Assembly: GCA_051872415.1 (NCBI GenBank) | Contig: JBJEDW010000042.1 | Span: 1-47,310 of the forward strand | Source of the DNA: Bacilli bacterium | Lineage (GTDB): Bacteria > Bacillota_I > Bacilli_A > RF39 > UBA660 | Reading direction: 5' to 3' | Length of the DNA: 47,310 nucleotides | Shown: in pieces, positions 1 through 47,310 of the stretch | How positions within the stretch are numbered: the stretch's first letter is position 1 | Layout of the letters: each line of letters starts with the position of its first letter | Program-made: the position numbers and the translations under genes | Notes under the pieces: model-generated | Databases searched by the model: none | What the model was told of the DNA's origin: nothing | What the model saw: the letters and a program-made list of their open reading frames with translations, nothing else

Positions 1-256
1 TAATTTATAAGAATCATTTCTATTAATTTTTCTATTTAACATTGGTATTTCCATGAAATTACCTTCTTTCAAGAATCACTATAAACTAAAGTAAAACAAA
101 AGTAAAATGAGCAACTATAAGATTTAAGACAAAATAAAAAGATGAAACATAAATATTGGCTTTATACAAAATTATAATTTCATCTTGTTTACCATAATCA
201 AATTTTACGTTTCATACTTTTTTAAAAATTTAAGAAAAGAACTAGGTAATTATATA

Positions 257-2023
257 TTACATAGCTCTTTTAAATAGTTTTTCCAGTTCATAATAACTAT
301 AATTTATAATGGTAGGTCTTCCATGAGGACATGTATAAGGATTATCACATTTTAAAAGTGTTTCTAAAAGTTTATCTGCTTCTTCTAAAGAAATATAATC
401 ATTTGCTTTTATAGACATTTTACATGCTAAAGTAATCGCTATTTTTTCATTAAATTTTTCTTTAGAAAAATCATTTTCTGATATAATAATTTCTAATATT
501 TTTCTTACTGAATCAGTAATATATCTAGAGTTTAACCATTTTGGATGTTTTCTAATTATTACTGAGTTTTGTCCAAACTCTTCAAAGAAAATACCTACTT
601 TATTTATAATATCTTGTTTTTCTTTAAGTTCTAAAAACTCACTAGAAGTAAATTCTAATTTTATAGGCACTAAAACATCTGTTATTTCTCTAGTGTCTTC
701 ACCAAGCTTTTTCTTATATCTTTCATAGTTTATTCTTTCTTGACCAGCGTGTTGATCTATAATATACATACCTTCGTCATTTTCTCCAATTATATAAGTA
801 TTTTTTACAATTCCTACTGGAGTTATTTTATTAACAGTTTCTTTTTTCTCTTTACTATCTTCTACTTTATAAAGTTCTTCTTCCTCATTTGCATTAAAGT
901 TAAAAGAAATTTCTTCATATCTAGGACTTACTACTTCTTTTTCTTTAAAGTCTAAGTCTTTGTTAATTGTAGTAATTTCATTTATATTAGATATAACTTT
1001 TTCTTCTGATTTTATCTCTGGTACTAGAACTAATTTTAAAAGAGCATCACTTATAGTTTTTAATAAAAGTGCCTCTAATTCTTCTAATTTTGAAAATTTA
1101 ATATCCATTTTTGTTGGATGAACATTTACATCAATTATTGATGGATCTGCTTCAATATTTAAGACTACTACTGGGTATCTCCCAATTGGTAAATAAGTAT
1201 GATAACCTTCTAAAATAGTTTTTATGACATTATTATTTCTAACATATCTACCATTTACAAAAAGTGTAATAAAATTCCTAGAAGAACGATTAATTTCAGG
1301 ATAAGAAATATAACCATTTATTTCATAATCACTATTTTCTGAAGAAATCTTTATCATTTTTTTAGTTACTTCGAGTCCATAAACACTATTGATAACTTTT
1401 AATAAATTACCAGAGCCATCAGTAGATAAAAGTTTTTTATCATTGTTAGTTAAACTAAATTTAATATTTGGATAAGAAAGTGCCATTTTAGTAACATAAG
1501 AAGTTATATTAGCAAGTTCTGTATGTAAATTTTTAAGATATTTAAGTCTAGCAGGAGTATTATAAAAAATATCTTTTACTGTAATTTTAGTACCTGTTCT
1601 AAGAGAAGAAGAAATAACCTCTTCTATATTTCCACCATTTATTATAACAGTAGTACCAATATCTTCGTATGATGTTTCTATTTTCATTTTAGAAACAGAG
1701 GCAATTGAAGGAAGTGCTTCACCACGAAATCCCAAGGTATCTATGTGAAATAAATCTTCATCAGTATAAAGCTTACTAGTGGCATGTCTTTTAAGACAAT
1801 TTACAGCATCTTCTCTACTCATACCAATTCCATCATCTGAAACACTTATTTCTTTAGTACCAGATTCTATTAAATCTATCTTGATAAAAGAAGAACCTGC
1901 ATCAATACTATTTTCCACAAGCTCTTTAACAACATTCATAAGAGTTTCTACTACTTCACCCGCAGCTATTTTATTGGATAAATTAGTATCCATTACTTTT
2001 ATTTTATTCATTTTTTCGATCAT
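257..2023 (-). CDS. mutL: DNA mismatch repair protein MutL
   Basis: 588-aa ORF. The N-terminus has GHKL ATPase motifs (IAAGEVVE, ELVENSIDAG, DDGIGM) and the C-terminus has a MutL-type region. The start ATG overlaps the stop of the upstream ORF (ATGA). Confidence 0.95.
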   Translation of the reverse strand: MIEKMNKIKVMDTNLSNKIAAGEVVETLMNVVKELVENSIDAGSSFIKIDLIESGTKEISVSDDGIGMSREDAVNCLKRHATSKLYTDEDLFHIDTLGFRGEALPSIASVSKMKIETSYEDIGTTVIINGGNIEEVISSSLRTGTKITVKDIFYNTPARLKYLKNLHTELANITSYVTKMALSYPNIKFSLTNNDKKLLSTDGSGNLLKVINSVYGLEVTKKMIKISSENSDYEINGYISYPEINRSSRNFITLFVNGRYVRNNNVIKTILEGYHTYLPIGRYPVVVLNIEADPSIIDVNVHPTKMDIKFSKLEELEALLLKTISDALLKLVLVPEIKSEEKVISNINEITTINKDLDFKEKEVVSPRYEEISFNFNANEEEELYKVEDSKEKKETVNKITPVGIVKNTYIIGENDEGMYIIDQHAGQERINYERYKKKLGEDTREITDVLVPIKLEFTSSEFLELKEKQDIINKVGIFFEEFGQNSVIIRKHPKWLNSRYITDSVRKILEIIISENDFSKEKFNEKIAITLACKMSIKANDYISLEEADKLLETLLKCDNPYTCPHGRPTIINYSYYELEKLFKRAM

Positions 2024-2631
2024 TCTCCCCTAAAATAATAACAAAGATTTTTTGTATCAGCAAAATCATCTATTAAAACTTCATCATTTTTCACTAATTT
2101 AACACACAACATTTCCTCTTGTGAAGGTAAAGGAGTACCACCACTAGTTTCTTGACACTCTTTAACTAGTTCTTTTTCATTTTCTGTTGTCTCAGATTCA
2201 GATATTTTATCAGATATTTTAGAAGTAACTAAACATGTTCCATCCTTAACATAAGTTGCTTCATCTTTACCTTCTGTATAATCTGTGATATTTAATAAGT
2301 CCCCCTTAACAACAAGTTTAAAAATGCTCCCCTCTAAATCAGCTTTTTTTAAATGATCACCACTATAAGTTAATTCACTAAAATATTTGTTAAAAATTGT
2401 ACCATCAATAATATTAAAATCTATTGTTTTTAAATAACTTTTTCCTGTCATTAATAAGTCAGAACGATACTTATCATAAGCATCCTCAATAGTAGAATTA
2501 AGATTAACTAGTTCTTTTTCTTTAACAGTTTGCCTATATTTAGATACCCCTACTACTGCCAAAGAAGATAAAATTCCTAGAATTACAATAACTGCTAACA
2601 TTTCAACCAAAGTAAATCCCTTATTTTTCAT
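2020..2631 (-). CDS. prepilin-type N-terminal cleavage/methylation domain protein (type IV pilin/pseudopilin-like)
   Basis: The N-terminus MKNKG/FTLVEMLAVIVILGILSSLAVV is a class III signal peptide (G-F-T-L-x-E) followed by a hydrophobic helix. The remainder is unique and contains several Cys. Confidence 0.8.
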   Translation of the reverse strand: MKNKGFTLVEMLAVIVILGILSSLAVVGVSKYRQTVKEKELVNLNSTIEDAYDKYRSDLLMTGKSYLKTIDFNIIDGTIFNKYFSELTYSGDHLKKADLEGSIFKLVVKGDLLNITDYTEGKDEATYVKDGTCLVTSKISDKISESETTENEKELVKECQETSGGTPLPSQEEMLCVKLVKNDEVLIDDFADTKNLCYYFRGE

Positions 2632-2687
2632 ATTATCACCTTCTAGTAAAAGTTTAACATAAAAAAATTAAAAAAAGAAGATATTAA

Positions 2688-3386
2688 TTAATATTTTATA
2701 TCCCCACTTTTTATAAATTCTCTTAAAATTTTAGTAACTGCTCTTTTTTCAATTCTTGAAACATAACTTCTTGAAATATTAAGATCTTTTGCTATCTCTT
2801 TTTGAGTTTGTTCATCGTGATTTAAGAGCCCGTATCTTCTTACAATTATCTCTTTTTCTCTTTGAGAAAGCCTATTTAAATATTTTCCAAGTAATTTAAT
2901 ATTATCTTTTACATACATATCTTCTATATAATCAGGTTTCGGAGTTTTTAAAATATCTAAGATTGTTATATCATTACCTTCTTTATCATATCCAATTGGA
3001 TCATCTAAAGATATTGTATTATTATTTTTCTTATTACTTCTAAAAAACATTAATACTTCATTTTCAATACATTTAGCACAATAAGTAGTAATCTTTGTTC
3101 CATGTTTTTTTGAGTAAGAATCTATTCCCTTTATTAACCCAATAGTGCCAATACTTATTAAATCATCATTATCTATGTTGGTATTTTCATATTTTTTTGT
3201 AATATGTGCAACTAATCTTAAATTATGTTCAATAAGTTTATCTCTTGCGTCTTTATCTCCTTTTAAAAGCAAATCAATATATTTTTCTTCTTCTTCTTTT
3301 GAAAGTGGCTCTTTAAAGACATTATTAGAATAAGAAGTTTTAAAAAGCATTAAAGCCTTTAAAAATGTTACTAAGCTTACTAACAA
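2688..3386 (-). CDS. sigK: sporulation sigma factor SigK (pro-sigma-K), uninterrupted
   Basis: The stretch SYSNNVFKEPLSKEEEEKY...LIEHNLRLVAHITKKYENT...DLISIGTIGLIKGIDSY...CIENEVLMFFR tracks my memory of B. subtilis SigK, including a hydrophobic pro-sequence. TTG start, 6-7 nt after AGGTGA. Confidence 0.85.
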   Translation of the reverse strand: MLVSLVTFLKALMLFKTSYSNNVFKEPLSKEEEEKYIDLLLKGDKDARDKLIEHNLRLVAHITKKYENTNIDNDDLISIGTIGLIKGIDSYSKKHGTKITTYCAKCIENEVLMFFRSNKKNNNTISLDDPIGYDKEGNDITILDILKTPKPDYIEDMYVKDNIKLLGKYLNRLSQREKEIIVRRYGLLNHDEQTQKEIAKDLNISRSYVSRIEKRAVTKILREFIKSGDIKY

Positions 3387-3473
3387 AATAAATCACCTAT
3401 TAAAGTATATGAAAAATATGTCAAAATATAAAATAACTTTGTTTTTATTGATAGAATTTGTTAAACTAATCTT

Positions 3474-3896
3474 ATGGAGGAGTTTATGAAAAAAGAAAAA
3501 TCTTGTGGTGCGATAATATATAAATGCAAAAATAACAAATTATATTTTTTAATTGTTAAACATAATGCTGGTCACTATTCCTTTCCTAAAGGACATATAG
3601 AAAAAGGCGAAACAGAAGAAGAAACTGCTATTCGTGAAGTTAAAGAAGAAACAAATATCGATATAGAAATTATTCCTGGATTTAGAGAAAAAATAACTTA
3701 TAGTCCAAAAGAAAATACTATTAAAGATGTTATTTTCTTTTTAGCTAAACCTTTATCTTATAACTTAAAACCTCAGGAAGAAGAAATAGAAAAAGTATCT
3801 TGGTATGATGAAAAAGAAGCTTTAAATATTATAACTTATAAAGAAGATAAAAATATTTTTAAAAGTGCTCTTTTATTTATAAAAAATAATATATAA
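3474..3896 (+). CDS. Nudix hydrolase
   Basis: Nudix box GHIEKGETEEETAIREVKEETNI (GX5EX7REUXEEXGU pattern). Confidence 0.85.
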   Translation: MEEFMKKEKSCGAIIYKCKNNKLYFLIVKHNAGHYSFPKGHIEKGETEEETAIREVKEETNIDIEIIPGFREKITYSPKENTIKDVIFFLAKPLSYNLKPQEEEIEKVSWYDEKEALNIITYKEDKNIFKSALLFIKNNI

Positions 3897-3937
3897 AAAC
3901 ACGAATTTTCCATGCCCTAAGTCATAAAATTAAAGAG

Positions 3938-4474
3938 GTGAAGAAAATGAATAATATAACAAAAATCAAACAAAGTAGTAAATACAAAAAAGATATAAAT
4001 AATATTTATAATGAAATAAATAAACATATCCCTTATCTAAAAAATTGGCAATTAAATCAAAGTGTTATTTTTGAAGAGAATAAAAAAATTCTTTGTAAAG
4101 CTATAACTAATGATAAAAAAGAAAAAATAGGAAATAAAATAAGTATTTACTTTACTGAAGATTCTCTTTGTTTATATGAACTAATTAATTCTAAAAATAG
4201 TTTATCTTTTATTAAAAGTTATACTGAAGATGAAAAAATAATTAAAGAGATTATTAATATTTCTTTAAGTAAAAATCTTTTAAGTAGAAGTTGTCTTTAT
4301 AAAGAAAACGAAAAAGAGTTATCTTACAAAGAAATATATAATATAAAAGAAGATACTACTAAAATAGAAACTAATATACCCATCTTAGAGTTAGAAAGTT
4401 TTGAAGAAATAGAAGAAATTTTAGAAGAGATTAAACAAATTTTTAAAAATGAAAAAAAGGTAAAACATCTTTAA
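3938..4474 (+). CDS. hypothetical protein
   Basis: 178-aa ORF in a consistent coding context. No motif recognised. Confidence 0.45.
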   Translation: MKKMNNITKIKQSSKYKKDINNIYNEINKHIPYLKNWQLNQSVIFEENKKILCKAITNDKKEKIGNKISIYFTEDSLCLYELINSKNSLSFIKSYTEDEKIIKEIINISLSKNLLSRSCLYKENEKELSYKEIYNIKEDTTKIETNIPILELESFEEIEEILEEIKQIFKNEKKVKHL

Positions 4475-4486
4475 AGGTTTTATCTT

Positions 4487-5617
4487 TTATTTTATAGATA
4501 ATCTACGTATTTTGGATTTATCCAAATCTAGTTTTGAAGTATTTAAATCAAAGACAAAATTATTATCACTACCACTATACATTCCTTTAGTATCTCTTAT
4601 TTTTTTTATTACTTCTTTCTCTAAAAGAGGATAGATCATTTCTTGATAAATATCACTAACTCTTTTTTTATCATTTTTTAAGTTATAAAAATAAGTAAAA
4701 TCTTTAAGTGTTTTAAGTCCATTCATTGATAAAATATCTAAAATAGCAGAAAACTCTATAGAAGTAAGTTTTTCTTTTGAAGATGCTTTTATTGCTTGAA
4801 TAACATATTCTTTTTCTAGTTCTTTTTTTACATTAACTAATAGGTACTGAAGAAAACTAGTTAGATCATGACTTGTTTTAGATTTTCTTATTTCTTTATA
4901 ATAAACATTTTTAGAATTTCCTATTGCCCTATTAAAGATTATATAAGGATAAGCTTCATTATTTAACAAATACCACATTGAAGTAGTTCTAGCACTTCTT
5001 CCATTTATATCAAAATAAGGATGGATATATACAAAATAGAAATGTGCTATTTGAGATTTTATATAATAATCTGTTATAGTATCTATATTATCTTCTTGTT
5101 CTAAAAACTTAAAATATTTATTCATCATACCATCAATATTTTCTACTTTTACCCCTTCATCTGGAGGAACTTTAATATTATCTGAAAAATAGATAAACAC
5201 ATCATCTTCTCTATAAAACTTTCCCATATGTTCAATATCATAATCGCTTAATAAATTAAAAGAAAGAATTTTATATAGATTTCTAAGATTTTCTTTATTT
5301 ATACTTGGTCTTTCCAAAATATATTTGTAACCTTTATATAAATTGATAATTCTATTTTTTTTATTTTCATCAGAAATACTTTTATTATTTCTTATAACTT
5401 CTTCTATTTGGGAAACATTATCTAAATAACCTTCTATAGTATTATTAGTTTTTATTTCTTGTGAATGCATTACTTTTTTTGAAAAATCTAGAGTATTCAT
5501 TTGACTTTCTTCATTAATAAAAGATTCTAGCTCTTCTTTTAAAGACTTTATATATTCATCATTCAAATACAAAGGTTGTCCATTTTCTAAATTTAGATTT
5601 TCTATTTTTCTATACAT
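4487..5617 (-). CDS. Fic/DOC family protein
   Basis: Fic motif HPYFDINGRSAR (HxFx[D/E]xNGRxxR), with one deviation (I in place of G). Confidence 0.85.
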   Translation of the reverse strand: MYRKIENLNLENGQPLYLNDEYIKSLKEELESFINEESQMNTLDFSKKVMHSQEIKTNNTIEGYLDNVSQIEEVIRNNKSISDENKKNRIINLYKGYKYILERPSINKENLRNLYKILSFNLLSDYDIEHMGKFYREDDVFIYFSDNIKVPPDEGVKVENIDGMMNKYFKFLEQEDNIDTITDYYIKSQIAHFYFVYIHPYFDINGRSARTTSMWYLLNNEAYPYIIFNRAIGNSKNVYYKEIRKSKTSHDLTSFLQYLLVNVKKELEKEYVIQAIKASSKEKLTSIEFSAILDILSMNGLKTLKDFTYFYNLKNDKKRVSDIYQEMIYPLLEKEVIKKIRDTKGMYSGSDNNFVFDLNTSKLDLDKSKIRRLSIK

Positions 5618-5710
5618 AGTAATCCTCCTTTTAGATAGATATTATATCCTAGTATTACTAAAATTGCTATAAGAAATTATTTGTAGTATAATAACAGAAA
5701 GGTGATTTAA

Positions 5711-6832
5711 GTGGAAATAATAGGAATAATCGCAGAATATAATCCTTTTCATAGTGGTCATAGATATCATATTGATAAAATCAAAGAAATGTATAAGGAT
5801 TCTATAATAATTGCAGTAATCTCTTCTTGTTTTACTGAAAGAGGAGAAGTTAGTATTTTAAATAAATGGGATAAAACTAAAGTAGCACTTGATAATAATA
5901 TTGATTTAGTTATAGAACTTCCTTTTGTTTACTCAAGTCAAAGTGCTGATATATTTGCTAAAGGAGCTCTTAAAATTTTAAATGCTTTAAAAGTAGATAA
6001 AATAGTCTTCGGAAGTGAATGTAATAATATTAGTAAATTAAAAAAAATTGCAAATATTCAAATAAATGATAAAAACTTTGATGAAAAGGTAAAAAAATAT
6101 TTAAAAGATGGCAATAATTACCCTACAAGTATCTCTAAAGCTTTGAAAGAAGAAAATATTACAAAAATAGATAGTCCAAATGATTTACTAGCAATATCTT
6201 ATCTTAAAGAGATTATTAAAAATAATTATAAAATTGAAGGAATATCTATTAAAAGAACTAATAATTATCACGGAAATAATGAAGGACAAATTTTAAGCGC
6301 AAGTGAATTAAGACAAAAAATAAAAAATAATGAAGCAATAAAAGATTATGTAAATTATGATGAAAATATTATATATAAAAATACTAACTTTTTTCCCTTC
6401 TTAAAGTATCAAATTATTAATAATTTTGATACTTTAGATAAATTTCAAACGGTTGATGAAGGTATTGAAAATAGAATAAAAAAATTTATCATTGATGTTA
6501 AAGATAAAGAAGAACTTGTAAATAAGTTAAAAACAAAAAGATATACTTATAATAAAATAAATAGAATGTTAGTTCATATATTAATTGGTCTTACTAAAGA
6601 AAATGCTAAACTTGATATAGATTATATTAGAGTATTAGGATTTAATCAAAGAGGAAGAAATTATTTAAATAAAATAAAAAAAGAGACTTCTATAAAGATT
6701 ATAACTAAGTATAAAGATATAGATAGTCCCTTATTAGAAATTGAGAAAAAAGCAAGTTTTATTTATTCTATCATTGTAAACGATAGTAGTTTGATAAAAA
6801 AAGAATTTGAAAAGCCTATTTGTAGAAAGTAA
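5711..6832 (+). CDS. tmcAL: tRNA(Met) cytidine acetate ligase (YlbM/TmcAL family nucleotidyltransferase)
   Basis: The N-terminus GIIAEYNPFHSGHRYHI is the HxGH-type nucleotidyltransferase signature typical of the UPF0348/TmcAL family. The length (373 aa) fits. Confidence 0.75.
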   Translation: MEIIGIIAEYNPFHSGHRYHIDKIKEMYKDSIIIAVISSCFTERGEVSILNKWDKTKVALDNNIDLVIELPFVYSSQSADIFAKGALKILNALKVDKIVFGSECNNISKLKKIANIQINDKNFDEKVKKYLKDGNNYPTSISKALKEENITKIDSPNDLLAISYLKEIIKNNYKIEGISIKRTNNYHGNNEGQILSASELRQKIKNNEAIKDYVNYDENIIYKNTNFFPFLKYQIINNFDTLDKFQTVDEGIENRIKKFIIDVKDKEELVNKLKTKRYTYNKINRMLVHILIGLTKENAKLDIDYIRVLGFNQRGRNYLNKIKKETSIKIITKYKDIDSPLLEIEKKASFIYSIIVNDSSLIKKEFEKPICRK

Positions 6833-6839
6833 GCTTTTT

Positions 6840-7409
6840 TTAATTAATGCATCCAGTAAAATAGTTTTCTACTACTCTTAGATACTGTTTAAAAATATTA
6901 GCTTTTTTAATATTTGAATCTGATAAAAGCGGAATTTCTTTTATTATTTTATTTTCATCTTTTAAATAAAGTTTACCTATTTCCTCCCCTTTCTTGATTG
7001 GATAATTTATATCTCCTAGTTTTATTTCATAAGTATAAGTTTTATTTTTTTCTCCTTTTTTTACTGTTACTTTAACATTTTCTCCTAAAACAAGATTAAC
7101 TTTGTTTTTGTTTGCTTTGTTAAGTTTTATTTCTTTTATGATTTTACCTTTAGAAAAAATGCTTTTACTTTCATACTGATTATATCCATAATCAAGTAGT
7201 GCCATTGTTTCGCTATTTCTAGTTGTAGTGTTATCATATCCTAGACTTATTACTATTAATCTAAGTCCATTTTTTTCAGCAGTTACTGCGATTGATGACC
7301 CTGCTTCATCTGTATAACCTGTTTTTAATCCATCTACTCCTTTGTAAAATTTAACAAGTTTAATTGTGTTTAAGTTTTGCAATAAAAATGCCTCTAATAT
7401 CAAATCCAT
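6840..7409 (-). pseudogene. 3' (C-terminal) segment of a split serine-type D-Ala-D-Ala carboxypeptidase. The native part is 6840..7354; codons upstream of the core derive from the element.
   Basis: KGVDGLKTGYTDEAGSSIAV carries the KTG box and is followed by a PBP5-type C-terminal beta-domain. There is no signal peptide, SxxK or SxN. The first 19 codons (MDLILEAFLLQNLNTIKLV) lie inside the inserted element. Confidence 0.85.
7342..7354. repeat. left junction core (att-like) TTGTAAAATTTAA
   Basis: 13 bp identical to 21233..21245, in the same reading-frame register of the dac gene (K-F-Y codons). It sits within the near-palindrome TTGTAAAATTTAACAA (7342..7357). Confidence 0.75.
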
Positions 7410-7465
7410 TATTGATTTTATTATATCATTTATGCATAATTTATGATAGATATTAAAGAAAAAAA

Positions 7466-7819
7466 TTAATTTAAATTGTTAATATAATCTCTAAGTTTTA
7501 GCAATGATCTACTTTTTACCCTAGAAACTTTATATTGTGGTATATCAAGTATTTTAGCTATTTCTTTTTGTTTATACTCCCTACATCCAATACCAAATGT
7601 CATTTTTATAATTAAATATTCCAATTCGTTTAAATTATTTTTTATAATATTATATAAGTCAATAGATGATTCTTTTATAATTACACTTTCTAATATATTT
7701 ATACTTTCATCTTTTATTGTATCCTTTATAGATAAATTATCGCTAATTTCTTCTTCTATTGAAATATTTGAATTAGTATTATTTTTTATAAATTTTAATA
7801 TTTCATTTTTTATACACAC
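7466..7819 (-). CDS. sigma-70 region-4-like HTH protein (no regions 2 or 3)
   Basis: The C-terminal LEYLIIKMTFGIGCREYKQKEIAKILDIPQYKVSRVKSRSLLKLRDYI resembles a sigma-70 region 4 / ECF-type HTH. The N-terminal half is low-complexity. GTG start. Confidence 0.55.
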   Translation of the reverse strand: MCIKNEILKFIKNNTNSNISIEEEISDNLSIKDTIKDESINILESVIIKESSIDLYNIIKNNLNELEYLIIKMTFGIGCREYKQKEIAKILDIPQYKVSRVKSRSLLKLRDYINNLN

Positions 7820-7924
7820 ATAAGCATAAGTATTAAAAACTCATATGTTTATCTTGATATATCAATATAAATAATTGTTTTATCAATAATAAAATGATAC
7901 TATTATTATTATTAAGAAAGGAAA

Positions 7925-8428
7925 GTGAATATGGAAACTATAGATTTATATGACAAAAACAAAAATAAATTAAACAAAACTTTTATCAGAAAAAAAGATA
8001 CTCTTTTGGAAAACGAATATTATTTACTTGAACAAGCTTGGATTGTTAATGACGAAGGAAAAATATTGTTAACGCAGAGAGGATTAAATAAATCTCATGG
8101 CGAAATGTGGGAAGCTACTGCAGGGCATGTAAAAGCAGGAGAAACGGATATGGAAGGTATTTTAAGAGAAATAAAGGAAGAAATTGGTATCACATTAAAA
8201 AATAGTGATTTAAATTTTATAAAATCACTAATCATTAAACAAGGTATTTTAGATATTTGGCTTGTAAGAAAAAATATTAATCTTTCAAACATTAAACTTA
8301 GAGAAAGCGAAACTATTGATGTAAAATATGTCTCATTTGAAGAATTTAAAAAAATGTATAACAATAAAGAAATCGTTCAAAATTTAGACTATTTTTTTGA
8401 TATTTATAAACAATATATTAATAAATAA
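7925..8428 (+). CDS. Nudix hydrolase
   Basis: Nudix box GHVKAGETDMEGILREIKEEIGI. Confidence 0.85.
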   Translation: MNMETIDLYDKNKNKLNKTFIRKKDTLLENEYYLLEQAWIVNDEGKILLTQRGLNKSHGEMWEATAGHVKAGETDMEGILREIKEEIGITLKNSDLNFIKSLIIKQGILDIWLVRKNINLSNIKLRESETIDVKYVSFEEFKKMYNNKEIVQNLDYFFDIYKQYINK

Positions 8429-8471
8429 AAGCACTAAAATGTTTCATTCTTATTAGTAACTTTTATATTAT

Positions 8472-8963
8472 TTACTTTTCTATATAAGTAGTAAATATTA
8501 CTTCATTATTATTTATCTTATCGATTTGCCCTTTTAAAAAATCAGGTTTTATAGGAGCATTATCAAGATTATTAATATCAAACCATTTGAAAACTAAATT
8601 TTCTGTTTTTTCTACTCCATTAAATTCTTCATCTTCAAAGCAAATCCATTCATCGTTTTCTACATTAACAATGTAACTAAAAATATATTGATGAATGTCA
8701 GTTTTATCAAATGTAAAAAAATACTCTGATACACTATTACATCTTTTTATTTCAAATCTATTTATATTTAATTCTTCTTGTAATTCTCTTTTTATTGTAT
8801 CAACGCTTTGTTCACCTACCCGTACTTTTCCTCCAGGTAAAGCCCAAAACTCGTCTTGTTTTCTTTTTTGAAATAAAACTTTACCATCTTTTTCTATAAC
8901 AGCAACTGCTCTTATATTTAATAAAACATCACAAATTTTTACATTTATATCTTTTTCTTTCAT
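8472..8963 (-). CDS. Nudix hydrolase (paralogue of 8969..9463)
   Basis: Nudix box PGGKVRVGEQSVDTIKRELQEELNI. It shares the N-terminal K-I-C-D-V-x-x-N-x-R-A-V-A motif with its neighbour. Confidence 0.85.
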   Translation of the reverse strand: MKEKDINVKICDVLLNIRAVAVIEKDGKVLFQKRKQDEFWALPGGKVRVGEQSVDTIKRELQEELNINRFEIKRCNSVSEYFFTFDKTDIHQYIFSYIVNVENDEWICFEDEEFNGVEKTENLVFKWFDINNLDNAPIKPDFLKGQIDKINNNEVIFTTYIEK

Positions 8964-8968
8964 TTAAT

Positions 8969-9463
8969 TCATCTCCTTATTTTTGATTTTACCATATTTT
9001 TTTTAGGATTATCAATAAGTTCAATTAATTTTTCTTTTATTTCTATTGGAGCAATAGAAATACTATTCAAATCATCTTCATTGAACCATGCATATTTTAA
9101 ATGCTTGTTTACTTCAATACCATCAAAATATTTTGTATCTTTTATTTTACTACCTTCTTTTAAAGAAGCCAAATACATAAACATATATTCATGAAATTTT
9201 TCATTATCATAGGTAAAGAAATTTTCAAAAAATCCCATACTTTCATTTATTTCAACTTCTTCTCCTATTTCTTCTTTTAACTCTCTTTTTATTGTTTCTC
9301 CACCTGTTTCTAATACAGCTATCTTCCCACCTGGTAAAGACCAAATTGTGTCTTTTTCTCTTTTTTGAAATAAAATTTTATCATTATCAACAATAATAGC
9401 TACAGCTCTACAATTAACCCTAACATCACATATCTTAAATGTTATATCTGTTTTTTCTGCCAT
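8969..9463 (-). CDS. Nudix hydrolase (paralogue of 8472..8963)
   Basis: Nudix box PGGKIAVLETGGETIKRELKEEIGEE. Confidence 0.85.
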   Translation of the reverse strand: MAEKTDITFKICDVRVNCRAVAIIVDNDKILFQKREKDTIWSLPGGKIAVLETGGETIKRELKEEIGEEVEINESMGFFENFFTYDNEKFHEYMFMYLASLKEGSKIKDTKYFDGIEVNKHLKYAWFNEDDLNSISIAPIEIKEKLIELIDNPKKNMVKSKIRR

Positions 9464-9465
9464 TT

Positions 9466-10404
9466 TTAATCTCTCCTTTTTAATAATATTTTTTTTACAC
9501 TTTCAATTGTTTCATTTTCACAATCAATCCCCTGAATCATTTTTGTAACAAATGTATCTGAAAAATCAAATTTATTTCTATAATGTCCAACTAATTCATT
9601 CATATAATTTTTTTGACTTGGAAAAGAATTATCTCCCATAACATAACTATCCATTATTCTATCAATTTGCTCTGGTGGAATATATTCCATTTTTAAATTA
9701 GTAGAATGTAAGTCATAATCACATAAAATAATCGTATTAAAACTAACATTTGATTTCATAGAGGTTTGAAAATAAATTGGAATATCTTTATTTTCAATGA
9801 ATGTTTTACTTATTTCAGAAATATGATATGAATCAATTTTATCTGATATATTAGAAATATCATTGTCAGATATTCCCATTGAAAAAGGAATTCCACATAT
9901 TTTTGTTTCATCTTTACATTTTTTTATTGCAATCCTATCGTTTGCAACAAATCCATAACCATTTTGTAATAGTTTAATCAATAAAGTTGTTTTACCACTT
10001 CCAGCATTTCCTGTGATAATTACTCCTTTATCATCCTTATATGCACATGCACCATGTAAAATACAATATCCTTCTTTTTGAAAAACCTTAATCCACGTAG
10101 TGGTAAAAATTCTTTTTACAAATGATTTCTTTTCGCTTGAATAATATGGTAAATAAACATTTAAACTATTACCATTCTTTTTTATATAATTATACGAAGT
10201 ATCATTTTTTTCTTTATCCATATATTTGGGATCTTCTGGAATACCTATTAAAAAGTTTATTTCATATTTTATATCAGTTATAGGGTCATTATAATAATCA
10301 CCAAACATATCTATTAAATCATCAATAATTTCACTACAAAAAGAATTAACTTTTATTGATATATCATTACATGAAAATATATAGTTACTCACTTGTTCTA
10401 TCAC
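9466..10404 (-). CDS. HPr-kinase C-terminal-domain-like P-loop protein (HprK-related kinase)
   Basis: LHGACAYKDDKGVIITGNAGSGKTTLLIKLLQNGYGFVANDRIAI matches the HprK-like pattern (H-G ... G-x-S-G-x-GK-[ST] ... DD/ND). Confidence 0.6.
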   Translation of the reverse strand: MIEQVSNYIFSCNDISIKVNSFCSEIIDDLIDMFGDYYNDPITDIKYEINFLIGIPEDPKYMDKEKNDTSYNYIKKNGNSLNVYLPYYSSEKKSFVKRIFTTTWIKVFQKEGYCILHGACAYKDDKGVIITGNAGSGKTTLLIKLLQNGYGFVANDRIAIKKCKDETKICGIPFSMGISDNDISNISDKIDSYHISEISKTFIENKDIPIYFQTSMKSNVSFNTIILCDYDLHSTNLKMEYIPPEQIDRIMDSYVMGDNSFPSQKNYMNELVGHYRNKFDFSDTFVTKMIQGIDCENETIESVKKILLKRRD

Positions 10405-10427
10405 TTCCTTAATTCTCTCTTAAAATA

Positions 10428-11411
10428 TTATTTTCGTACTCTTTTATATTCATCTAAAAATTCTTTATCCATAATTTCTCTTATAAAATCATCTCTAAAT
10501 TCAATCATAAATTTTATATTATTAATTATTTCTTCATAAGATATTGCAAGTTTTTCGCAAATTGGATTTAATTCATTATATAATACCAATTTTGATGAAT
10601 TTGTGAATTCATCATAAGATAGATGTCTATATAGATTTATTTCAAAATTGCAATACTCTATCGATTCATCTATTGGATTTAGTTTAATATATGCCCTTTT
10701 ATTCACATTCTTACTAAATATAATTGCCTTATAATTACTCAATAATTTATAACTAATAGGAAATAATAATTCTCCCACGTTTTCAGTTCTAAAATTTGGA
10801 TTAAATATTTCGTATAATCTATGTGGATAATTTGTATATGAATATTGGCTTTTTCCAAATGCATCTAGTGCATATGGATAATCATCATCTCCTGTTTTTT
10901 TTATTTCTATTTTTAAATCTGGCTGATCGCAAATAGTAGATGTTCTATCTTTTTCAAAAACCATTGGTTCTTTTATTTTTAATCCTGGATCATATATAAC
11001 ATAATTTACCGAATCATCTTTAACTGTTGGATATAATAAAGAAATATGTGATTCCTTTACTTTTTTATCTCCAATGGATAATGCATAATTATTTGCTTTA
11101 TGTGATAAAAAATATGTTCTTACTCCATAATTATTTAATTTTTCTTTTAATACTTTGCATAAGTAATAACAATTATATCTAGTAGTTTCAAAATCAGCAA
11201 CTTTTAAAGAATTATATGTATCAATTAAAGACTTTATATAATTTTCCCTTAATAAAGTAATCATATCAAAGCTATTAATTGAATATTCTTCCAAAACTTC
11301 ATCTATCAAACTTGTAGTTTCTTCAATTATTTTTTCATCATATTTAGGAAATTCGTCCCCACTTAATCTTTGTTTTATAATACTAAATTCTTTGTCTCTT
11401 ATAATTTCCAC
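10428..11411 (-). CDS. hypothetical protein (possible Cys/His/Asp papain- or NAT-like fold)
   Basis: 327-aa ORF in the operon. Ordered NCYYLC ... SHISLLY ... VIYDPG could form a C-H-D triad, which is speculative. The GTG start overlaps the upstream gene by 29 nt. Confidence 0.5.
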   Translation of the reverse strand: MEIIRDKEFSIIKQRLSGDEFPKYDEKIIEETTSLIDEVLEEYSINSFDMITLLRENYIKSLIDTYNSLKVADFETTRYNCYYLCKVLKEKLNNYGVRTYFLSHKANNYALSIGDKKVKESHISLLYPTVKDDSVNYVIYDPGLKIKEPMVFEKDRTSTICDQPDLKIEIKKTGDDDYPYALDAFGKSQYSYTNYPHRLYEIFNPNFRTENVGELLFPISYKLLSNYKAIIFSKNVNKRAYIKLNPIDESIEYCNFEINLYRHLSYDEFTNSSKLVLYNELNPICEKLAISYEEIINNIKFMIEFRDDFIREIMDKEFLDEYKRVRK

Positions 11412-12168
11412 TTTTGTTTTCCCTCACTTTATTTGTAGATAAAGATTGTTTTTTCATTGAATAATTATCCATTAAAATAAACAATTCTTCTAAATCCATA
11501 TCACTATACAAAAATTTTTCTATTAAGCTTAACTTATCTAAATAAACATGGTTATCATTTATTTCATTAGGTTCTTCATACTCAAGCATTGTTTTAATTT
11601 TTGAATATGCTTTTTCTAGTATTTCTTTTGTTTCAGATTTCAAAAGTGCTTTTAAAGTATATCCCAATATTCCAGCAATAGTTATATTTTCATTCAAGAA
11701 ACTATCTCTAAACTGAATCAAATTTTCTGACTCAATATTTTTGATTTTGTTTTTGTATAAACATGGAGTTAAATCTACATATACTAACTCTTCATCGTTA
11801 TATATAAAATTTTTTAAATTCCAATCTAAGCATAAATTTTCATCTTGTTTACATAATTTATATAAATTAGCATATTTTGAAAATATTTGTAATTTATAAT
11901 CAATATCATATTTTTTTTCAGATAGTATATCTTCTAAAGTAGAACCTTCAATATATTCTTGAATTAAAACTTTGTAATTGGAAAATTCTAATTCATCATA
12001 AATTCTTGCTGTTTTTATTCCTAATCTATTAATATCTTGTTCATATTGTTTAACATTTTCAAAATTTATCTCAGACATAACTTGATTGAATATTTCATCA
12101 CCACTTTTAGAAATCTTAATTATATATTTATCTAATTTAAATACATCATTGAATGTTCCACTTTCCAT
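11383..12168 (-). CDS. protein-kinase-fold (APH/choline-kinase-like) protein, divergent
   Basis: A lysine-containing N-lobe (YIIKISK), the hinge IQEYIEG, the catalytic-loop-like DWNLKN (DxxxxN) and VYVDL. Confidence 0.5.
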   Translation of the reverse strand: MESGTFNDVFKLDKYIIKISKSGDEIFNQVMSEINFENVKQYEQDINRLGIKTARIYDELEFSNYKVLIQEYIEGSTLEDILSEKKYDIDYKLQIFSKYANLYKLCKQDENLCLDWNLKNFIYNDEELVYVDLTPCLYKNKIKNIESENLIQFRDSFLNENITIAGILGYTLKALLKSETKEILEKAYSKIKTMLEYEEPNEINDNHVYLDKLSLIEKFLYSDMDLEELFILMDNYSMKKQSLSTNKVRENKSGNYKRQRI

Positions 12169-13024
12169 TTTTTATTTCCCCCAAAAACTTTTTTGTTATT
12201 TTATAATTAAGTTTATAAAAATCAGTATCTTGTTGATTGTTTATAACACACCAATATAAAGAAGTATATGAATCAAAGAAACTATAAAAGTTTAACTTGT
12301 CATCAAAAAAATCATCTAATTCTTTTATTTCTTTATATCCATTTAATAAAATATTAAAGTTTCTTTTATTAAATATTCTATTCATTTTTACAAAGTCAAA
12401 AATATAATCACCATTTTTCATACTTTCCAAATCTATTATTCCAACATTATGATTAGTACCAAAAATAACATTACCTATTCTAAAGTCCATATGACAAATA
12501 CTATTTTTATAATTATTTTTTATTTTTTTATTAATATAATTATTTAATGTATCATAAATTAAATCATTGTCTTTTTTTGTAAAAATTTCTTTAGTTACTG
12601 CAGATGTTTTATCTAAACAATTATTTAAATATGTAATCCAGGAATCATCATCTTTATCTATAATTTTACAACTATGTATTTTAGCTAATAATTTACCTAC
12701 TTCAAATATAGCATTTTTATCTAAATTATTACATTCTTCATCAAATATACTTTTACCTTCAAATTTAGTAAATATATTATATTCATATTCACCATAAGTA
12801 CCACTATCAATAACTTTTGAGGTAGGAACAAAATCATATAAATAATTATAATATTTTGCTTCATTAATTCTTTTTGATAAAGTTTTTGATATTTTAAAAA
12901 TATATTCTTCATCTGTTGAATTTACAATATATACTTTAGAATTATATGAATTTGTTGCTAGCTTAATTTTCTTAGCCTCAATATTATTTTTTTTAAATAT
13001 TTCTATTATATCTTTCTTTTTCAT
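12146..13024 (-). CDS. aminoglycoside/choline-kinase family phosphotransferase
   Basis: Brenner-type motif CHMDFRIGN (HxDxxxxN) followed by GIIDLE. The N-lobe has YIFKISK. Confidence 0.75.
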   Translation of the reverse strand: MKKKDIIEIFKKNNIEAKKIKLATNSYNSKVYIVNSTDEEYIFKISKTLSKRINEAKYYNYLYDFVPTSKVIDSGTYGEYEYNIFTKFEGKSIFDEECNNLDKNAIFEVGKLLAKIHSCKIIDKDDDSWITYLNNCLDKTSAVTKEIFTKKDNDLIYDTLNNYINKKIKNNYKNSICHMDFRIGNVIFGTNHNVGIIDLESMKNGDYIFDFVKMNRIFNKRNFNILLNGYKEIKELDDFFDDKLNFYSFFDSYTSLYWCVINNQQDTDFYKLNYKITKKFLGEIKNGKWNIQ

Positions 13025-13026
13025 AA

Positions 13027-14331
13027 CTACCTCTCTGTCTTTTTATATACAATATCTTTTTTTGTAAATTTACTAACAATTAATCTTTTTAAATATATTA
13101 TAAACCCAGACGGTCTAAATATAAACCAAATTGGAGAGATTAGAAATGCTAAAAGCACATTTAATTTATTATCCTTTTTAAAATTATTTATTTTTATAAT
13201 TATATAAGATGCTATACACCATAAGTAAGGAATTGATAGTAATAACCAAAAACCCATACTGAACTTAAATATTACAATCGAATATATATAATAACCAAAT
13301 ATAAAATATGGAAATATTGTAAAAACACTAAGATTACCTAAACCAATAATAAGCATTTTTATTTTTCCAAAAATATACTTATTACTTATATTTTTTATTT
13401 CGCTAAAAAATGTAAGTGTTCCTTTAAATATCAGTGTTGCACTATTCATATAACTATATAAATCATTATATATTAAAGTATAATTATATGATGGCAAATA
13501 AGAAAATTTTGCATTTTTTATGGACAATCTAAATCCTAATGTTAAATCATCTACAAAAAATGGAAATTTATCATTTTCAATTAATGTATTTAATTTTAAA
13601 TGCATGCAAGCACCCATACAATATTGTGGTATGGTGTGATTTGTTAAAGAGCAAAATAACAATTTAAATTTTTCGACTGCACAAGACCTTATTATATGTT
13701 GAAGTGTATATAAAACTAACATAACATTAGATGTTTTTTGTGATAAATCTTCATAATTTTTAAGACACAAAGGAACTTGCCCAATAACATCTGGATTATT
13801 TTTAAATTCTGCAACTACATTAACTTTCTCAAAAGTATCAAGTTCTGGTTTAGAATCAAAATCAAATACTGAAATATACGTATTTTCAAGATTTGGCTTT
13901 AAGTATTCGTTAATATAATCAATAGCATAGTTCATTTGTGATGATTTATTACCATTGGTTTTGGGATAATGCAAATGAATAAATCTATTATCTTTAATTT
14001 GTTTTAAATATTTATCTACTACAGTGTTAGTTGTTTGTTCTTTTACTTTATTTAATTTATATTCATTATCTTCTTTCTCACTAGTTATTATTATAAACTT
14101 TATTTTACCTTTGTATTTATATTTACTAAACCAATCTATTGTACTTTTTACTATTTTTTGTTCTTTAAGTGCTGGAAGTAATACATATATATCTTTATAT
14201 TTTTTAATTTTAATTCTTCCTAATTTTTTAATATATTTTTTTTCTAAGAAAATTGTCAATATAGTAAGTATAAAACCAAAAACATATATCACAAAAAGTG
14301 AAATAGCAATTATATTCAAAATTTTATTCAT
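13027..14331 (-). CDS. membrane-embedded family 2 glycosyltransferase
   Basis: An N-terminal TM helix, a GT-A core (VLLPALKEQ, DFD, FVDDLTLGFR) and several C-terminal TM helices. The start shares 1 nt with the upstream stop (TAATG). Confidence 0.7.
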   Translation of the reverse strand: MNKILNIIAISLFVIYVFGFILTILTIFLEKKYIKKLGRIKIKKYKDIYVLLPALKEQKIVKSTIDWFSKYKYKGKIKFIIITSEKEDNEYKLNKVKEQTTNTVVDKYLKQIKDNRFIHLHYPKTNGNKSSQMNYAIDYINEYLKPNLENTYISVFDFDSKPELDTFEKVNVVAEFKNNPDVIGQVPLCLKNYEDLSQKTSNVMLVLYTLQHIIRSCAVEKFKLLFCSLTNHTIPQYCMGACMHLKLNTLIENDKFPFFVDDLTLGFRLSIKNAKFSYLPSYNYTLIYNDLYSYMNSATLIFKGTLTFFSEIKNISNKYIFGKIKMLIIGLGNLSVFTIFPYFIFGYYIYSIVIFKFSMGFWLLLSIPYLWCIASYIIIKINNFKKDNKLNVLLAFLISPIWFIFRPSGFIIYLKRLIVSKFTKKDIVYKKTER

Positions 14332-15971
14332 TAATTAGACTCCTTTCTCCCTAACTGGTTATTTAAAATTTTAATTCCCTGTAAGAAAAATGCTAACTGT
14401 CTATCTGGATAGTCTTCATGTAGAGGTATCATAGATATAAATAATAGCCCTTCAATCAATTCTATATCATCTATATTAATACCTTTATTTTTAAGATATA
14501 AATCATAATAGCTATAATTGATGTTCTTGTAAAACAATATATTATATTTATTATTATCTTCTTTCTTCACTTCAAATAAATCATTTATTATCTCATCATA
14601 TCTTCCATGATAACTATGTCTTATTTTTGCCAAATCATATCTATAATCTCCATAGATAGTATCCTTACCAAAATTACCACGTGGATCAATAAATTTATAT
14701 ATCATATTTCTCGGAGAAAACAATATATTTACAAAGCAAGGATCTCCATGAATTATACTAATGAAATCATTTGTTGTTTCAATAATATGATTTAGTCTTT
14801 TTTCTAATTTTTCTAATAATGGTAAAATACCTAAATATTTTTCATTATTTATATAAATTACTTTTTTATTCTTTAATTCTTCATAATTCCATTCTTTCAA
14901 TCTACTTATTGTTTTATTCATTAATATTTCTTTAGTATAATTTTTAAAATTCATATTTTTTATTTTATTTGTATCATATATCTTAAATAATTTATCAATT
15001 AAATTCTTAAATATATATTCTTTACTATAATATGTTAATGGATAAAAAGTATAATATTCTGACAATGTTAAATAATCATAAAATTCTATTCCATATTTAT
15101 TTTCAGTTTCATCTACATCAAATAACTTTGGAGTAATTTTACTAAAATTTGTATTTTCTATTTGTTTAAACCATTTAATTTCAGAAGAAATACTTTCATT
15201 GTCACTTTTTTTAGATAAAACCCCAAATTCATCTAATGTTATATTATTATAAAATCTACAATTAAAACTATTTTTATTAGTCTTTGAATAACCTTCCAAA
15301 GTTCCTATATCTTGCCAGTTATCTATGTTTTCTATCAGTAATGGTTCTTTTTTTCTATACTCTTCAAAATATGATGATAGTTGATATTCACCTTTTATTT
15401 TTTCTATTTTGGTATTTAATACTTTTTTCAGTAATTTACTATTCTTGAAGAAATAAATTCCTACCGCTGCATCATTACTGTCAATATTAGTAGTAGGTTT
15501 ATCAATAATTTCTGTTATAACATTATTCTTATTCTTTATAATACAATATTTATATAACTCTTCATCTTTGACTTTTGAAGTACCTATCCAACTATTATTA
15601 TAATTTTTTGGATAACAACAAAAAGTATCGGATAATAGTAATAAAGTTGATTTACTTTCATTAATATAATCTTTTGTGATTTCAAGTGCTTTCCCAGGAC
15701 CAGAAAAATCATTTTGAATAATATAATTTATATTAATATCAATATTACAAAATGATTCATTTAAAAAATCTCTAATCATCATTTCATTTTCTTTATTAAC
15801 TACTAAAATTATTTCTTTTAAACCTTTTTTTATCAATGGAACAATCATATTGTAAATGAAAGGTTTTTGCTTAACGCTTAGTAACCCTTTTGGAAATCCC
15901 ATAGTAAGAGGATATAATCTTGAAGATTTACCACCCATCAAAATAATTAATTGTTTATCATTAAAATTCAT
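14331..15971 (-). CDS. fusion protein: sugar-phosphate nucleotidyltransferase (N-terminal) + APH/choline-kinase-like phosphotransferase (C-terminal)
   Basis: The N-terminal ILMGGKSSRLYPLTMGFPKGLL is the G-x-G-x-R-L ... PK nucleotidyltransferase signature. The C-terminus has IIHGDPCFVN (HGDxxxxN) and FIDPRG. Confidence 0.75.
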   Translation of the reverse strand: MNFNDKQLIILMGGKSSRLYPLTMGFPKGLLSVKQKPFIYNMIVPLIKKGLKEIILVVNKENEMMIRDFLNESFCNIDININYIIQNDFSGPGKALEITKDYINESKSTLLLLSDTFCCYPKNYNNSWIGTSKVKDEELYKYCIIKNKNNVITEIIDKPTTNIDSNDAAVGIYFFKNSKLLKKVLNTKIEKIKGEYQLSSYFEEYRKKEPLLIENIDNWQDIGTLEGYSKTNKNSFNCRFYNNITLDEFGVLSKKSDNESISSEIKWFKQIENTNFSKITPKLFDVDETENKYGIEFYDYLTLSEYYTFYPLTYYSKEYIFKNLIDKLFKIYDTNKIKNMNFKNYTKEILMNKTISRLKEWNYEELKNKKVIYINNEKYLGILPLLEKLEKRLNHIIETTNDFISIIHGDPCFVNILFSPRNMIYKFIDPRGNFGKDTIYGDYRYDLAKIRHSYHGRYDEIINDLFEVKKEDNNKYNILFYKNINYSYYDLYLKNKGINIDDIELIEGLLFISMIPLHEDYPDRQLAFFLQGIKILNNQLGRKESN

Positions 15972-15974
15972 ATA

Positions 15975-16814
15975 CTACCTCCTTAATTTTTTTATAAATT
16001 CCAAGCTTTCATCATCCTGTAAACCAATTTTTGGGGTACTTTTTTCATTATGAAAATCGCTTCCACAAGTCTTTAACAATCTAAATTTATCTGCTAAACT
16101 CTTAAGAAATATGATTTGTTTAGATGTTGTTTTATCCAAATTATTAATTTCTATTCCATCTAATCCTTGTTCTACTAGTGTTTTGACAAATAATTCTAAT
16201 TCTTCATTATCATATTTCATTGAAAAAGGATGAGCTAAAACAGCATAGCCACCATTATCTTTGATTAACTTTATTACATTATTAGCGGTTAGAGATACTT
16301 TTTTTTCATAACATGGAGATTCTTTACTCGTATATAAATATCCTGCTTGTATGTAATTATCAGCATAATTATTTTTTATTAACCAATTTGTTATATCACG
16401 TTTACTTAAAGTGCCATCTACTGAATTTAATAATAATTCTTCTATGTCAATTTTTATCCCATAAACTCTATAAATGTTTTCTATTATCTTTTTTATAACA
16501 TAAAAGTTTTTATTATTAATATCATCTAACGCATTTTTAACATTATATATATTTTCTATTCCATAACCTAAAATATGTAAAAATCTGTTTTCTTCAACAT
16601 CAAATTCAATAGCAGGTATTATTGCAACTTTTTGATTCTGTGAATATTTTTTAAAAAATTCTTTATTTATTTCTTCTTCGTTCTTTTTCTCTATATAATT
16701 GTGATCAGCAAATGATACCACTTCAAAATTGTTTTCATTAAAATATCTTAACAATTCCAATTTGCTATATTTCCCATCAGAACAACTACTGTGTATGTGT
16801 AAATCGTATTTCAT
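15975..16814 (-). CDS. PHP-domain phosphoesterase
   Basis: N-terminal YDLHIHSSCSDG and later HNY / HIL / AHP / SDFH metal-ligand-like histidines, typical of the PHP family. Confidence 0.75.
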   Translation of the reverse strand: MKYDLHIHSSCSDGKYSKLELLRYFNENNFEVVSFADHNYIEKKNEEEINKEFFKKYSQNQKVAIIPAIEFDVEENRFLHILGYGIENIYNVKNALDDINNKNFYVIKKIIENIYRVYGIKIDIEELLLNSVDGTLSKRDITNWLIKNNYADNYIQAGYLYTSKESPCYEKKVSLTANNVIKLIKDNGGYAVLAHPFSMKYDNEELELFVKTLVEQGLDGIEINNLDKTTSKQIIFLKSLADKFRLLKTCGSDFHNEKSTPKIGLQDDESLEFIKKLRR

Positions 16815-16816
16815 TT

Positions 16817-17188
16817 TTATCTTCCTATCAATTCATTTATTTCTTCTTTAGTTAAGTTTAATAATTCATTTGGTCTAATAGTTCTATCATCTACATAAAA
16901 GCCATTTTTCCCTGGATATGGTTTACCAAAAATAATTTCATCATATGGTATTTCCCATTTTGATAGCCATTTTTCAAGTATTGGTTTAGTATTTTTTAAA
17001 ATCAAATCTATATTACCATTATAAGTTCTCATGTTTCTAGCAGTAAATAAAACTATTTTATATCCATCTTTTTTTAATTCTCTTATTTTACTTACCATAT
17101 CAGGAAATGGTACTAAGTCTTCATATTTTTCTTCTTCTTTTTTTATAGGACAAATAGTTCCATCTATATCAAAAATTATTGAATTCAT
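16817..17188 (-). CDS. HAD-superfamily phosphatase-like protein
   Basis: Motif I IIFDIDGTI, motif II-like LFTAR, and a late DD. 4-nt overlap (ATGA) with the upstream gene. Confidence 0.65.
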   Translation of the reverse strand: MNSIIFDIDGTICPIKKEEEKYEDLVPFPDMVSKIRELKKDGYKIVLFTARNMRTYNGNIDLILKNTKPILEKWLSKWEIPYDEIIFGKPYPGKNGFYVDDRTIRPNELLNLTKEEINELIGR

Positions 17189-17718
17189 ATCTCATTCCTC
17201 CTGATTTTCAAAAATAATTCATTCCAGTTAGTAACTCTATTTTTAATATCTTTATATTTATTTTTATCATCAAATATTATTACTTTTATACTATCTTTTA
17301 GTTCATTATAAATGTCGATACTATCATCAATCATTAAATCTATCTTATTTTCCAGACATTCTTTTTTCTTATACTTTTCTGTTAGAATAAGTCTTTTATA
17401 TGGAATATTATATTGCTTTAAACTTTTTTCTGTAAATTCATACATATTTTCACAATATTCTTTACTTCTTGCTGAAATTATATATATTTCATTACCATCA
17501 TTAATAAGTTTATTTAAGTTTACTAAAACATCTTTTTTTAATTTCACATCCGAAAATATCAAATTTAAATTTTTCTTAATGTAATCCACTCTATTTTTTC
17601 TAATATTCCATAATTCATGTTCTGTTATATTTTTTTCCTTTAAATATAAACTCTGATATTTTTTATATTGTTCATCTGTACAAAAAATTGTATTATCTAA
17701 GTCAATACCAATCCTCAT
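17185..17718 (-). CDS. HAD-like nucleotidase/phosphatase
   Basis: Motif I IGIDLDNTI, IISARS, and IDDS near the C-terminus. First gene of the operon, with AGGAGG 8 nt upstream of the ATG. Confidence 0.6.
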   Translation of the reverse strand: MRIGIDLDNTIFCTDEQYKKYQSLYLKEKNITEHELWNIRKNRVDYIKKNLNLIFSDVKLKKDVLVNLNKLINDGNEIYIISARSKEYCENMYEFTEKSLKQYNIPYKRLILTEKYKKKECLENKIDLMIDDSIDIYNELKDSIKVIIFDDKNKYKDIKNRVTNWNELFLKIRRNEI

Positions 17719-17905
17719 TGTTTTTCTCCTCCTAAAATAAGAAAAAACGTCAATAAACTTTAATAAGTGTAAATGACGTTATTAGATATTAAAAAAAAAT
17801 TCATTTAAATTAGAGAATGAAAAACACTTATAATATATTAATTTTATAACACTATTATATAGTTTATCATACATAAAATCACCCTCTTTTCAAACAATTG
17901 ATAAT

Positions 17906-17934
17906 AATATACACTAAAACTAAACTAAAGTCAA
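17906..17934 (-). promoter_or_regulatory. candidate sigma-A-type promoter of the cargo operon (TTGACT-17-TATATT)
   Basis: On the minus strand the -35 TTGACT is at 17934..17929 and the -10 TATATT is at 17911..17906, with a 17-nt spacer. It is bracketed by the 10-bp inverted repeat AAACAATTGA/TCAATTGTTT (17892..17901 and 17931..17940). Confidence 0.45.
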
Positions 17935-18056
17935 TTGTTTTTAATTTATATATTTTTATTTATACATTTCTATTTCCAATATGAAAAGAACAATATTCTA
18001 TCATTCAAATAATGTTCTTTATTTTTTTGTACACATTACTAATGTGTTAATGCTTA

Positions 18057-18470
18057 TTATTTAACAATAATTTTTTTAATGTTAGGCCATGTTCCATAAT
18101 AATAGTTTCCAGATACTTTTTTAACTGCTCTTAATTTAAATTTATATGTTTTGTTAGAAGAAAGTTTTTTAACTTTGTAACTTGATTTTGAAACATAAAT
18201 ATATTTCCAAGTGTTTGAATTAGATTTTTTACAACCTATTTGATAAGTAACATTTCTTGCTGATACGTAATAAGAAACTTTAATTGCTTTTTTTCTTTGC
18301 TGCTGAATTTTTAATAACAATTTTAACAGATTTTATTTTGAAAGTTTTGGTTATTGTTCCTGCATAATTTCTTTTTATTGTTACTGTTGCATTTACAATA
18401 TATTTATTATTTCTATGGGAAACTGTGTAATCTTTCCCTTTTACTAAAGTTTTTTTAACACTTTTTACTA
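18057..18470 (-). pseudogene. frameshifted remnant of a cell-surface repeat protein (Fn3-like C-terminal module)
   Basis: The 87-aa ORF reads ...KVKKLSSNKTYKFKLRAVKKVSGNYYYGTWPNIKKI, which is Fn3-like. Another frame of 18320..18470 reads ...KDYTVSHRNNKYIVNATVTIKRNYAGTITKTFKI, a common clostridial surface-repeat pattern. There is no start codon or signal peptide. Confidence 0.5.
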
Positions 18471-19112
18471 TGATTTTTTAATATTTTCTTTTTTCACTAA
18501 ATCACTTGTTTGAATTATTTCTAGATCATCCATATTCAACTCTTTTATATCATTAATAAATTGTTCTTTTACACTTTCTGGAACCATATTAATTTTTCCA
18601 CCAATTATATCTACTATTGGGACTAATTCAGCTGAATATACTCCTCTATTAGCATAACTAGCATCAGTAAATTCAGGCCCCTTACCAGTACCTATATCTC
18701 CATTAATATGCTCTGCTAATAAGAAATATTGATTTTCCTTTTCAGTTTGATACTCATAAATAGGTTCTTCTTGTATTATTTCTACATCTATACCTATTTC
18801 TTCTTTTAGTTCCCTTATCGTAGTTTCACTTAATGTTTCATTACTTTCTATACCACCGCCAGGTACAACATAGTATTCATTTTTAATGCCATCTTTAACT
18901 TTTATTCTATGCATTAATAATAATTTGCCATCTTTTATTATTAATCCACCTGCTCTTGATCTCATTTCTTTCTTCCTCCTTATATCACTTACTATATTAT
19001 ATACTGATTTTTCTAAACGTTCAATTGTTCCGTCATTGCATATTACGTAATCAGCACTATTTTTAACTTCATTAGCACCTTTACTTAATTTTTTATTATC
19101 TTTAATATCCAC
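18468..19112 (-). CDS. Nudix hydrolase with an N-terminal extension resembling the C-terminal end of dephospho-CoA kinase
   Basis: Nudix box PGGGIESNETLSETTIRELKEEIGID. The N-terminal ADYVICNDGTIERLEKSV resembles a CoaE C-terminus. The GTG start lies only 5 codons after an in-frame stop; an internal Met before the Nudix fold is an alternative start. Confidence 0.7.
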   Translation of the reverse strand: MDIKDNKKLSKGANEVKNSADYVICNDGTIERLEKSVYNIVSDIRRKKEMRSRAGGLIIKDGKLLLMHRIKVKDGIKNEYYVVPGGGIESNETLSETTIRELKEEIGIDVEIIQEEPIYEYQTEKENQYFLLAEHINGDIGTGKGPEFTDASYANRGVYSAELVPIVDIIGGKINMVPESVKEQFINDIKELNMDDLEIIQTSDLVKKENIKKS

Positions 19113-19285
19113 TTTATCTTTTGATTTTTATAAAAAAAGAAATTTACGTTTGTATTTATTCTCTTTAATATAGTTAATTACTTTTTTCTGTACTTATTAT
19201 CTCTACATACTATTTATACTACATAAATGAGCAAGGATGCTCCAATATATGTTTAATTGTATTTTATTCATTGTTCGAATTTATT

Positions 19286-19334
19286 ATAAAAAAATAAAAA
19301 AACTAAATAGAAATAGTGTATATCTATTCAGTTT
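19286..19334 (-). terminator. rho-independent terminator candidate after the recombinase and small-ORF pair
   Basis: Stem 19324..19334 pairs with 19300..19310 (10 of 11 pairs) around a 13-nt loop. On the minus strand it is followed by UUUUUUAUUUUUUU. Confidence 0.5.
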
Positions 19335-19352
19335 CTTTTAAAAATATCAAAA

Positions 19353-19538
19353 CTAATATGGTTTTAATTCGTTAAGCTTAACTTTAGCATCCTTTAATGA
19401 TTTAAATTCAAAAATATAATTTAAATTTATAGTATTATTTGAGACTAAGCATTTTTCTATAACATAATTATTTCCTTTTTTTATTAGAGAAATAATTATT
19501 CCTTTATTATCATATATATCAATCAATTTTTCTTTCAT
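19353..19538 (-). CDS. small hypothetical protein immediately downstream of the recombinase (possible directionality factor; unproven)
   Basis: 61-aa ORF starting 2 nt after the recombinase stop and followed by a terminator. No motif recognised. Confidence 0.4.
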   Translation of the reverse strand: MKEKLIDIYDNKGIIISLIKKGNNYVIEKCLVSNNTINLNYIFEFKSLKDAKVKLNELKPY

Positions 19539-19540
19539 AA

Positions 19541-21004
19541 TTACCTCTTAAATTCTACAGATTTTATTATAATATTTTTTGTATCTTTTACAACTTCTAT
19601 CTTCTCTACAAATCTTTCTAAAAATTGCATTTTTTCTTTATTAGTAAGGTTTTCCCAATTTAATTTTATATTTGTAACTAAATCCTTTACATCATCATAA
19701 GAAATATCCTTTTTTCCATCATCAATATCTTTATTAATTTCTTCAAGTTCATTCTTATAAATTATTTGCATATTATTAATTTCTTCAGTAATAGTTCTAT
19801 ATTCTTTAGCAGTTAATAAATCATTTATAAAATCATTTCTAATTGTTTTTTTCTTATTTTCAAAACTCTCTATTTTTTTTAAAATAGAAGCTTTTCTCTT
19901 ATTATTTGATGTTAAATCTTTATTTTTTTTCAGTATTGATTCATCTGGTTTCATATTTTTTAGTGTAGATAAATACTCTAGAAAAGATTTTTCCATATTT
20001 TTATGAGAAAATCCACCGCAATCACAAGCACCACGACATGCATTATTGCATCTATATGTGATATATAATTTTCCATATTGTGTTTGTTGTCTTGCACAAA
20101 TATTGCCTCCACATTTTCCACATTTAATAATATGAAAATAATAAGAATTTTCACTTGGATATCTTCTTACAGAGTAATGCTTTCTAGTTTTAATTGTTTT
20201 ATTTGCAAGTTCCCATTTATCATTTTCAATAATTGGTTCTATTTCATTACCATCAACAGTAAATGACTTATCTTTAATTTTACCTGTAACACCATATCTT
20301 ACTTTACCAACATAAAGTGGATTATTAATTATTGATTTAATTGTAGCAGGAGCCCAATGTCCTCCTCTTTTAGTGGGTATACTTTCTATATTAAAAAGTT
20401 TAGCAATTTTAAAATATGACATTCCATCAATATACAAATCAAAGATTCTATTAACTAAAGCTTTTTCTTCTTCATTTACTACAAGCTTTCCTTCTCCTAC
20501 AATATAATCATAACCATACACACCATTTGTATTAGTATAATTTCCTTCTCTTGTTTTTTGTTCATATCCAAATGAAACTCTTTCAGCCAAATTTTCTCTT
20601 TCAAATTCTGCAAATATTCCTATTATTTTTACAAACATTCTACCAACTGCATTAGATGTATCAATTTTTTCTGTTTGAGAATTAAATGTACAAGAGTGGT
20701 TTTCAAATAATTCGATTAAATATATTAAGTCTCTAACACTTCTGGTTAAACGATCTAGTTTATATATCAATATATTATTTACTTTTCCTTCTTTTACATC
20801 TTTTAAAAGTCTTGAAACTTCAGGTCTTTCATTTAAATTTTTTCCACTAATTCCATCATCTACATAATAATCATAAATAAACCAATCATTAGCTTCGGCA
20901 TATTTTGTTAATTTTTCTCTTTGGGCATGAATAGAAAAACCATCTTTTGCTTGATCTTCAGTTGATACACGAATATATATACCTGTTGATATTCTTTCAT
21001 TCAT
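19541..21004 (-). CDS. large serine recombinase (SpoIVCA/SprA/phage-integrase type)
   Basis: The N-terminal resolvase catalytic domain has YIRVSTEDQ...DGFS...Q. It is followed by a recombinase domain, a Cys-rich zinc-ribbon region (CGKCGG...YRCNNACRGACDCGG) and a C-terminal coiled coil. 487 aa. Confidence 0.9.
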   Translation of the reverse strand: MNERISTGIYIRVSTEDQAKDGFSIHAQREKLTKYAEANDWFIYDYYVDDGISGKNLNERPEVSRLLKDVKEGKVNNILIYKLDRLTRSVRDLIYLIELFENHSCTFNSQTEKIDTSNAVGRMFVKIIGIFAEFERENLAERVSFGYEQKTREGNYTNTNGVYGYDYIVGEGKLVVNEEEKALVNRIFDLYIDGMSYFKIAKLFNIESIPTKRGGHWAPATIKSIINNPLYVGKVRYGVTGKIKDKSFTVDGNEIEPIIENDKWELANKTIKTRKHYSVRRYPSENSYYFHIIKCGKCGGNICARQQTQYGKLYITYRCNNACRGACDCGGFSHKNMEKSFLEYLSTLKNMKPDESILKKNKDLTSNNKRKASILKKIESFENKKKTIRNDFINDLLTAKEYRTITEEINNMQIIYKNELEEINKDIDDGKKDISYDDVKDLVTNIKLNWENLTNKEKMQFLERFVEKIEVVKDTKNIIIKSVEFKR

Positions 21005-21182
21005 AAATTATCTCCTCCATTTTACTAAATGGATTTGATATTATTTTTTAATATTCTGGGTATACTCGTATTAATAAAAAACTTCATAATTTCAATTTGA
21101 ATATTTCTTGATATAATATTATCTGTCACATTTATCCCTACTTTCTAATAAAGTATAGATAAATAATTTTAAAATTATGCAG

Positions 21183-21201
21183 GTTTATTGTAAAATTTAA
21201 A
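21183..21201. repeat. extra internal copy of the element-arm-plus-core sequence GTTTATTGTAAAATTTAAA
   Basis: 19 of 19 bp identical to 21228..21246 (the right junction) and 45 bp further inside the element. Confidence 0.7.
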
Positions 21202-21219
21202 TAGATACCTTTCGCACGA

Positions 21220-21885
21220 TTATATGAGTTTATTGTAAAATTTAAACACGACTTTGTTTGTATTAACTATCCATGTTTTATTTTCTGTGTTTTCTCTAAT
21301 GTAGTCTTCATACTTACTGGTGTAATCAAGTATTTTTTTATGTTTAATAAGTTCTTTTGCGATGATTGCCATATCATAACTACTTGAATAGGCTCCTTCT
21401 TCATCAAACCCTGTTGAATTTACAAAGTTAGTATTTTTTAGTCCTAGTTTTTTAGCTTTTTCGTTCATTTGTTTTACAAAAGCTTCTTCTGTTCCACTTA
21501 CTCTTTCAGCCATAAGTACCATTGCATCATTAGCACTTGCCATGGTAATTCCCTTTAAAAGATCATCTACACTAATCTTTTCTCCTTCTTCAAGCCATAT
21601 TTGAGTTCCACCCATTTCTTTTGCATTTTTACTCACTGTTAATTGTTCGTTTATCTTTATAGAACCATCATCTATTTTTTCAAAAATAAGTAAAAGTCCC
21701 ATCATTTTTGTAAGTGACGCTACACTTTTTTTTGAATTAGCATTTTTATTATATAAAATTTCTCCTGTATCATAATCAATCATAACTGCAGATGATGCTC
21801 CTTTTGTTATATCAATTTCATTTGCATTTACGCTTAATGGTATAAATAAAAATGCTATCAGAAATGTAATAATTATTTTTTTCAT
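21220..21885 (-). pseudogene. 5' (N-terminal) segment of the split serine-type D-Ala-D-Ala carboxypeptidase. The native part is 21233..21885; the last 4 codons and the stop come from the element.
   Basis: Signal peptide MKKIIITFLIAFLFIPLSVNA, SxxK (SLTK), SxN (SAN), and an end at ...WIVNTNKVVFKFY/NKLI*. The KTG box is absent here and present in 6840..7354. Confidence 0.85.
21233..21245. repeat. right junction core (att-like) TTGTAAAATTTAA
   Basis: Identical to 7342..7354 and encodes K-F-Y of the N-terminal dac fragment in the same frame register. Confidence 0.75.
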
Positions 21886-21948
21886 TTACTTATCACCTAT
21901 TAAAAACTATGATAATAAATTACATATAGAAGTAAAAAAGACATAAAT

Positions 21949-23031
21949 CTACCATTTATATCTTTTTCTCATATATTTTGTATTATCAGATAAACCTTTG
22001 TCTAAAAAACTAAAATCATTTTCTTTGAATTCTATAGTGTCAAGCATTTGTCTTTCATCTAATAATCCTTGATTAGATAAAAAGTTTCTAAGTCTTTTAA
22101 GTCCTTCCTTTTTATCTTGTTTGTAAATATCAAAAAAATATTCTCCTAACAAAGAACCATAACCATATTTAATATCATCAATATAGTTATGTTTATAAAA
22201 AATTACTTTTTCATTGGATTCTAAAGCATTACTAAATTCATTTTCTGAAACACATAAAACACTTTCTGCATCATATATAGCATTTTCTAAATTCTCGTTT
22301 GTACTAACATTTCCTAAAAATGTTAATCTATCATATAAATCACAATAATAATTATTTAACTCTCTATTTGCATCATCTGTATATATTCTATTTTTAATTA
22401 AATAATCTAATGCCAATCTTTCAAAAAAGCATGAACAAACCTCCACAAAACAATAAGCATATCTTTCAACTTGTTGTATTGAAGACATATTAGACATAAA
22501 TAAATTTTCATAATTGTGACCTATTTCATGAACTAAATCTTTTATAAAAATTACCATTTTTTCGATATCCTTATTTAAAACTATATTATCTTGAAACATT
22601 CCAAAAGTATTGATACAATAGCCATCACAATCTTCTAAATTTTTATACTTTATTTTATCAAAATCATACAACTTTTCTATATTATCAATTTTAGCATCTT
22701 TTAATATTTCAAAAATAATTTCTTTCGCTTCATCAAATTTTATTTTATTTTCTGGACAAAGAAAGTAATAATTAAAATTTGTTTTTTTATATCTATTATC
22801 AGCTTTAGAAGCAAAATTTTTAAATATTTCTCCATCATTTTTTAAATAATCATAATAACTATCTGTTTCTAAAATTAAATCTATATTATAAGCATATTCA
22901 AATTCTTCTTGTTTTTCTTTTTCATCTAAAAGATTAAACAATGTTACATATAAATTACTAAGTAAGAACCTTTTTGAATTACTTTTTTCCATTTCAAGCT
23001 TATCTCTTACTTCTTTTATTATTTTATTCAT
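21949..23031 (-). CDS. putative zinc metallopeptidase (HExxH)
   Basis: LVHEIGHNYE contains HExxH. No signal peptide. The family was not recognised further. Confidence 0.5.
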   Translation of the reverse strand: MNKIIKEVRDKLEMEKSNSKRFLLSNLYVTLFNLLDEKEKQEEFEYAYNIDLILETDSYYDYLKNDGEIFKNFASKADNRYKKTNFNYYFLCPENKIKFDEAKEIIFEILKDAKIDNIEKLYDFDKIKYKNLEDCDGYCINTFGMFQDNIVLNKDIEKMVIFIKDLVHEIGHNYENLFMSNMSSIQQVERYAYCFVEVCSCFFERLALDYLIKNRIYTDDANRELNNYYCDLYDRLTFLGNVSTNENLENAIYDAESVLCVSENEFSNALESNEKVIFYKHNYIDDIKYGYGSLLGEYFFDIYKQDKKEGLKRLRNFLSNQGLLDERQMLDTIEFKENDFSFLDKGLSDNTKYMRKRYKW

Positions 23032-23130
23032 ATAAAACCACCTTTTTTATTGTATCATTTTATGTATAATTTTTAAATATTTTTTTGTTATTTTAATATA
23101 TTTTAATAGTAGTATAAATAAGGAGAAAAT

Positions 23131-23997
23131 ATGAATAAGAATAAAAGAATAATAATTATATTTATTTTAATAATTATTGGAGCGATAATCTTCAGTCTTG
23201 ATAAAGTATACGAAGAGCGAATAGTTTTAAAAGAAAAGCTTGAAAAAATTGATGTTTATACTCCATTTAAGAAAACTACAAACTTTAAACAAGAAAACAG
23301 AGAAAGATATGTTAAATACTATGAAAGAAATAAGAATTTAAGTTACGAGGATGTTGTTACCATGGTTAATATTGGACTTGATTATGATTTTTATGATTAT
23401 ATAACTTTATCTGATACTAATAAAGATATACTAATTCTTACTAATAAATATTTAAAATTAGATGAAAATTATAAACCTAATGATTTAGAAAGAATAGATA
23501 ATAAGTATTTTATAAATGGTAACAAAGATGTTAACTATCTTAGAAAAGAAGCTAAAGAAGCTTTTGAAAGATTAAGTGCTGATTCTATTAAGAATAATAC
23601 TCCAGTTTATGGACAAAGTGCATATCGCTCTTATGAAAGACAAAATATTTTGTATAATGAGGCAGTTAAATCTTATGGTAAAGAAAAAGCTGATTTAGAT
23701 ACCGCAAGAGCTGGACATTCTGAGCATCAAACTGGGCTTACTATTGATGTTAGTTCTAATAAAAAAGGTAATATGTTAAACTTTGAAAATACAAGTTCTT
23801 ATAACTGGATGATAAATAATGCACATAAATATGGTTTTATTTTAAGATATCCAAAAGGAAAAGAAAAAATTCATGGATTTATTTATGAAGCATGGCATTA
23901 TAGATATGTTGGTGTAAAAGTTGCAACTGATATGCATAATAATTACAGTGATTTAACATATGATGAATATTATTATAAATTTATAGATAACAAATGA
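23131..23997 (+). CDS. VanY/LdcB-type (M15B) D-alanyl-D-alanine or LD-carboxypeptidase, membrane-anchored
   Basis: An N-terminal TM helix. SEHQTGLTIDV and EAWHYRYVG are the M15B zinc-ligand signatures. Confidence 0.85.
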   Translation: MNKNKRIIIIFILIIIGAIIFSLDKVYEERIVLKEKLEKIDVYTPFKKTTNFKQENRERYVKYYERNKNLSYEDVVTMVNIGLDYDFYDYITLSDTNKDILILTNKYLKLDENYKPNDLERIDNKYFINGNKDVNYLRKEAKEAFERLSADSIKNNTPVYGQSAYRSYERQNILYNEAVKSYGKEKADLDTARAGHSEHQTGLTIDVSSNKKGNMLNFENTSSYNWMINNAHKYGFILRYPKGKEKIHGFIYEAWHYRYVGVKVATDMHNNYSDLTYDEYYYKFIDNK

Positions 23998-24011
23998 TCA
24001 TAACAAAAAAA

Positions 24012-24025
24012 AGGACTTTTGTCCT
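24012..24025 (-). terminator. weak hairpin between convergent genes
   Basis: AGGAC-TTTT-GTCCT with a flanking A-run, which is a U-run on the minus strand. The stem is only 5 bp. Confidence 0.25.
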
Positions 24026-24653
24026 AATGTTCATATAATCCATGTATTTTTTGTCTTGTAGTATCGTCTATATCATTTAAAGTCCATACATCATCAACTT
24101 TAGTAAGTGTAAAATCAATAGTATACTTTACTCTATCTGTTGCATCTTTTAATTTACCTAGTCTGTATTCTACAAATTTAGAATCACCAGTTACAGCATC
24201 TGTTGCATTTTCTACTGCATCTGCTGCTCCTTCAACTACATCTTCGGCAGCATCTGTAATATCTTGGGCTACTCCACTATCAGTATCATTTTTAAATTCA
24301 TCTGGATTATTATCATAATATGTTTGGGCATCTTGATTTATCTTATAATAATCATAAACTTCAATTTCTGCAGTTACAGTTGCTGTATCTCCATCAATAA
24401 CTTCATCTTTGATATCATATGTCAAATCTTGATATTGTTTTTTCATTATGTCAGTATAAGTAGTTTTTTGATCTTCATCCATCAAAGTATCAGAATCTAC
24501 CATTTCTTTAAGTTGAGTTAAAACTGTTTCATCTTGATTCTTATAATTATCTAAGAAATTTTCAACTTTTTTAGTTGGAGTATTATTCATAGAACAACCA
24601 CTAAGTAATACAATAGCCATAATACATGAAAAACATAATAATATTTTTTTCAT
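24024..24653 (-). CDS. lipoprotein, function unknown
   Basis: Lipobox LLSGC after a signal peptide, with an acidic central segment. Confidence 0.65.
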   Translation of the reverse strand: MKKILLCFSCIMAIVLLSGCSMNNTPTKKVENFLDNYKNQDETVLTQLKEMVDSDTLMDEDQKTTYTDIMKKQYQDLTYDIKDEVIDGDTATVTAEIEVYDYYKINQDAQTYYDNNPDEFKNDTDSGVAQDITDAAEDVVEGAADAVENATDAVTGDSKFVEYRLGKLKDATDRVKYTIDFTLTKVDDVWTLNDIDDTTRQKIHGLYEH

Positions 24654-24698
24654 AAAAATCCTCCCATTTCTAGTGTGAGAGGATTTTCTTATTTTATA

Positions 24699-25472
24699 CT
24701 AAATTTTGTTTAAATTAGATTTTTTTTGTTTTAAAATTATAAATACTATAATTGCTATGACTGAAGCTATTATAAATAGGGTGGCAATAATAGTACCAGA
24801 TATTTGATTCGATTCATCATTTTCATCATCAGAATCATTTGTTTGTTCATCGTTTGCGTTTTGATCATCAGTATCATCAGTTATATTAGAATTATCATAT
24901 ACTTCATCCATTGGTTCTTCTTCTATTTCTGGTATTTCAGCAGAAAATCTTAAAGTAAAATTTCTATCTATAGAATTCCAAGTATATGTATTTCCATTTA
25001 CAGAGTCAGCATTAGAACTTGTTACAGTTAAATCTGTTTTTATATTTATTACAATAGAATCTGCTCTAGAATAACAATAAAACGGACTTGAAGTTTTTAT
25101 TGACAAATCATCTTCATTATCTTTAAAATCAAATCCACTAAAACATTCATTCAAAATTCTACTTCCTGTTAAAAATAGTGATGAATAATCATTTTTTAAA
25201 GTTACAATGTATTCTCCATTAACTTTTTTTTTGGTTTTTGTATAAGGAACACTACTATCATTGTCAAAGTAAATTTTATCATTAACAACAGAAGTCATAA
25301 AATCATAGTTACCTGATTTATCAAGTTCACTTTCCTTAACTTTATATATGTTCTCTTCATAAAAATGTAAATCTTCATCAATTGTTAAATTATATTCAAT
25401 ACTTTTAGCATTAACAGTGCCTATTCCTATCAGAAAAAGCATTAAAGTTAAAAACAAATATTTTAATTTCAT
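24699..25472 (-). CDS. secreted, C-terminally anchored protein (paralogue of 25482..26204)
   Basis: A signal peptide, a shared NTYTW and Cys-containing core with its neighbour, an acidic D/N/E-rich linker, and a C-terminal TM helix plus basic tail. Confidence 0.6.
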   Translation of the reverse strand: MKLKYLFLTLMLFLIGIGTVNAKSIEYNLTIDEDLHFYEENIYKVKESELDKSGNYDFMTSVVNDKIYFDNDSSVPYTKTKKKVNGEYIVTLKNDYSSLFLTGSRILNECFSGFDFKDNEDDLSIKTSSPFYCYSRADSIVINIKTDLTVTSSNADSVNGNTYTWNSIDRNFTLRFSAEIPEIEEEPMDEVYDNSNITDDTDDQNANDEQTNDSDDENDESNQISGTIIATLFIIASVIAIIVFIILKQKKSNLNKI

Positions 25473-25481
25473 AATTCCTCC

Positions 25482-26204
25482 TTAAATTTTTGATAGTTCT
25501 TTTTTCCTTTTTCTTAAGATAAAATAACCAATTATAATAAAGACAAAGATTATTAAGACAATTATTATTAAAACTACCACATTTATTGATTTACTTATTT
25601 CTGAACCTGAAGAATCAACATTATCTTTGTTATCATTAAGCACTTTTTGAGAACTATCAATTTCAAAATACAAATTTATTTCTTCTTTATTTGAATCATT
25701 AATTATCCATGTATATGTATTATTAGTAGTATCAACTTTTTCAGAATTATGCATAGTAACTTTATATGGTGTTTGGACAACAACCTCAATATTACTATAA
25801 TCACATATTAATCCACTACTAGTAGAAAAAATATAATTATTATCATATTGTCTAATTTCATAATATTTAAAACAATTCCTTATAATAGAAGATCTCTTAT
25901 GATTATCAAAATCAAATTCACCATTTAAATTAATTTTTTTATTTGTTTCATCAAATGAAACATCATAATATGATACACCTGCTTCTTTTTCCCTCGTATC
26001 AGAAAAAGGATTAGAAAGTTCTTGATCATAATACAAAGGAAGAGGAAAACCATTCCAATTAGAAGCTTTATTGTATTCGGACTGATCTTTGGCAAAAATA
26101 GTGATATTTTCAGTAATTTTATCCAATTCTATATTTAAATTCACAGTAGCAGTACACCCACTCATAAGAAAAACTGTTAGAATTAAAATAATATATTTTT
26201 TCAT
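25482..26204 (-). CDS. lipoprotein with an additional C-terminal TM anchor (paralogue of 24699..25472)
   Basis: I place the start at the ATG at 26204 (MKKYIILILTVFLMSGC), 5 nt after AAGGAGA, rather than at the track start 26249. It has a lipobox, an NTYTW core and a C-terminal TM helix. Confidence 0.6.
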   Translation of the reverse strand: MKKYIILILTVFLMSGCTATVNLNIELDKITENITIFAKDQSEYNKASNWNGFPLPLYYDQELSNPFSDTREKEAGVSYYDVSFDETNKKINLNGEFDFDNHKRSSIIRNCFKYYEIRQYDNNYIFSTSSGLICDYSNIEVVVQTPYKVTMHNSEKVDTTNNTYTWIINDSNKEEINLYFEIDSSQKVLNDNKDNVDSSGSEISKSINVVVLIIIVLIIFVFIIIGYFILRKRKKELSKI

Positions 26205-26214
26205 ATCCATCTCC

Positions 26215-28641
26215 TTATTTAGATATAATCCAAAAAGGACTATTTCCACTTGCTTCTTTTTTAATTAAATCAAAATCCCATAATTTATTGTAATTTTTTC
26301 CATCACCATCATTAGGATCATGAACAAACACTTGATCGTCATTAGAACCTGTTAAAGTTATATAATGTCCCTCTTCTGTAAATGTTCCTTTACCCATAAG
26401 TGCTATAACAATGGAATTACCTCCATTAAGTGCAGTAAATATTTCATCAGAATTAGATTTACTAACTTGTTTTACTTTTAAGCCATATTTTTTAGCTGCA
26501 GCCTTGAAGAAGTCACTGCTTGTACCACTATCACTACAATAGTTATTTGAACAAGCAAAATTTGTAAGTTCTACCGGATCATGCTCCTCATTTAAAAGAC
26601 TAGAAACTGCAATAGCCATAGCAGTAGGACCACAACCATGTGTTGCTATAGTTCCGTAACTTCCGTATGGTTCATTATAATCTGTTTGATCAAAATACCA
26701 TATTTTACCATCATAGCTTCCTTTTCCCAAAGTACATACGTTTGTAGAAGTATATTCATCATATTGATATAAATTGTACTGTTTCATAAGACTTATTAAT
26801 TTTTCATCATAATCAACATCTGTAGCATATCCAGCCTTTTTTACACATTTAGCCCATTCATCACCTGTTTTTTTATTAAAACAATCACTATATCTTGAAT
26901 TCTCTACAAAAAACTTTCCATGATCTTCTATACTCTCTTTATAATTACTATATTTTCTAAATTTTGCAGATACTACATAAGAGCTTCCACTAGAAGTTTC
27001 TTCTCTAGTATTAAATGTACAAGTAGCACATGAAGAACAAGAACCTTTTTTTATACCAAATAAGTTTTTACATTGATAAGCCAAATCAGATAAATACCCA
27101 GGAGACTTGCCACCACTTTCTAGAATTATTTGGGCAAGCGTTAGCGATGCCGGAACTTTATACTTAGTTTGAGTAGAAATCGCTCCATCCACAAATTCTT
27201 GAGTAATAATCGGCGGTAAACCTTCAACTGATTCCGATGAGGAAGAAGAACTCGAACTATCACAACATTCTGTACTTGATGAACCACTATCACTATCATA
27301 AGAAATATCATCTACTCCGCTTGTATCATTAACAGCATTTGCACTATCTCCAGCAAGCTCTCCATCCCATGAAGAACCACAATTCTTCTTAAATGCTGCT
27401 CTATCAGAAAAATAAGGAGTAGGATCATTAGGATTACGATTTGGTAAAGTTCTTATTTCAAAGTGCAGATGAACCCCAGTACTATGACCTGTAGTACCCA
27501 TGATACCAATTTGTTGTCCTTTTCCTACTTTATCACCAGCATTAACTTTTAAAGAACCTTTAACCATATGCATATAAACAGTTTCAATCACATCGCCATG
27601 ATTTATCTTAACATAATAACCCATTGATTTATTATATCCGGAAGAAGTAACTGTTCCTGCCTGCGCTGCATAAACGGGAATATTTTTACCCCCAGAAGCT
27701 AAATCAAGCCCAGCATGAATATGATCCACGCGGTCACTACCATATCGACCAGAAATATGATAATTTCCATTTGCCAATGGATCTTGCATTTTACACATAA
27801 ATTCTTTTACATTAGAAGAACCACTATAATCCTCTCCATTATAACTACTTCCAGTTTCATCTTCATTACACATAGCAGCCGTTACAGCAGCGGTAGTTCC
27901 TCCAAAAATAGCTAAAAATATCATTAATGCTATTAAGAAAAAAATAGGTAACAAAAACAAAACAGCAACTATTATTTTAACTGGTATTGGAGCGGCCATC
28001 CAAGCTAATTTTAAACCTTTTTTAGCTACTTGATTTAAATTTGGACCAGTAGCACCTTCACTTTTTGAGTCTTTCTTTCCAAATCCTAATTTTGACCCAA
28101 TCCCACCTTTGTTAAGTGGATTTAACTTTGAACCAAAACCTTTGTTTTTATCTTTATTTTGTTCTTTGTTTTGATTATTTTGATTATTTTGATTATTTTG
28201 ATTTGGTTTATTTGTATTTTTATTATTACCATTTTTATTTTTATCTATTCCACCAGGTAAAGGATTTTTTTTCTTATTACTATCTTTTTGCCCTTGTGCA
28301 GGATTTTTTTTATTATTTTGAGGTTTATTCTTATCTGCTTTTTTTTGACCATTCATTGGATTAGCTTTTGGACCTTTTACCCCTAAAGCAGGATTATTGC
28401 CATTAGAACTAAGCCCAGTTTTTGCACCTTCTATAAAGCCTTTTCCAAGACCAGCTATAGAACTTCCCCTATTTGAATTAGGAAACTGAACAGAACCCCC
28501 ATTATTTATAGAGTCTACTCCATTTTCATTAAAACTATTATCAACGTAATAATTTTCATTATTACTATTATTACTTTCATTAATACTATTATCAACATAA
28601 TAATTTTCATTATTATTCTCATTATTCATATGCAACACCAC
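26215..28641 (-). CDS. membrane-anchored trifunctional peptidoglycan hydrolase: M23 peptidase + N-acetylglucosaminidase (GH73-like) + C39-like/papain-like peptidase
   Basis: An N/Q/K-rich low-complexity N-terminus is followed by a TM segment. The M23 domain has HAGLDL and GHSTGVHLHFEI. The glucosaminidase domain has LAQIILESGGKSP...NLFGIK. The C-terminal domain has GCGPTAMAIAV...GHYITLTG. An alternative ATG start is at 28629. Confidence 0.75.
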   Translation of the reverse strand: MVLHMNNENNNENYYVDNSINESNNSNNENYYVDNSFNENGVDSINNGGSVQFPNSNRGSSIAGLGKGFIEGAKTGLSSNGNNPALGVKGPKANPMNGQKKADKNKPQNNKKNPAQGQKDSNKKKNPLPGGIDKNKNGNNKNTNKPNQNNQNNQNNQNKEQNKDKNKGFGSKLNPLNKGGIGSKLGFGKKDSKSEGATGPNLNQVAKKGLKLAWMAAPIPVKIIVAVLFLLPIFFLIALMIFLAIFGGTTAAVTAAMCNEDETGSSYNGEDYSGSSNVKEFMCKMQDPLANGNYHISGRYGSDRVDHIHAGLDLASGGKNIPVYAAQAGTVTSSGYNKSMGYYVKINHGDVIETVYMHMVKGSLKVNAGDKVGKGQQIGIMGTTGHSTGVHLHFEIRTLPNRNPNDPTPYFSDRAAFKKNCGSSWDGELAGDSANAVNDTSGVDDISYDSDSGSSSTECCDSSSSSSSSESVEGLPPIITQEFVDGAISTQTKYKVPASLTLAQIILESGGKSPGYLSDLAYQCKNLFGIKKGSCSSCATCTFNTREETSSGSSYVVSAKFRKYSNYKESIEDHGKFFVENSRYSDCFNKKTGDEWAKCVKKAGYATDVDYDEKLISLMKQYNLYQYDEYTSTNVCTLGKGSYDGKIWYFDQTDYNEPYGSYGTIATHGCGPTAMAIAVSSLLNEEHDPVELTNFACSNNYCSDSGTSSDFFKAAAKKYGLKVKQVSKSNSDEIFTALNGGNSIVIALMGKGTFTEEGHYITLTGSNDDQVFVHDPNDGDGKNYNKLWDFDLIKKEASGNSPFWIISK

Positions 28642-28709
28642 ACTTCATAAGTATCATATACAATAAATATATCATAAAATAAAGCAAAAAAAAAGAGCCA
28701 TCTCTTTTT

Positions 28710-30554
28710 TTATTTTATTATTATCTTTGTTCCTACTGGAACATATTTATAAATATACTTAGCTTTACTATATGGAAGATTAATACAACCATGTGAACCA
28801 TTGTATTTGTATATTGTTCCTCCAAAACGGCTTCTCCATGTTGCATCATGAAGTCCTATTTGAGATCTTCGATTAATAAGCATCCAATAATTAACATAAC
28901 TTCTATAATCAGGTCCTACTAGATAGACACTTCTTGCTTTTCCAAGTATTTTATATGTGCCCTTTGGTGTATCATGTTTCCCTTTTTGACCTGTTACAAC
29001 CTTTGAAGTTAGTTTTAACTTTCCATTTTTATAATACCATAATTTTTGACTTTTAACAGATATTACTATATAAGTTTTATTAGGTTTTTTAACAAACTTA
29101 GCAGTATATGTAAAAGACTGAGTGTTATATACTGTTATACTAGAAGAACTTCTTATCTTTTTACTCCCAGAATACCATCCTTTAAATACATAACCATTTT
29201 TTGCTACCGCTTTCATTTGATGATTATTCTTTCCACTTGATGTTTTCTCATAACGCACAGATACTGTTCCCCCTGTAGTTGATTTTATTATAGCAGTCCT
29301 TTTCGCTGATCCAAAATTATACTTTGCATAAGTTATAGGATTCCCTTGAGCAGACAATAATGTAAGATTAGTACTTCCTGTTATTGTTATATTACTCATT
29401 TTATTATATGCTACTAAAACAGTATTTATTGATGAACAATTACTTAAATTCAAACTTGTTATTTTGTTATCATAAACAGATAATTTTTGTAAAGATGAAA
29501 AACCACTTAAATCAAGTGAGCCAGATAAATTCTTTTTAGGTGCCCAATATATTTTAGTAAAATTACCAAATCCATCCCCAGTTGATTCTGTATTATTCGC
29601 AAACCAAGTTGAAGGATTTGATTTATTATAAGATGAATTTATTCTCTTACCATTACTTTTTTTATCATAAACCTTATTTAAAAAATTTGTGACTTTAGTT
29701 CTTTCATAACTATTTGTTATATAGTTTATACTTGTTGATCCTGGATAATATTTTAACATAACATGCGATATTGATAAAACATTTAAATCAGGATTATAGT
29801 ATTGATGTTTATAAACTTCATCTAAATCTTGAAAATTATTAACATATTCATCTGTATTTTCTAAATATTCTTGATAACAATCTGCAACCGGATCTATTAC
29901 AATCCACTTTCCATCCACAAAAACCTGAACAAAAATATGATTTATAGTTGAATTTGTTACATTAGAACCCCAATTGATATAACCTGTTCTAGCTTCTTTA
30001 TAATAATATCCTCCGACTGTTCTTGCAGGTATTCCTTGAGATCTAGCAAATGCTACCAACATAGAGGCAAAACCATTACTTCTAGCTCTTATTTTTCCAT
30101 TTACATCATATTCATATGTCAATAAATAATAAGGATTATCATAGTTTTTTCCAGATGAACCTAATGAATAAATTTTATTTGGATATTGGTAATAATAAAA
30201 GTTTTCAATTATCCAATCATGGAACTTTAATAGTTTTTCACTCGAAGTCATATTTGCTTTATTATTTCCAAGAATTGTTGTATCTACAAAATTTTGTAAT
30301 TTTTTCTGCTGAGCAGTAGTCATTCCTTTGTAATTAGTTTCTGCTAAATCTTTTAGATATTTATCACTATATCTTTCTCTTGAAAGTGAAGATAAGTTAT
30401 TTGAAGAATTAAGCATCTTTTTATTTTGTTCTAATCTTAAATTTAATGTTCCATAATCATTGCTAGCAGAAACTGAACTAATCACAAAAAAACTCATTAT
30501 AAAAAGAAGAGCTATAAAAATATATCTAAAACTTTTTTTAAACATATTATACAC
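28710..30554 (-). CDS. secreted multidomain protein: transglutaminase-like core + leucine-rich repeats + Listeria-Bacteroides-type repeat + YkuD L,D-transpeptidase
   Basis: A signal peptide, then GFASMLVAFARSQGIPARTVGGYY...HIFVQVFVDGKWIVIDP (transglutaminase-core pattern). LRR-like LQKLSVYDNKITSLNLSNCSSINTV..., then GYVFKGWYSG, then the YkuD motifs HDTPKG...GLHDATWR...SHGCINL. Confidence 0.7.
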   Translation of the reverse strand: MYNMFKKSFRYIFIALLFIMSFFVISSVSASNDYGTLNLRLEQNKKMLNSSNNLSSLSRERYSDKYLKDLAETNYKGMTTAQQKKLQNFVDTTILGNNKANMTSSEKLLKFHDWIIENFYYYQYPNKIYSLGSSGKNYDNPYYLLTYEYDVNGKIRARSNGFASMLVAFARSQGIPARTVGGYYYKEARTGYINWGSNVTNSTINHIFVQVFVDGKWIVIDPVADCYQEYLENTDEYVNNFQDLDEVYKHQYYNPDLNVLSISHVMLKYYPGSTSINYITNSYERTKVTNFLNKVYDKKSNGKRINSSYNKSNPSTWFANNTESTGDGFGNFTKIYWAPKKNLSGSLDLSGFSSLQKLSVYDNKITSLNLSNCSSINTVLVAYNKMSNITITGSTNLTLLSAQGNPITYAKYNFGSAKRTAIIKSTTGGTVSVRYEKTSSGKNNHQMKAVAKNGYVFKGWYSGSKKIRSSSSITVYNTQSFTYTAKFVKKPNKTYIVISVKSQKLWYYKNGKLKLTSKVVTGQKGKHDTPKGTYKILGKARSVYLVGPDYRSYVNYWMLINRRSQIGLHDATWRSRFGGTIYKYNGSHGCINLPYSKAKYIYKYVPVGTKIIIK

Positions 30555-30662
30555 TCTCCTTTATTATCATGTTTCTACATTAATAATATATTAAATTATT
30601 CATTTTTGTCAATAATTTGTTTCTATTATGTAAATAGCAATGTCAAGTATTAGAAAGATATA

Positions 30663-30950
30663 TTATTTTTTTAGTATTTTCTTTTTACTTTTGGAGTTTT
30701 TTTCGTTTATTATATCTATTTGACATGCTATTAAACCTATTAAAATTCCAGAGGTTACTCCAGATGCTAATAAACTTTTTATAATTATATCAAAATCTTG
30801 ATTATCTTCTAATAAACTATAGCACGCTAAAATTATAAATGAAATATCAAGTGTTCCAATTGTAGTTATTGATGTTTTTAATTTTCTTGGTGTTTGTTTA
30901 TAATATGTAATAAGTAGTTCTTTTAATTTTTTTAGCTCTTCTTTATTCAT
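30663..30950 (-). CDS. small membrane protein, hypothetical
   Basis: 95-aa ORF with two hydrophobic segments and a basic tail. Confidence 0.4.
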   Translation of the reverse strand: MNKEELKKLKELLITYYKQTPRKLKTSITTIGTLDISFIILACYSLLEDNQDFDIIIKSLLASGVTSGILIGLIACQIDIINEKNSKSKKKILKK

Positions 30951-31018
30951 ACACTTTGCTCACTCCAAAATAATTATATGAAAAAAGAACAGAAATATTT
31001 TCTTATAGCTTATTATTT

Positions 31019-32389
31019 TTAAAATTCACAGTTACCCGGAGTTCTTGGAAAAGGAATAACATCTCTTATGTTTTCTACTCCAGTTAAATAGATTAATAAC
31101 CTTTCAAATCCCATACCGAAACCTGAATGTATACATGTTCCATACTTTCTTAAGTTTACATACCATTCTAAGCCTTCCTTTGGTACATTCATTTCTTTCA
31201 TTCTTTGGATTAATTTATCATAATTTTCTTCCCTTTGAGAGCCGCCCATTAACTCTCCTGCTCCTGGAACTTCTAAATCCACTGCTGCAACTGTTTTCTT
31301 ATCTTCATTTTCTTTCATGTAAAATGCTTTAATATCTTTAGGCCAATTTGTTATAAATACTGGACCATCAAAATATTCTGTTATATATTTTTCATGTTCT
31401 TTCGCTATATCTTCTCCATATTCTGGAGTAAATTCAAATTTTTGTTTAGCATTTTTCAAGATTGTTATTACTTCTTCATGAGTTACTCTTGTAAATTTAC
31501 TATTTACTAACTTTGTTAGTTTTTCTATAAGTCCCTTCTCTACAAATTTATCTAAAAATTCCATTTCATCTTTAGCATTTTCCAGTACATAACTTACTAT
31601 ATATTTTAACATATCTTCTTCAATATCCATTAAACCTTCAAGATCACAGAATGCTATTTCTGGTTCTATCATCCAGAACTCACTAGCATGAGTTTTGGTA
31701 TTAGAGTTTTCTGCTCTAAAAGTTGGTCCAAAAGTATAAGTCTTTTTAAATGATGTTGCAAATGTCTCTGCTTCTAATTGTCCTGTTACTGTAAGCCCTA
31801 CTTTTTTTCCATAAAAATCTTTGGTATAATCTATATCTTTTCCATTTAATTTAGATAAATCCAATGTTGTTATTTGGAACATTTCTCCTGCTCCTTCTCC
31901 ATCATTTGCTGTTATTAATGGAGTATTCACATAAACATAACCTCTATCTCCAAAATATTTATGTATTGCCAAAGCAGATATACTTCTTACTCTAAATACT
32001 GCTTGGAAAAGGTTAGTTCTTGGTCTTAAATAAGCTTGTTCTCTTAAAAATTCCATTGTATGTCTTTTTGGTTGCATAGGATAATCTTCTGGACAATCTC
32101 CTAAAAGTTTAATTTTTGAAACCTTTATTTCATAAGCTTGCCCTTTTCCTTCTGATAAAGTTACTTTTCCTGTTACTTCAATTGCACTACCTATATGATA
32201 TTTTTGAATATCATCAAAATCTTTTAGTTTATTATCATAGACAAGTTGAATGTGTTTGAAACATGTTCCATCCGAAAAATCTATAAAACCAAATTCTTTT
32301 TGTTTTCTATGATTTCTAATCCAACCACTTAATACTACTTCTTTATCTTTATACTCTTCTATTTTTTCTATTAACTCTTTTAAATCCAT
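31019..32389 (-). CDS. asnS: asparagine--tRNA ligase
   Basis: 456 aa. It has an N-terminal OB fold, class IIb motifs (FRAE, GAGELMGGSQRE, GFGMGFERL) and the C-terminus FPRTPGNCEF typical of AsnRS. Confidence 0.93.
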   Translation of the reverse strand: MDLKELIEKIEEYKDKEVVLSGWIRNHRKQKEFGFIDFSDGTCFKHIQLVYDNKLKDFDDIQKYHIGSAIEVTGKVTLSEGKGQAYEIKVSKIKLLGDCPEDYPMQPKRHTMEFLREQAYLRPRTNLFQAVFRVRSISALAIHKYFGDRGYVYVNTPLITANDGEGAGEMFQITTLDLSKLNGKDIDYTKDFYGKKVGLTVTGQLEAETFATSFKKTYTFGPTFRAENSNTKTHASEFWMIEPEIAFCDLEGLMDIEEDMLKYIVSYVLENAKDEMEFLDKFVEKGLIEKLTKLVNSKFTRVTHEEVITILKNAKQKFEFTPEYGEDIAKEHEKYITEYFDGPVFITNWPKDIKAFYMKENEDKKTVAAVDLEVPGAGELMGGSQREENYDKLIQRMKEMNVPKEGLEWYVNLRKYGTCIHSGFGMGFERLLIYLTGVENIRDVIPFPRTPGNCEF

Positions 32390-32404
32390 TTTATCTCCTC
32401 CTTT

Positions 32405-32628
32405 TAATAAAAAAACATGATAAACAAAAGGGACGAATTAATCGCGGTACCACTCTTTTTTATCATGATTGATATCTCTTTTTGATAACGGTTTTTACCG
32501 GTCTTTCCTACTTATTTTTTCAGAAAAACTCTCAGTGGTGTTATTCATATAGATCTTATTACCCTTTTCCACCTTTTAGGGCTCTCTTTGAATAGTTTTC
32601 TATATTACTTGTCCACTTCATCGAATTA
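32405..32628 (-). promoter_or_regulatory. T-box riboswitch leader of asnS (candidate AAC specifier)
   Basis: On the minus strand AGAGUGGUACCGCG (32441..32454 region) matches the T-box core. An upstream AGAGA element is present. GAAUAACA has AAC at 32540..32542. A terminator helix GAUAAAAAAGAG.GG/CC.UUUUGUUUAUC is followed by a U-run just before the asnS RBS. Confidence 0.75.
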
Positions 32629-32634
32629 GTTATT

Positions 32635-32663
32635 ATTTTATATATTTTTTTCACATATGTCAA
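32635..32663 (-). promoter_or_regulatory. sigma-A promoter for the asnS leader (TTGACA-17-TAAAAT)
   Basis: A perfect -35 TTGACA (32663..32658) and the -10 TAAAAT (32640..32635), with a 17-nt spacer. The -35 overlaps the stop codon of the upstream gene. Confidence 0.6.
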
Positions 32664-33832
32664 GTATACATTATTATTACTACTACTATACCTACTAAAG
32701 CTATTCCTATAAGAATCATTTCTCTAAGAGATAGAGGAAACTTCTTTTTAGGAGGTTCATATCCTTGATTCATTTGATTCATAGAATTACTTGATTCTGT
32801 TTGTCCTACTTGTGATATTCCAGACCCAATATTAGTAGGTTTTATTCCACTTGTATTACTATTTAAATCTTTAGTATTTCCAATTCCAGTATTATTATTT
32901 TGATTATTATTTTGATTGTTATTTATTATTTGGCTGTTCGGAATATTTTTAGACTTTGGCTGAGAATTTATATTTTGATTAGGTTTTCCCATATTTGATT
33001 GATTCTGAGGTGTTTCTATTTTATTTAAATTATTCATAGTATTAGGTTGATTAACTGGTTTAGCAGATTGTGCATTGTTAAAGTTTGATTGATTCAAATT
33101 ATTTTGTGATTGTTTATTTTCAAAAGATCTATTTTGATTATCTAAATTAGGTTGATTCATATTTTGTCCTATTTGATTGTTGTTTAAGCTATTTCCTACA
33201 ATATTTTGATTTTGTACAGGTGTATTGTTTACTGGATTTTGCAAGTTATTTGATTGATTAAATGAACTATTTAAATTAGGTTGACCTTGTGATGGTGTTT
33301 GGTTAGGCATATTAGGAATTTTTAATTCATTGTTTATTGATTGCGCAACATTGGGTTGACTCATTGGATTTGGTGCATTATTAAAATTTGGAACATTTAC
33401 TTGTGATCCTGCAGGAGTTTGATTAGCAGAATTATTAAAGCCCGGAATATTAACTACCCCTGGAGTTTCTTTTGGTTCTGCTTGCATTGTATAATTATTT
33501 ATTCCTGAATGTCCTTGACCTGGTATTATGTTCTCAGAAGTAGGATTTGGATTTTGAATATTACTTCCTTGCATTATTCCTGGTTCTTTTGTAACATTAC
33601 CTACTCCTTGCATTACTCCTTGCGTATTATTAACACTAGGAGCCCCTTGCATTAAATTTGGTCCATTTCCTACACTACTTTGTCCTCCGATTAACTGTTC
33701 ATTAGCCTTTTGCGCTTGAGGACTTACAAAATTATTATTTTGTTCCATATTATTTGGATTATTGTTAGGATTATTTGCTCCAAAACCATTATTCATTCCA
33801 TTGTTAAAGTTATTTGGTATATTATTATTCAT
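32660..33832 (-). CDS. N/Q/P-rich low-complexity protein with a single C-terminal TM anchor (tail-anchored)
   Basis: About 360 residues dominated by N, Q, P and G, with no signal peptide. It ends ...LSLREMILIGIALVGIVVVIIMYT. Confidence 0.6.
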   Translation of the reverse strand: MNNNIPNNFNNGMNNGFGANNPNNNPNNMEQNNNFVSPQAQKANEQLIGGQSSVGNGPNLMQGAPSVNNTQGVMQGVGNVTKEPGIMQGSNIQNPNPTSENIIPGQGHSGINNYTMQAEPKETPGVVNIPGFNNSANQTPAGSQVNVPNFNNAPNPMSQPNVAQSINNELKIPNMPNQTPSQGQPNLNSSFNQSNNLQNPVNNTPVQNQNIVGNSLNNNQIGQNMNQPNLDNQNRSFENKQSQNNLNQSNFNNAQSAKPVNQPNTMNNLNKIETPQNQSNMGKPNQNINSQPKSKNIPNSQIINNNQNNNQNNNTGIGNTKDLNSNTSGIKPTNIGSGISQVGQTESSNSMNQMNQGYEPPKKKFPLSLREMILIGIALVGIVVVIIMYT

Positions 33833-34127
33833 TTCATCTACCTTCTCTCTATTCCTATTATATTTATATTATATATAAAACTTAAAGTTTTTACAATCTT
33901 CTTTTTGTTCTTTTTACACTTTTTTAGAATTTATTTACTACTTTTTTTAGTTTTACAAGAAAAAAATGTAAATTACTAATTTTATAATGAAAAAATTAAT
34001 TATATTATATTTGTAGTGAATAATTTTTAAAATATAGTACCATAAACAAATAAATTTTTATATTAATTTCTTCTTTCCAGTATAATTTAACAAAAAAAGT
34101 TAATAAATTTTAAGATTATTATTTAAA

Positions 34128-34154
34128 TAAGAACACCTTAAGCAGATGTTCTTA
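34128..34154 (-). terminator. hairpin just downstream of essC
   Basis: An 8-bp stem TAAGAACA/TGTTCTTA with an 11-nt loop and only a weak U-tract (UUUAAAU). Confidence 0.3.
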
Positions 34155-34158
34155 TTTA

Positions 34159-37100
34159 TTATTCTTCATCAATGTCAAATACTGAAATAAATTTAGTAAG
34201 TTCAAGTTTTCCTTTTTTAACAACAAATCCAAATTCATCACCAATATCTTCTCTAACATCTTTAGTTCTTTCTGTAATTTTCAAAGTAAATTGTTCATTT
34301 ATACCATTACCAACCCAAATACCATATTTAGTATTTGCATTACTCTTAAACCATGTATCAAGTTCATATTTTTTAACACTATCAACACTATCTAAGAAAA
34401 TAAAGGTTATAAAATCTAAATATTTAATCTTTTCAAATACAGAACTGAACTCTTTAATATTTTCAGGATTAAGTCTACTCCTAAAAGTATCCACGCCATT
34501 GATAACAATTGTTAGATTTTTCATATTATCAAATACAGCTTTGTTATATCCATTATTAACAAATAAATTATAATTATCAATTACACAAGTTTTTATTTTT
34601 TCAAAAATTTCATCAAAATTATTATTATAATAGTCAATATATTTAATACAATTTTGATCAAAATCATAATCATCAGCATTAATGAAAATAACTGAGTCTT
34701 TCAAATACAAAAGTTCTAATATTATAGGTCTAATTAAACTAAAGAAAGATGTACTATCACTGCTTGTGATAAGATTAATTCTATTTCTTCTATAATCATA
34801 TTTAACTGGATATAAGGTATGTTTATTGATTCCCATAATTAATTCATTTGTTTGTCCAAAATCCTCTTTAATATCTTCAAAAGATACAATATTAGGAAGA
34901 ACAGGAACACTTCTGGCAAAAGCTGTAGCAACTGAACTTAATTCAGTACATTTTTTCTTTATTACTTCACCAATAACATTTTTAGGGGCAACTGAAGCTG
35001 TTTGAAATTCATAAGTTTCTTCAGTTTTGAATATACCTCTACCAAACATTTTAGAAGGATAAACACTAGATACATTACCTAAAATAGTAATATAATCATC
35101 TTCACTACTTTGACCCAATACAAATTGTTTACTAAAGTTTTGTTTTAACTTAAACCTTACACCATTTGGAGTAGTAACAGTAAGAATAAAGTATATTCCA
35201 TATTTAGAACATTCACGAGACAGTACAATTAACTTATCTTCTAATTCAGAATAGGTATCACAGAAAGATTCATAATTATTAATAATAACAATTACCGCAG
35301 GGATGACATCATTACTATTTCTTAAATATGTAAGGTAATCACCATTATAATCTGCAAATAAATCTTTTCTTTCTTCTATTAAAGTTGCAATATTTTTAAA
35401 TAAATTTTCAATTTTTTCTTCATCATCACTAATTAAAATATCTCCAACAATAGGACTATTTTTAAAGACTTTTAGTGTTTCAGAACCAAAATCTATAATA
35501 TAATAATTAACTTCAAAAGCAGTATGATAAAGCATAGATGAGTATATAATAGTAGAGATTAAATTTTCTTTACCACTACCAGTCATACCATATATAAGGG
35601 TATTACCAACTTCTGTAATTGGTAAAGTAAGTAAATTTTGTTGTTGCATACTAGGAACATCATATTCTCCAACTATAGGATTAATAATAAATGGTTGTTT
35701 TTGGTAACCATATTTAGTAATCAAATTATCAATTAGAATTTCACCAGGTAATTTTGGTAACCATAACGGGTTGCAATAAATATTTTCAGCATTAGCAGTA
35801 TCAAACAAATACTTAACTAAATTTGTTAATTCTTCTCCCTGAACATTAGGATTATTAGAATCATTTTTCTTTTTATTATCAATAACTTTAACAGAATAAC
35901 CTATATTATTGATAAAATTAATAGAACTATCTAACTCTTTTCTGATTTTATCTGAAGGAATGTATTTTCCACCAGCCCAAGCAGCTTGTCCTAATTCAAA
36001 TATTTCATTAAATCCTACTTGAAAATAAAATCTACCTGTTTTTTTGAGTAATGCTGCATCTGGACATTTAATAACTTCAGCACTATCACTTTTTTCTTGA
36101 ACTCTTAAACATACTCTAAATCTAGTATTACTCCAAATTTGAGGATCTACAACCCCACTAGGCTTTTGAGTTGCAAGAATTAAATGAACTCCTAAACTAC
36201 GTCCTATACGAGCAATAGAAATTAGTTGATCCATAAATTCTGATTGCTGATTTTTAAGTTCAGCAAATTCATCACAAATTATAAATAAATGAGAAACAGG
36301 TTCTTTAATAATACCATCTCTATACATTCTTTGATATTTATAAATATCAATAGTACTTTCTCCAGATTCTTCACGTGCTATATTAAAAGCTCTTTGTCTT
36401 CTTTTCAGTTCACTTTCAATAGAAGCAAGAGATCTTTTAATTTCATTAGTATCCAAGTTAGTAATTGTTCCAATTAAATGAGGAAGTTTAACTCTTGTAG
36501 TCATATTTTCAAAAGCTCCCGCAAGGCCTCCACCTTTATAATCTATTAAAATAAATTGGACTTCATAAGGATGATAATTAATAGCCATGGATAAAACATA
36601 TGTAATAATAAATTCGGATTTACCAGATCCAGTCATACCTGCAATTAATCCATGAGGTCCATGATACTTTTCATGAAGATCAAGTGAAATCTTTTCTCCA
36701 CCTTCACCATAACCAACCGGAGCATTTAATGATAACTCTGGATTATTCTTTTTCCACCGATTAAGAACATTTAATTGTTCAATTTTTCCAACTCCATACA
36801 TTTGCAAAAATCCTACTTTATCAGGTAATTGTTCCATCTTATTTGTACTAATTTCAATAGGTATATTAGCAAGTATTTTCATACATTCATAATAATCGTA
36901 ATCATTATTATCAAAAACAAAATCAATATTATCCTTATCATTTGAACTTTTAAATAGAACTCCCTTATTCCCATCAATATTAATAAAAGTTTGACATTCA
37001 CTAGGAAGAGTAGAAACTTTATCATTTAAAACAATAAAACTAAATCCTTTAGAATCATTTGATTTTAACACTTTTTTTATAAATTCAAAATTTCTTATAG

Positions 37101-38844
37101 TTTTATATGAATCAGTGACAATTACATAATGAGAAGTATAACTAGAATCAGCTTTAGTATCATTATAATTATCTGCATCATCAATCTTACCTGTTCTATT
37201 CAAATATTCTCTTTCCAAAAAATAACATATTTCTTTATATTCTTCATTATCAGTACCAAAAAATCTCATTTTTCTATCATTACTAAACAAATGAGGACAT
37301 ATTTTCAAAAAATCCCAGTCTGAACTATTTCTAGAATTAGTAAATACTACTAACTTTAAATCATCATAACTATGCAAAGAAGTAAGTTGTAAAATTAATT
37401 GTTTAATATAATTACTATTGTCAATTCTGTTGCCTACAAGTGCTAAAACATTATACTCCTTTAACGATAACGCAATAGGAACATTAATTAATTTTTTAGG
37501 TTCAGTACCAAGTTTATTAACAGCATCTTTAAGATTATCTTCAACCATTGAAAAATGTTCTTCAGGATACTTAATATCAATCTTCATATCTTGATTGCCA
37601 ATACCTAAATTTATCTTTAAAAAATCGTCGTCTTCTTTTCTTCTTTCCCACAATCTACTTTTTGTAGATAGTACTGTATTATAACACTCCAAAGTCGTAG
37701 GAAATGCACTTATCAAAATACTTTGTTGTCTTTGAACTTCATCTTGAATAGCCTTTCTTTTATCATCAATATACTTACTATATTTTTCTTGTCTTTCTTT
37801 TTCATTATTAATTTTCTTTTTTTTATCATATTTTCTCATTATAATCGGCCAAAGAAAAATACTAGCAAACATAGCAAAACAAATAACCATAGATGGCATA
37901 ATAGCGATCCAAGATTGATTACCACTTACTGCACTAGTAACAGCAGAATAACCCATTACTAAAGATGTTAAACTCATAGTAAGCATTGAACCTATTGCTA
38001 TAACAAGGGATTCTTGTTCAGTTTTTTCTTTTCCTGGAGGAGCATCAACCTTAAGTTCAAATGTTTCAATTACATTAACAAATCTAGGTTTCTTATGAAA
38101 ATAATCTTTAGGTGAATATAAATTCATCTCAATTTCGTTTTCATCTTGTTCATAAGGAAGATCAACTGGCTCTATATGAACAGCCTCAAGATTAGAAACA
38201 TAAGCCATATTACCAGGACTATTTATTGCTATAACATATGTGCCATCTAATAAAAAAATTAAAATTCTAAGCCCCATGATAAATATGTTATCACCATTTT
38301 GCAAATAACATTTACCATTTATCTTATTGTTATTTACATAGACTCCCCACTTATTTTCTCTAATTCCATATTTAGCATCTTGTGATTTAATAATGAACTT
38401 ATACCTATCGTTTCCTTCTTTTTCTAAACTACTAAGAGAAATTCTTGCATGCTTAAATGCAACAAAATCAGTTTTATAAACAACATCACAAGAATCATCA
38501 CTACCAATAGTAATACCTTGAGTAAGAGATTTTATTTTATAAAAACTAAAGGAAGTATCATTAACAGGAGCACAATACACAATCATATATTTATTATCTT
38601 GAATATCTTTTATAGCATAAAAATTATATTCTTGCATAATAATACCTGCAACTTTATGCTCATTAACAATACAAAAAACATCATCATTACTTATTAATCT
38701 CCAAACCCCTTCTTGGGCTTCAATATTTATAAGATTAGTTTCATTACCATCATTATCATAAGCAGTAAGCCAATAGTTTCCAGACACCTTATTAGGGAGT
38801 ATTAAATCTTTTATAATTCCATCCTTTAAAAGCGAAACCCTCAT
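34159..38844 (-). CDS. essC: type VII secretion system ATPase EssC/YukB (FtsK/SpoIIIE family)
   Basis: 1561 aa. An N-terminal FHA-like region of EssC type (LPNKVSGNYWL...EGVWRL), two TM helices, then three FtsK-like P-loop domains. Two have clear Walker A motifs (GMTGSGKSEF, GMTGSGKENL) and a Walker B motif (IICDEFAEL). Confidence 0.92.
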   Translation of the reverse strand: MRVSLLKDGIIKDLILPNKVSGNYWLTAYDNDGNETNLINIEAQEGVWRLISNDDVFCIVNEHKVAGIIMQEYNFYAIKDIQDNKYMIVYCAPVNDTSFSFYKIKSLTQGITIGSDDSCDVVYKTDFVAFKHARISLSSLEKEGNDRYKFIIKSQDAKYGIRENKWGVYVNNNKINGKCYLQNGDNIFIMGLRILIFLLDGTYVIAINSPGNMAYVSNLEAVHIEPVDLPYEQDENEIEMNLYSPKDYFHKKPRFVNVIETFELKVDAPPGKEKTEQESLVIAIGSMLTMSLTSLVMGYSAVTSAVSGNQSWIAIMPSMVICFAMFASIFLWPIIMRKYDKKKKINNEKERQEKYSKYIDDKRKAIQDEVQRQQSILISAFPTTLECYNTVLSTKSRLWERRKEDDDFLKINLGIGNQDMKIDIKYPEEHFSMVEDNLKDAVNKLGTEPKKLINVPIALSLKEYNVLALVGNRIDNSNYIKQLILQLTSLHSYDDLKLVVFTNSRNSSDWDFLKICPHLFSNDRKMRFFGTDNEEYKEICYFLEREYLNRTGKIDDADNYNDTKADSSYTSHYVIVTDSYKTIRNFEFIKKVLKSNDSKGFSFIVLNDKVSTLPSECQTFINIDGNKGVLFKSSNDKDNIDFVFDNNDYDYYECMKILANIPIEISTNKMEQLPDKVGFLQMYGVGKIEQLNVLNRWKKNNPELSLNAPVGYGEGGEKISLDLHEKYHGPHGLIAGMTGSGKSEFIITYVLSMAINYHPYEVQFILIDYKGGGLAGAFENMTTRVKLPHLIGTITNLDTNEIKRSLASIESELKRRQRAFNIAREESGESTIDIYKYQRMYRDGIIKEPVSHLFIICDEFAELKNQQSEFMDQLISIARIGRSLGVHLILATQKPSGVVDPQIWSNTRFRVCLRVQEKSDSAEVIKCPDAALLKKTGRFYFQVGFNEIFELGQAAWAGGKYIPSDKIRKELDSSINFINNIGYSVKVIDNKKKNDSNNPNVQGEELTNLVKYLFDTANAENIYCNPLWLPKLPGEILIDNLITKYGYQKQPFIINPIVGEYDVPSMQQQNLLTLPITEVGNTLIYGMTGSGKENLISTIIYSSMLYHTAFEVNYYIIDFGSETLKVFKNSPIVGDILISDDEEKIENLFKNIATLIEERKDLFADYNGDYLTYLRNSNDVIPAVIVIINNYESFCDTYSELEDKLIVLSRECSKYGIYFILTVTTPNGVRFKLKQNFSKQFVLGQSSEDDYITILGNVSSVYPSKMFGRGIFKTEETYEFQTASVAPKNVIGEVIKKKCTELSSVATAFARSVPVLPNIVSFEDIKEDFGQTNELIMGINKHTLYPVKYDYRRNRINLITSSDSTSFFSLIRPIILELLYLKDSVIFINADDYDFDQNCIKYIDYYNNNFDEIFEKIKTCVIDNYNLFVNNGYNKAVFDNMKNLTIVINGVDTFRSRLNPENIKEFSSVFEKIKYLDFITFIFLDSVDSVKKYELDTWFKSNANTKYGIWVGNGINEQFTLKITERTKDVREDIGDEFGFVVKKGKLELTKFISVFDIDEE

Positions 38845-38864
38845 TTTACCTCTCCTTTTTATTC

Positions 38865-39125
38865 TTAAATTAAAAACAACTCAGTTCCATTTCTTATAGT
38901 ACTATCTTTAACATATTTATTATTATCTAACACATTACCCGTATTTTTATCAATTAAACTAAAATTATTATTATCAATATTACCATCATTTCTCTCTTTA
39001 ATAGATGCTATTATTAAATGTTTAACATAACCTATTTTCTTATTAATAGGAATATATATTTGATATTCTTTTTCTATAAATGGGACTTTAACAATGATAA
39101 GTACTTTATTATTCATAATAACCAC
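38865..39125 (-). CDS. esaB: T7SS ubiquitin-like protein EsaB/YukD
   Basis: About 83-86 aa, directly upstream of essC. The C-terminus ...VKDSTIRNGTELFLI matches the EsaB/YukD ending pattern (x-D-x-x-I-x-[DN]-G-[DT]-x-L-x-L-[IL]). The track start is GTG; an ATG lies 3 codons in. Confidence 0.7.
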   Translation of the reverse strand: MVIMNNKVLIIVKVPFIEKEYQIYIPINKKIGYVKHLIIASIKERNDGNIDNNNFSLIDKNTGNVLDNNKYVKDSTIRNGTELFLI

Positions 39126-39415
39126 ACATTCCTTTCCCTTTATTCAAGAAAGATATAGTCATGAAATATATAATTATTTTTAGACTGTCACCTAATCTTA
39201 CTCTACTATATATACATAATTATATTAAAAAAAACTTATAAAGTAAACAAAAAGAAAAAAATTTTATAGTTTTAACTAGTAAACAAACACAGTTCAATAA
39301 TAACTATAAAATCTAACAAATAGAAAAGACAGATATAATTATACCTATCTTTTATATTTATTTAATCTTAACTGTAACAAAGTTTTTAAAGCATATCTAA
39401 AAATATATTCTAGAT

Positions 39416-39694
39416 TTATTTATTTGCTTTAGAAACTAATTCATTTAATTTACTCTTAAATACTTTTTCTTCATCATCATCATAACCCAAATAAAAAATC
39501 TCCACTATTTGATCATGATTAAATAAAAAAGTATCCTTCACTACCAATTGTCCTTCTGGATATAAACATCCACAATAATCAAACTCCTCTTTTGTTTCAG
39601 TGTTTACAGCACAAAAACCAGTAATCATTAATTTCTTTTCTGCTTTTTCTAATAATACTACTGTCCCAATTGGTAAATATTTCTCAGGTTTCAT
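39416..39694 (-). CDS. DUF4176-family protein (T7SS-associated)
   Basis: YLPIGTVVLL...KLMITGF...FDYCGCLYPEG...FLFNHDQIVEIFYLGYDDDEE follows the DUF4176 consensus as I remember it. Confidence 0.8.
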   Translation of the reverse strand: MKPEKYLPIGTVVLLEKAEKKLMITGFCAVNTETKEEFDYCGCLYPEGQLVVKDTFLFNHDQIVEIFYLGYDDDEEKVFKSKLNELVSKANK

Positions 39695-39708
39695 TAAAAC
39701 ACTCCTTT

Positions 39709-40173
39709 CTAAATTCCAATTAAACCTTTAATATTTCGATTCCCTTCTCTAATATCTTCTTCGAGTTTTTCAACTTTCTTACTATTAGAAAGCCACAATC
39801 TTTTATTATATTCGTAGCCCTCTTGAAAATTATTCTCTTTACATTTTTTCATGTTACTATGATGTTGTTTTACCGCTATTTTTAACTCTCTATAATCTTC
39901 AACATTTTTTTGATACTTACTCAAATATTTTGAAATTGTATTAATATTATCTAATTTTGGTTCAACATCACAAAAGTATATATAAAGGTCTCTAGTAGCA
40001 GCCACTAAATTATCCTTTGCTTTTCCTTCCAAAATAAGTGCCCTTGCATCCATAGACAAATCATTAACACTATCTGTCGAAAAACCCTTTCTAATATTTT
40101 TAGCACTTTCAGCGAGTTTCTCCGTATCAACATTAAGATATTCTTCTTTTATTTTCACAGCCATAAAACTCAC
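39709..40173 (-). CDS. alpha-helical T7SS-associated protein, LXG-domain-like with no toxin domain
   Basis: A 154-aa helical protein with ALILEGKAKDNLVAATRDLY (L-x-G-K-A, in the position of the LXG/WXG motif). 4-nt overlap with the upstream WXG-like gene. Confidence 0.4.
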   Translation of the reverse strand: MSFMAVKIKEEYLNVDTEKLAESAKNIRKGFSTDSVNDLSMDARALILEGKAKDNLVAATRDLYIYFCDVEPKLDNINTISKYLSKYQKNVEDYRELKIAVKQHHSNMKKCKENNFQEGYEYNKRLWLSNSKKVEKLEEDIREGNRNIKGLIGI

Positions 40174-40484
40174 CCCTTAATAAGTTTATTTTCAATACCA
40201 CTACTAACAGCACTTTCTGAAGTTTTATAATTTTCAGAACAAGAAGTAATATATAAAATAGCATTTTTTAATGCTTCTTCCATAGCATTGGAAGCTTTTA
40301 TAGTTTTGTCACATCTTTTAACAAAAGCATCAGCAGCCTCACCTTCCCAAATGCCACCACTTTTAATTTTTTTTACACTGGAATGAAAATTCTCTTTTGT
40401 TGCTTTTAATTCGTCTAAAAGTTTATAAAGCTCATTACAATAATTTTCTATTTGTTCATAATCAACATTTATTTTTTCTCCCAT
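40170..40484 (-). CDS. WXG100-superfamily protein
   Basis: 104 aa, helical, with a central WEGEAADAF. Confidence 0.6.
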   Translation of the reverse strand: MGEKINVDYEQIENYCNELYKLLDELKATKENFHSSVKKIKSGGIWEGEAADAFVKRCDKTIKASNAMEEALKNAILYITSCSENYKTSESAVSSGIENKLIKG

Positions 40485-40509
40485 AGCACACTCCTATTTA
40501 CTTTTTTTA

Positions 40510-40806
40510 TCATTTTCCAATCTTTCTTCTACCAAATGAATTATCTAAACTTTCGTATGGATTCTTTACGCTTTTCAGATACTCACCATGGTTTTCATAT
40601 CTTTTTGATAAACATTCTAAAGAAGGAACATAAACTTCTCTTAAAGCTCCAATGAAGCGTGTTGAGTCTTCTCCAACCCATGCTAAAGATAAACCATCAA
40701 GTATTGCAACAAAGCGCTTCGTAATTTCATCTACATCAGCACTACAATCGCACATATTTTTTCCTTCTTTAATAACTGCACTTTTAACAAGTTTAATTTT
40801 CGTCAT
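40510..40806 (-). CDS. WXG100-like small helical protein
   Basis: 98 aa from the ATG at 40806 (the track GTG at 40815 lies inside the RBS AGGTGA). It has a central WVGEDSTRF. Confidence 0.5.
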   Translation of the reverse strand: MTKIKLVKSAVIKEGKNMCDCSADVDEITKRFVAILDGLSLAWVGEDSTRFIGALREVYVPSLECLSKRYENHGEYLKSVKNPYESLDNSFGRRKIGK

Positions 40807-40888
40807 TATTATCACCTACTTTTTTCCTTAGAAATAACATTAGTAATTAATTTTAATGTTATTTCTAAGAAAACAATTTCGTTTTCTT

Positions 40889-41173
40889 TTACGACATTGC
40901 TGAAATAATATTTGTTTCAGCTTGATCATAATTAGAAGCAAATTGATTTAATCCATTACTACAATTAATAACTGCTTCATAAAAGTTTGGAAAATATGCA
41001 CTCAAACGATCAAATTCCTCTCTTGCATTATTAGCAGCAGTCCCAGACCATATATCTGCCTCTCCAACTTTTTCCATTAATACTTTTATATTACCTAAAT
41101 TCTCTTCCATTCTAGCTGAAGCTTCTTTTAATTCATTAGCAATTTCTCTCATTCTTTCAGCAGAGACTTCCAT
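40889..41173 (-). CDS. esxA: WXG100 family T7SS substrate (EsxA-like)
   Basis: 94 aa, helix-turn-helix, with a central IWSGTAANNAREEF. Confidence 0.8.
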   Translation of the reverse strand: MEVSAERMREIANELKEASARMEENLGNIKVLMEKVGEADIWSGTAANNAREEFDRLSAYFPNFYEAVINCSNGLNQFASNYDQAETNIISAMS

Positions 41174-41187
41174 ACATACACCTCCTA

Positions 41188-41481
41188 TTAACCTATATTT
41201 ATACTACTAGCATTATTATTTTCAGTTTCTTCTAGTACATTAGCAGCAGTCACAATGAAAGTACCAACACTCTCTAAAGTTTCAGCCAAATCATCCATAT
41301 ATGTTGTTTGTTCTATAACTGCTTGTCTATATTTTTCAGCAGCAGCACCCTTCCAAAACATAAGAGTACTTTCATTAGTAGATTTTATTTTTTGTAATAA
41401 TTGAGTAAAAGATTCTGTTTCAGCTTTTATTTGATTTCCAACATTTCTAGTTTCTTCAAAATTACTTGTTAACTTTTCCAT
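41188..41481 (-). CDS. WXG100 family T7SS substrate (EsxA/EsxB-like)
   Basis: 97 aa from the ATG at 41481, with AAGGAGGT 7 nt upstream. It has a central FWKGAAAEKYRQA. The longer track ORF (to 41520) would include the putative promoter. Confidence 0.8.
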   Translation of the reverse strand: MEKLTSNFEETRNVGNQIKAETESFTQLLQKIKSTNESTLMFWKGAAAEKYRQAVIEQTTYMDDLAETLESVGTFIVTAANVLEETENNNASSINIG

Positions 41482-41535
41482 ATCCTTACCTCCTTTCAAA
41501 CAATAACAAAGCATAATCATATTATACCTAACTTT

Positions 41536-41564
41536 AATATACTAAAGATCAATAATTAAATCAA
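41536..41564 (-). promoter_or_regulatory. candidate promoter of the esx gene string (TTGATT-17-TATATT)
   Basis: On the minus strand the -35 is at 41564..41559 and the -10 is at 41541..41536. A TATAAT at 41526..41521 is an alternative -10 without a good -35. Confidence 0.35.
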
Positions 41565-41605
41565 TATTTCATTATTAAATTGACATGAAATTTACAAAAC
41601 TATAC

Positions 41606-42292
41606 TTACTTTTTCTTAATTAAATTATCCATATAATCGTATTCACCTAGTTCATAGGAAGGAATTTTTTCATATTCAGCACTTTTCTTTCTAACAAAAA
41701 CAGTAGGATACTTATAAAACCCTTCAAACAATGGATTACTTTCATATTTTATAAAGTTAAAGTCTCCAGAGGGAGTAAGTAACATATTAAGTATTTGTAT
41801 CGATTCAGATTTGAAAAAATCAGCACAATCTTTAAAGGCTACAGCAACCTTTAAATCATTGAAAGAAAAACAATCACTACACTCACCATAACCATGAGAA
41901 TGCCCAACACATACATAAATACGTTCAAAAGGTCCTTTATCAAATAATCCATAATGAGCATATTCAGGTAAAGTATATTCAAAAACTTTACGCTCTAAAA
42001 CTCTTGTCATAGGATTAAAATCTGCTGAATCTGATCTTAAGTTTTTTGTATCATATGAAATTTGATTAAAATAAATAATACCATCACCCTTATCTTTACC
42101 ATAAAGAAGATAAGGTATTTCCATATCATTTGTGAGTGTCATATTTCTCAGTTCCAAAAGTTTATTATAGACTTCTTCACTTAATACAACACAATTATCA
42201 CAAGCAACATCCTTGATTTTTAAAGGATTAATCGGAGTAGAATGAGAATAATTTGTTGTTTCTAAAACTTCTTCAAAATAACCCTTGTTCAA
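41606..42292 (-). CDS. hypothetical protein, possible JAB/MPN-like metallopeptidase fold
   Basis: The order NDMEIPYLLYGK (Glu + LxG) ... VCVGHSHGYGECSDCFSFNDL (HxH-x9-S-x-x-D) resembles the JAMM motif arrangement. The TTG track start has no RBS. A strong AAGGGAGG lies at 42353..42361, followed in frame by ATT ATT (42344..42349). Confidence 0.4.
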   Translation of the reverse strand: MNKGYFEEVLETTNYSHSTPINPLKIKDVACDNCVVLSEEVYNKLLELRNMTLTNDMEIPYLLYGKDKGDGIIYFNQISYDTKNLRSDSADFNPMTRVLERKVFEYTLPEYAHYGLFDKGPFERIYVCVGHSHGYGECSDCFSFNDLKVAVAFKDCADFFKSESIQILNMLLTPSGDFNFIKYESNPLFEGFYKYPTVFVRKKSAEYEKIPSYELGEYDYMDNLIKKK

Positions 42293-42382
42293 AGAAGAAT
42301 CCGAAGTTAAAGCAGATACAGCTTTGATATGATTCTTATTTTTAATAATAAAACCTCCCTTTTCTTGATAAGCTAGTTCTGA

Positions 42383-45300
42383 TTAATCATCAGAACTAGC
42401 ATCATCTTCATTTTTTACTCTAAGTGCTGTAAATGGATTATGAAACTTTTTCTTCTTTTTCAGCATATCAGCATTTGAATTACTAGAAAAATCACCATAT
42501 TCTTCAAAATCGTTATCTTTATCATTACTTTTTGATTTTTTGATTACTCCAACAATTCCTGCCCCTGTAGCAATAGTAGCACCAACGCCAACTGAAGAAG
42601 GGTTCTCTTTTATAAATGATGTAACTTTAGAAATTGTAGATTCTTCTTTTTCTTCAGTACTTGAATTTTTTAAATTTCCAGAACCAGTATCAGAATCTTC
42701 ACCTTCTACATCATTATTATCTTCCATATAATCATTATAACTATTAGCATTTTCTGTTTCCTCTTCTGTTTCTAAATCATCAGTTGTGATTTCTGCTTCT
42801 TCTTCTGTTTGTAACTCATCATTAATAGAGTTTTCTGAATTACTTTCAAGATTTTCTATATTTTCTTTTTCTGTTTCAACAGACTCTGCAACATTATTGT
42901 TCGATTGCTCTAGTTTTTCTGAAGAAGAATCTGTATCCTCATTTACTCTAAATTTTTCAAAATCTACCTTTTCATTAGTTTGAGAATTAATTGAATCATT
43001 CTCACTCGAACTTACTGTATTGTTATCGGAGTTTAAACTATCATTTTTTGGTTTTGAATCAGTATTTGTTGAAACTTGATTATTGCTATTTTCGGTTTCT
43101 GTGGTTGAATTAGTTTTTTCAGATTCTAAACTTGTAGTATTGTTTTCTGAATCTAAAGTATCATTTTCTAATGTAGCTGTGTTATCATTTTCAGAATTTG
43201 AGTTAATATTTTCAGATGATGATAAATCACTATTTTCTGTGGTCGAACTACTACTTTCTAAATCAGTTTCATCACTTTCTATGTTTGAATTATCGTTTTC
43301 TGTACTAGAATCATTATTTTCTAATGAAATTGTGTTATCATTTTCAGAATTTGAAATAGTATCTTCAGATTCTAAACTTGTAGTATTATTTTCTTTAGAA
43401 GTATTATCTTCTGTCTTAGTTGTGTTTTCATCTTTAGAATTTGAATTAGTATTCTCAGATGATGACGAATTACCACTACTTGATGATGAACTAGTATTTC
43501 CCGAACTAGAATTATCATTATCTGGTGATGAACTATTATTGTCTGAACTGCCATTATCACTTTCTGTGTTTGAATTATTGTTTGAGCCCGAATCAGCACT
43601 ATCAACAGGTATTACTACTTGATCATCCTCTGAACCATCATATCTTATTGTGCTTTCACCCGCAGTATATGTAGCCATTCCAGTACCAACTTTAGCTTTG
43701 TGTTTTGCTTCATCTATTACTTCATCTACCTTATCAGACCATTTATTAATAGCTTCTTCAATATTTTCTTCATTTGTTTTATTTTCAACTTTTCCACCAG
43801 TTTCACCACCACTTGCCTTAGCAGCTTTTTGATCTATTTCACTAGTTTTTGGGAATTCAATTACATTATCAGGTTTATTTTGTAATGTTGCTAATTCTTC
43901 TTTTGAATTTGCAATTTCTTCTCTTAATTCATCACAATTGTTTTTAGCATCTTGTAACCATTTATTACTTTCTCCTATTTCTCTTTGCCATTTTTGTTTA
44001 GCTTCTGAAAGTTCTTGAGCATTCTGTTTTACTTTTTGTTCTGTTTCATAAATATTATCTAACATTTTTCTTTGATTTTTTAAATGTTCTACTTCTTCTT
44101 CTAAATCATTAACACTAAAAGGTTTATTAGTATTTACTTTGTTGTTATTCTTCTTGTCAAACATATCTTTTATGTTATTATCCATTCTAGTATATAAATC
44201 ATCCATAGTATAGTCGCTTCTCATATAATCTATACCTTCATCAAATTCGGCAGATCTACTACTTTTTAATTCCCTTAATCTTTCATTAGCACGATTCTCA
44301 TGAAATAAAGCAGTTTCAGGATCAATCTTGTTTGCCTCTAAATCTTGTCTAATAATATTTTTAAATTCTTCATAATTTGAAATAATAGTTTCTTGATTTG
44401 GAGTATAAACATAGTCGCCATCATAATTACGATGAACAATTCTATCCACAAAAACATCATTTAAAACTCTTTCTTTTTCACTTATTTGACTATCCATAGA
44501 TCTTTTACAATCTTCAAGATCTTTACCATCAATTCTAGCCATTAAATCATCATAATCTTGTTTATAAATAGCGTTTTCTGCTTCTTTTAATTCTATTTCC
44601 CTTCCACCATTTTCCCACAAATCTTTTAGTTTTGCTTCATGGTGAGAAACCATTTCAGAATTAAATTCTAGATTATTTTCAAGTTGAGAAATCTTCTCTT
44701 CTAAAGCGGTCACTTCTTCAGTTGTTCTATTTCTATTTTCAGCATTAAGTTTTTCGTCTAGTTCATCAAATCTATTATGTAATTCTTCTAAATCTATATC
44801 AGTATTTTCTTCAACTTGTTTATTATCAATAGTTGTATCACTTTCACCTTTTTTAAGTTCTTCTTGTACTTTTGCTTTATCTGTTTTTAAAGATTCTATT
44901 CTTTCTTCATGATATGTAGTTCTATCATTAAACCCTAAATCATCTTTTACTTCTTCTAACTTCTTATTAATTTCATTATCTACTTCATCAGAAAGTTTAT
45001 TCTTCGTTTGTTCTATATCTTTTAATTTACCATCTACATTCTCTACTTCTTTAGTTAAAGCATCTTTTTTATCTTGTAATGGTTTTTCAAGTTCATCTAA
45101 AAGCTTACGTTTATCTTCTACTTCTTTGCTAATTTCATCTCTAAATTGCTCCTCAAGTTCTCCTTTTTTCAAAGCTATTTCATTATTTACATCTTCAAGA
45201 TATTTTTGTTCAAGTTCTATTTTTTTATCTATGTCTTTTATTTCTTGTTCCAAAGCATCTGGATTCCATTCGTTGTCTCCTTTTTTAAGTTCTTCTTGTA

Positions 45301-47310
45301 CTTTCGCTTTGTCTGCCTTTAAAGTTTCTATTCTTTCTTCATGATATATAGTTCTATCATTATATCCTAGGCTATCTTTTGCTTCTTCTAACTTCTTATT
45401 AATTTCATTGTCCACTTTATCAGAAAGTTTATTCTTTGCTTGTTCTATATCTTTCAGCTTACCATCCACATTCTCTAATTCTTTAGTTAATGTGCCTTTT
45501 TTATCCTGCAATGGTTTTTCAAGATCATCTAAAAACTTACGGTTATTTTCTACTTCTTTACTGATTTCATCTCTAAATTGCTCCTCAAGTTCTCCTTTTT
45601 TCAAAGCTATTTCATTATTTATATCTTCAAGTTGTTTTTGTTCAAGTTCTATCTTTTCATCTATATTTTTCATTTCTTGTTCCAAAGCATCTGGATCCCA
45701 TTCTACTTTTTCACTAATTTCATCTTTTAATGATCCTTCTTTAACATCTAACTTTTCATCTAAACGTTTTGAACCAAGTTCTATAGTTTCATCGCCAAAA
45801 ATATCTCTCTTTATTTCGCCCGGTTTTGATTTTAGTAAATCCACCACACCATTTACTCGATCCCTAATTTTCGTTGCAATTTTAGAATCTTTTAATGCTC
45901 CTAAATTAATTATTCGTTTTGGTGGTATATCACTTGTTTGTTTTGGTGTTGTTGTTTCGTTCTTTGATTTTGGTTCCCATTTTTCTACTTTAATTGAATC
46001 TTCTCCGCCCAGCTTATTAACATCTGTTGCCTTTCCCTTAATCCCAAGAGCTTCTGCATTTTCTTCATCAAAAGCTCTCAAGAAATCTTCATATTCTTTA
46101 CCAAGTCCTTTTTCAATTTTAGGTGTTTCTGGAATAACATCTTTAAAAGTAGAATCAAATTCAAAATCATCAATCGTACTATTGCCATTATCAAATACAT
46201 CATCATTTCCTGATGAGACATTTTCTTCAGTTTTTGGAGTTGTAGTCTCACTATTTTTAACTTGTGGTTCTGCTGAAGCTGCTTTTTCATATATTTCATC
46301 TACTTTGTTTCTGCCATTAAAATCAATAATCTCTGCAACATCATCAACTTTTCCATCAGAAACACCATATTTTCCACTTAACACATCATCTTTATTTGAG
46401 ATTATTCTAGAATCTATATCTACATTAGGAGTAGTTTCAAATAAACTCGGAGTAGACTCAAGATCTTTTTTAGCATCCGCTAAACGTATATACCTTTTTA
46501 AATCCCTTTCACGAACACTAATATCATGATAATCAACACCTTGTTTAGCAAAAAAGTCTTTTTCTCCTTTAGGCCACTTTGTATCATTTTTAATATCAGC
46601 TCCATACTTTTCTTGATATAAATTTTCAATTTTTTTAATTTTATCATCTAATTTTCCAATTACGACTATTTTTTCTTCTTCTGCAAGCTTTTTTTCTAAA
46701 TCTAATTTTTTATCTACCTCATAAAATTCAGAATCAGGTAAATTTCCTTCATTTTTTAAAGATAATATTTCTTGCTCAGCGTTTTTTAGATCTTCATACT
46801 TATCATAAAAATCATCTACTCGTTCTTCAACAGATTCTTTTTGTATTACACCATCTTTTTTCACAACAGGAGTATCGTCAATATATAAACCTTCATCAGA
46901 GTATTTTGGTTCATACTCTACAGGCTTTTCTCCAGCAAATTTTTCTCCAAAATAATCTTTTATGCGATTAGATTTATTTGCAAGTCTAGATCTTATTCCT
47001 GGTTTTCTTGGAACTTCGCTTGTTTCTTTTGGAGGGGTTGCATCACTAGCTTGTTTTGGCGCTGTTGTATCGTTCTTTGGTTTTGGTTCCCATTTTTCTA
47101 TCTTAATTGAATCTTCTCCGTCAAGCTTAGTAACATCTGTTTCCTCGGTTGTTGTTTTTTGTTCATTCGGAGTTGTTCCATTACTTGTTTCTTCTGTCGT
47201 TGTTTTTTGTTCATTTGAAGTTGCTCTCTCATTTGTTTCTTTTGGTGCTGTTTTTTGTTCATTTGAAGTTGTTCTCTCGCTTGTTTCTTTTGGTGCTGTT
47301 TTTTGTTCAT
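42383..47310 (-). CDS. giant repeat-rich coiled-coil protein with a C-terminal TM anchor; the 5' end lies beyond the window
   Basis: By my codon-by-codon reading, the reading frame stays open from 46864 to 47310, so the track GTG start is an artefact. Tandem 16-aa repeats (NEQKT[AT][PT][KE]ET...), E/K-rich coiled coil with a duplicated 144-aa unit, an S/N/D/E low-complexity block, the TM segment VGVGATIATGAGIVGVI, and a charged tail. Confidence 0.8.
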   Translation of the reverse strand, partial: EQKTAPKETSERTTSNEQKTAPKETNERATSNEQKTTTEETSNGTTPNEQKTTTEETDVTKLDGEDSIKIEKWEPKPKNDTTAPKQASDATPPKETSEVPRKPGIRSRLANKSNRIKDYFGEKFAGEKPVEYEPKYSDEGLYIDDTPVVKKDGVIQKESVEERVDDFYDKYEDLKNAEQEILSLKNEGNLPDSEFYEVDKKLDLEKKLAEEEKIVVIGKLDDKIKKIENLYQEKYGADIKNDTKWPKGEKDFFAKQGVDYHDISVRERDLKRYIRLADAKKDLESTPSLFETTPNVDIDSRIISNKDDVLSGKYGVSDGKVDDVAEIIDFNGRNKVDEIYEKAASAEPQVKNSETTTPKTEENVSSGNDDVFDNGNSTIDDFEFDSTFKDVIPETPKIEKGLGKEYEDFLRAFDEENAEALGIKGKATDVNKLGGEDSIKVEKWEPKSKNETTTPKQTSDIPPKRIINLGALKDSKIATKIRDRVNGVVDLLKSKPGEIKRDIFGDETIELGSKRLDEKLDVKEGSLKDEISEKVEWDPDALEQEMKNIDEKIELEQKQLEDINNEIALKKGELEEQFRDEISKEVENNRKFLDDLEKPLQDKKGTLTKELENVDGKLKDIEQAKNKLSDKVDNEINKKLEEAKDSLGYNDRTIYHEERIETLKADKAKVQEELKKGDNEWNPDALEQEIKDIDKKIELEQKYLEDVNNEIALKKGELEEQFRDEISKEVEDKRKLLDELEKPLQDKKDALTKEVENVDGKLKDIEQTKNKLSDEVDNEINKKLEEVKDDLGFNDRTTYHEERIESLKTDKAKVQEELKKGESDTTIDNKQVEENTDIDLEELHNRFDELDEKLNAENRNRTTEEVTALEEKISQLENNLEFNSEMVSHHEAKLKDLWENGGREIELKEAENAIYKQDYDDLMARIDGKDLEDCKRSMDSQISEKERVLNDVFVDRIVHRNYDGDYVYTPNQETIISNYEEFKNIIRQDLEANKIDPETALFHENRANERLRELKSSRSAEFDEGIDYMRSDYTMDDLYTRMDNNIKDMFDKKNNNKVNTNKPFSVNDLEEEVEHLKNQRKMLDNIYETEQKVKQNAQELSEAKQKWQREIGESNKWLQDAKNNCDELREEIANSKEELATLQNKPDNVIEFPKTSEIDQKAAKASGGETGGKVENKTNEENIEEAINKWSDKVDEVIDEAKHKAKVGTGMATYTAGESTIRYDGSEDDQVVIPVDSADSGSNNNSNTESDNGSSDNNSSSPDNDNSSSGNTSSSSSSGNSSSSENTNSNSKDENTTKTEDNTSKENNTTSLESEDTISNSENDNTISLENNDSSTENDNSNIESDETDLESSSSTTENSDLSSSENINSNSENDNTATLENDTLDSENNTTSLESEKTNSTTETENSNNQVSTNTDSKPKNDSLNSDNNTVSSSENDSINSQTNEKVDFEKFRVNEDTDSSSEKLEQSNNNVAESVETEKENIENLESNSENSINDELQTEEEAEITTDDLETEEETENANSYNDYMEDNNDVEGEDSDTGSGNLKNSSTEEKEESTISKVTSFIKENPSSVGVGATIATGAGIVGVIKKSKSNDKDNDFEEYGDFSSNSNADMLKKKKKFHNPFTALRVKNEDDASSDD
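44846..45700 (-). repeat. tandem duplication of a 432-bp (144-codon) unit inside the giant ORF
   Basis: W[DN]PDALEQE...VQEELKKG occurs twice, with the W codons at 45266..45268 and 45698..45700. Long stretches of the DNA are identical. Confidence 0.85.
47141..47310 (-). repeat. 48-bp in-frame tandem repeat (at least 3.5 copies, continuing off the window)
   Basis: Asn codons of the NEQKT unit recur at 47165, 47213, 47261 and 47309, an exact 48-nt period. Confidence 0.85.

Follow-up and report, generated by a model that had tools for sequence, protein, structure and literature searches.

In the window (the whole stretch of DNA analysed, 47,310 nucleotides of contig JBJEDW010000042.1 from a Bacilli bacterium), a PBP5-type carboxypeptidase gene (dac) lies in two parts on the minus strand, separated by an element that carries the gene of a 487-residue large serine recombinase (LSR). 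The 5′ segment (21253..21885) comprises codons 1–211, with the signal peptide, the SxxK motif (SLTK), and the SxN motif (SAN), and ends with the AAA codon of Lys211. The 3′ segment (6840..7358) comprises codons 212–383 and the stop codon, starts LVKFYKGVDGLKTG..., and encodes the KTG box and the PBP5_C domain. As open reading frames, the former extends to 21220 (21220..21885; 221 residues including the signal peptide, SLTK, and SAN), the part past the junction being 10 codons from the element (VVFKFYNKLI*), and the latter spans 6840..7409 (189 residues with KTG and the PBP5 C-terminal domain). A preceding sequence-only reading had taken these ORFs for halves of one PBP5-type enzyme, neither of them complete. 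Both points were borne out: joining yields a single, uninterrupted Peptidase_S11 match (PF00768, residues 29–253) and a PBP5_C match (PF07943, residues 274–364), and only in the joined polypeptide do SxxK, SxN, KTG, the signal peptide, and the PBP5 C-terminal domain come together. The gene is flanked by a convergent HIGH_NTase1 gene and a VanY/LdcB-like gene. No spmAB genes were found downstream of dac, so the dacB-spmA-spmB context of B. subtilis is absent here; the NCBIfam models did not discriminate among DacB, DacF, and vegetative DacA for this protein. We infer that the window dac may encode a DacB-like cortex carboxypeptidase of the mother cell.

The crossover point was located by comparison with an empty site in the same species (locus L146), which is 98.7% and 96.2% identical in nucleotide sequence to the two window flanks. 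The homology stops at the plus-strand TTT triplets 7359–7361 and 21253–21255, and this locus together with ~90 other junctions places the crossover within AAA on the gene strand. The excised segment thus spans 13,894 bp (7362..21255, or equivalently 7359..21252, because TTT stands at both ends; GC content ~22.5%) and the product has 383 residues. The predicted dac junction after excision reads ...AATACAAACAAACTTGTTAAA.... In silico, the 383-residue product aligns colinearly with every homologue and has the same structure as that of the conspecific empty site, as anticipated by the earlier claim that precise site-specific excision would restore the gene. The same AAA join gave a stop-free Dac of 327–401 residues in each of the 14 loci where both halves are present.

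The sequence-only reading had placed the recombination core elsewhere, in a 13-mer, TTGTAAAATTTAA, and had deduced a deletion of 13,891 bp. The 13-mer does occur exactly and in the same codon register at both junctions (plus strand, 7342..7354 and 21233..21245), and the deletion leaves an open frame of 384 codons with a single Peptidase_S11 match (4.5e-71) and PBP5_C. However, the 384-residue product reads NTNKVVFKFYKG, with a one-residue insertion and a substitution relative to the NTNKLV(K/R)FYKG that every intact homologue shows across this region; the homology with L146 ends at the TTT triplets, and a third copy of the 13-mer (21188–21200) lies inside the element. The repeat thus reflects half-site similarity and not the crossover, which is an AA dinucleotide slightly further upstream on the gene strand: the repeat is an outer motif, in the host B′ arm at one junction and in the element P′ arm at the other, where it stands 3 bp farther from the centre (7 nt from the AAA at the N-side junction, 4 nt at the C-side junction). 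Its three exact copies in the window compare with 0.06 expected by chance.

The N-side hybrid site (21228..21281, minus strand) consists of the host B arm, AA, and the element P′ arm (GTCGTGTTTAAATTTTACAATAA), and the C-side hybrid site (7334..7387, minus strand) of the element P arm (TTATTGCAAAACTTAAACACAATT), AA, and the host B′ arm; the crossover dinucleotides are plus-strand 21254–21255 and 7360–7361, respectively. About 40 junctions from genomes and 52 from metagenomes read ...NTNK AAA|GTCGTRT, and the sequence at ~22 opposite junctions is ...ACAAWT|AAA CTn GTn. Aligned as inverted repeats, the P and P′ arms are identical at 21 of 26 positions in the window and at 15–23 of 26 across 12 elements, and AC.A.T at positions −6 to −1 is common to all four half-sites. 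When reconstructed, attP forms a near-perfect inverted repeat around the AA dinucleotide, and on the excised circle it is predicted to read ...CACAATTAAAGTCGTGTTT.... An imperfect inverted repeat with a central dinucleotide shared with attB, and without target duplication, points to a serine-integrase site. The attachment site itself is a conserved 40–50-bp stretch of PBP5/DacB-type dac genes, just 5′ of the KTG box (codons W-I/L-V-N-T-N-K|L-V-K/R-F-Y). A second P′-like half-site (21183..21207, minus strand), which contains the third copy of the 13-mer and adjoins a promoter, is kept in all related elements. At one locus (L016), the P′ arm adjoins sequence unlike dac.

The LSR gene (19541..21004, minus strand) lies inside the right end of the element, as had been noted. 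The protein matches the Resolvase (PF00239, 7.5e-41), Recombinase (PF07508, 6.7e-23), and zinc-ribbon (PF13408, 4e-05) families, and its catalytic motif YIRVSTEDQ is invariant in 12 homologues; this domain composition indicates a large serine recombinase, or serine integrase. It also matches the phrog_95 integrase (9e-126), and no phage LSR of the phage collection is more than 35.5% identical to it. Directly upstream lies a 34-residue ORF (VTDNIISRNIQIEIMKFFINTSIPRILKNNIKSI; 21025..21129, minus strand). A small ORF of 34–37 residues is kept in all subfamilies examined for it, and inversion of the LSR gene does not part it from the P′ arm; L050 and L054, both inverted-LSR elements, are the two in which it was not located. 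The small ORF matches phrog_30936 and none of the known directionality-factor families. Conserved and adjoining the P′ arm, it is the best candidate for the directionality factor. A conserved promoter-like block, GCATAAT-14 nt-TCTATACT (21152..21180, minus strand), precedes the ORF; its −35 element and spacing are sigma-E-like and its −10 element is non-canonical. Directly 3′ of the LSR gene, a 61-residue ORF (19353..19538, minus strand) is kept in part of the family only (L011, L012, L015, L020, and L055) and is followed by a terminator-like site (19229–19242). The remaining cargo (7466..19112, minus strand) encodes four NUDIX hydrolases, one of them on the plus strand (7925..8428), two HAD-like proteins, a PHP protein, a 546-residue sugar-1-phosphate nucleotidyltransferase, a membrane GT2-like protein, an APH-type kinase, a 261-residue ORF product, an HprK-like protein, and a 117-residue sigma region-3/4 fragment. 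Neither phage structural genes nor conjugation genes were found in it.

LSRs of this family, 48–100% identical, split the same dac codon in ~45 species genomes and 52 metagenome contigs, the hosts being uncultured gut Bacilli. Some elements carry hardly any cargo and others more than 11 kb, the minimal units being as small as 2.3 kb. We considered whether the split could be an assembly artefact or a chimeric contig, given that the related sequences stem from metagenome assemblies. Nothing further speaks for this, and the junction falls on the same nucleotide in ~90 contigs that are independent of one another, come from different studies and hosts, and show the host arm and the element arm on a single contig; we therefore rejected it, and regard the chance of its being right as negligible.

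LSRs that are 99–100% identical occur in hosts whose Dac proteins are only 48–71% identical, and pairwise LSR and Dac identities are uncorrelated (Spearman 0.05), indicating recent horizontal mobility between species. In answer to the proposed search for empty-site alleles, such sites occur in the same species (L146) and in a sister species that shares the gene order. A given host flank was seen with different elements from sample to sample, and tandem elements are present (L119). The window element itself seems to have arrived with donor dac flanks by homologous recombination. The mobility, the turnover of elements within one host species, the tandem elements, and the arrival with donor flanks would suit the alternative raised earlier, an ordinary integrative island without a developmental role, for which the conserved dac stretch would simply be attB; insertion would inactivate a dispensable carboxypeptidase, and excision would be sporadic and serve transfer. 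LSR elements commonly target conserved coding sequences without such a role, and convergence on a single conserved coding site is a general pattern already known for diverse LSRs (PMC10083194). The −10 element of the LSR operon, of the TATACT type and not CATA, is sigA-like (TATACT/TATAAT). Nor was an excision product found: no attP circle turned up in viral and metagenome scans, and no reconstituted dac allele of this strain among 15 billion proteins. Against the island stands the state of the halves, of which none was degraded among more than 30 N-halves and ~20 C-halves. The window allele likewise shows no decay: dN/dS is 0.002/0.094 when its N half is compared with L001 and 0.022/0.19 when its C half is compared with L146. 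Since the elements have moved recently, intact halves may merely reflect recent insertion, and selection for reconstitution is not proven by them. The same dac gene has another site that is used by a second, unrelated LSR family, and the element layout resembles that of skin and yin (PMC10747680); both likewise count against a plain island, which we nevertheless hold to be a serious contender, somewhat short of an even chance.

The dac promoter also argues against the island. In the upstream regions of dac from 31 species, CATA stands at a fixed distance from the ribosome-binding site in every case, and CATAnnnT was matched by regular expression in 27. The strict sigma-E consensus (ZHATAXX-13/15-CATAnnnT) matches 14 of the 31 dac upstream regions and only two of the ~429 other ORF upstream regions in those loci, both belonging to spoIIIAH; sigK and sigG patterns matched none of the 31. 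Such a promoter fits the published pattern that gene-intervening elements of the skin type reside in mother-cell genes (PMC6957869). The spoIIIAH gene is present in two related split-dac hosts. In the window, the −10-like element CATAGTTT (21904..21911, minus strand) lies 26 nt before the ATG; relative to the consensus, the −10 is good and the −35 poor. The same architecture (CATATACT-TTAATAGGTGA) is found upstream of sigK, where the sequence reads TTATATT-13-CATATACT. SigE and sigK have the −10 element in common, and the −35 element of sigE is ATA (PMC3789822). The pro-sigma-K gene (2688..3386, minus strand), a marker of sporulation capacity, is intact as previously reported, scoring 304 bits with NF004471, whose cut-off is 252; for these uncultured orders, sporulation is a prediction only (PMC10868615). 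By these motif matches, the interrupted dac family is predicted to carry a conserved sigma-E-type, that is mother-cell, promoter, on which the putative status of dac as a sporulation gene rests.

The promoter bears equally on a reversible vegetative switch ("active lysogeny"), in which excision and reintegration would toggle carboxypeptidase activity and hence peptidoglycan cross-linking. With a sigma-E-like promoter, the intact gene is not expected to be expressed in growing cells. Moreover, serine integrases are strongly directional, and neither mixed populations nor attP sites were seen in the metagenome scans and the 15 billion proteins. The LSR gene and the small ORF do form one unit whose promoter is not clearly sporulation-specific, and precedents exist in the A118-like prophage in comK and in the growth-phase-dependent excision of yin (PMC10747680). 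On balance we consider such a switch improbable.

The element of the window belongs to an extensive family of integrative elements that are driven by LSRs and occupy dac, and we give about even chances to the reading that it is excised in the mother cell in the manner of skin to rebuild the gene. Dac would then probably join the sporulation genes that are restored through DNA excision. During sporulation, the LSR and a directionality factor would remove the element in the mother cell and rebuild dac; the forespore chromosome would retain it, and outside sporulation it would behave as an ordinary mobile island. The 34-residue ORF of the window may be transcribed by read-through from the dac promoter, which is possible because no terminator was found between dac-5′ and the LSR operon in the window. 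Between the junction and the small ORF of the inverted-LSR subfamily stands a hairpin with a T-run behind it, which speaks against read-through as a general mechanism. More speculatively, and with a rather low likelihood for the scheme as a whole, sporulation in a whole clade of uncultured gut Bacilli may involve putting together a cortex carboxypeptidase gene under sigma-E control from two pieces (three in some species), through excision of one or two unrelated LSR elements. As a recombination directionality factor, the 34-residue micro-protein next to the P′ arm would be new and minimal, and in the main subfamily at least, read-through from the interrupted gene's own promoter would switch it on; the elements would use a "safe harbour" while hopping between species.

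Among known systems, skin in sigK of B. subtilis (SpoIVCA and Skr) is also an LSR element set within a mother-cell sporulation gene's coding sequence. As here and in yin, its recombinase gene lies just downstream of the 5′ gene part and in the same orientation, in keeping with the match in topology to skin that had been pointed out. In both, the recombinase gene has a small ORF directly upstream (in skin this is Skr, which overlaps the spoIVCA 5′ end; PMC6957869), and excision, if precise, restores the frame. By its sequence, the dac element appears to share two defining traits of the skin type: it interrupts the coding sequence of a putative sporulation-type gene and encodes its own recombinase, and its precise removal in silico returns an intact gene. 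The target of skin is a sigma factor, whereas here it would be a cortex DD-carboxypeptidase; the window LSR is only distantly related to characterised integrases (≤35.5% to phage LSRs), the candidate directionality factor has only 34 residues, the element lacks phage genes, elements of this type are currently mobile between species, and developmental excision is a proposal here. SkinCd of C. difficile is reported to combine the LSR CD1231 with the factor CD1234 under sigma-E control (PMC5025042). The logic proposed here is alike, with the recombinase available and the directionality factor under mother-cell control; the target gene and host group differ, and such control of the window small ORF is presumed from its fixed place, which adjoins the P′ arm and lies downstream of a sigma-E-type promoter.

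The XisF fdxN element of Anabaena is likewise removed from a gene by an LSR in a terminally differentiated cell, the heterocyst. The phylum, target gene, and developmental programme differ, and the likeness is that of the general LSR family only (1.5e-40 for the window LSR against the XisF model, well below the model's cut-off). The LSR elements of Durrant et al. (2022) are also site-specific and converge on one conserved coding site; that study makes no developmental claim, and its main text does not mention a carboxypeptidase as an LSR target (PMC10083194). Gin in gerE of Bacillus cereus illustrates that non-phage elements with only a site-specific recombination system can be gene-intervening (PMC5595907). 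SPbeta and phi3T (the spsM, kamA, and yabG set, with yin) illustrate that such elements can stay fully mobile, and yin is polymorphic for presence or absence between closely related strains (PMC10747680). If the excision reading is true, the DD-carboxypeptidase gene would be a new target among sporulation gene-intervening elements. Compared with gin, SPbeta, phi3T, and yin, the dac family differs in this target, in its much broader occupancy (~45 species genomes and 52 metagenome contigs), in its minimal units of down to 2.3 kb, and in the presence of a second LSR family at another dac site.

In the window, the D-Ala-D-Ala carboxypeptidase gene dac is divided into a 5′ ORF (21220..21885, minus strand, 221 aa), which encodes the signal peptide and the SLTK and SAN boxes, and a 3′ ORF (6840..7409, minus strand, 189 aa), which encodes the KTG box and the PBP5 C-terminal domain. 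An assembly artefact was excluded as the cause of the split. The sequence features described in the sequence-only reading (the two dac ORFs, the 13-mer, the recombinase, and sigK) were all found: a domain search identified the 487-aa ORF (19541..21004, minus strand) as a complete large serine recombinase (LSR), and the pro-sigma-K gene at 2688..3386 is intact. The 13-mer TTGTAAAATTTAA is indeed present at both junctions (7342-7354 and 21233-21245), but a third exact copy (21188-21200) had been overlooked; chance alone would give 0.06 copies, against the three observed. Joining the halves at the 13-mer deletes 13,891 bp and gives an open frame of 384 codons, as had been claimed, with a single continuous Peptidase_S11 domain (4.5e-71) and PBP5_C in Pfam, but the product deviates from the canonical sequence. 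Uninterrupted Dac homologs are plentiful (93–94% identity, 382–385 aa), and all intact homologs contain NTNKLV(K/R)FYKG, where the 384-aa product has NTNKVVFKFYKG.

A search for the empty site in related genomes found L146, a locus of the same species carrying an uninterrupted dac. On one flank, L146 and the window share 98.7% identity across 4,827 bp, and on the opposite flank 96.2% across 2,499 bp; the homology stops at positions 7362 and 21253 of the plus strand, corresponding to a common TTT (7359-7361 and 21253-21255). Read along the gene strand, the passage from host into element is ...AATACAAACAAA/GTCGTGTTTAAATTTTACAATAAAC, and that from element into host is ...CTTAAACACAATTAAA/CTTGTTAAATTTTACAAAGG. 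With the crossover at the TTT, 13,894 bp are taken out, and the resulting protein of 383 aa is colinear with every homolog. The proposal that the 13-bp repeat is the recombination core was abandoned, because it leaves an extra residue in the product, the 13-mer is not repeated in other elements (e.g., that of L008), and the L146 homology ends elsewhere. The in silico joints of the TTT crossover are ...GTTAATACAAACAAACTTGTTAAATTTTAC... (attB) and ...AAACTTAAACACAATTAAAGTCGTGTTTAAATTTTAC... (attP), replacing ...AAAGTCGTGTTTAAATTTTACAAAGGAG... and ...AATTAAACTTGTTAAATTTTACAATAAAC... of the sequence-only reading. Neither the 383-aa nor the 384-aa joined product was present in the protein collection by exact look-up. 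At the sequence level, the att sites of the window element are exactly defined, and the species also has an empty allele.

The reconstructed attP, TTATTGCAAAACTTAAACACAATT-AA-AGTCGTGTTTAAATTTTACAATAA, is an inverted repeat (21/26). All four half-sites have the motif AC.A.T in common (−6 to −1, counted from the AA), and 12 related elements behave alike in both respects. As an outer motif, the 13-mer belongs to two right-hand half-sites, the host B′ arm at one junction and the element P′ arm at the other, and its distance from the centre is 3 bp greater in P′ than in B′. Such a difference in outer-motif spacing between attP and attB half-sites is a known trait of serine integrase sites. No free attP was found in viral contigs, in which the lone match was inside an unrelated phage gene, or in metagenomes, in which 52 of the 55 pattern matches were integrated copies (the pattern also matches the host-P′ junction). 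The remaining metagenome matches were a terminator hairpin (L099), a chance match (L129), and the joint of tandem elements (L119). Around position 3984 of the last contig (minus orientation), the P arm of one subfamily is joined via AAA to the P′ arm of another, and L119 is read as a tandem of two elements occupying the dac site. Cargo like that of the window element (genes for a nucleotidyltransferase, a membrane protein, and an APH kinase) is present in the upstream one.

LSRs with 48–85% identity to that of the window are common in metagenomes, and a truncated S11 gene adjoins the LSR in every context examined. The window LSR shows at most 35.5% identity to any LSR in the phage collection. 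A scan using one genome per species found such an LSR in about 45 species, and the hosts are uncultured gut Bacilli of chicken, human, rabbit, mouse, and sheep, including 'Clostridium sp. CAG:1193' and 'Mycoplasma sp. CAG:611'. The dac gene is broken at residues 208–216 in nearly all of these species. About 40 nucleotide junctions follow ...W(L/I)VNTNK with AAA, the break, and GTCGTRT, about 22 opposite junctions have ...ACAAWT, the break, and AAA CTn GTn, and the metagenome scan added 52 further junctions. The AAA join is free of stop codons in 14 of the 14 loci possessing both dac halves. Element size starts at 2,276 bp and reaches more than 11 kb, and the cargo is unrelated from one element to another; in one subfamily the LSR is inverted and located at the other element end, with the crossover unchanged. 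Contig L136 (positions 1-105) has a host flank rich in GC (ATGGACACCCTGCGGGGC...AAGCTGGTGAACACCAACAAA) that is broken at the same NTNK codon, indicating that the target site is in use beyond the low-GC Bacilli; the LSR of L136 is without its N-terminus. In L016 (around 9640-9700, Candidatus Scybalousia intestinigallinarum), the P′ arm is preceded by ...CTATACAAACGAATAAA and the Dac coding sequence is missing upstream; either the 5′ half of dac was deleted or the element used a secondary site.

The elements do not follow the descent of their target. The pairwise identities of LSR and Dac are uncorrelated (Spearman 0.05, 496 pairs), which eliminates an ancient, vertically inherited (domesticated) element. 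Hosts with Dac N-halves of only 48–71% identity share LSRs that are 99–100% identical, and as many as three different elements are seen on a single host flank across samples. The insertion in this PBP5-type gene belongs to a widespread family of LSR elements that are site-specific and move horizontally. The dac allele of the window is itself a mosaic when compared (at 21253-22200 and about 7190-7358) with L146 and with L001, a locus of a different species. Nucleotides 1–800 of the joined dac, on both sides of the insertion, are 97–100% identical to L001 and 80–96% identical to L146; together with about 300 bp upstream, the identity to L001 is 96–100%, compared to about 84% for the L001 flanks. 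The last 350 nucleotides of the joined dac match the conspecific L146. This pattern suggests that homologous recombination brought the window element in along with donor flanks.

Because the elements are currently mobile, intact halves alone do not prove selection for reconstitution. The dN/dS values across species are low (0.05–0.3 for the closest pairs) but not decisive for selection on the halves either, given a nearly saturated dS and the recency of the insertions. The main rival of a developmental reading, and a quite possible one, is the same mobile element with no developmental role; diverse LSRs commonly converge on one conserved coding site (PMC10083194). The upstream regions of dac bear on the other reading, in which dac belongs to sporulation.

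A CATA sequence whose spacing to the ribosome-binding site is fixed is present in all 31 non-redundant dac upstream regions, and takes the form CATAnnnT in 27 of them (regular-expression search), although C accounts for only 5.5% of the bases in the 31 regions. Most of the regions also possess (T/G)(C/A/T)ATA(A/T)(A/T) 13–14 nt 5′ of CATA. The sigma-E consensus applied here, reportedly that of Haldenwang's 1995 review, is ZHATAXX-14-CATACAHT. In C. difficile, the −35 element is ATA in the case of sigma-E and AC in that of sigma-K, with a −10 element common to both (PMC3789822). The strict sigma-E pattern was found in 14 of the 31 dac regions, compared to 0.17 in shuffles, and in 2 of about 429 upstream regions of other ORFs (dac genes left out) in the same loci; sigK- and sigG-type patterns were found in none of the 31. 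Both exceptions precede SpoIIIAH homologs scoring over the Pfam gathering threshold, and SpoIIIAH is a sigma-E regulon member in model spore-formers. These homologs (L012, 3777-4298; L039, 3749-4246) lie a few kb from a split dac and have textbook sigma-E-type promoters, TAATAAA-13-CATATGAT and TAATATT-13-CATATAGT. They are direct evidence for the retention of mother-cell sporulation genes in these uncultured Bacilli. In the window, the region upstream of sigK contains TTATATT-13-CATATACT-TTAATAGGTGA, a layout as in dac (CATAGTTT-TTAATAGGTGA), and the −35 element of the window dac itself is poor. NCBIfam has no model discriminating DacB, DacF, and DacA, and the dacB-spmAB gene context is absent around the window dac. 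We consider the chances evenly balanced that dac encodes a DacB-like mother-cell enzyme and is rebuilt by excision in the mother cell. Set beside these sigma-E-like upstream regions, the idea that the element is a vegetative on/off switch is unlikely.

The layout inside the P′ arm is constant in all main-orientation elements examined and in L048, a 2.3-kb element with an inverted LSR. From the P′ arm, a second P′-like half-site is followed by a GCATAWW-14-TCTATACT block, a 34–37-aa ORF (..IQIEIMKFFLxTSIPRIL..), and usually the LSR gene. In the window, the second half-site (21183-21207, about 45 bp into the element) holds the third 13-mer and is directly 5′ of a GCATAAT-14-TCTATACT block; equivalent duplicates were seen in the related elements inspected (L004, L008, L011, and L020). 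This half-site may be an LSR-binding site coupling recombinase occupancy to the operon promoter. In L048, where the LSR is at the far end, the small ORF is still next to P′ and in unchanged orientation; its match is phrog_30936, a phage family whose function is unknown. This constancy makes it a core component, and it is the strongest candidate directionality factor, in a position like that of skr upstream of spoIVCA (PMC6957869). A 61-aa ORF 3′ of the LSR was dismissed as a universal directionality factor, since only part of the family has it. No clean sigma-E or sigma-K promoter was found for the LSR operon, which shows only a sigma-E-like −35 element and spacing (−10, TATACT). In the window, no terminator-like site lies between the 5′ part of dac and the LSR operon (the first is at 19229-19242), and thus read-through from the sigma-E-type dac promoter is possible. 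The inverted subfamily has a hairpin and T-run after the junction, so that read-through is not general.

In the developmental reading, excision of the element in the mother cell would restore dac, as in skin, SPbeta, vfbin, gin, and yin. The sporulation-gene targets of such elements in the literature found are sigK, spsM, spoVFB, spoVR, gerE, kamA, and yabG; literature searches for dac, dacB, or a carboxypeptidase as such a target found none, which is weak evidence of absence because the search covered few subscription journals. If excision is developmental, the target gene and the host group would be new, occupancy being unusually broad and the units minimal: a peptidoglycan-remodelling gene would join the short list of rearranged sporulation genes, in the first case from reduced-genome uncultured gut Bacilli, whose sporulation ability is itself debated. 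The elements form a natural series of minimal recombination units, down to 2.3 kb (attP, LSR, and a 34-aa ORF), and att sites known to the nucleotide are useful for directionality-control studies and orthogonal integrase tools. Predictions of sporulation or cell-wall phenotypes from these metagenome-assembled genomes should not count split dac genes among the pseudogenes.

A different LSR family occupies the same gene at the SxN box (...SAN/DA...), with the 3′ end of the recombinase gene abutting codon ~115 (L017, 8719-9429; also L047, L027, L092, L096, L127, L135, L140, L114, and L139). The dac gene of these contigs would consist of three pieces (codons 1–114, 115–213, and 214–end), of which the first was not located in the available DNA. 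Most of the cargo of the window element (7925-19112) is made up of four NUDIX hydrolases, two HAD-like phosphatases, a PHP protein, an HprK-like protein, an APH-type kinase, a multi-pass GT2-like protein, an unassigned 261-aa ORF, and a 546-aa sugar-1-phosphate nucleotidyltransferase whose C-terminal extension is long. Together they resemble a small pathway that modifies a phospho-sugar or a surface polymer. At the left end of the element, a 117-aa ORF (7466-7819, minus strand) aligns only to sigma regions 3–4, with region 2 absent and the best match to positions 110–229 of the 235-position SigK model; it may be a sigma gene that was truncated, or encode a small region-4 protein. The right flank contains two very large ORFs (34159-38844 and 42383-46864, minus strand) of 1,561 and 1,493 aa.

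Follow-up and report, generated by a model that had tools for sequence, protein, structure and literature searches.

In phage HY126, a nucleotide-activated sugar is made with the help of two proteins: AfhE is both an Ara-5-P 1-kinase and a UDP-Ara pyrophosphorylase, and AfhF is a bisphosphate phosphatase, and gp52:53 and gp51 of phage RB69 have been named as analogues of AfhE and AfhF, respectively (PMC13326640). The AfhF/AfhE route runs from sugar-5-P to sugar-1,5-bisP, then to sugar-1-P, and finally to UDP-sugar. In the window analyzed here (the whole stretch of 47,310 nucleotides from a Bacilli bacterium, GCA_051872415.1 JBJEDW010000042.1:1-47310), a minus-strand operon encodes two proteins that are, by sequence comparison, homologues of this pair, which makes UDP-arabinose through a sugar bisphosphate. 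One is HAD123 (16817..17188), a small HAD phosphatase of 123 aa with the motif FDIDGT that is AfhF/EcbF-BcbF-like (TIGR01689, 1.2e-37; phrog_1238, 1.5e-23). The other, which we call NTK (14331..15971), is an AfhE-like protein of 546 aa that joins a predicted N-terminal sugar-1-phosphate nucleotidyltransferase (NTP_transferase, 7e-27; RmlA-type PDB matches at residues 6-233) to a C-terminal ELK-fold kinase, with PHROG matches over its full length. The phage homologues are adjacent gene pairs, and the homology holds gene for gene over the full length: HAD123 is 39% identical to ORF046 of Enterococcus phage 9183 (1e-28) and 29% identical to Mosigvirus JK36_00047, and NTK is 29% identical to ORF047 and 25% identical to JK36_00048 (we equate JK36_00048/00047 with the RB69 proteins via genus, Mosigvirus, and gene neighborhood rather than by direct comparison). 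The kinase domain of NTK and that of its phage homologue have HGDPxFxN and FIDPRG in common. No arabinose-5-phosphate isomerase lies beside the HAD123/NTK pair, and the activated sugar is therefore probably not that of phage AfhE/F.

The operon spans 8472-17718 and comprises 11 intact, closely packed genes. In order of transcription, these encode a HAD phosphatase of 177 aa (17185..17718), HAD123, a PHP-family metal phosphoesterase (15975..16814), NTK, a membrane-embedded glycosyltransferase of 434 aa, GT2 (13027..14331), an APH-family kinase of 292 aa (12146..13024), a divergent protein-kinase-like protein of 261 aa (11383..12168), a NAT-fold protein of 327 aa (10428..11411), an HprK-C-like P-loop protein of 312 aa (9466..10404), and tandem Nudix paralogues of 164 aa (8969..9463) and 163 aa (8472..8963). 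Adjacent genes overlap by 4, 1, 23, or 29 nt or are separated by gaps of 2, 3, 2, 23, 2, and 5 nt. The ORF coordinates agree with the head-to-tail layout, overlaps, and gaps given in an earlier, sequence-only reading of this DNA, and profile searches bear out its domain calls; the catalytic motifs are all intact in the translations (DxDxT twice, HxH, GGxxxRL, HGDxxxxN, FDFDS/VDD, HxDxxxxN, GSGKT, and two Nudix boxes). All 11 genes were found again, with their order kept, in independent metagenomes (proteins 43-78% identical), and this recurrence makes the operon more than a chance grouping. Several relatives contain in-frame stops or shortened genes, an observation that counts against reading it as a glycan cassette.

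GT2 is the operon's sole membrane protein and models confidently as a hyaluronan/cellulose-synthase-like membrane synthase (AF2 pLDDT 92.8). In Foldseek searches, the model matches Chlorella-virus HAS (E 1e-9, TM 0.64/0.57), as well as Xenopus HAS1, BcsA, and chitin synthase, over approximately 470 columns; hydropathy places transmembrane segments at 1-32 and ~326-412, the motifs FDFDS and VDD are conserved, and the Pfam Glyco_tranf_2_3 match, sub-threshold in the window (5.5e-4), reaches E<=1e-5 in relatives. Taking these results together with the AfhF/AfhE homology, we favor, at a probability of about one in two, the reading of the operon as a self-contained cassette whose product is a synthase-dependent envelope glycan; this could be a polymer resembling a capsule or exopolysaccharide, or else a glycoconjugate anchored in the membrane. 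The C-terminal kinase of NTK would phosphorylate C1 of a sugar phosphate from central metabolism to give a sugar bisphosphate, HAD123 would then remove the distal phosphate, and the N-terminal RmlA-like domain of NTK would convert the sugar-1-phosphate to an NDP-sugar, which GT2 would use as donor to make the product and probably also carry it across the membrane. A synthase of this type, building and probably exporting its own product, would not need a flippase, polymerase, or priming transferase, and would account for the absence of all three. That a nucleotide-activated sugar is installed by GT2 on an envelope polymer had been one of two proposals of the sequence-only reading; of its embellishments, we found nothing in support of a phospho-alcohol or Lic-like variant, nor of a link to spore polymers. 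Two independent null alleles of GT2 occur in copies that are otherwise 99.96-99.99% identical, a pattern typical of surface-glycan genes.

Processive polymerization by GT2 is nevertheless not assured, since the protein lacks the Q(Q/R)xRW motif typical of processive synthases; its corresponding conserved stretch is LIFKG, and it has no RW anywhere. It is thus possible, if rather unlikely, that the product is not a polymer and is instead a membrane-associated or secreted small glycoconjugate (for example, a phosphorylated glycolipid, phospho-sugar, or nucleotide-derived metabolite). In that case, GT2 would make a single transfer, its acceptor being a lipid or a small molecule, and phosphate groups on the product would be built or masked by the kinases, phosphatases, and Nudix proteins. 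Single-transfer enzymes (PcManGT and GtrB-type) do appear among the GT2 Foldseek matches, and residues 95-262 of the HprK-like protein resemble FomB, a phosphonate-monophosphate kinase. In addition, GT2 relatives at 24-27% identity lie within natural-product-type clusters (with NRPS, PEP_mutase, aminotransferase, PLP decarboxylase, methyltransferase, radical SAM, and ABC transporter genes), a context that would fit a small-molecule product. However, GT2 matches best, and over the greatest length, to processive synthases whose C termini carry channel helices (TM score 0.32 to GtrB versus 0.64 to Cv-HAS), and this variant of the operon lacks scaffold-forming, redox, and aminotransferase enzymes, its chemistry being all group transfer.

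Under the favored glycan reading, the remaining operon products are soluble proteins that would work on the cytoplasmic side, where they may regulate the synthase or else tailor or proofread intermediates (phosphorylated sugars or nucleotides). This group comprises the APH and 261-aa kinases, the HprK/FomB-like P-loop protein, PHP, the NT5C-like HAD, both Nudix proteins, and a NAT-fold acyltransferase that is present in this variant. The 177-aa HAD (IDLDNT), encoded by the first gene, is 5'(3')-deoxyribonucleotidase (NT5C)-like (phrog_420/415); the window protein itself has no Pfam match, while relatives match PF06941 NT5C. It is an accessory component, with no homologue found in the core variants L014 or L016. 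The PHP protein is of the TrpH/YciV type, with NCBIfam matches to 3',5'-nucleoside bisphosphate phosphatase (1.7e-25) and RNase RNM (8.5e-25), each under the curated cut-off, and PDB matches to 9etk (3e-15) and 7ug9. The APH-family kinase carries HMDFRIGN (Pfam APH, 1.3e-18). By alignment, the 261-aa protein has the motifs LDWNxKN and YVDLTP; its matches to Bud32, DUF6206, and ABC1 are all weak, and it is a core component with homologues in L014 (27%, 3e-20) and L016 (28%, 2e-7). The 327-aa protein lacks a PDB match at the sequence level, but its model (AF2 mean pLDDT 89.5) has an arylamine N-acetyltransferase fold, with Foldseek matches to NATs and the amide synthase GdmF (E 2e-7 to 7e-4, prob 1.0) and with invariant C81, H122, and D141 as a candidate triad; its family numbers only 15 clusters among 5.8 billion proteins, and it is an accessory, seen with close variants only. 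The soluble 312-aa P-loop protein, also a core component, matches Hpr_kinase_C (2e-7), HprK_rel_B (1e-11), and FomB (1e-5), its profile matches PDB HprK 2qmh (9e-5), and it has only 12 representatives at E<=1e-30 among 1.84 billion. In L014, it is fused with the HAD123 homologue in one protein, which ties it to the sugar-phosphate steps. The two Nudix proteins (164 aa, Pfam NUDIX 1.8e-14; 163 aa, 1e-16) are ~42% identical to each other, and the 163-aa one, encoded by the last gene, belongs to the conserved core (66-75% identity in 11-gene relatives, 49% in L014, and 41% in L016). The three extra kinases and five phosphohydrolases go far beyond the needs of a simple exopolysaccharide, and this counts against the glycan reading.

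The operon sits within a 13.9-kb serine-recombinase element that is bounded by a 13-nt direct repeat, TTGTAAAATTTAA, and splits a DD-carboxypeptidase (cell-wall) gene. The two candidate att cores lie at 7342..7354 (left) and 21233..21245 (right); with another at 21188-21200, the window holds 3 copies of the repeat, against a chance expectation of 0.06. The 5' half of the interrupted gene (21223..21885, minus strand) covers Peptidase_S11 model positions 11-198 (1e-58), and the 3' half (6840..7354, minus strand), which starts at the att core with KGVDGLKTGYT, covers positions 191-237 plus PBP5_C (Pfam); fused at the repeat, they give a 384-aa DD-carboxypeptidase colinear with solved homologues across the KTG motif (4k91, 4.6e-57). 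The element also encodes a large serine recombinase (19541..21004, minus strand; Resolvase 7.5e-41, Recombinase 6.7e-23, Zn_ribbon_recom) and, at its end, a 117-aa protein with sigma-70 region 4 only (7466..7819, minus strand; Pfam Sigma70_r4, 1.9e-8). As previously suggested, it contains two more Nudix genes: one convergent with the operon (7925..8428, plus strand; Pfam NUDIX 6e-14), whose nearest relatives sit 5-6 kb from GT2 in distant variants (L038-L044), and one of 214 aa between the recombinase and the operon (18468..19112, minus strand; 9e-13). The view of the operon as cargo of this element holds for the window, given the recombinase, repeat, and split gene, but the block is not confined to serine-recombinase elements. 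The whole 11-gene set recurs as a block in gut metagenomes (uncultured gut bacteria), with recombinases or conjugation genes as neighbors at some loci and housekeeping genes at others.

Among close relatives, NTK lies directly upstream of GT2 in 12/12; on contigs reaching that far, the APH kinase lies directly downstream of GT2 in 10/10 and PHP directly upstream of NTK in 9/10, the exception (L023) having a Nudix gene and a HAD123 gene between PHP and NTK. Even for GT2 relatives at 23-37% identity, NTK, HprK-like, PHP, or Nudix genes adjoin in 14 of 17 informative loci. A core of synthase, NTK, HprK-like P-loop protein, small kinase, phosphatase, and Nudix is kept in variants down to 25% identity, which include a HAD-HprK fusion and a HldE/GmhB-type exchange of the sugar-activation genes. 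Core variants are flanked by housekeeping genes (recA/relA/ppdK, dnaX/ybaB/recR, or ffh), as expected for a cell-envelope function.

These contexts also bear on the other earlier proposal, a nucleotide-centered anti-phage or conflict module in which Nudix, NT5C-like, PHP, and kinase proteins deplete or modify nucleotides on infection. The mobile element does carry four Nudix genes, an NT5C-like nucleotidase, and a pNp-phosphatase-like PHP, the sugar-activation genes have homologues in phages, and one Nudix matches the PADLOC candidate model PDC-S07 (6e-17). That match is the only strong one: no operon protein has a significant full-length PADLOC match, and the remainder are weak P-loop or kinase similarities (E>=4e-4). 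Moreover, the conserved core is a membrane synthase with NDP-sugar enzymes, its variants lie among the above housekeeping genes rather than in defense islands, a sensor or effector of known type is absent from the operon, and the block was not found in the viral contigs scanned, so that we regard this proposal as quite improbable. We give still less weight to the idea that the activated sugar glycosylates nucleic acid (host DNA or RNA) instead of the envelope, as in AfhE/AfhF phages, which appears very remote. In its favor, the phage homologues of the sugar-activation pair serve DNA hypermodification, the operon has nucleotide-directed hydrolases, and a single relative of the 261-aa kinase (though not the window protein) very weakly matches 5-hmdU DNA kinase at a non-significant E of 0.08. 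Against this, the sole transferase is an integral membrane synthase, the block has neither a hydroxypyrimidine-forming thymidylate-synthase homologue nor a soluble DNA glycosyltransferase, and the viral-contig scan again weighs on the negative side.

Upstream of the first gene lies a conserved promoter and leader (17733..17934, minus strand), comprising a -35 box (17934-17929), a -10 box (17911-17906), a leader ORF of 30 codons (17782..17874), and a hairpin with T-run (17733..17780). The promoter previously proposed at ~17.9 kb is at chance level if one considers only the box (146 matches in the region versus 138 expected), but a TTGACA-17-TATAAT box is kept in the equivalent position in five relatives, and the promoter/leader arrangement occurs in L002, L006, L008, L021, and L022. 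The position of the hairpin is conserved and its covariation is weak, and no Rfam family matched the leader. A leader ORF with a terminator-like hairpin presumably resembles the attenuators of inducible resistance genes, and an APH-family kinase, NAT-fold acyltransferase, nucleotidyltransferase, and glycosyltransferase on a mobile unit could form an inducible cassette for modifying antibiotics or xenobiotics via phosphorylation, nucleotidylation, glycosylation, or acylation. We consider this highly unlikely: the nucleotidyltransferase is of the RmlA sugar-1-phosphate type rather than the ANT/Lnu type, the glycosyltransferase is a polytopic synthase rather than a soluble GT1 macrolide/rifampicin enzyme, 11 co-conserved genes far exceed any known resistance determinant, and core variants are chromosomal, with the leader absent from both of those examined (L014 and L016).

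Comparison of the whole block with literature and families gave no match to any characterized pathway, in line with the sequence-only reading. In the distant variant L048, a PfkB kinase, a cytidylyltransferase-like protein, and a HAD_2 protein stand in place of HAD123/NTK, with GT2, APH, HprK-like, and Nudix genes adjoining. The replacement genes follow HldE/GmhB logic, as in ADP-heptose synthesis, a displacement by non-orthologous genes that points toward the bisphosphate route of the AfhF/AfhE pair. If the favored reading is correct, a glycan cassette carried on a mobile element would alter the surface of its host, and might benefit it, as prophage-encoded glycosylation genes alter theirs.

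The eleven minus-strand ORFs of the operon run from 17718 down to 8472, with overlaps of 4, 1, 23 and 29 nt or gaps of 2–23 nt, in a window of approximately 23% G+C; the layout given by the sequence-only reading is accurate by our ORF listing, and Pfam and NCBIfam searches confirm its domain calls. In order of transcription, the genes encode a 177-aa HAD protein (no Pfam match in the window copy; NT5C in relatives), a 123-aa small HAD protein of the EcbF-BcbF "capsule biosynthesis phosphatase" type (TIGR01689, 1e-37 in NCBIfam; hereafter HAD123), a 279-aa PHP phosphoesterase (3',5'-nucleoside-bisphosphate phosphatase/RNase AM-type models at 1e-25, far under their equivalog cut-offs), a 546-aa nucleotidyltransferase-kinase (NTK) joining an RmlA-like NTP_transferase half (7e-27) to a kinase-like C-terminal half, a 434-aa glycosyltransferase (GT2; weak match to Glyco_tranf_2_3), a 292-aa APH kinase (1e-18), a 261-aa kinase-like protein, a 327-aa protein, a 312-aa P-loop protein akin to HprK-C, HprK_rel_B, and FomB, and two Nudix hydrolases (Pfam/NCBIfam). 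The translations lack none of the expected catalytic motifs, and the window copy thus has no appearance of a pseudogene cluster. Hydrophobic segments occur in GT2 only (residues 1–32 and approximately 326–412), the other products being predicted to be soluble. GT2 can be ruled out as the best-conserved operon protein, as its identity to relatives (64–66%) is below that of HAD123 (72–78%) and the 163-aa Nudix (66–75%). We favor the reading of this block as an envelope-glycan cassette, with a probability of roughly one half; the sequence-only reading had raised an envelope product as one of two hypotheses, and it is now made more specific by an AfhE/F-like enzyme pair and a synthase-type GT2.

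An AlphaFold model of GT2 built from a 28-sequence alignment (pLDDT 92.8) predicts a GT-A domain with DxD and catalytic Asp motifs joined to transmembrane helices, in a fold like that of hyaluronan synthase, BcsA, and chitin synthase. The best Foldseek matches are Chlorella-virus and Xenopus hyaluronan synthases (E 1e-9 to 1e-7), the viral enzyme aligning at 1e-9 over approximately 470 columns with TM scores of up to 0.64/0.57. Next come BcsA (1e-7), chitin synthases, and the archaeal membrane mannosyltransferase PcManGT, with GtrB far weaker; TarP is also among the structural matches. A PDB sequence search with GT2 returned no match to any solved synthase, and the fold is thus seen by structure prediction only. 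The FDFDS and VDD motifs are invariant across the 28 sequences. The acceptor-binding motif Q(Q/R)xRW is absent from GT2, which contains no RW dipeptide in its whole sequence; GT2 does have a conserved stretch, N-S-A-x-L-I-F-K-G, and from its spacing after VDD and the model helix at 291–314 we take the LIFKG portion to occupy the equivalent position in the predicted structure. The YKKTER tail at the C-terminus is nearly invariant, and we speculate that it might act like a gating loop.

NTK has full-length tblastn matches in 374 phage genome records (97–99% query coverage, 25–29% identity), and it matches phrog_4098 and phrog_24015 over its full length. In Enterococcus phage 9183, the NTK homologue ORF047 (29%) lies directly after a small HAD protein, ORF046, among thymidylate-metabolism genes, and HAD123 is 39% identical to ORF046 (1e-28). 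The RB69-like phage JK36 encodes an NTK homologue, JK36_00048 (25% over residues 6–540, 3e-22 by BLASTP), which has the kinase motifs HGDP..N and IDPRG in common with NTK and is flanked by an arabinose-5-P isomerase and a small ORF, JK36_00047, the latter matching HAD123 at 29% identity (4e-10). UDP-arabinose modules of the AfhE/AfhF type occur in E. coli phage HY126, in RB69 (gp52:53/gp51), and in DLP3 (gp82/gp81); in HY126, AfhE is both D-arabinose-5-P kinase and UDP-arabinose pyrophosphorylase, AfhF is a Mg-dependent phosphatase converting Araf-1,5-P2 to Araf-1-P, and RB69 gp52:53 and gp51 have been treated as analogues of the two (PMC13326640). From genus membership (Mosigvirus) and gene neighborhood, we infer that JK36_00048 and JK36_00047 are the counterparts of the RB69 proteins. 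Because NTK and HAD123 are homologous to such phage pairs, we infer the same three-step logic for them. Independent support for a bisphosphate route comes from a relative's locus in another assembly (L048), where a PfkB kinase, a cytidylyltransferase-like protein, and an HAD_2 phosphatase, an HldE/GmhB-type set, stand in place of NTK and HAD123 and adjoin GT2, two APH-like genes, an HprK-like gene, and a Nudix gene. Neither the operon nor the rest of the element yielded an SIS-domain or isomerase gene in domain searches, so the sugar probably differs from that of the phages. Glycosylation of nucleic acid, the role that the enzyme pair serves in phages, is a reading of the block to which we give very little weight; there is no ThyA homologue or soluble glycosyltransferase in the block, and its sole glycosyltransferase is polytopic.

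Two of the remaining operon products belong to sparsely populated families. The model of the 327-aa protein (pLDDT 89.5) has as its 18 significant PDB matches in Foldseek exclusively arylamine N-acetyltransferases (NATs) or GdmF, an amide synthase of NAT fold (probability 1.0, TM 0.43–0.55). Residues C81, H122, and D141 are invariant in 11 sequences, at spacings of 41 and 19 residues that presumably resemble those of the NAT triad. The sequence has no match in Pfam (including Acetyltransf_2), NCBIfam, or PDB sequences, and the model has no relatives in BFVD; transfer of an acyl group from acyl-CoA to an amine would be the natural guess from the predicted fold. That the operon is a drug-modification cassette strikes us as highly improbable. 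The P-loop protein contains Walker A and ANDR motifs and aligns with the HprK catalytic domain, and its NCBIfam match to FomB spans residues 95–262; full-length members of its family are few (12 representatives with E ≤ 1e-30 among 1.84 billion). In a chromosomal variant of the block (L014:6232-7584; also P0264), an EcbF/AfhF-like HAD domain 67% identical to HAD123 is fused to the HprK-like protein in a single 450-aa chain, which argues that the HprK-like protein acts in the sugar-phosphate part of the pathway and not on a protein; L032:46-1440 probably carries the same fusion. A candidate HprK-like orthologue at L010:3920-4720 proved to be a Cof-type HAD and was removed from the alignment. 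The 261-aa protein has kinase-like LDWNxKN and YVDLTP motifs with only weak family matches, and none among PDB sequences. PHP resembles solved phosphoesterases of the TrpH/YciV type (9etk, 3e-15; 7ug9). We considered and rejected PHP and the P-loop protein as a tyrosine phosphoregulatory pair like CpsB/CpsD, since the former matches TrpH/YciV-type enzymes and the latter resembles HprK instead of a BY-kinase.

The 327-aa protein is rare, with 15 clusters among 5.8 billion proteins, and was found in 4 of 185,579 species genomes, all of them gut MAGs of uncultured Bacilli, Erysipelotrichaceae, or Mycoplasma. Around its homologues in independent assemblies we observe the identical set and order of eleven genes, at 43–78% protein identity. 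The surroundings of these copies differ: a serine recombinase in loci L002 and L004 (followed in L002 by an apparent truncated PBP gene), TraG and a serine recombinase in L003, two tyrosine integrases and ParA/ParB in L006, Band_7 and ffh following the block in L008, and flanks made up of a sigma factor, Ham1, and GNATs in L021. On the question of whether the set recurs as a block that always accompanies a serine recombinase, it does recur, often in mobile contexts, but the recombinase is not a constant neighbor.

The GT2 family is wider, at 118 clusters. In a metagenome scan, NTK lies directly upstream of GT2 in all 12 close relatives, and APH directly downstream in all 10 with sufficiently long contigs; PHP is found before NTK and the 261-aa kinase after APH, while the HAD, NAT-fold, HprK-like, and Nudix genes vary in position. 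Chromosomal versions include L014, situated between recA/relA/ppdK and a LysR regulator, with the order [HAD123-HprK fusion]-PHP-NTK-GT2-APH-kinase-Cof HAD-Nudix, and L016, which adjoins dnaX/ybaB/recR and comprises Nudix, HAD, GT2, kinase, HprK-like, NTK, and His_Phos_1 genes. Most GT2 relatives at 23–29% identity still adjoin NTK, HprK-like, PHP, or Nudix homologues. Retention across these sets of loci defines the core as GT2, NTK or an equivalent, the HprK-like protein, a small kinase, one or more phosphatases, and Nudix. Two accessory proteins, the NAT-fold protein and the NT5C-like HAD, belong to the close variants. Every NTK relative is from a MAG of uncultured Bacilli or Clostridia and is annotated as "hypothetical" or "sugar phosphate nucleotidyltransferase".

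At the distant edge of the family, GT2 relatives in L018 and P0129 cluster with an NRPS, PEP_mutase, 2-hydroxyacid dehydrogenase, Amidohydro_2, HpcH/HpaI aldolase, and NTP_transf_5, and those in L020 and L050 with an aminotransferase, a PLP decarboxylase, U32 proteins, and a methyltransferase, the L020 cluster also containing radical SAM enzymes. The GT2s of L018, L020, and L050 are 24–27% identical to that of the window, and all three retain NTK, APH, PHP, or HprK-like neighbors; these clusters may make phosphonate- or amino-decorated products. Such natural-product-like contexts, together with the missing QxxRW motif, speak for a product that is a non-polymeric glycoconjugate or metabolite, an explanation that we consider unlikely as applied to the block.

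The envelope-glycan reading was also weighed against a nucleotide-centered conflict or immunity module, the other hypothesis of the sequence-only reading. One Nudix strongly matches the PADLOC candidate PDC-S07. However, across the ten of eleven operon proteins scanned (all except the 163-aa Nudix, 8472..8963) PADLOC recognized no defense system, and the other matches, all with E of at least 4e-4, fall on P-loop or kinase segments; the block also occurs in housekeeping contexts, and a search of viral contigs with the GT2 profile yielded no copies. A DNA-level search of phage and plasmid collections with the 12.5-kb region gave no match. The immunity hypothesis thus finds no support, and we assign a defense role a very low probability. 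Viewed as a whole, the system is rare, gut-associated, and partly mobile.

Comparison of nearly identical operon copies from different samples revealed two independent GT2 null alleles relative to L002:3975-5282. In L003:7040-8347, codon 98 reads TAA in place of GAA, with no other difference in 9.5 kb, and in L004:4829-6138, a 1-bp deletion near codon 406 is accompanied by only 3 other substitutions in 9.5 kb. These alleles reflect either selected loss of the synthase or assembly errors. Recurrent synthase inactivation points to strong, fluctuating selection on the product, such as phage or host immunity could exert. In-frame TAA codons also occur at L021:6822 (NT5C-like HAD), at L027:9154 (NTK), and at one shared site in the 261-aa kinase gene (L024:4584, L035:5732, L036:11749, and L037:7654), and in L035–L037 only a broken C-terminal half of GT2 is left, near a recombinase-like fragment; these stops and remnants indicate that some relatives are decaying.

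Upstream of the first HAD gene, a leader at 17733-17934 (-) is conserved in the 11-gene variant (L002, L006, L008, L021, and L022). Its components are a promoter close to consensus, a conserved AAAAAGGGTG ribosome-binding site, an ORF of 30–39 codons, and a hairpin with a T-run just before the first gene. Neither the peptide sequence of the ORF nor even its reading frame is conserved, and at its 3' end the ORF runs into the 5' arm of the hairpin. This arrangement looks like translation-coupled attenuation, with weak covariation support from 5 sequences. The region upstream of the operon matches no riboswitch or leader known to Rfam; the sole Rfam match in the window is a T-box leader elsewhere (126 bits, 32426-32630 (-)), upstream of a class II (Asp/Lys/Asn-type) aminoacyl-tRNA synthetase gene at 31019..32389.

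The operon is cargo of an element that interrupts a DD-carboxypeptidase gene. A large serine recombinase of 487 aa (Resolvase, Recombinase, and Zn ribbon; 19541..21004) lies 228 nt from the right repeat. One Peptidase_S11/PBP5_C protein is divided between the flanking ORFs, its N-terminal part in 21220..21885 and its C-terminal part in 6840..7409. Both element ends have in common a 13-nt core, TTGTAAAATTTAA, at 7342-7354 and 21233-21245, with a third copy at 21188-21200 (chance expectation for the window, 0.06 copies). Joining the halves at this core yields a 384-aa protein (...NTNKVVFKFY joined to KGVDGLKTGYT...), of which residues 30–358 align in one stretch with solved DD-carboxypeptidases (4k91, 4.6e-57); B. 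subtilis DacB (3mfd) matches at 1.7e-41, less strongly than other DD-carboxypeptidases. Since the halves rejoin at the core, the element measures approximately 13.9 kb (roughly 7355-21232), and its excision at the repeat would restore the dac gene. An att site within 7380-7520 was rejected: only chance 8–9-mers are found there, and the protein sequences of both ends place the junction further left. At the recombinase end, the stretch 21183-21246 contains two copies of a 19-nt direct repeat (TTTAAATTTTACAATAAAC, minus strand) with a spacing of 45 nt. The att core falls inside the outer copy; the inner one may represent either a second recombinase site or what is left of a previous insertion.

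Outside the operon, the element encodes two further Nudix proteins (7925..8428 (+) and 18468..19112 (-)), a 117-aa protein whose sole domain is sigma region 4, and a few small ORFs, of which the 61-aa ORF 19353..19538 has no Pfam or NCBIfam match. A fifth Nudix gene (3474-3896 (+)) and a Fic-domain protein (4487-5617 (-)) lie just outside it, placing five Nudix genes within 16 kb. In L002:10898-13729, the serine recombinase beside the operon is followed 57 nt on by a 346-aa ORF with only Transpeptidase and PASTA domains, possibly the 3' remainder of a class B PBP gene into which that element inserted; in that case, peptidoglycan-synthesis genes would tend to be the targets of such elements. 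Elsewhere in the window, 34159-46864 (-) looks like a type VII secretion-like locus, with a 1561-aa FHA and FtsK/SpoIIIE (EssC-like) ATPase, several ORFs of approximately 100 aa, and a 1493-aa protein lacking a Pfam match; near it are cell-wall enzymes, namely an M23/glucosaminidase/C39-like protein and a transglutaminase-like + YkuD L,D-transpeptidase.

On the envelope-glycan reading, NTK and HAD123 would convert a sugar phosphate to the bisphosphate, then to the sugar-1-phosphate and the NDP-sugar, and the synthase-like GT2 would consume this donor and export the product. The cytoplasmic kinases and hydrolases could tailor intermediates or proofread them, recycle nucleotides as they are released, or control the synthase, and the mobile version would alter the surface of its recipient. 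More tentatively, as a joint proposition that we think less likely than not, the block and its wider family would constitute an envelope-glycan pathway that has so far gone unrecognized in uncultured gut Bacilli and Clostridia, and in which a hyaluronan synthase–like enzyme lacking QxxRW is obligatorily coupled to AfhE/F-type activation, an HprK/FomB-like P-loop kinase, ELK kinases, and Nudix/PHP hydrolases, with a new (pyro)phosphorylated glycan or glycolipid as product and mobile elements moving the pathway between hosts and changing their surface. If the envelope-glycan model holds, lineages of gut Firmicutes for which metagenomes are the main source of knowledge (Bacilli, Erysipelotrichaceae, Mycoplasma-like, and Clostridia MAGs) would have a dedicated and horizontally mobile route from sugar phosphates of central metabolism to a surface glycan. 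The enzyme pair with which phages arabinosylate their DNA would have been reused, providing an evolutionary link between a DNA-hypermodification module and a bacterial envelope pathway; the HprK-like family, the divergent kinase family, and the rare NAT-fold family would obtain a first context; and a DD-carboxypeptidase gene would join the genes split by recombinase-bearing intervening elements.

As the sequence-only reading had held, the block maps onto no named pathway: no known system has its full feature set, and our literature search found no paper on this gene set. By analogy, it may resemble a synthase-dependent polysaccharide locus fed by an activation line of the AfhE/F or HldE/GmhB kind. 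With synthase-dependent systems (hyaluronan synthase, BcsA, PgaC/IcaA, and chitin synthase) it has in common a single polytopic GT2 with DxD, a VDD/TED-like motif, and C-terminal transmembrane helices, and the lack of Wzx/Wzy, an ABC transporter, or a priming transferase; it differs in having no QxxRW, PilZ/c-di-GMP, PgaB/D, or Bcs partners, and in the kinases, HprK-like P-loop protein, PHP, and Nudix proteins that accompany its GT2. None of the hallmarks of capsule or teichoic acid loci that depend on Wzx/Wzy or ABC transport is seen in the block. The lack of a priming phosphoglycosyl transferase, a flippase, and a polymerase, noted in the sequence-only reading, is borne out by Pfam or NCBIfam searches with the 16 element ORFs that reach 80 aa, and these searches reveal neither an ABC exporter nor a TagF-like enzyme. 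Lic-type phosphocholine systems (LicA/LicC/LicB/LicD) likewise activate a head group with a kinase and a nucleotidyltransferase, and NTK weakly matches LicC (1jyk, 6e-6); however, domain searches bear out that the element has no LicB permease or LicD transferase, the nucleotidyltransferase is nearer to RmlA, and the pair is nearer to AfhE/F.

The ADP-/GDP-heptose pathway (HldE or HddA/HddC with GmhB) follows the same sequence of sugar phosphate, 1-kinase, bisphosphate, HAD phosphatase, and nucleotidyltransferase, and HldE/GmhB-type enzymes replace the AfhE/F-like pair in L048, whereas the window has other enzyme folds, no GmhA isomerase, and no LPS context. The AfhE/AfhF phage module is likewise built from a sugar-1-phosphate nucleotidyltransferase (N-terminal) and an ELK kinase (C-terminal) in one protein with a small HAD phosphatase adjacent, and is homologous over its full length with common kinase motifs, but identity is just 25–39%, the window has no arabinose-5-P isomerase, hydroxycytosine synthase, or DNA arabinosyltransferase, and its donor, we propose, goes to a membrane synthase encoded on a bacterial chromosome or element instead of being used on phage DNA. 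At the level of the element, the known gene-intervening elements of spore formers are skin in sigK, SPbeta in spsM, gin in gerE, and yin in yabG (PMC4191935, PMC5595907, PMC10747680). Like the skin/SPbeta type, ours sits inside a coding sequence, has a large serine recombinase, and by excising at a short direct repeat would leave the gene whole again; unlike it, ours splits a DD-carboxypeptidase gene, which neither of two papers on intervening elements mentions (PMC4191935, PMC5595907), and carries a metabolic operon instead of prophage remnants. Finally, Gtr clusters and TarP, encoded by prophages or elements, parallel our proposal of a mobile element with a GT2-based, envelope-altering function, but they decorate an existing polymer with host-made donors, whereas the block brings its own donor synthesis together with a synthase-type enzyme.
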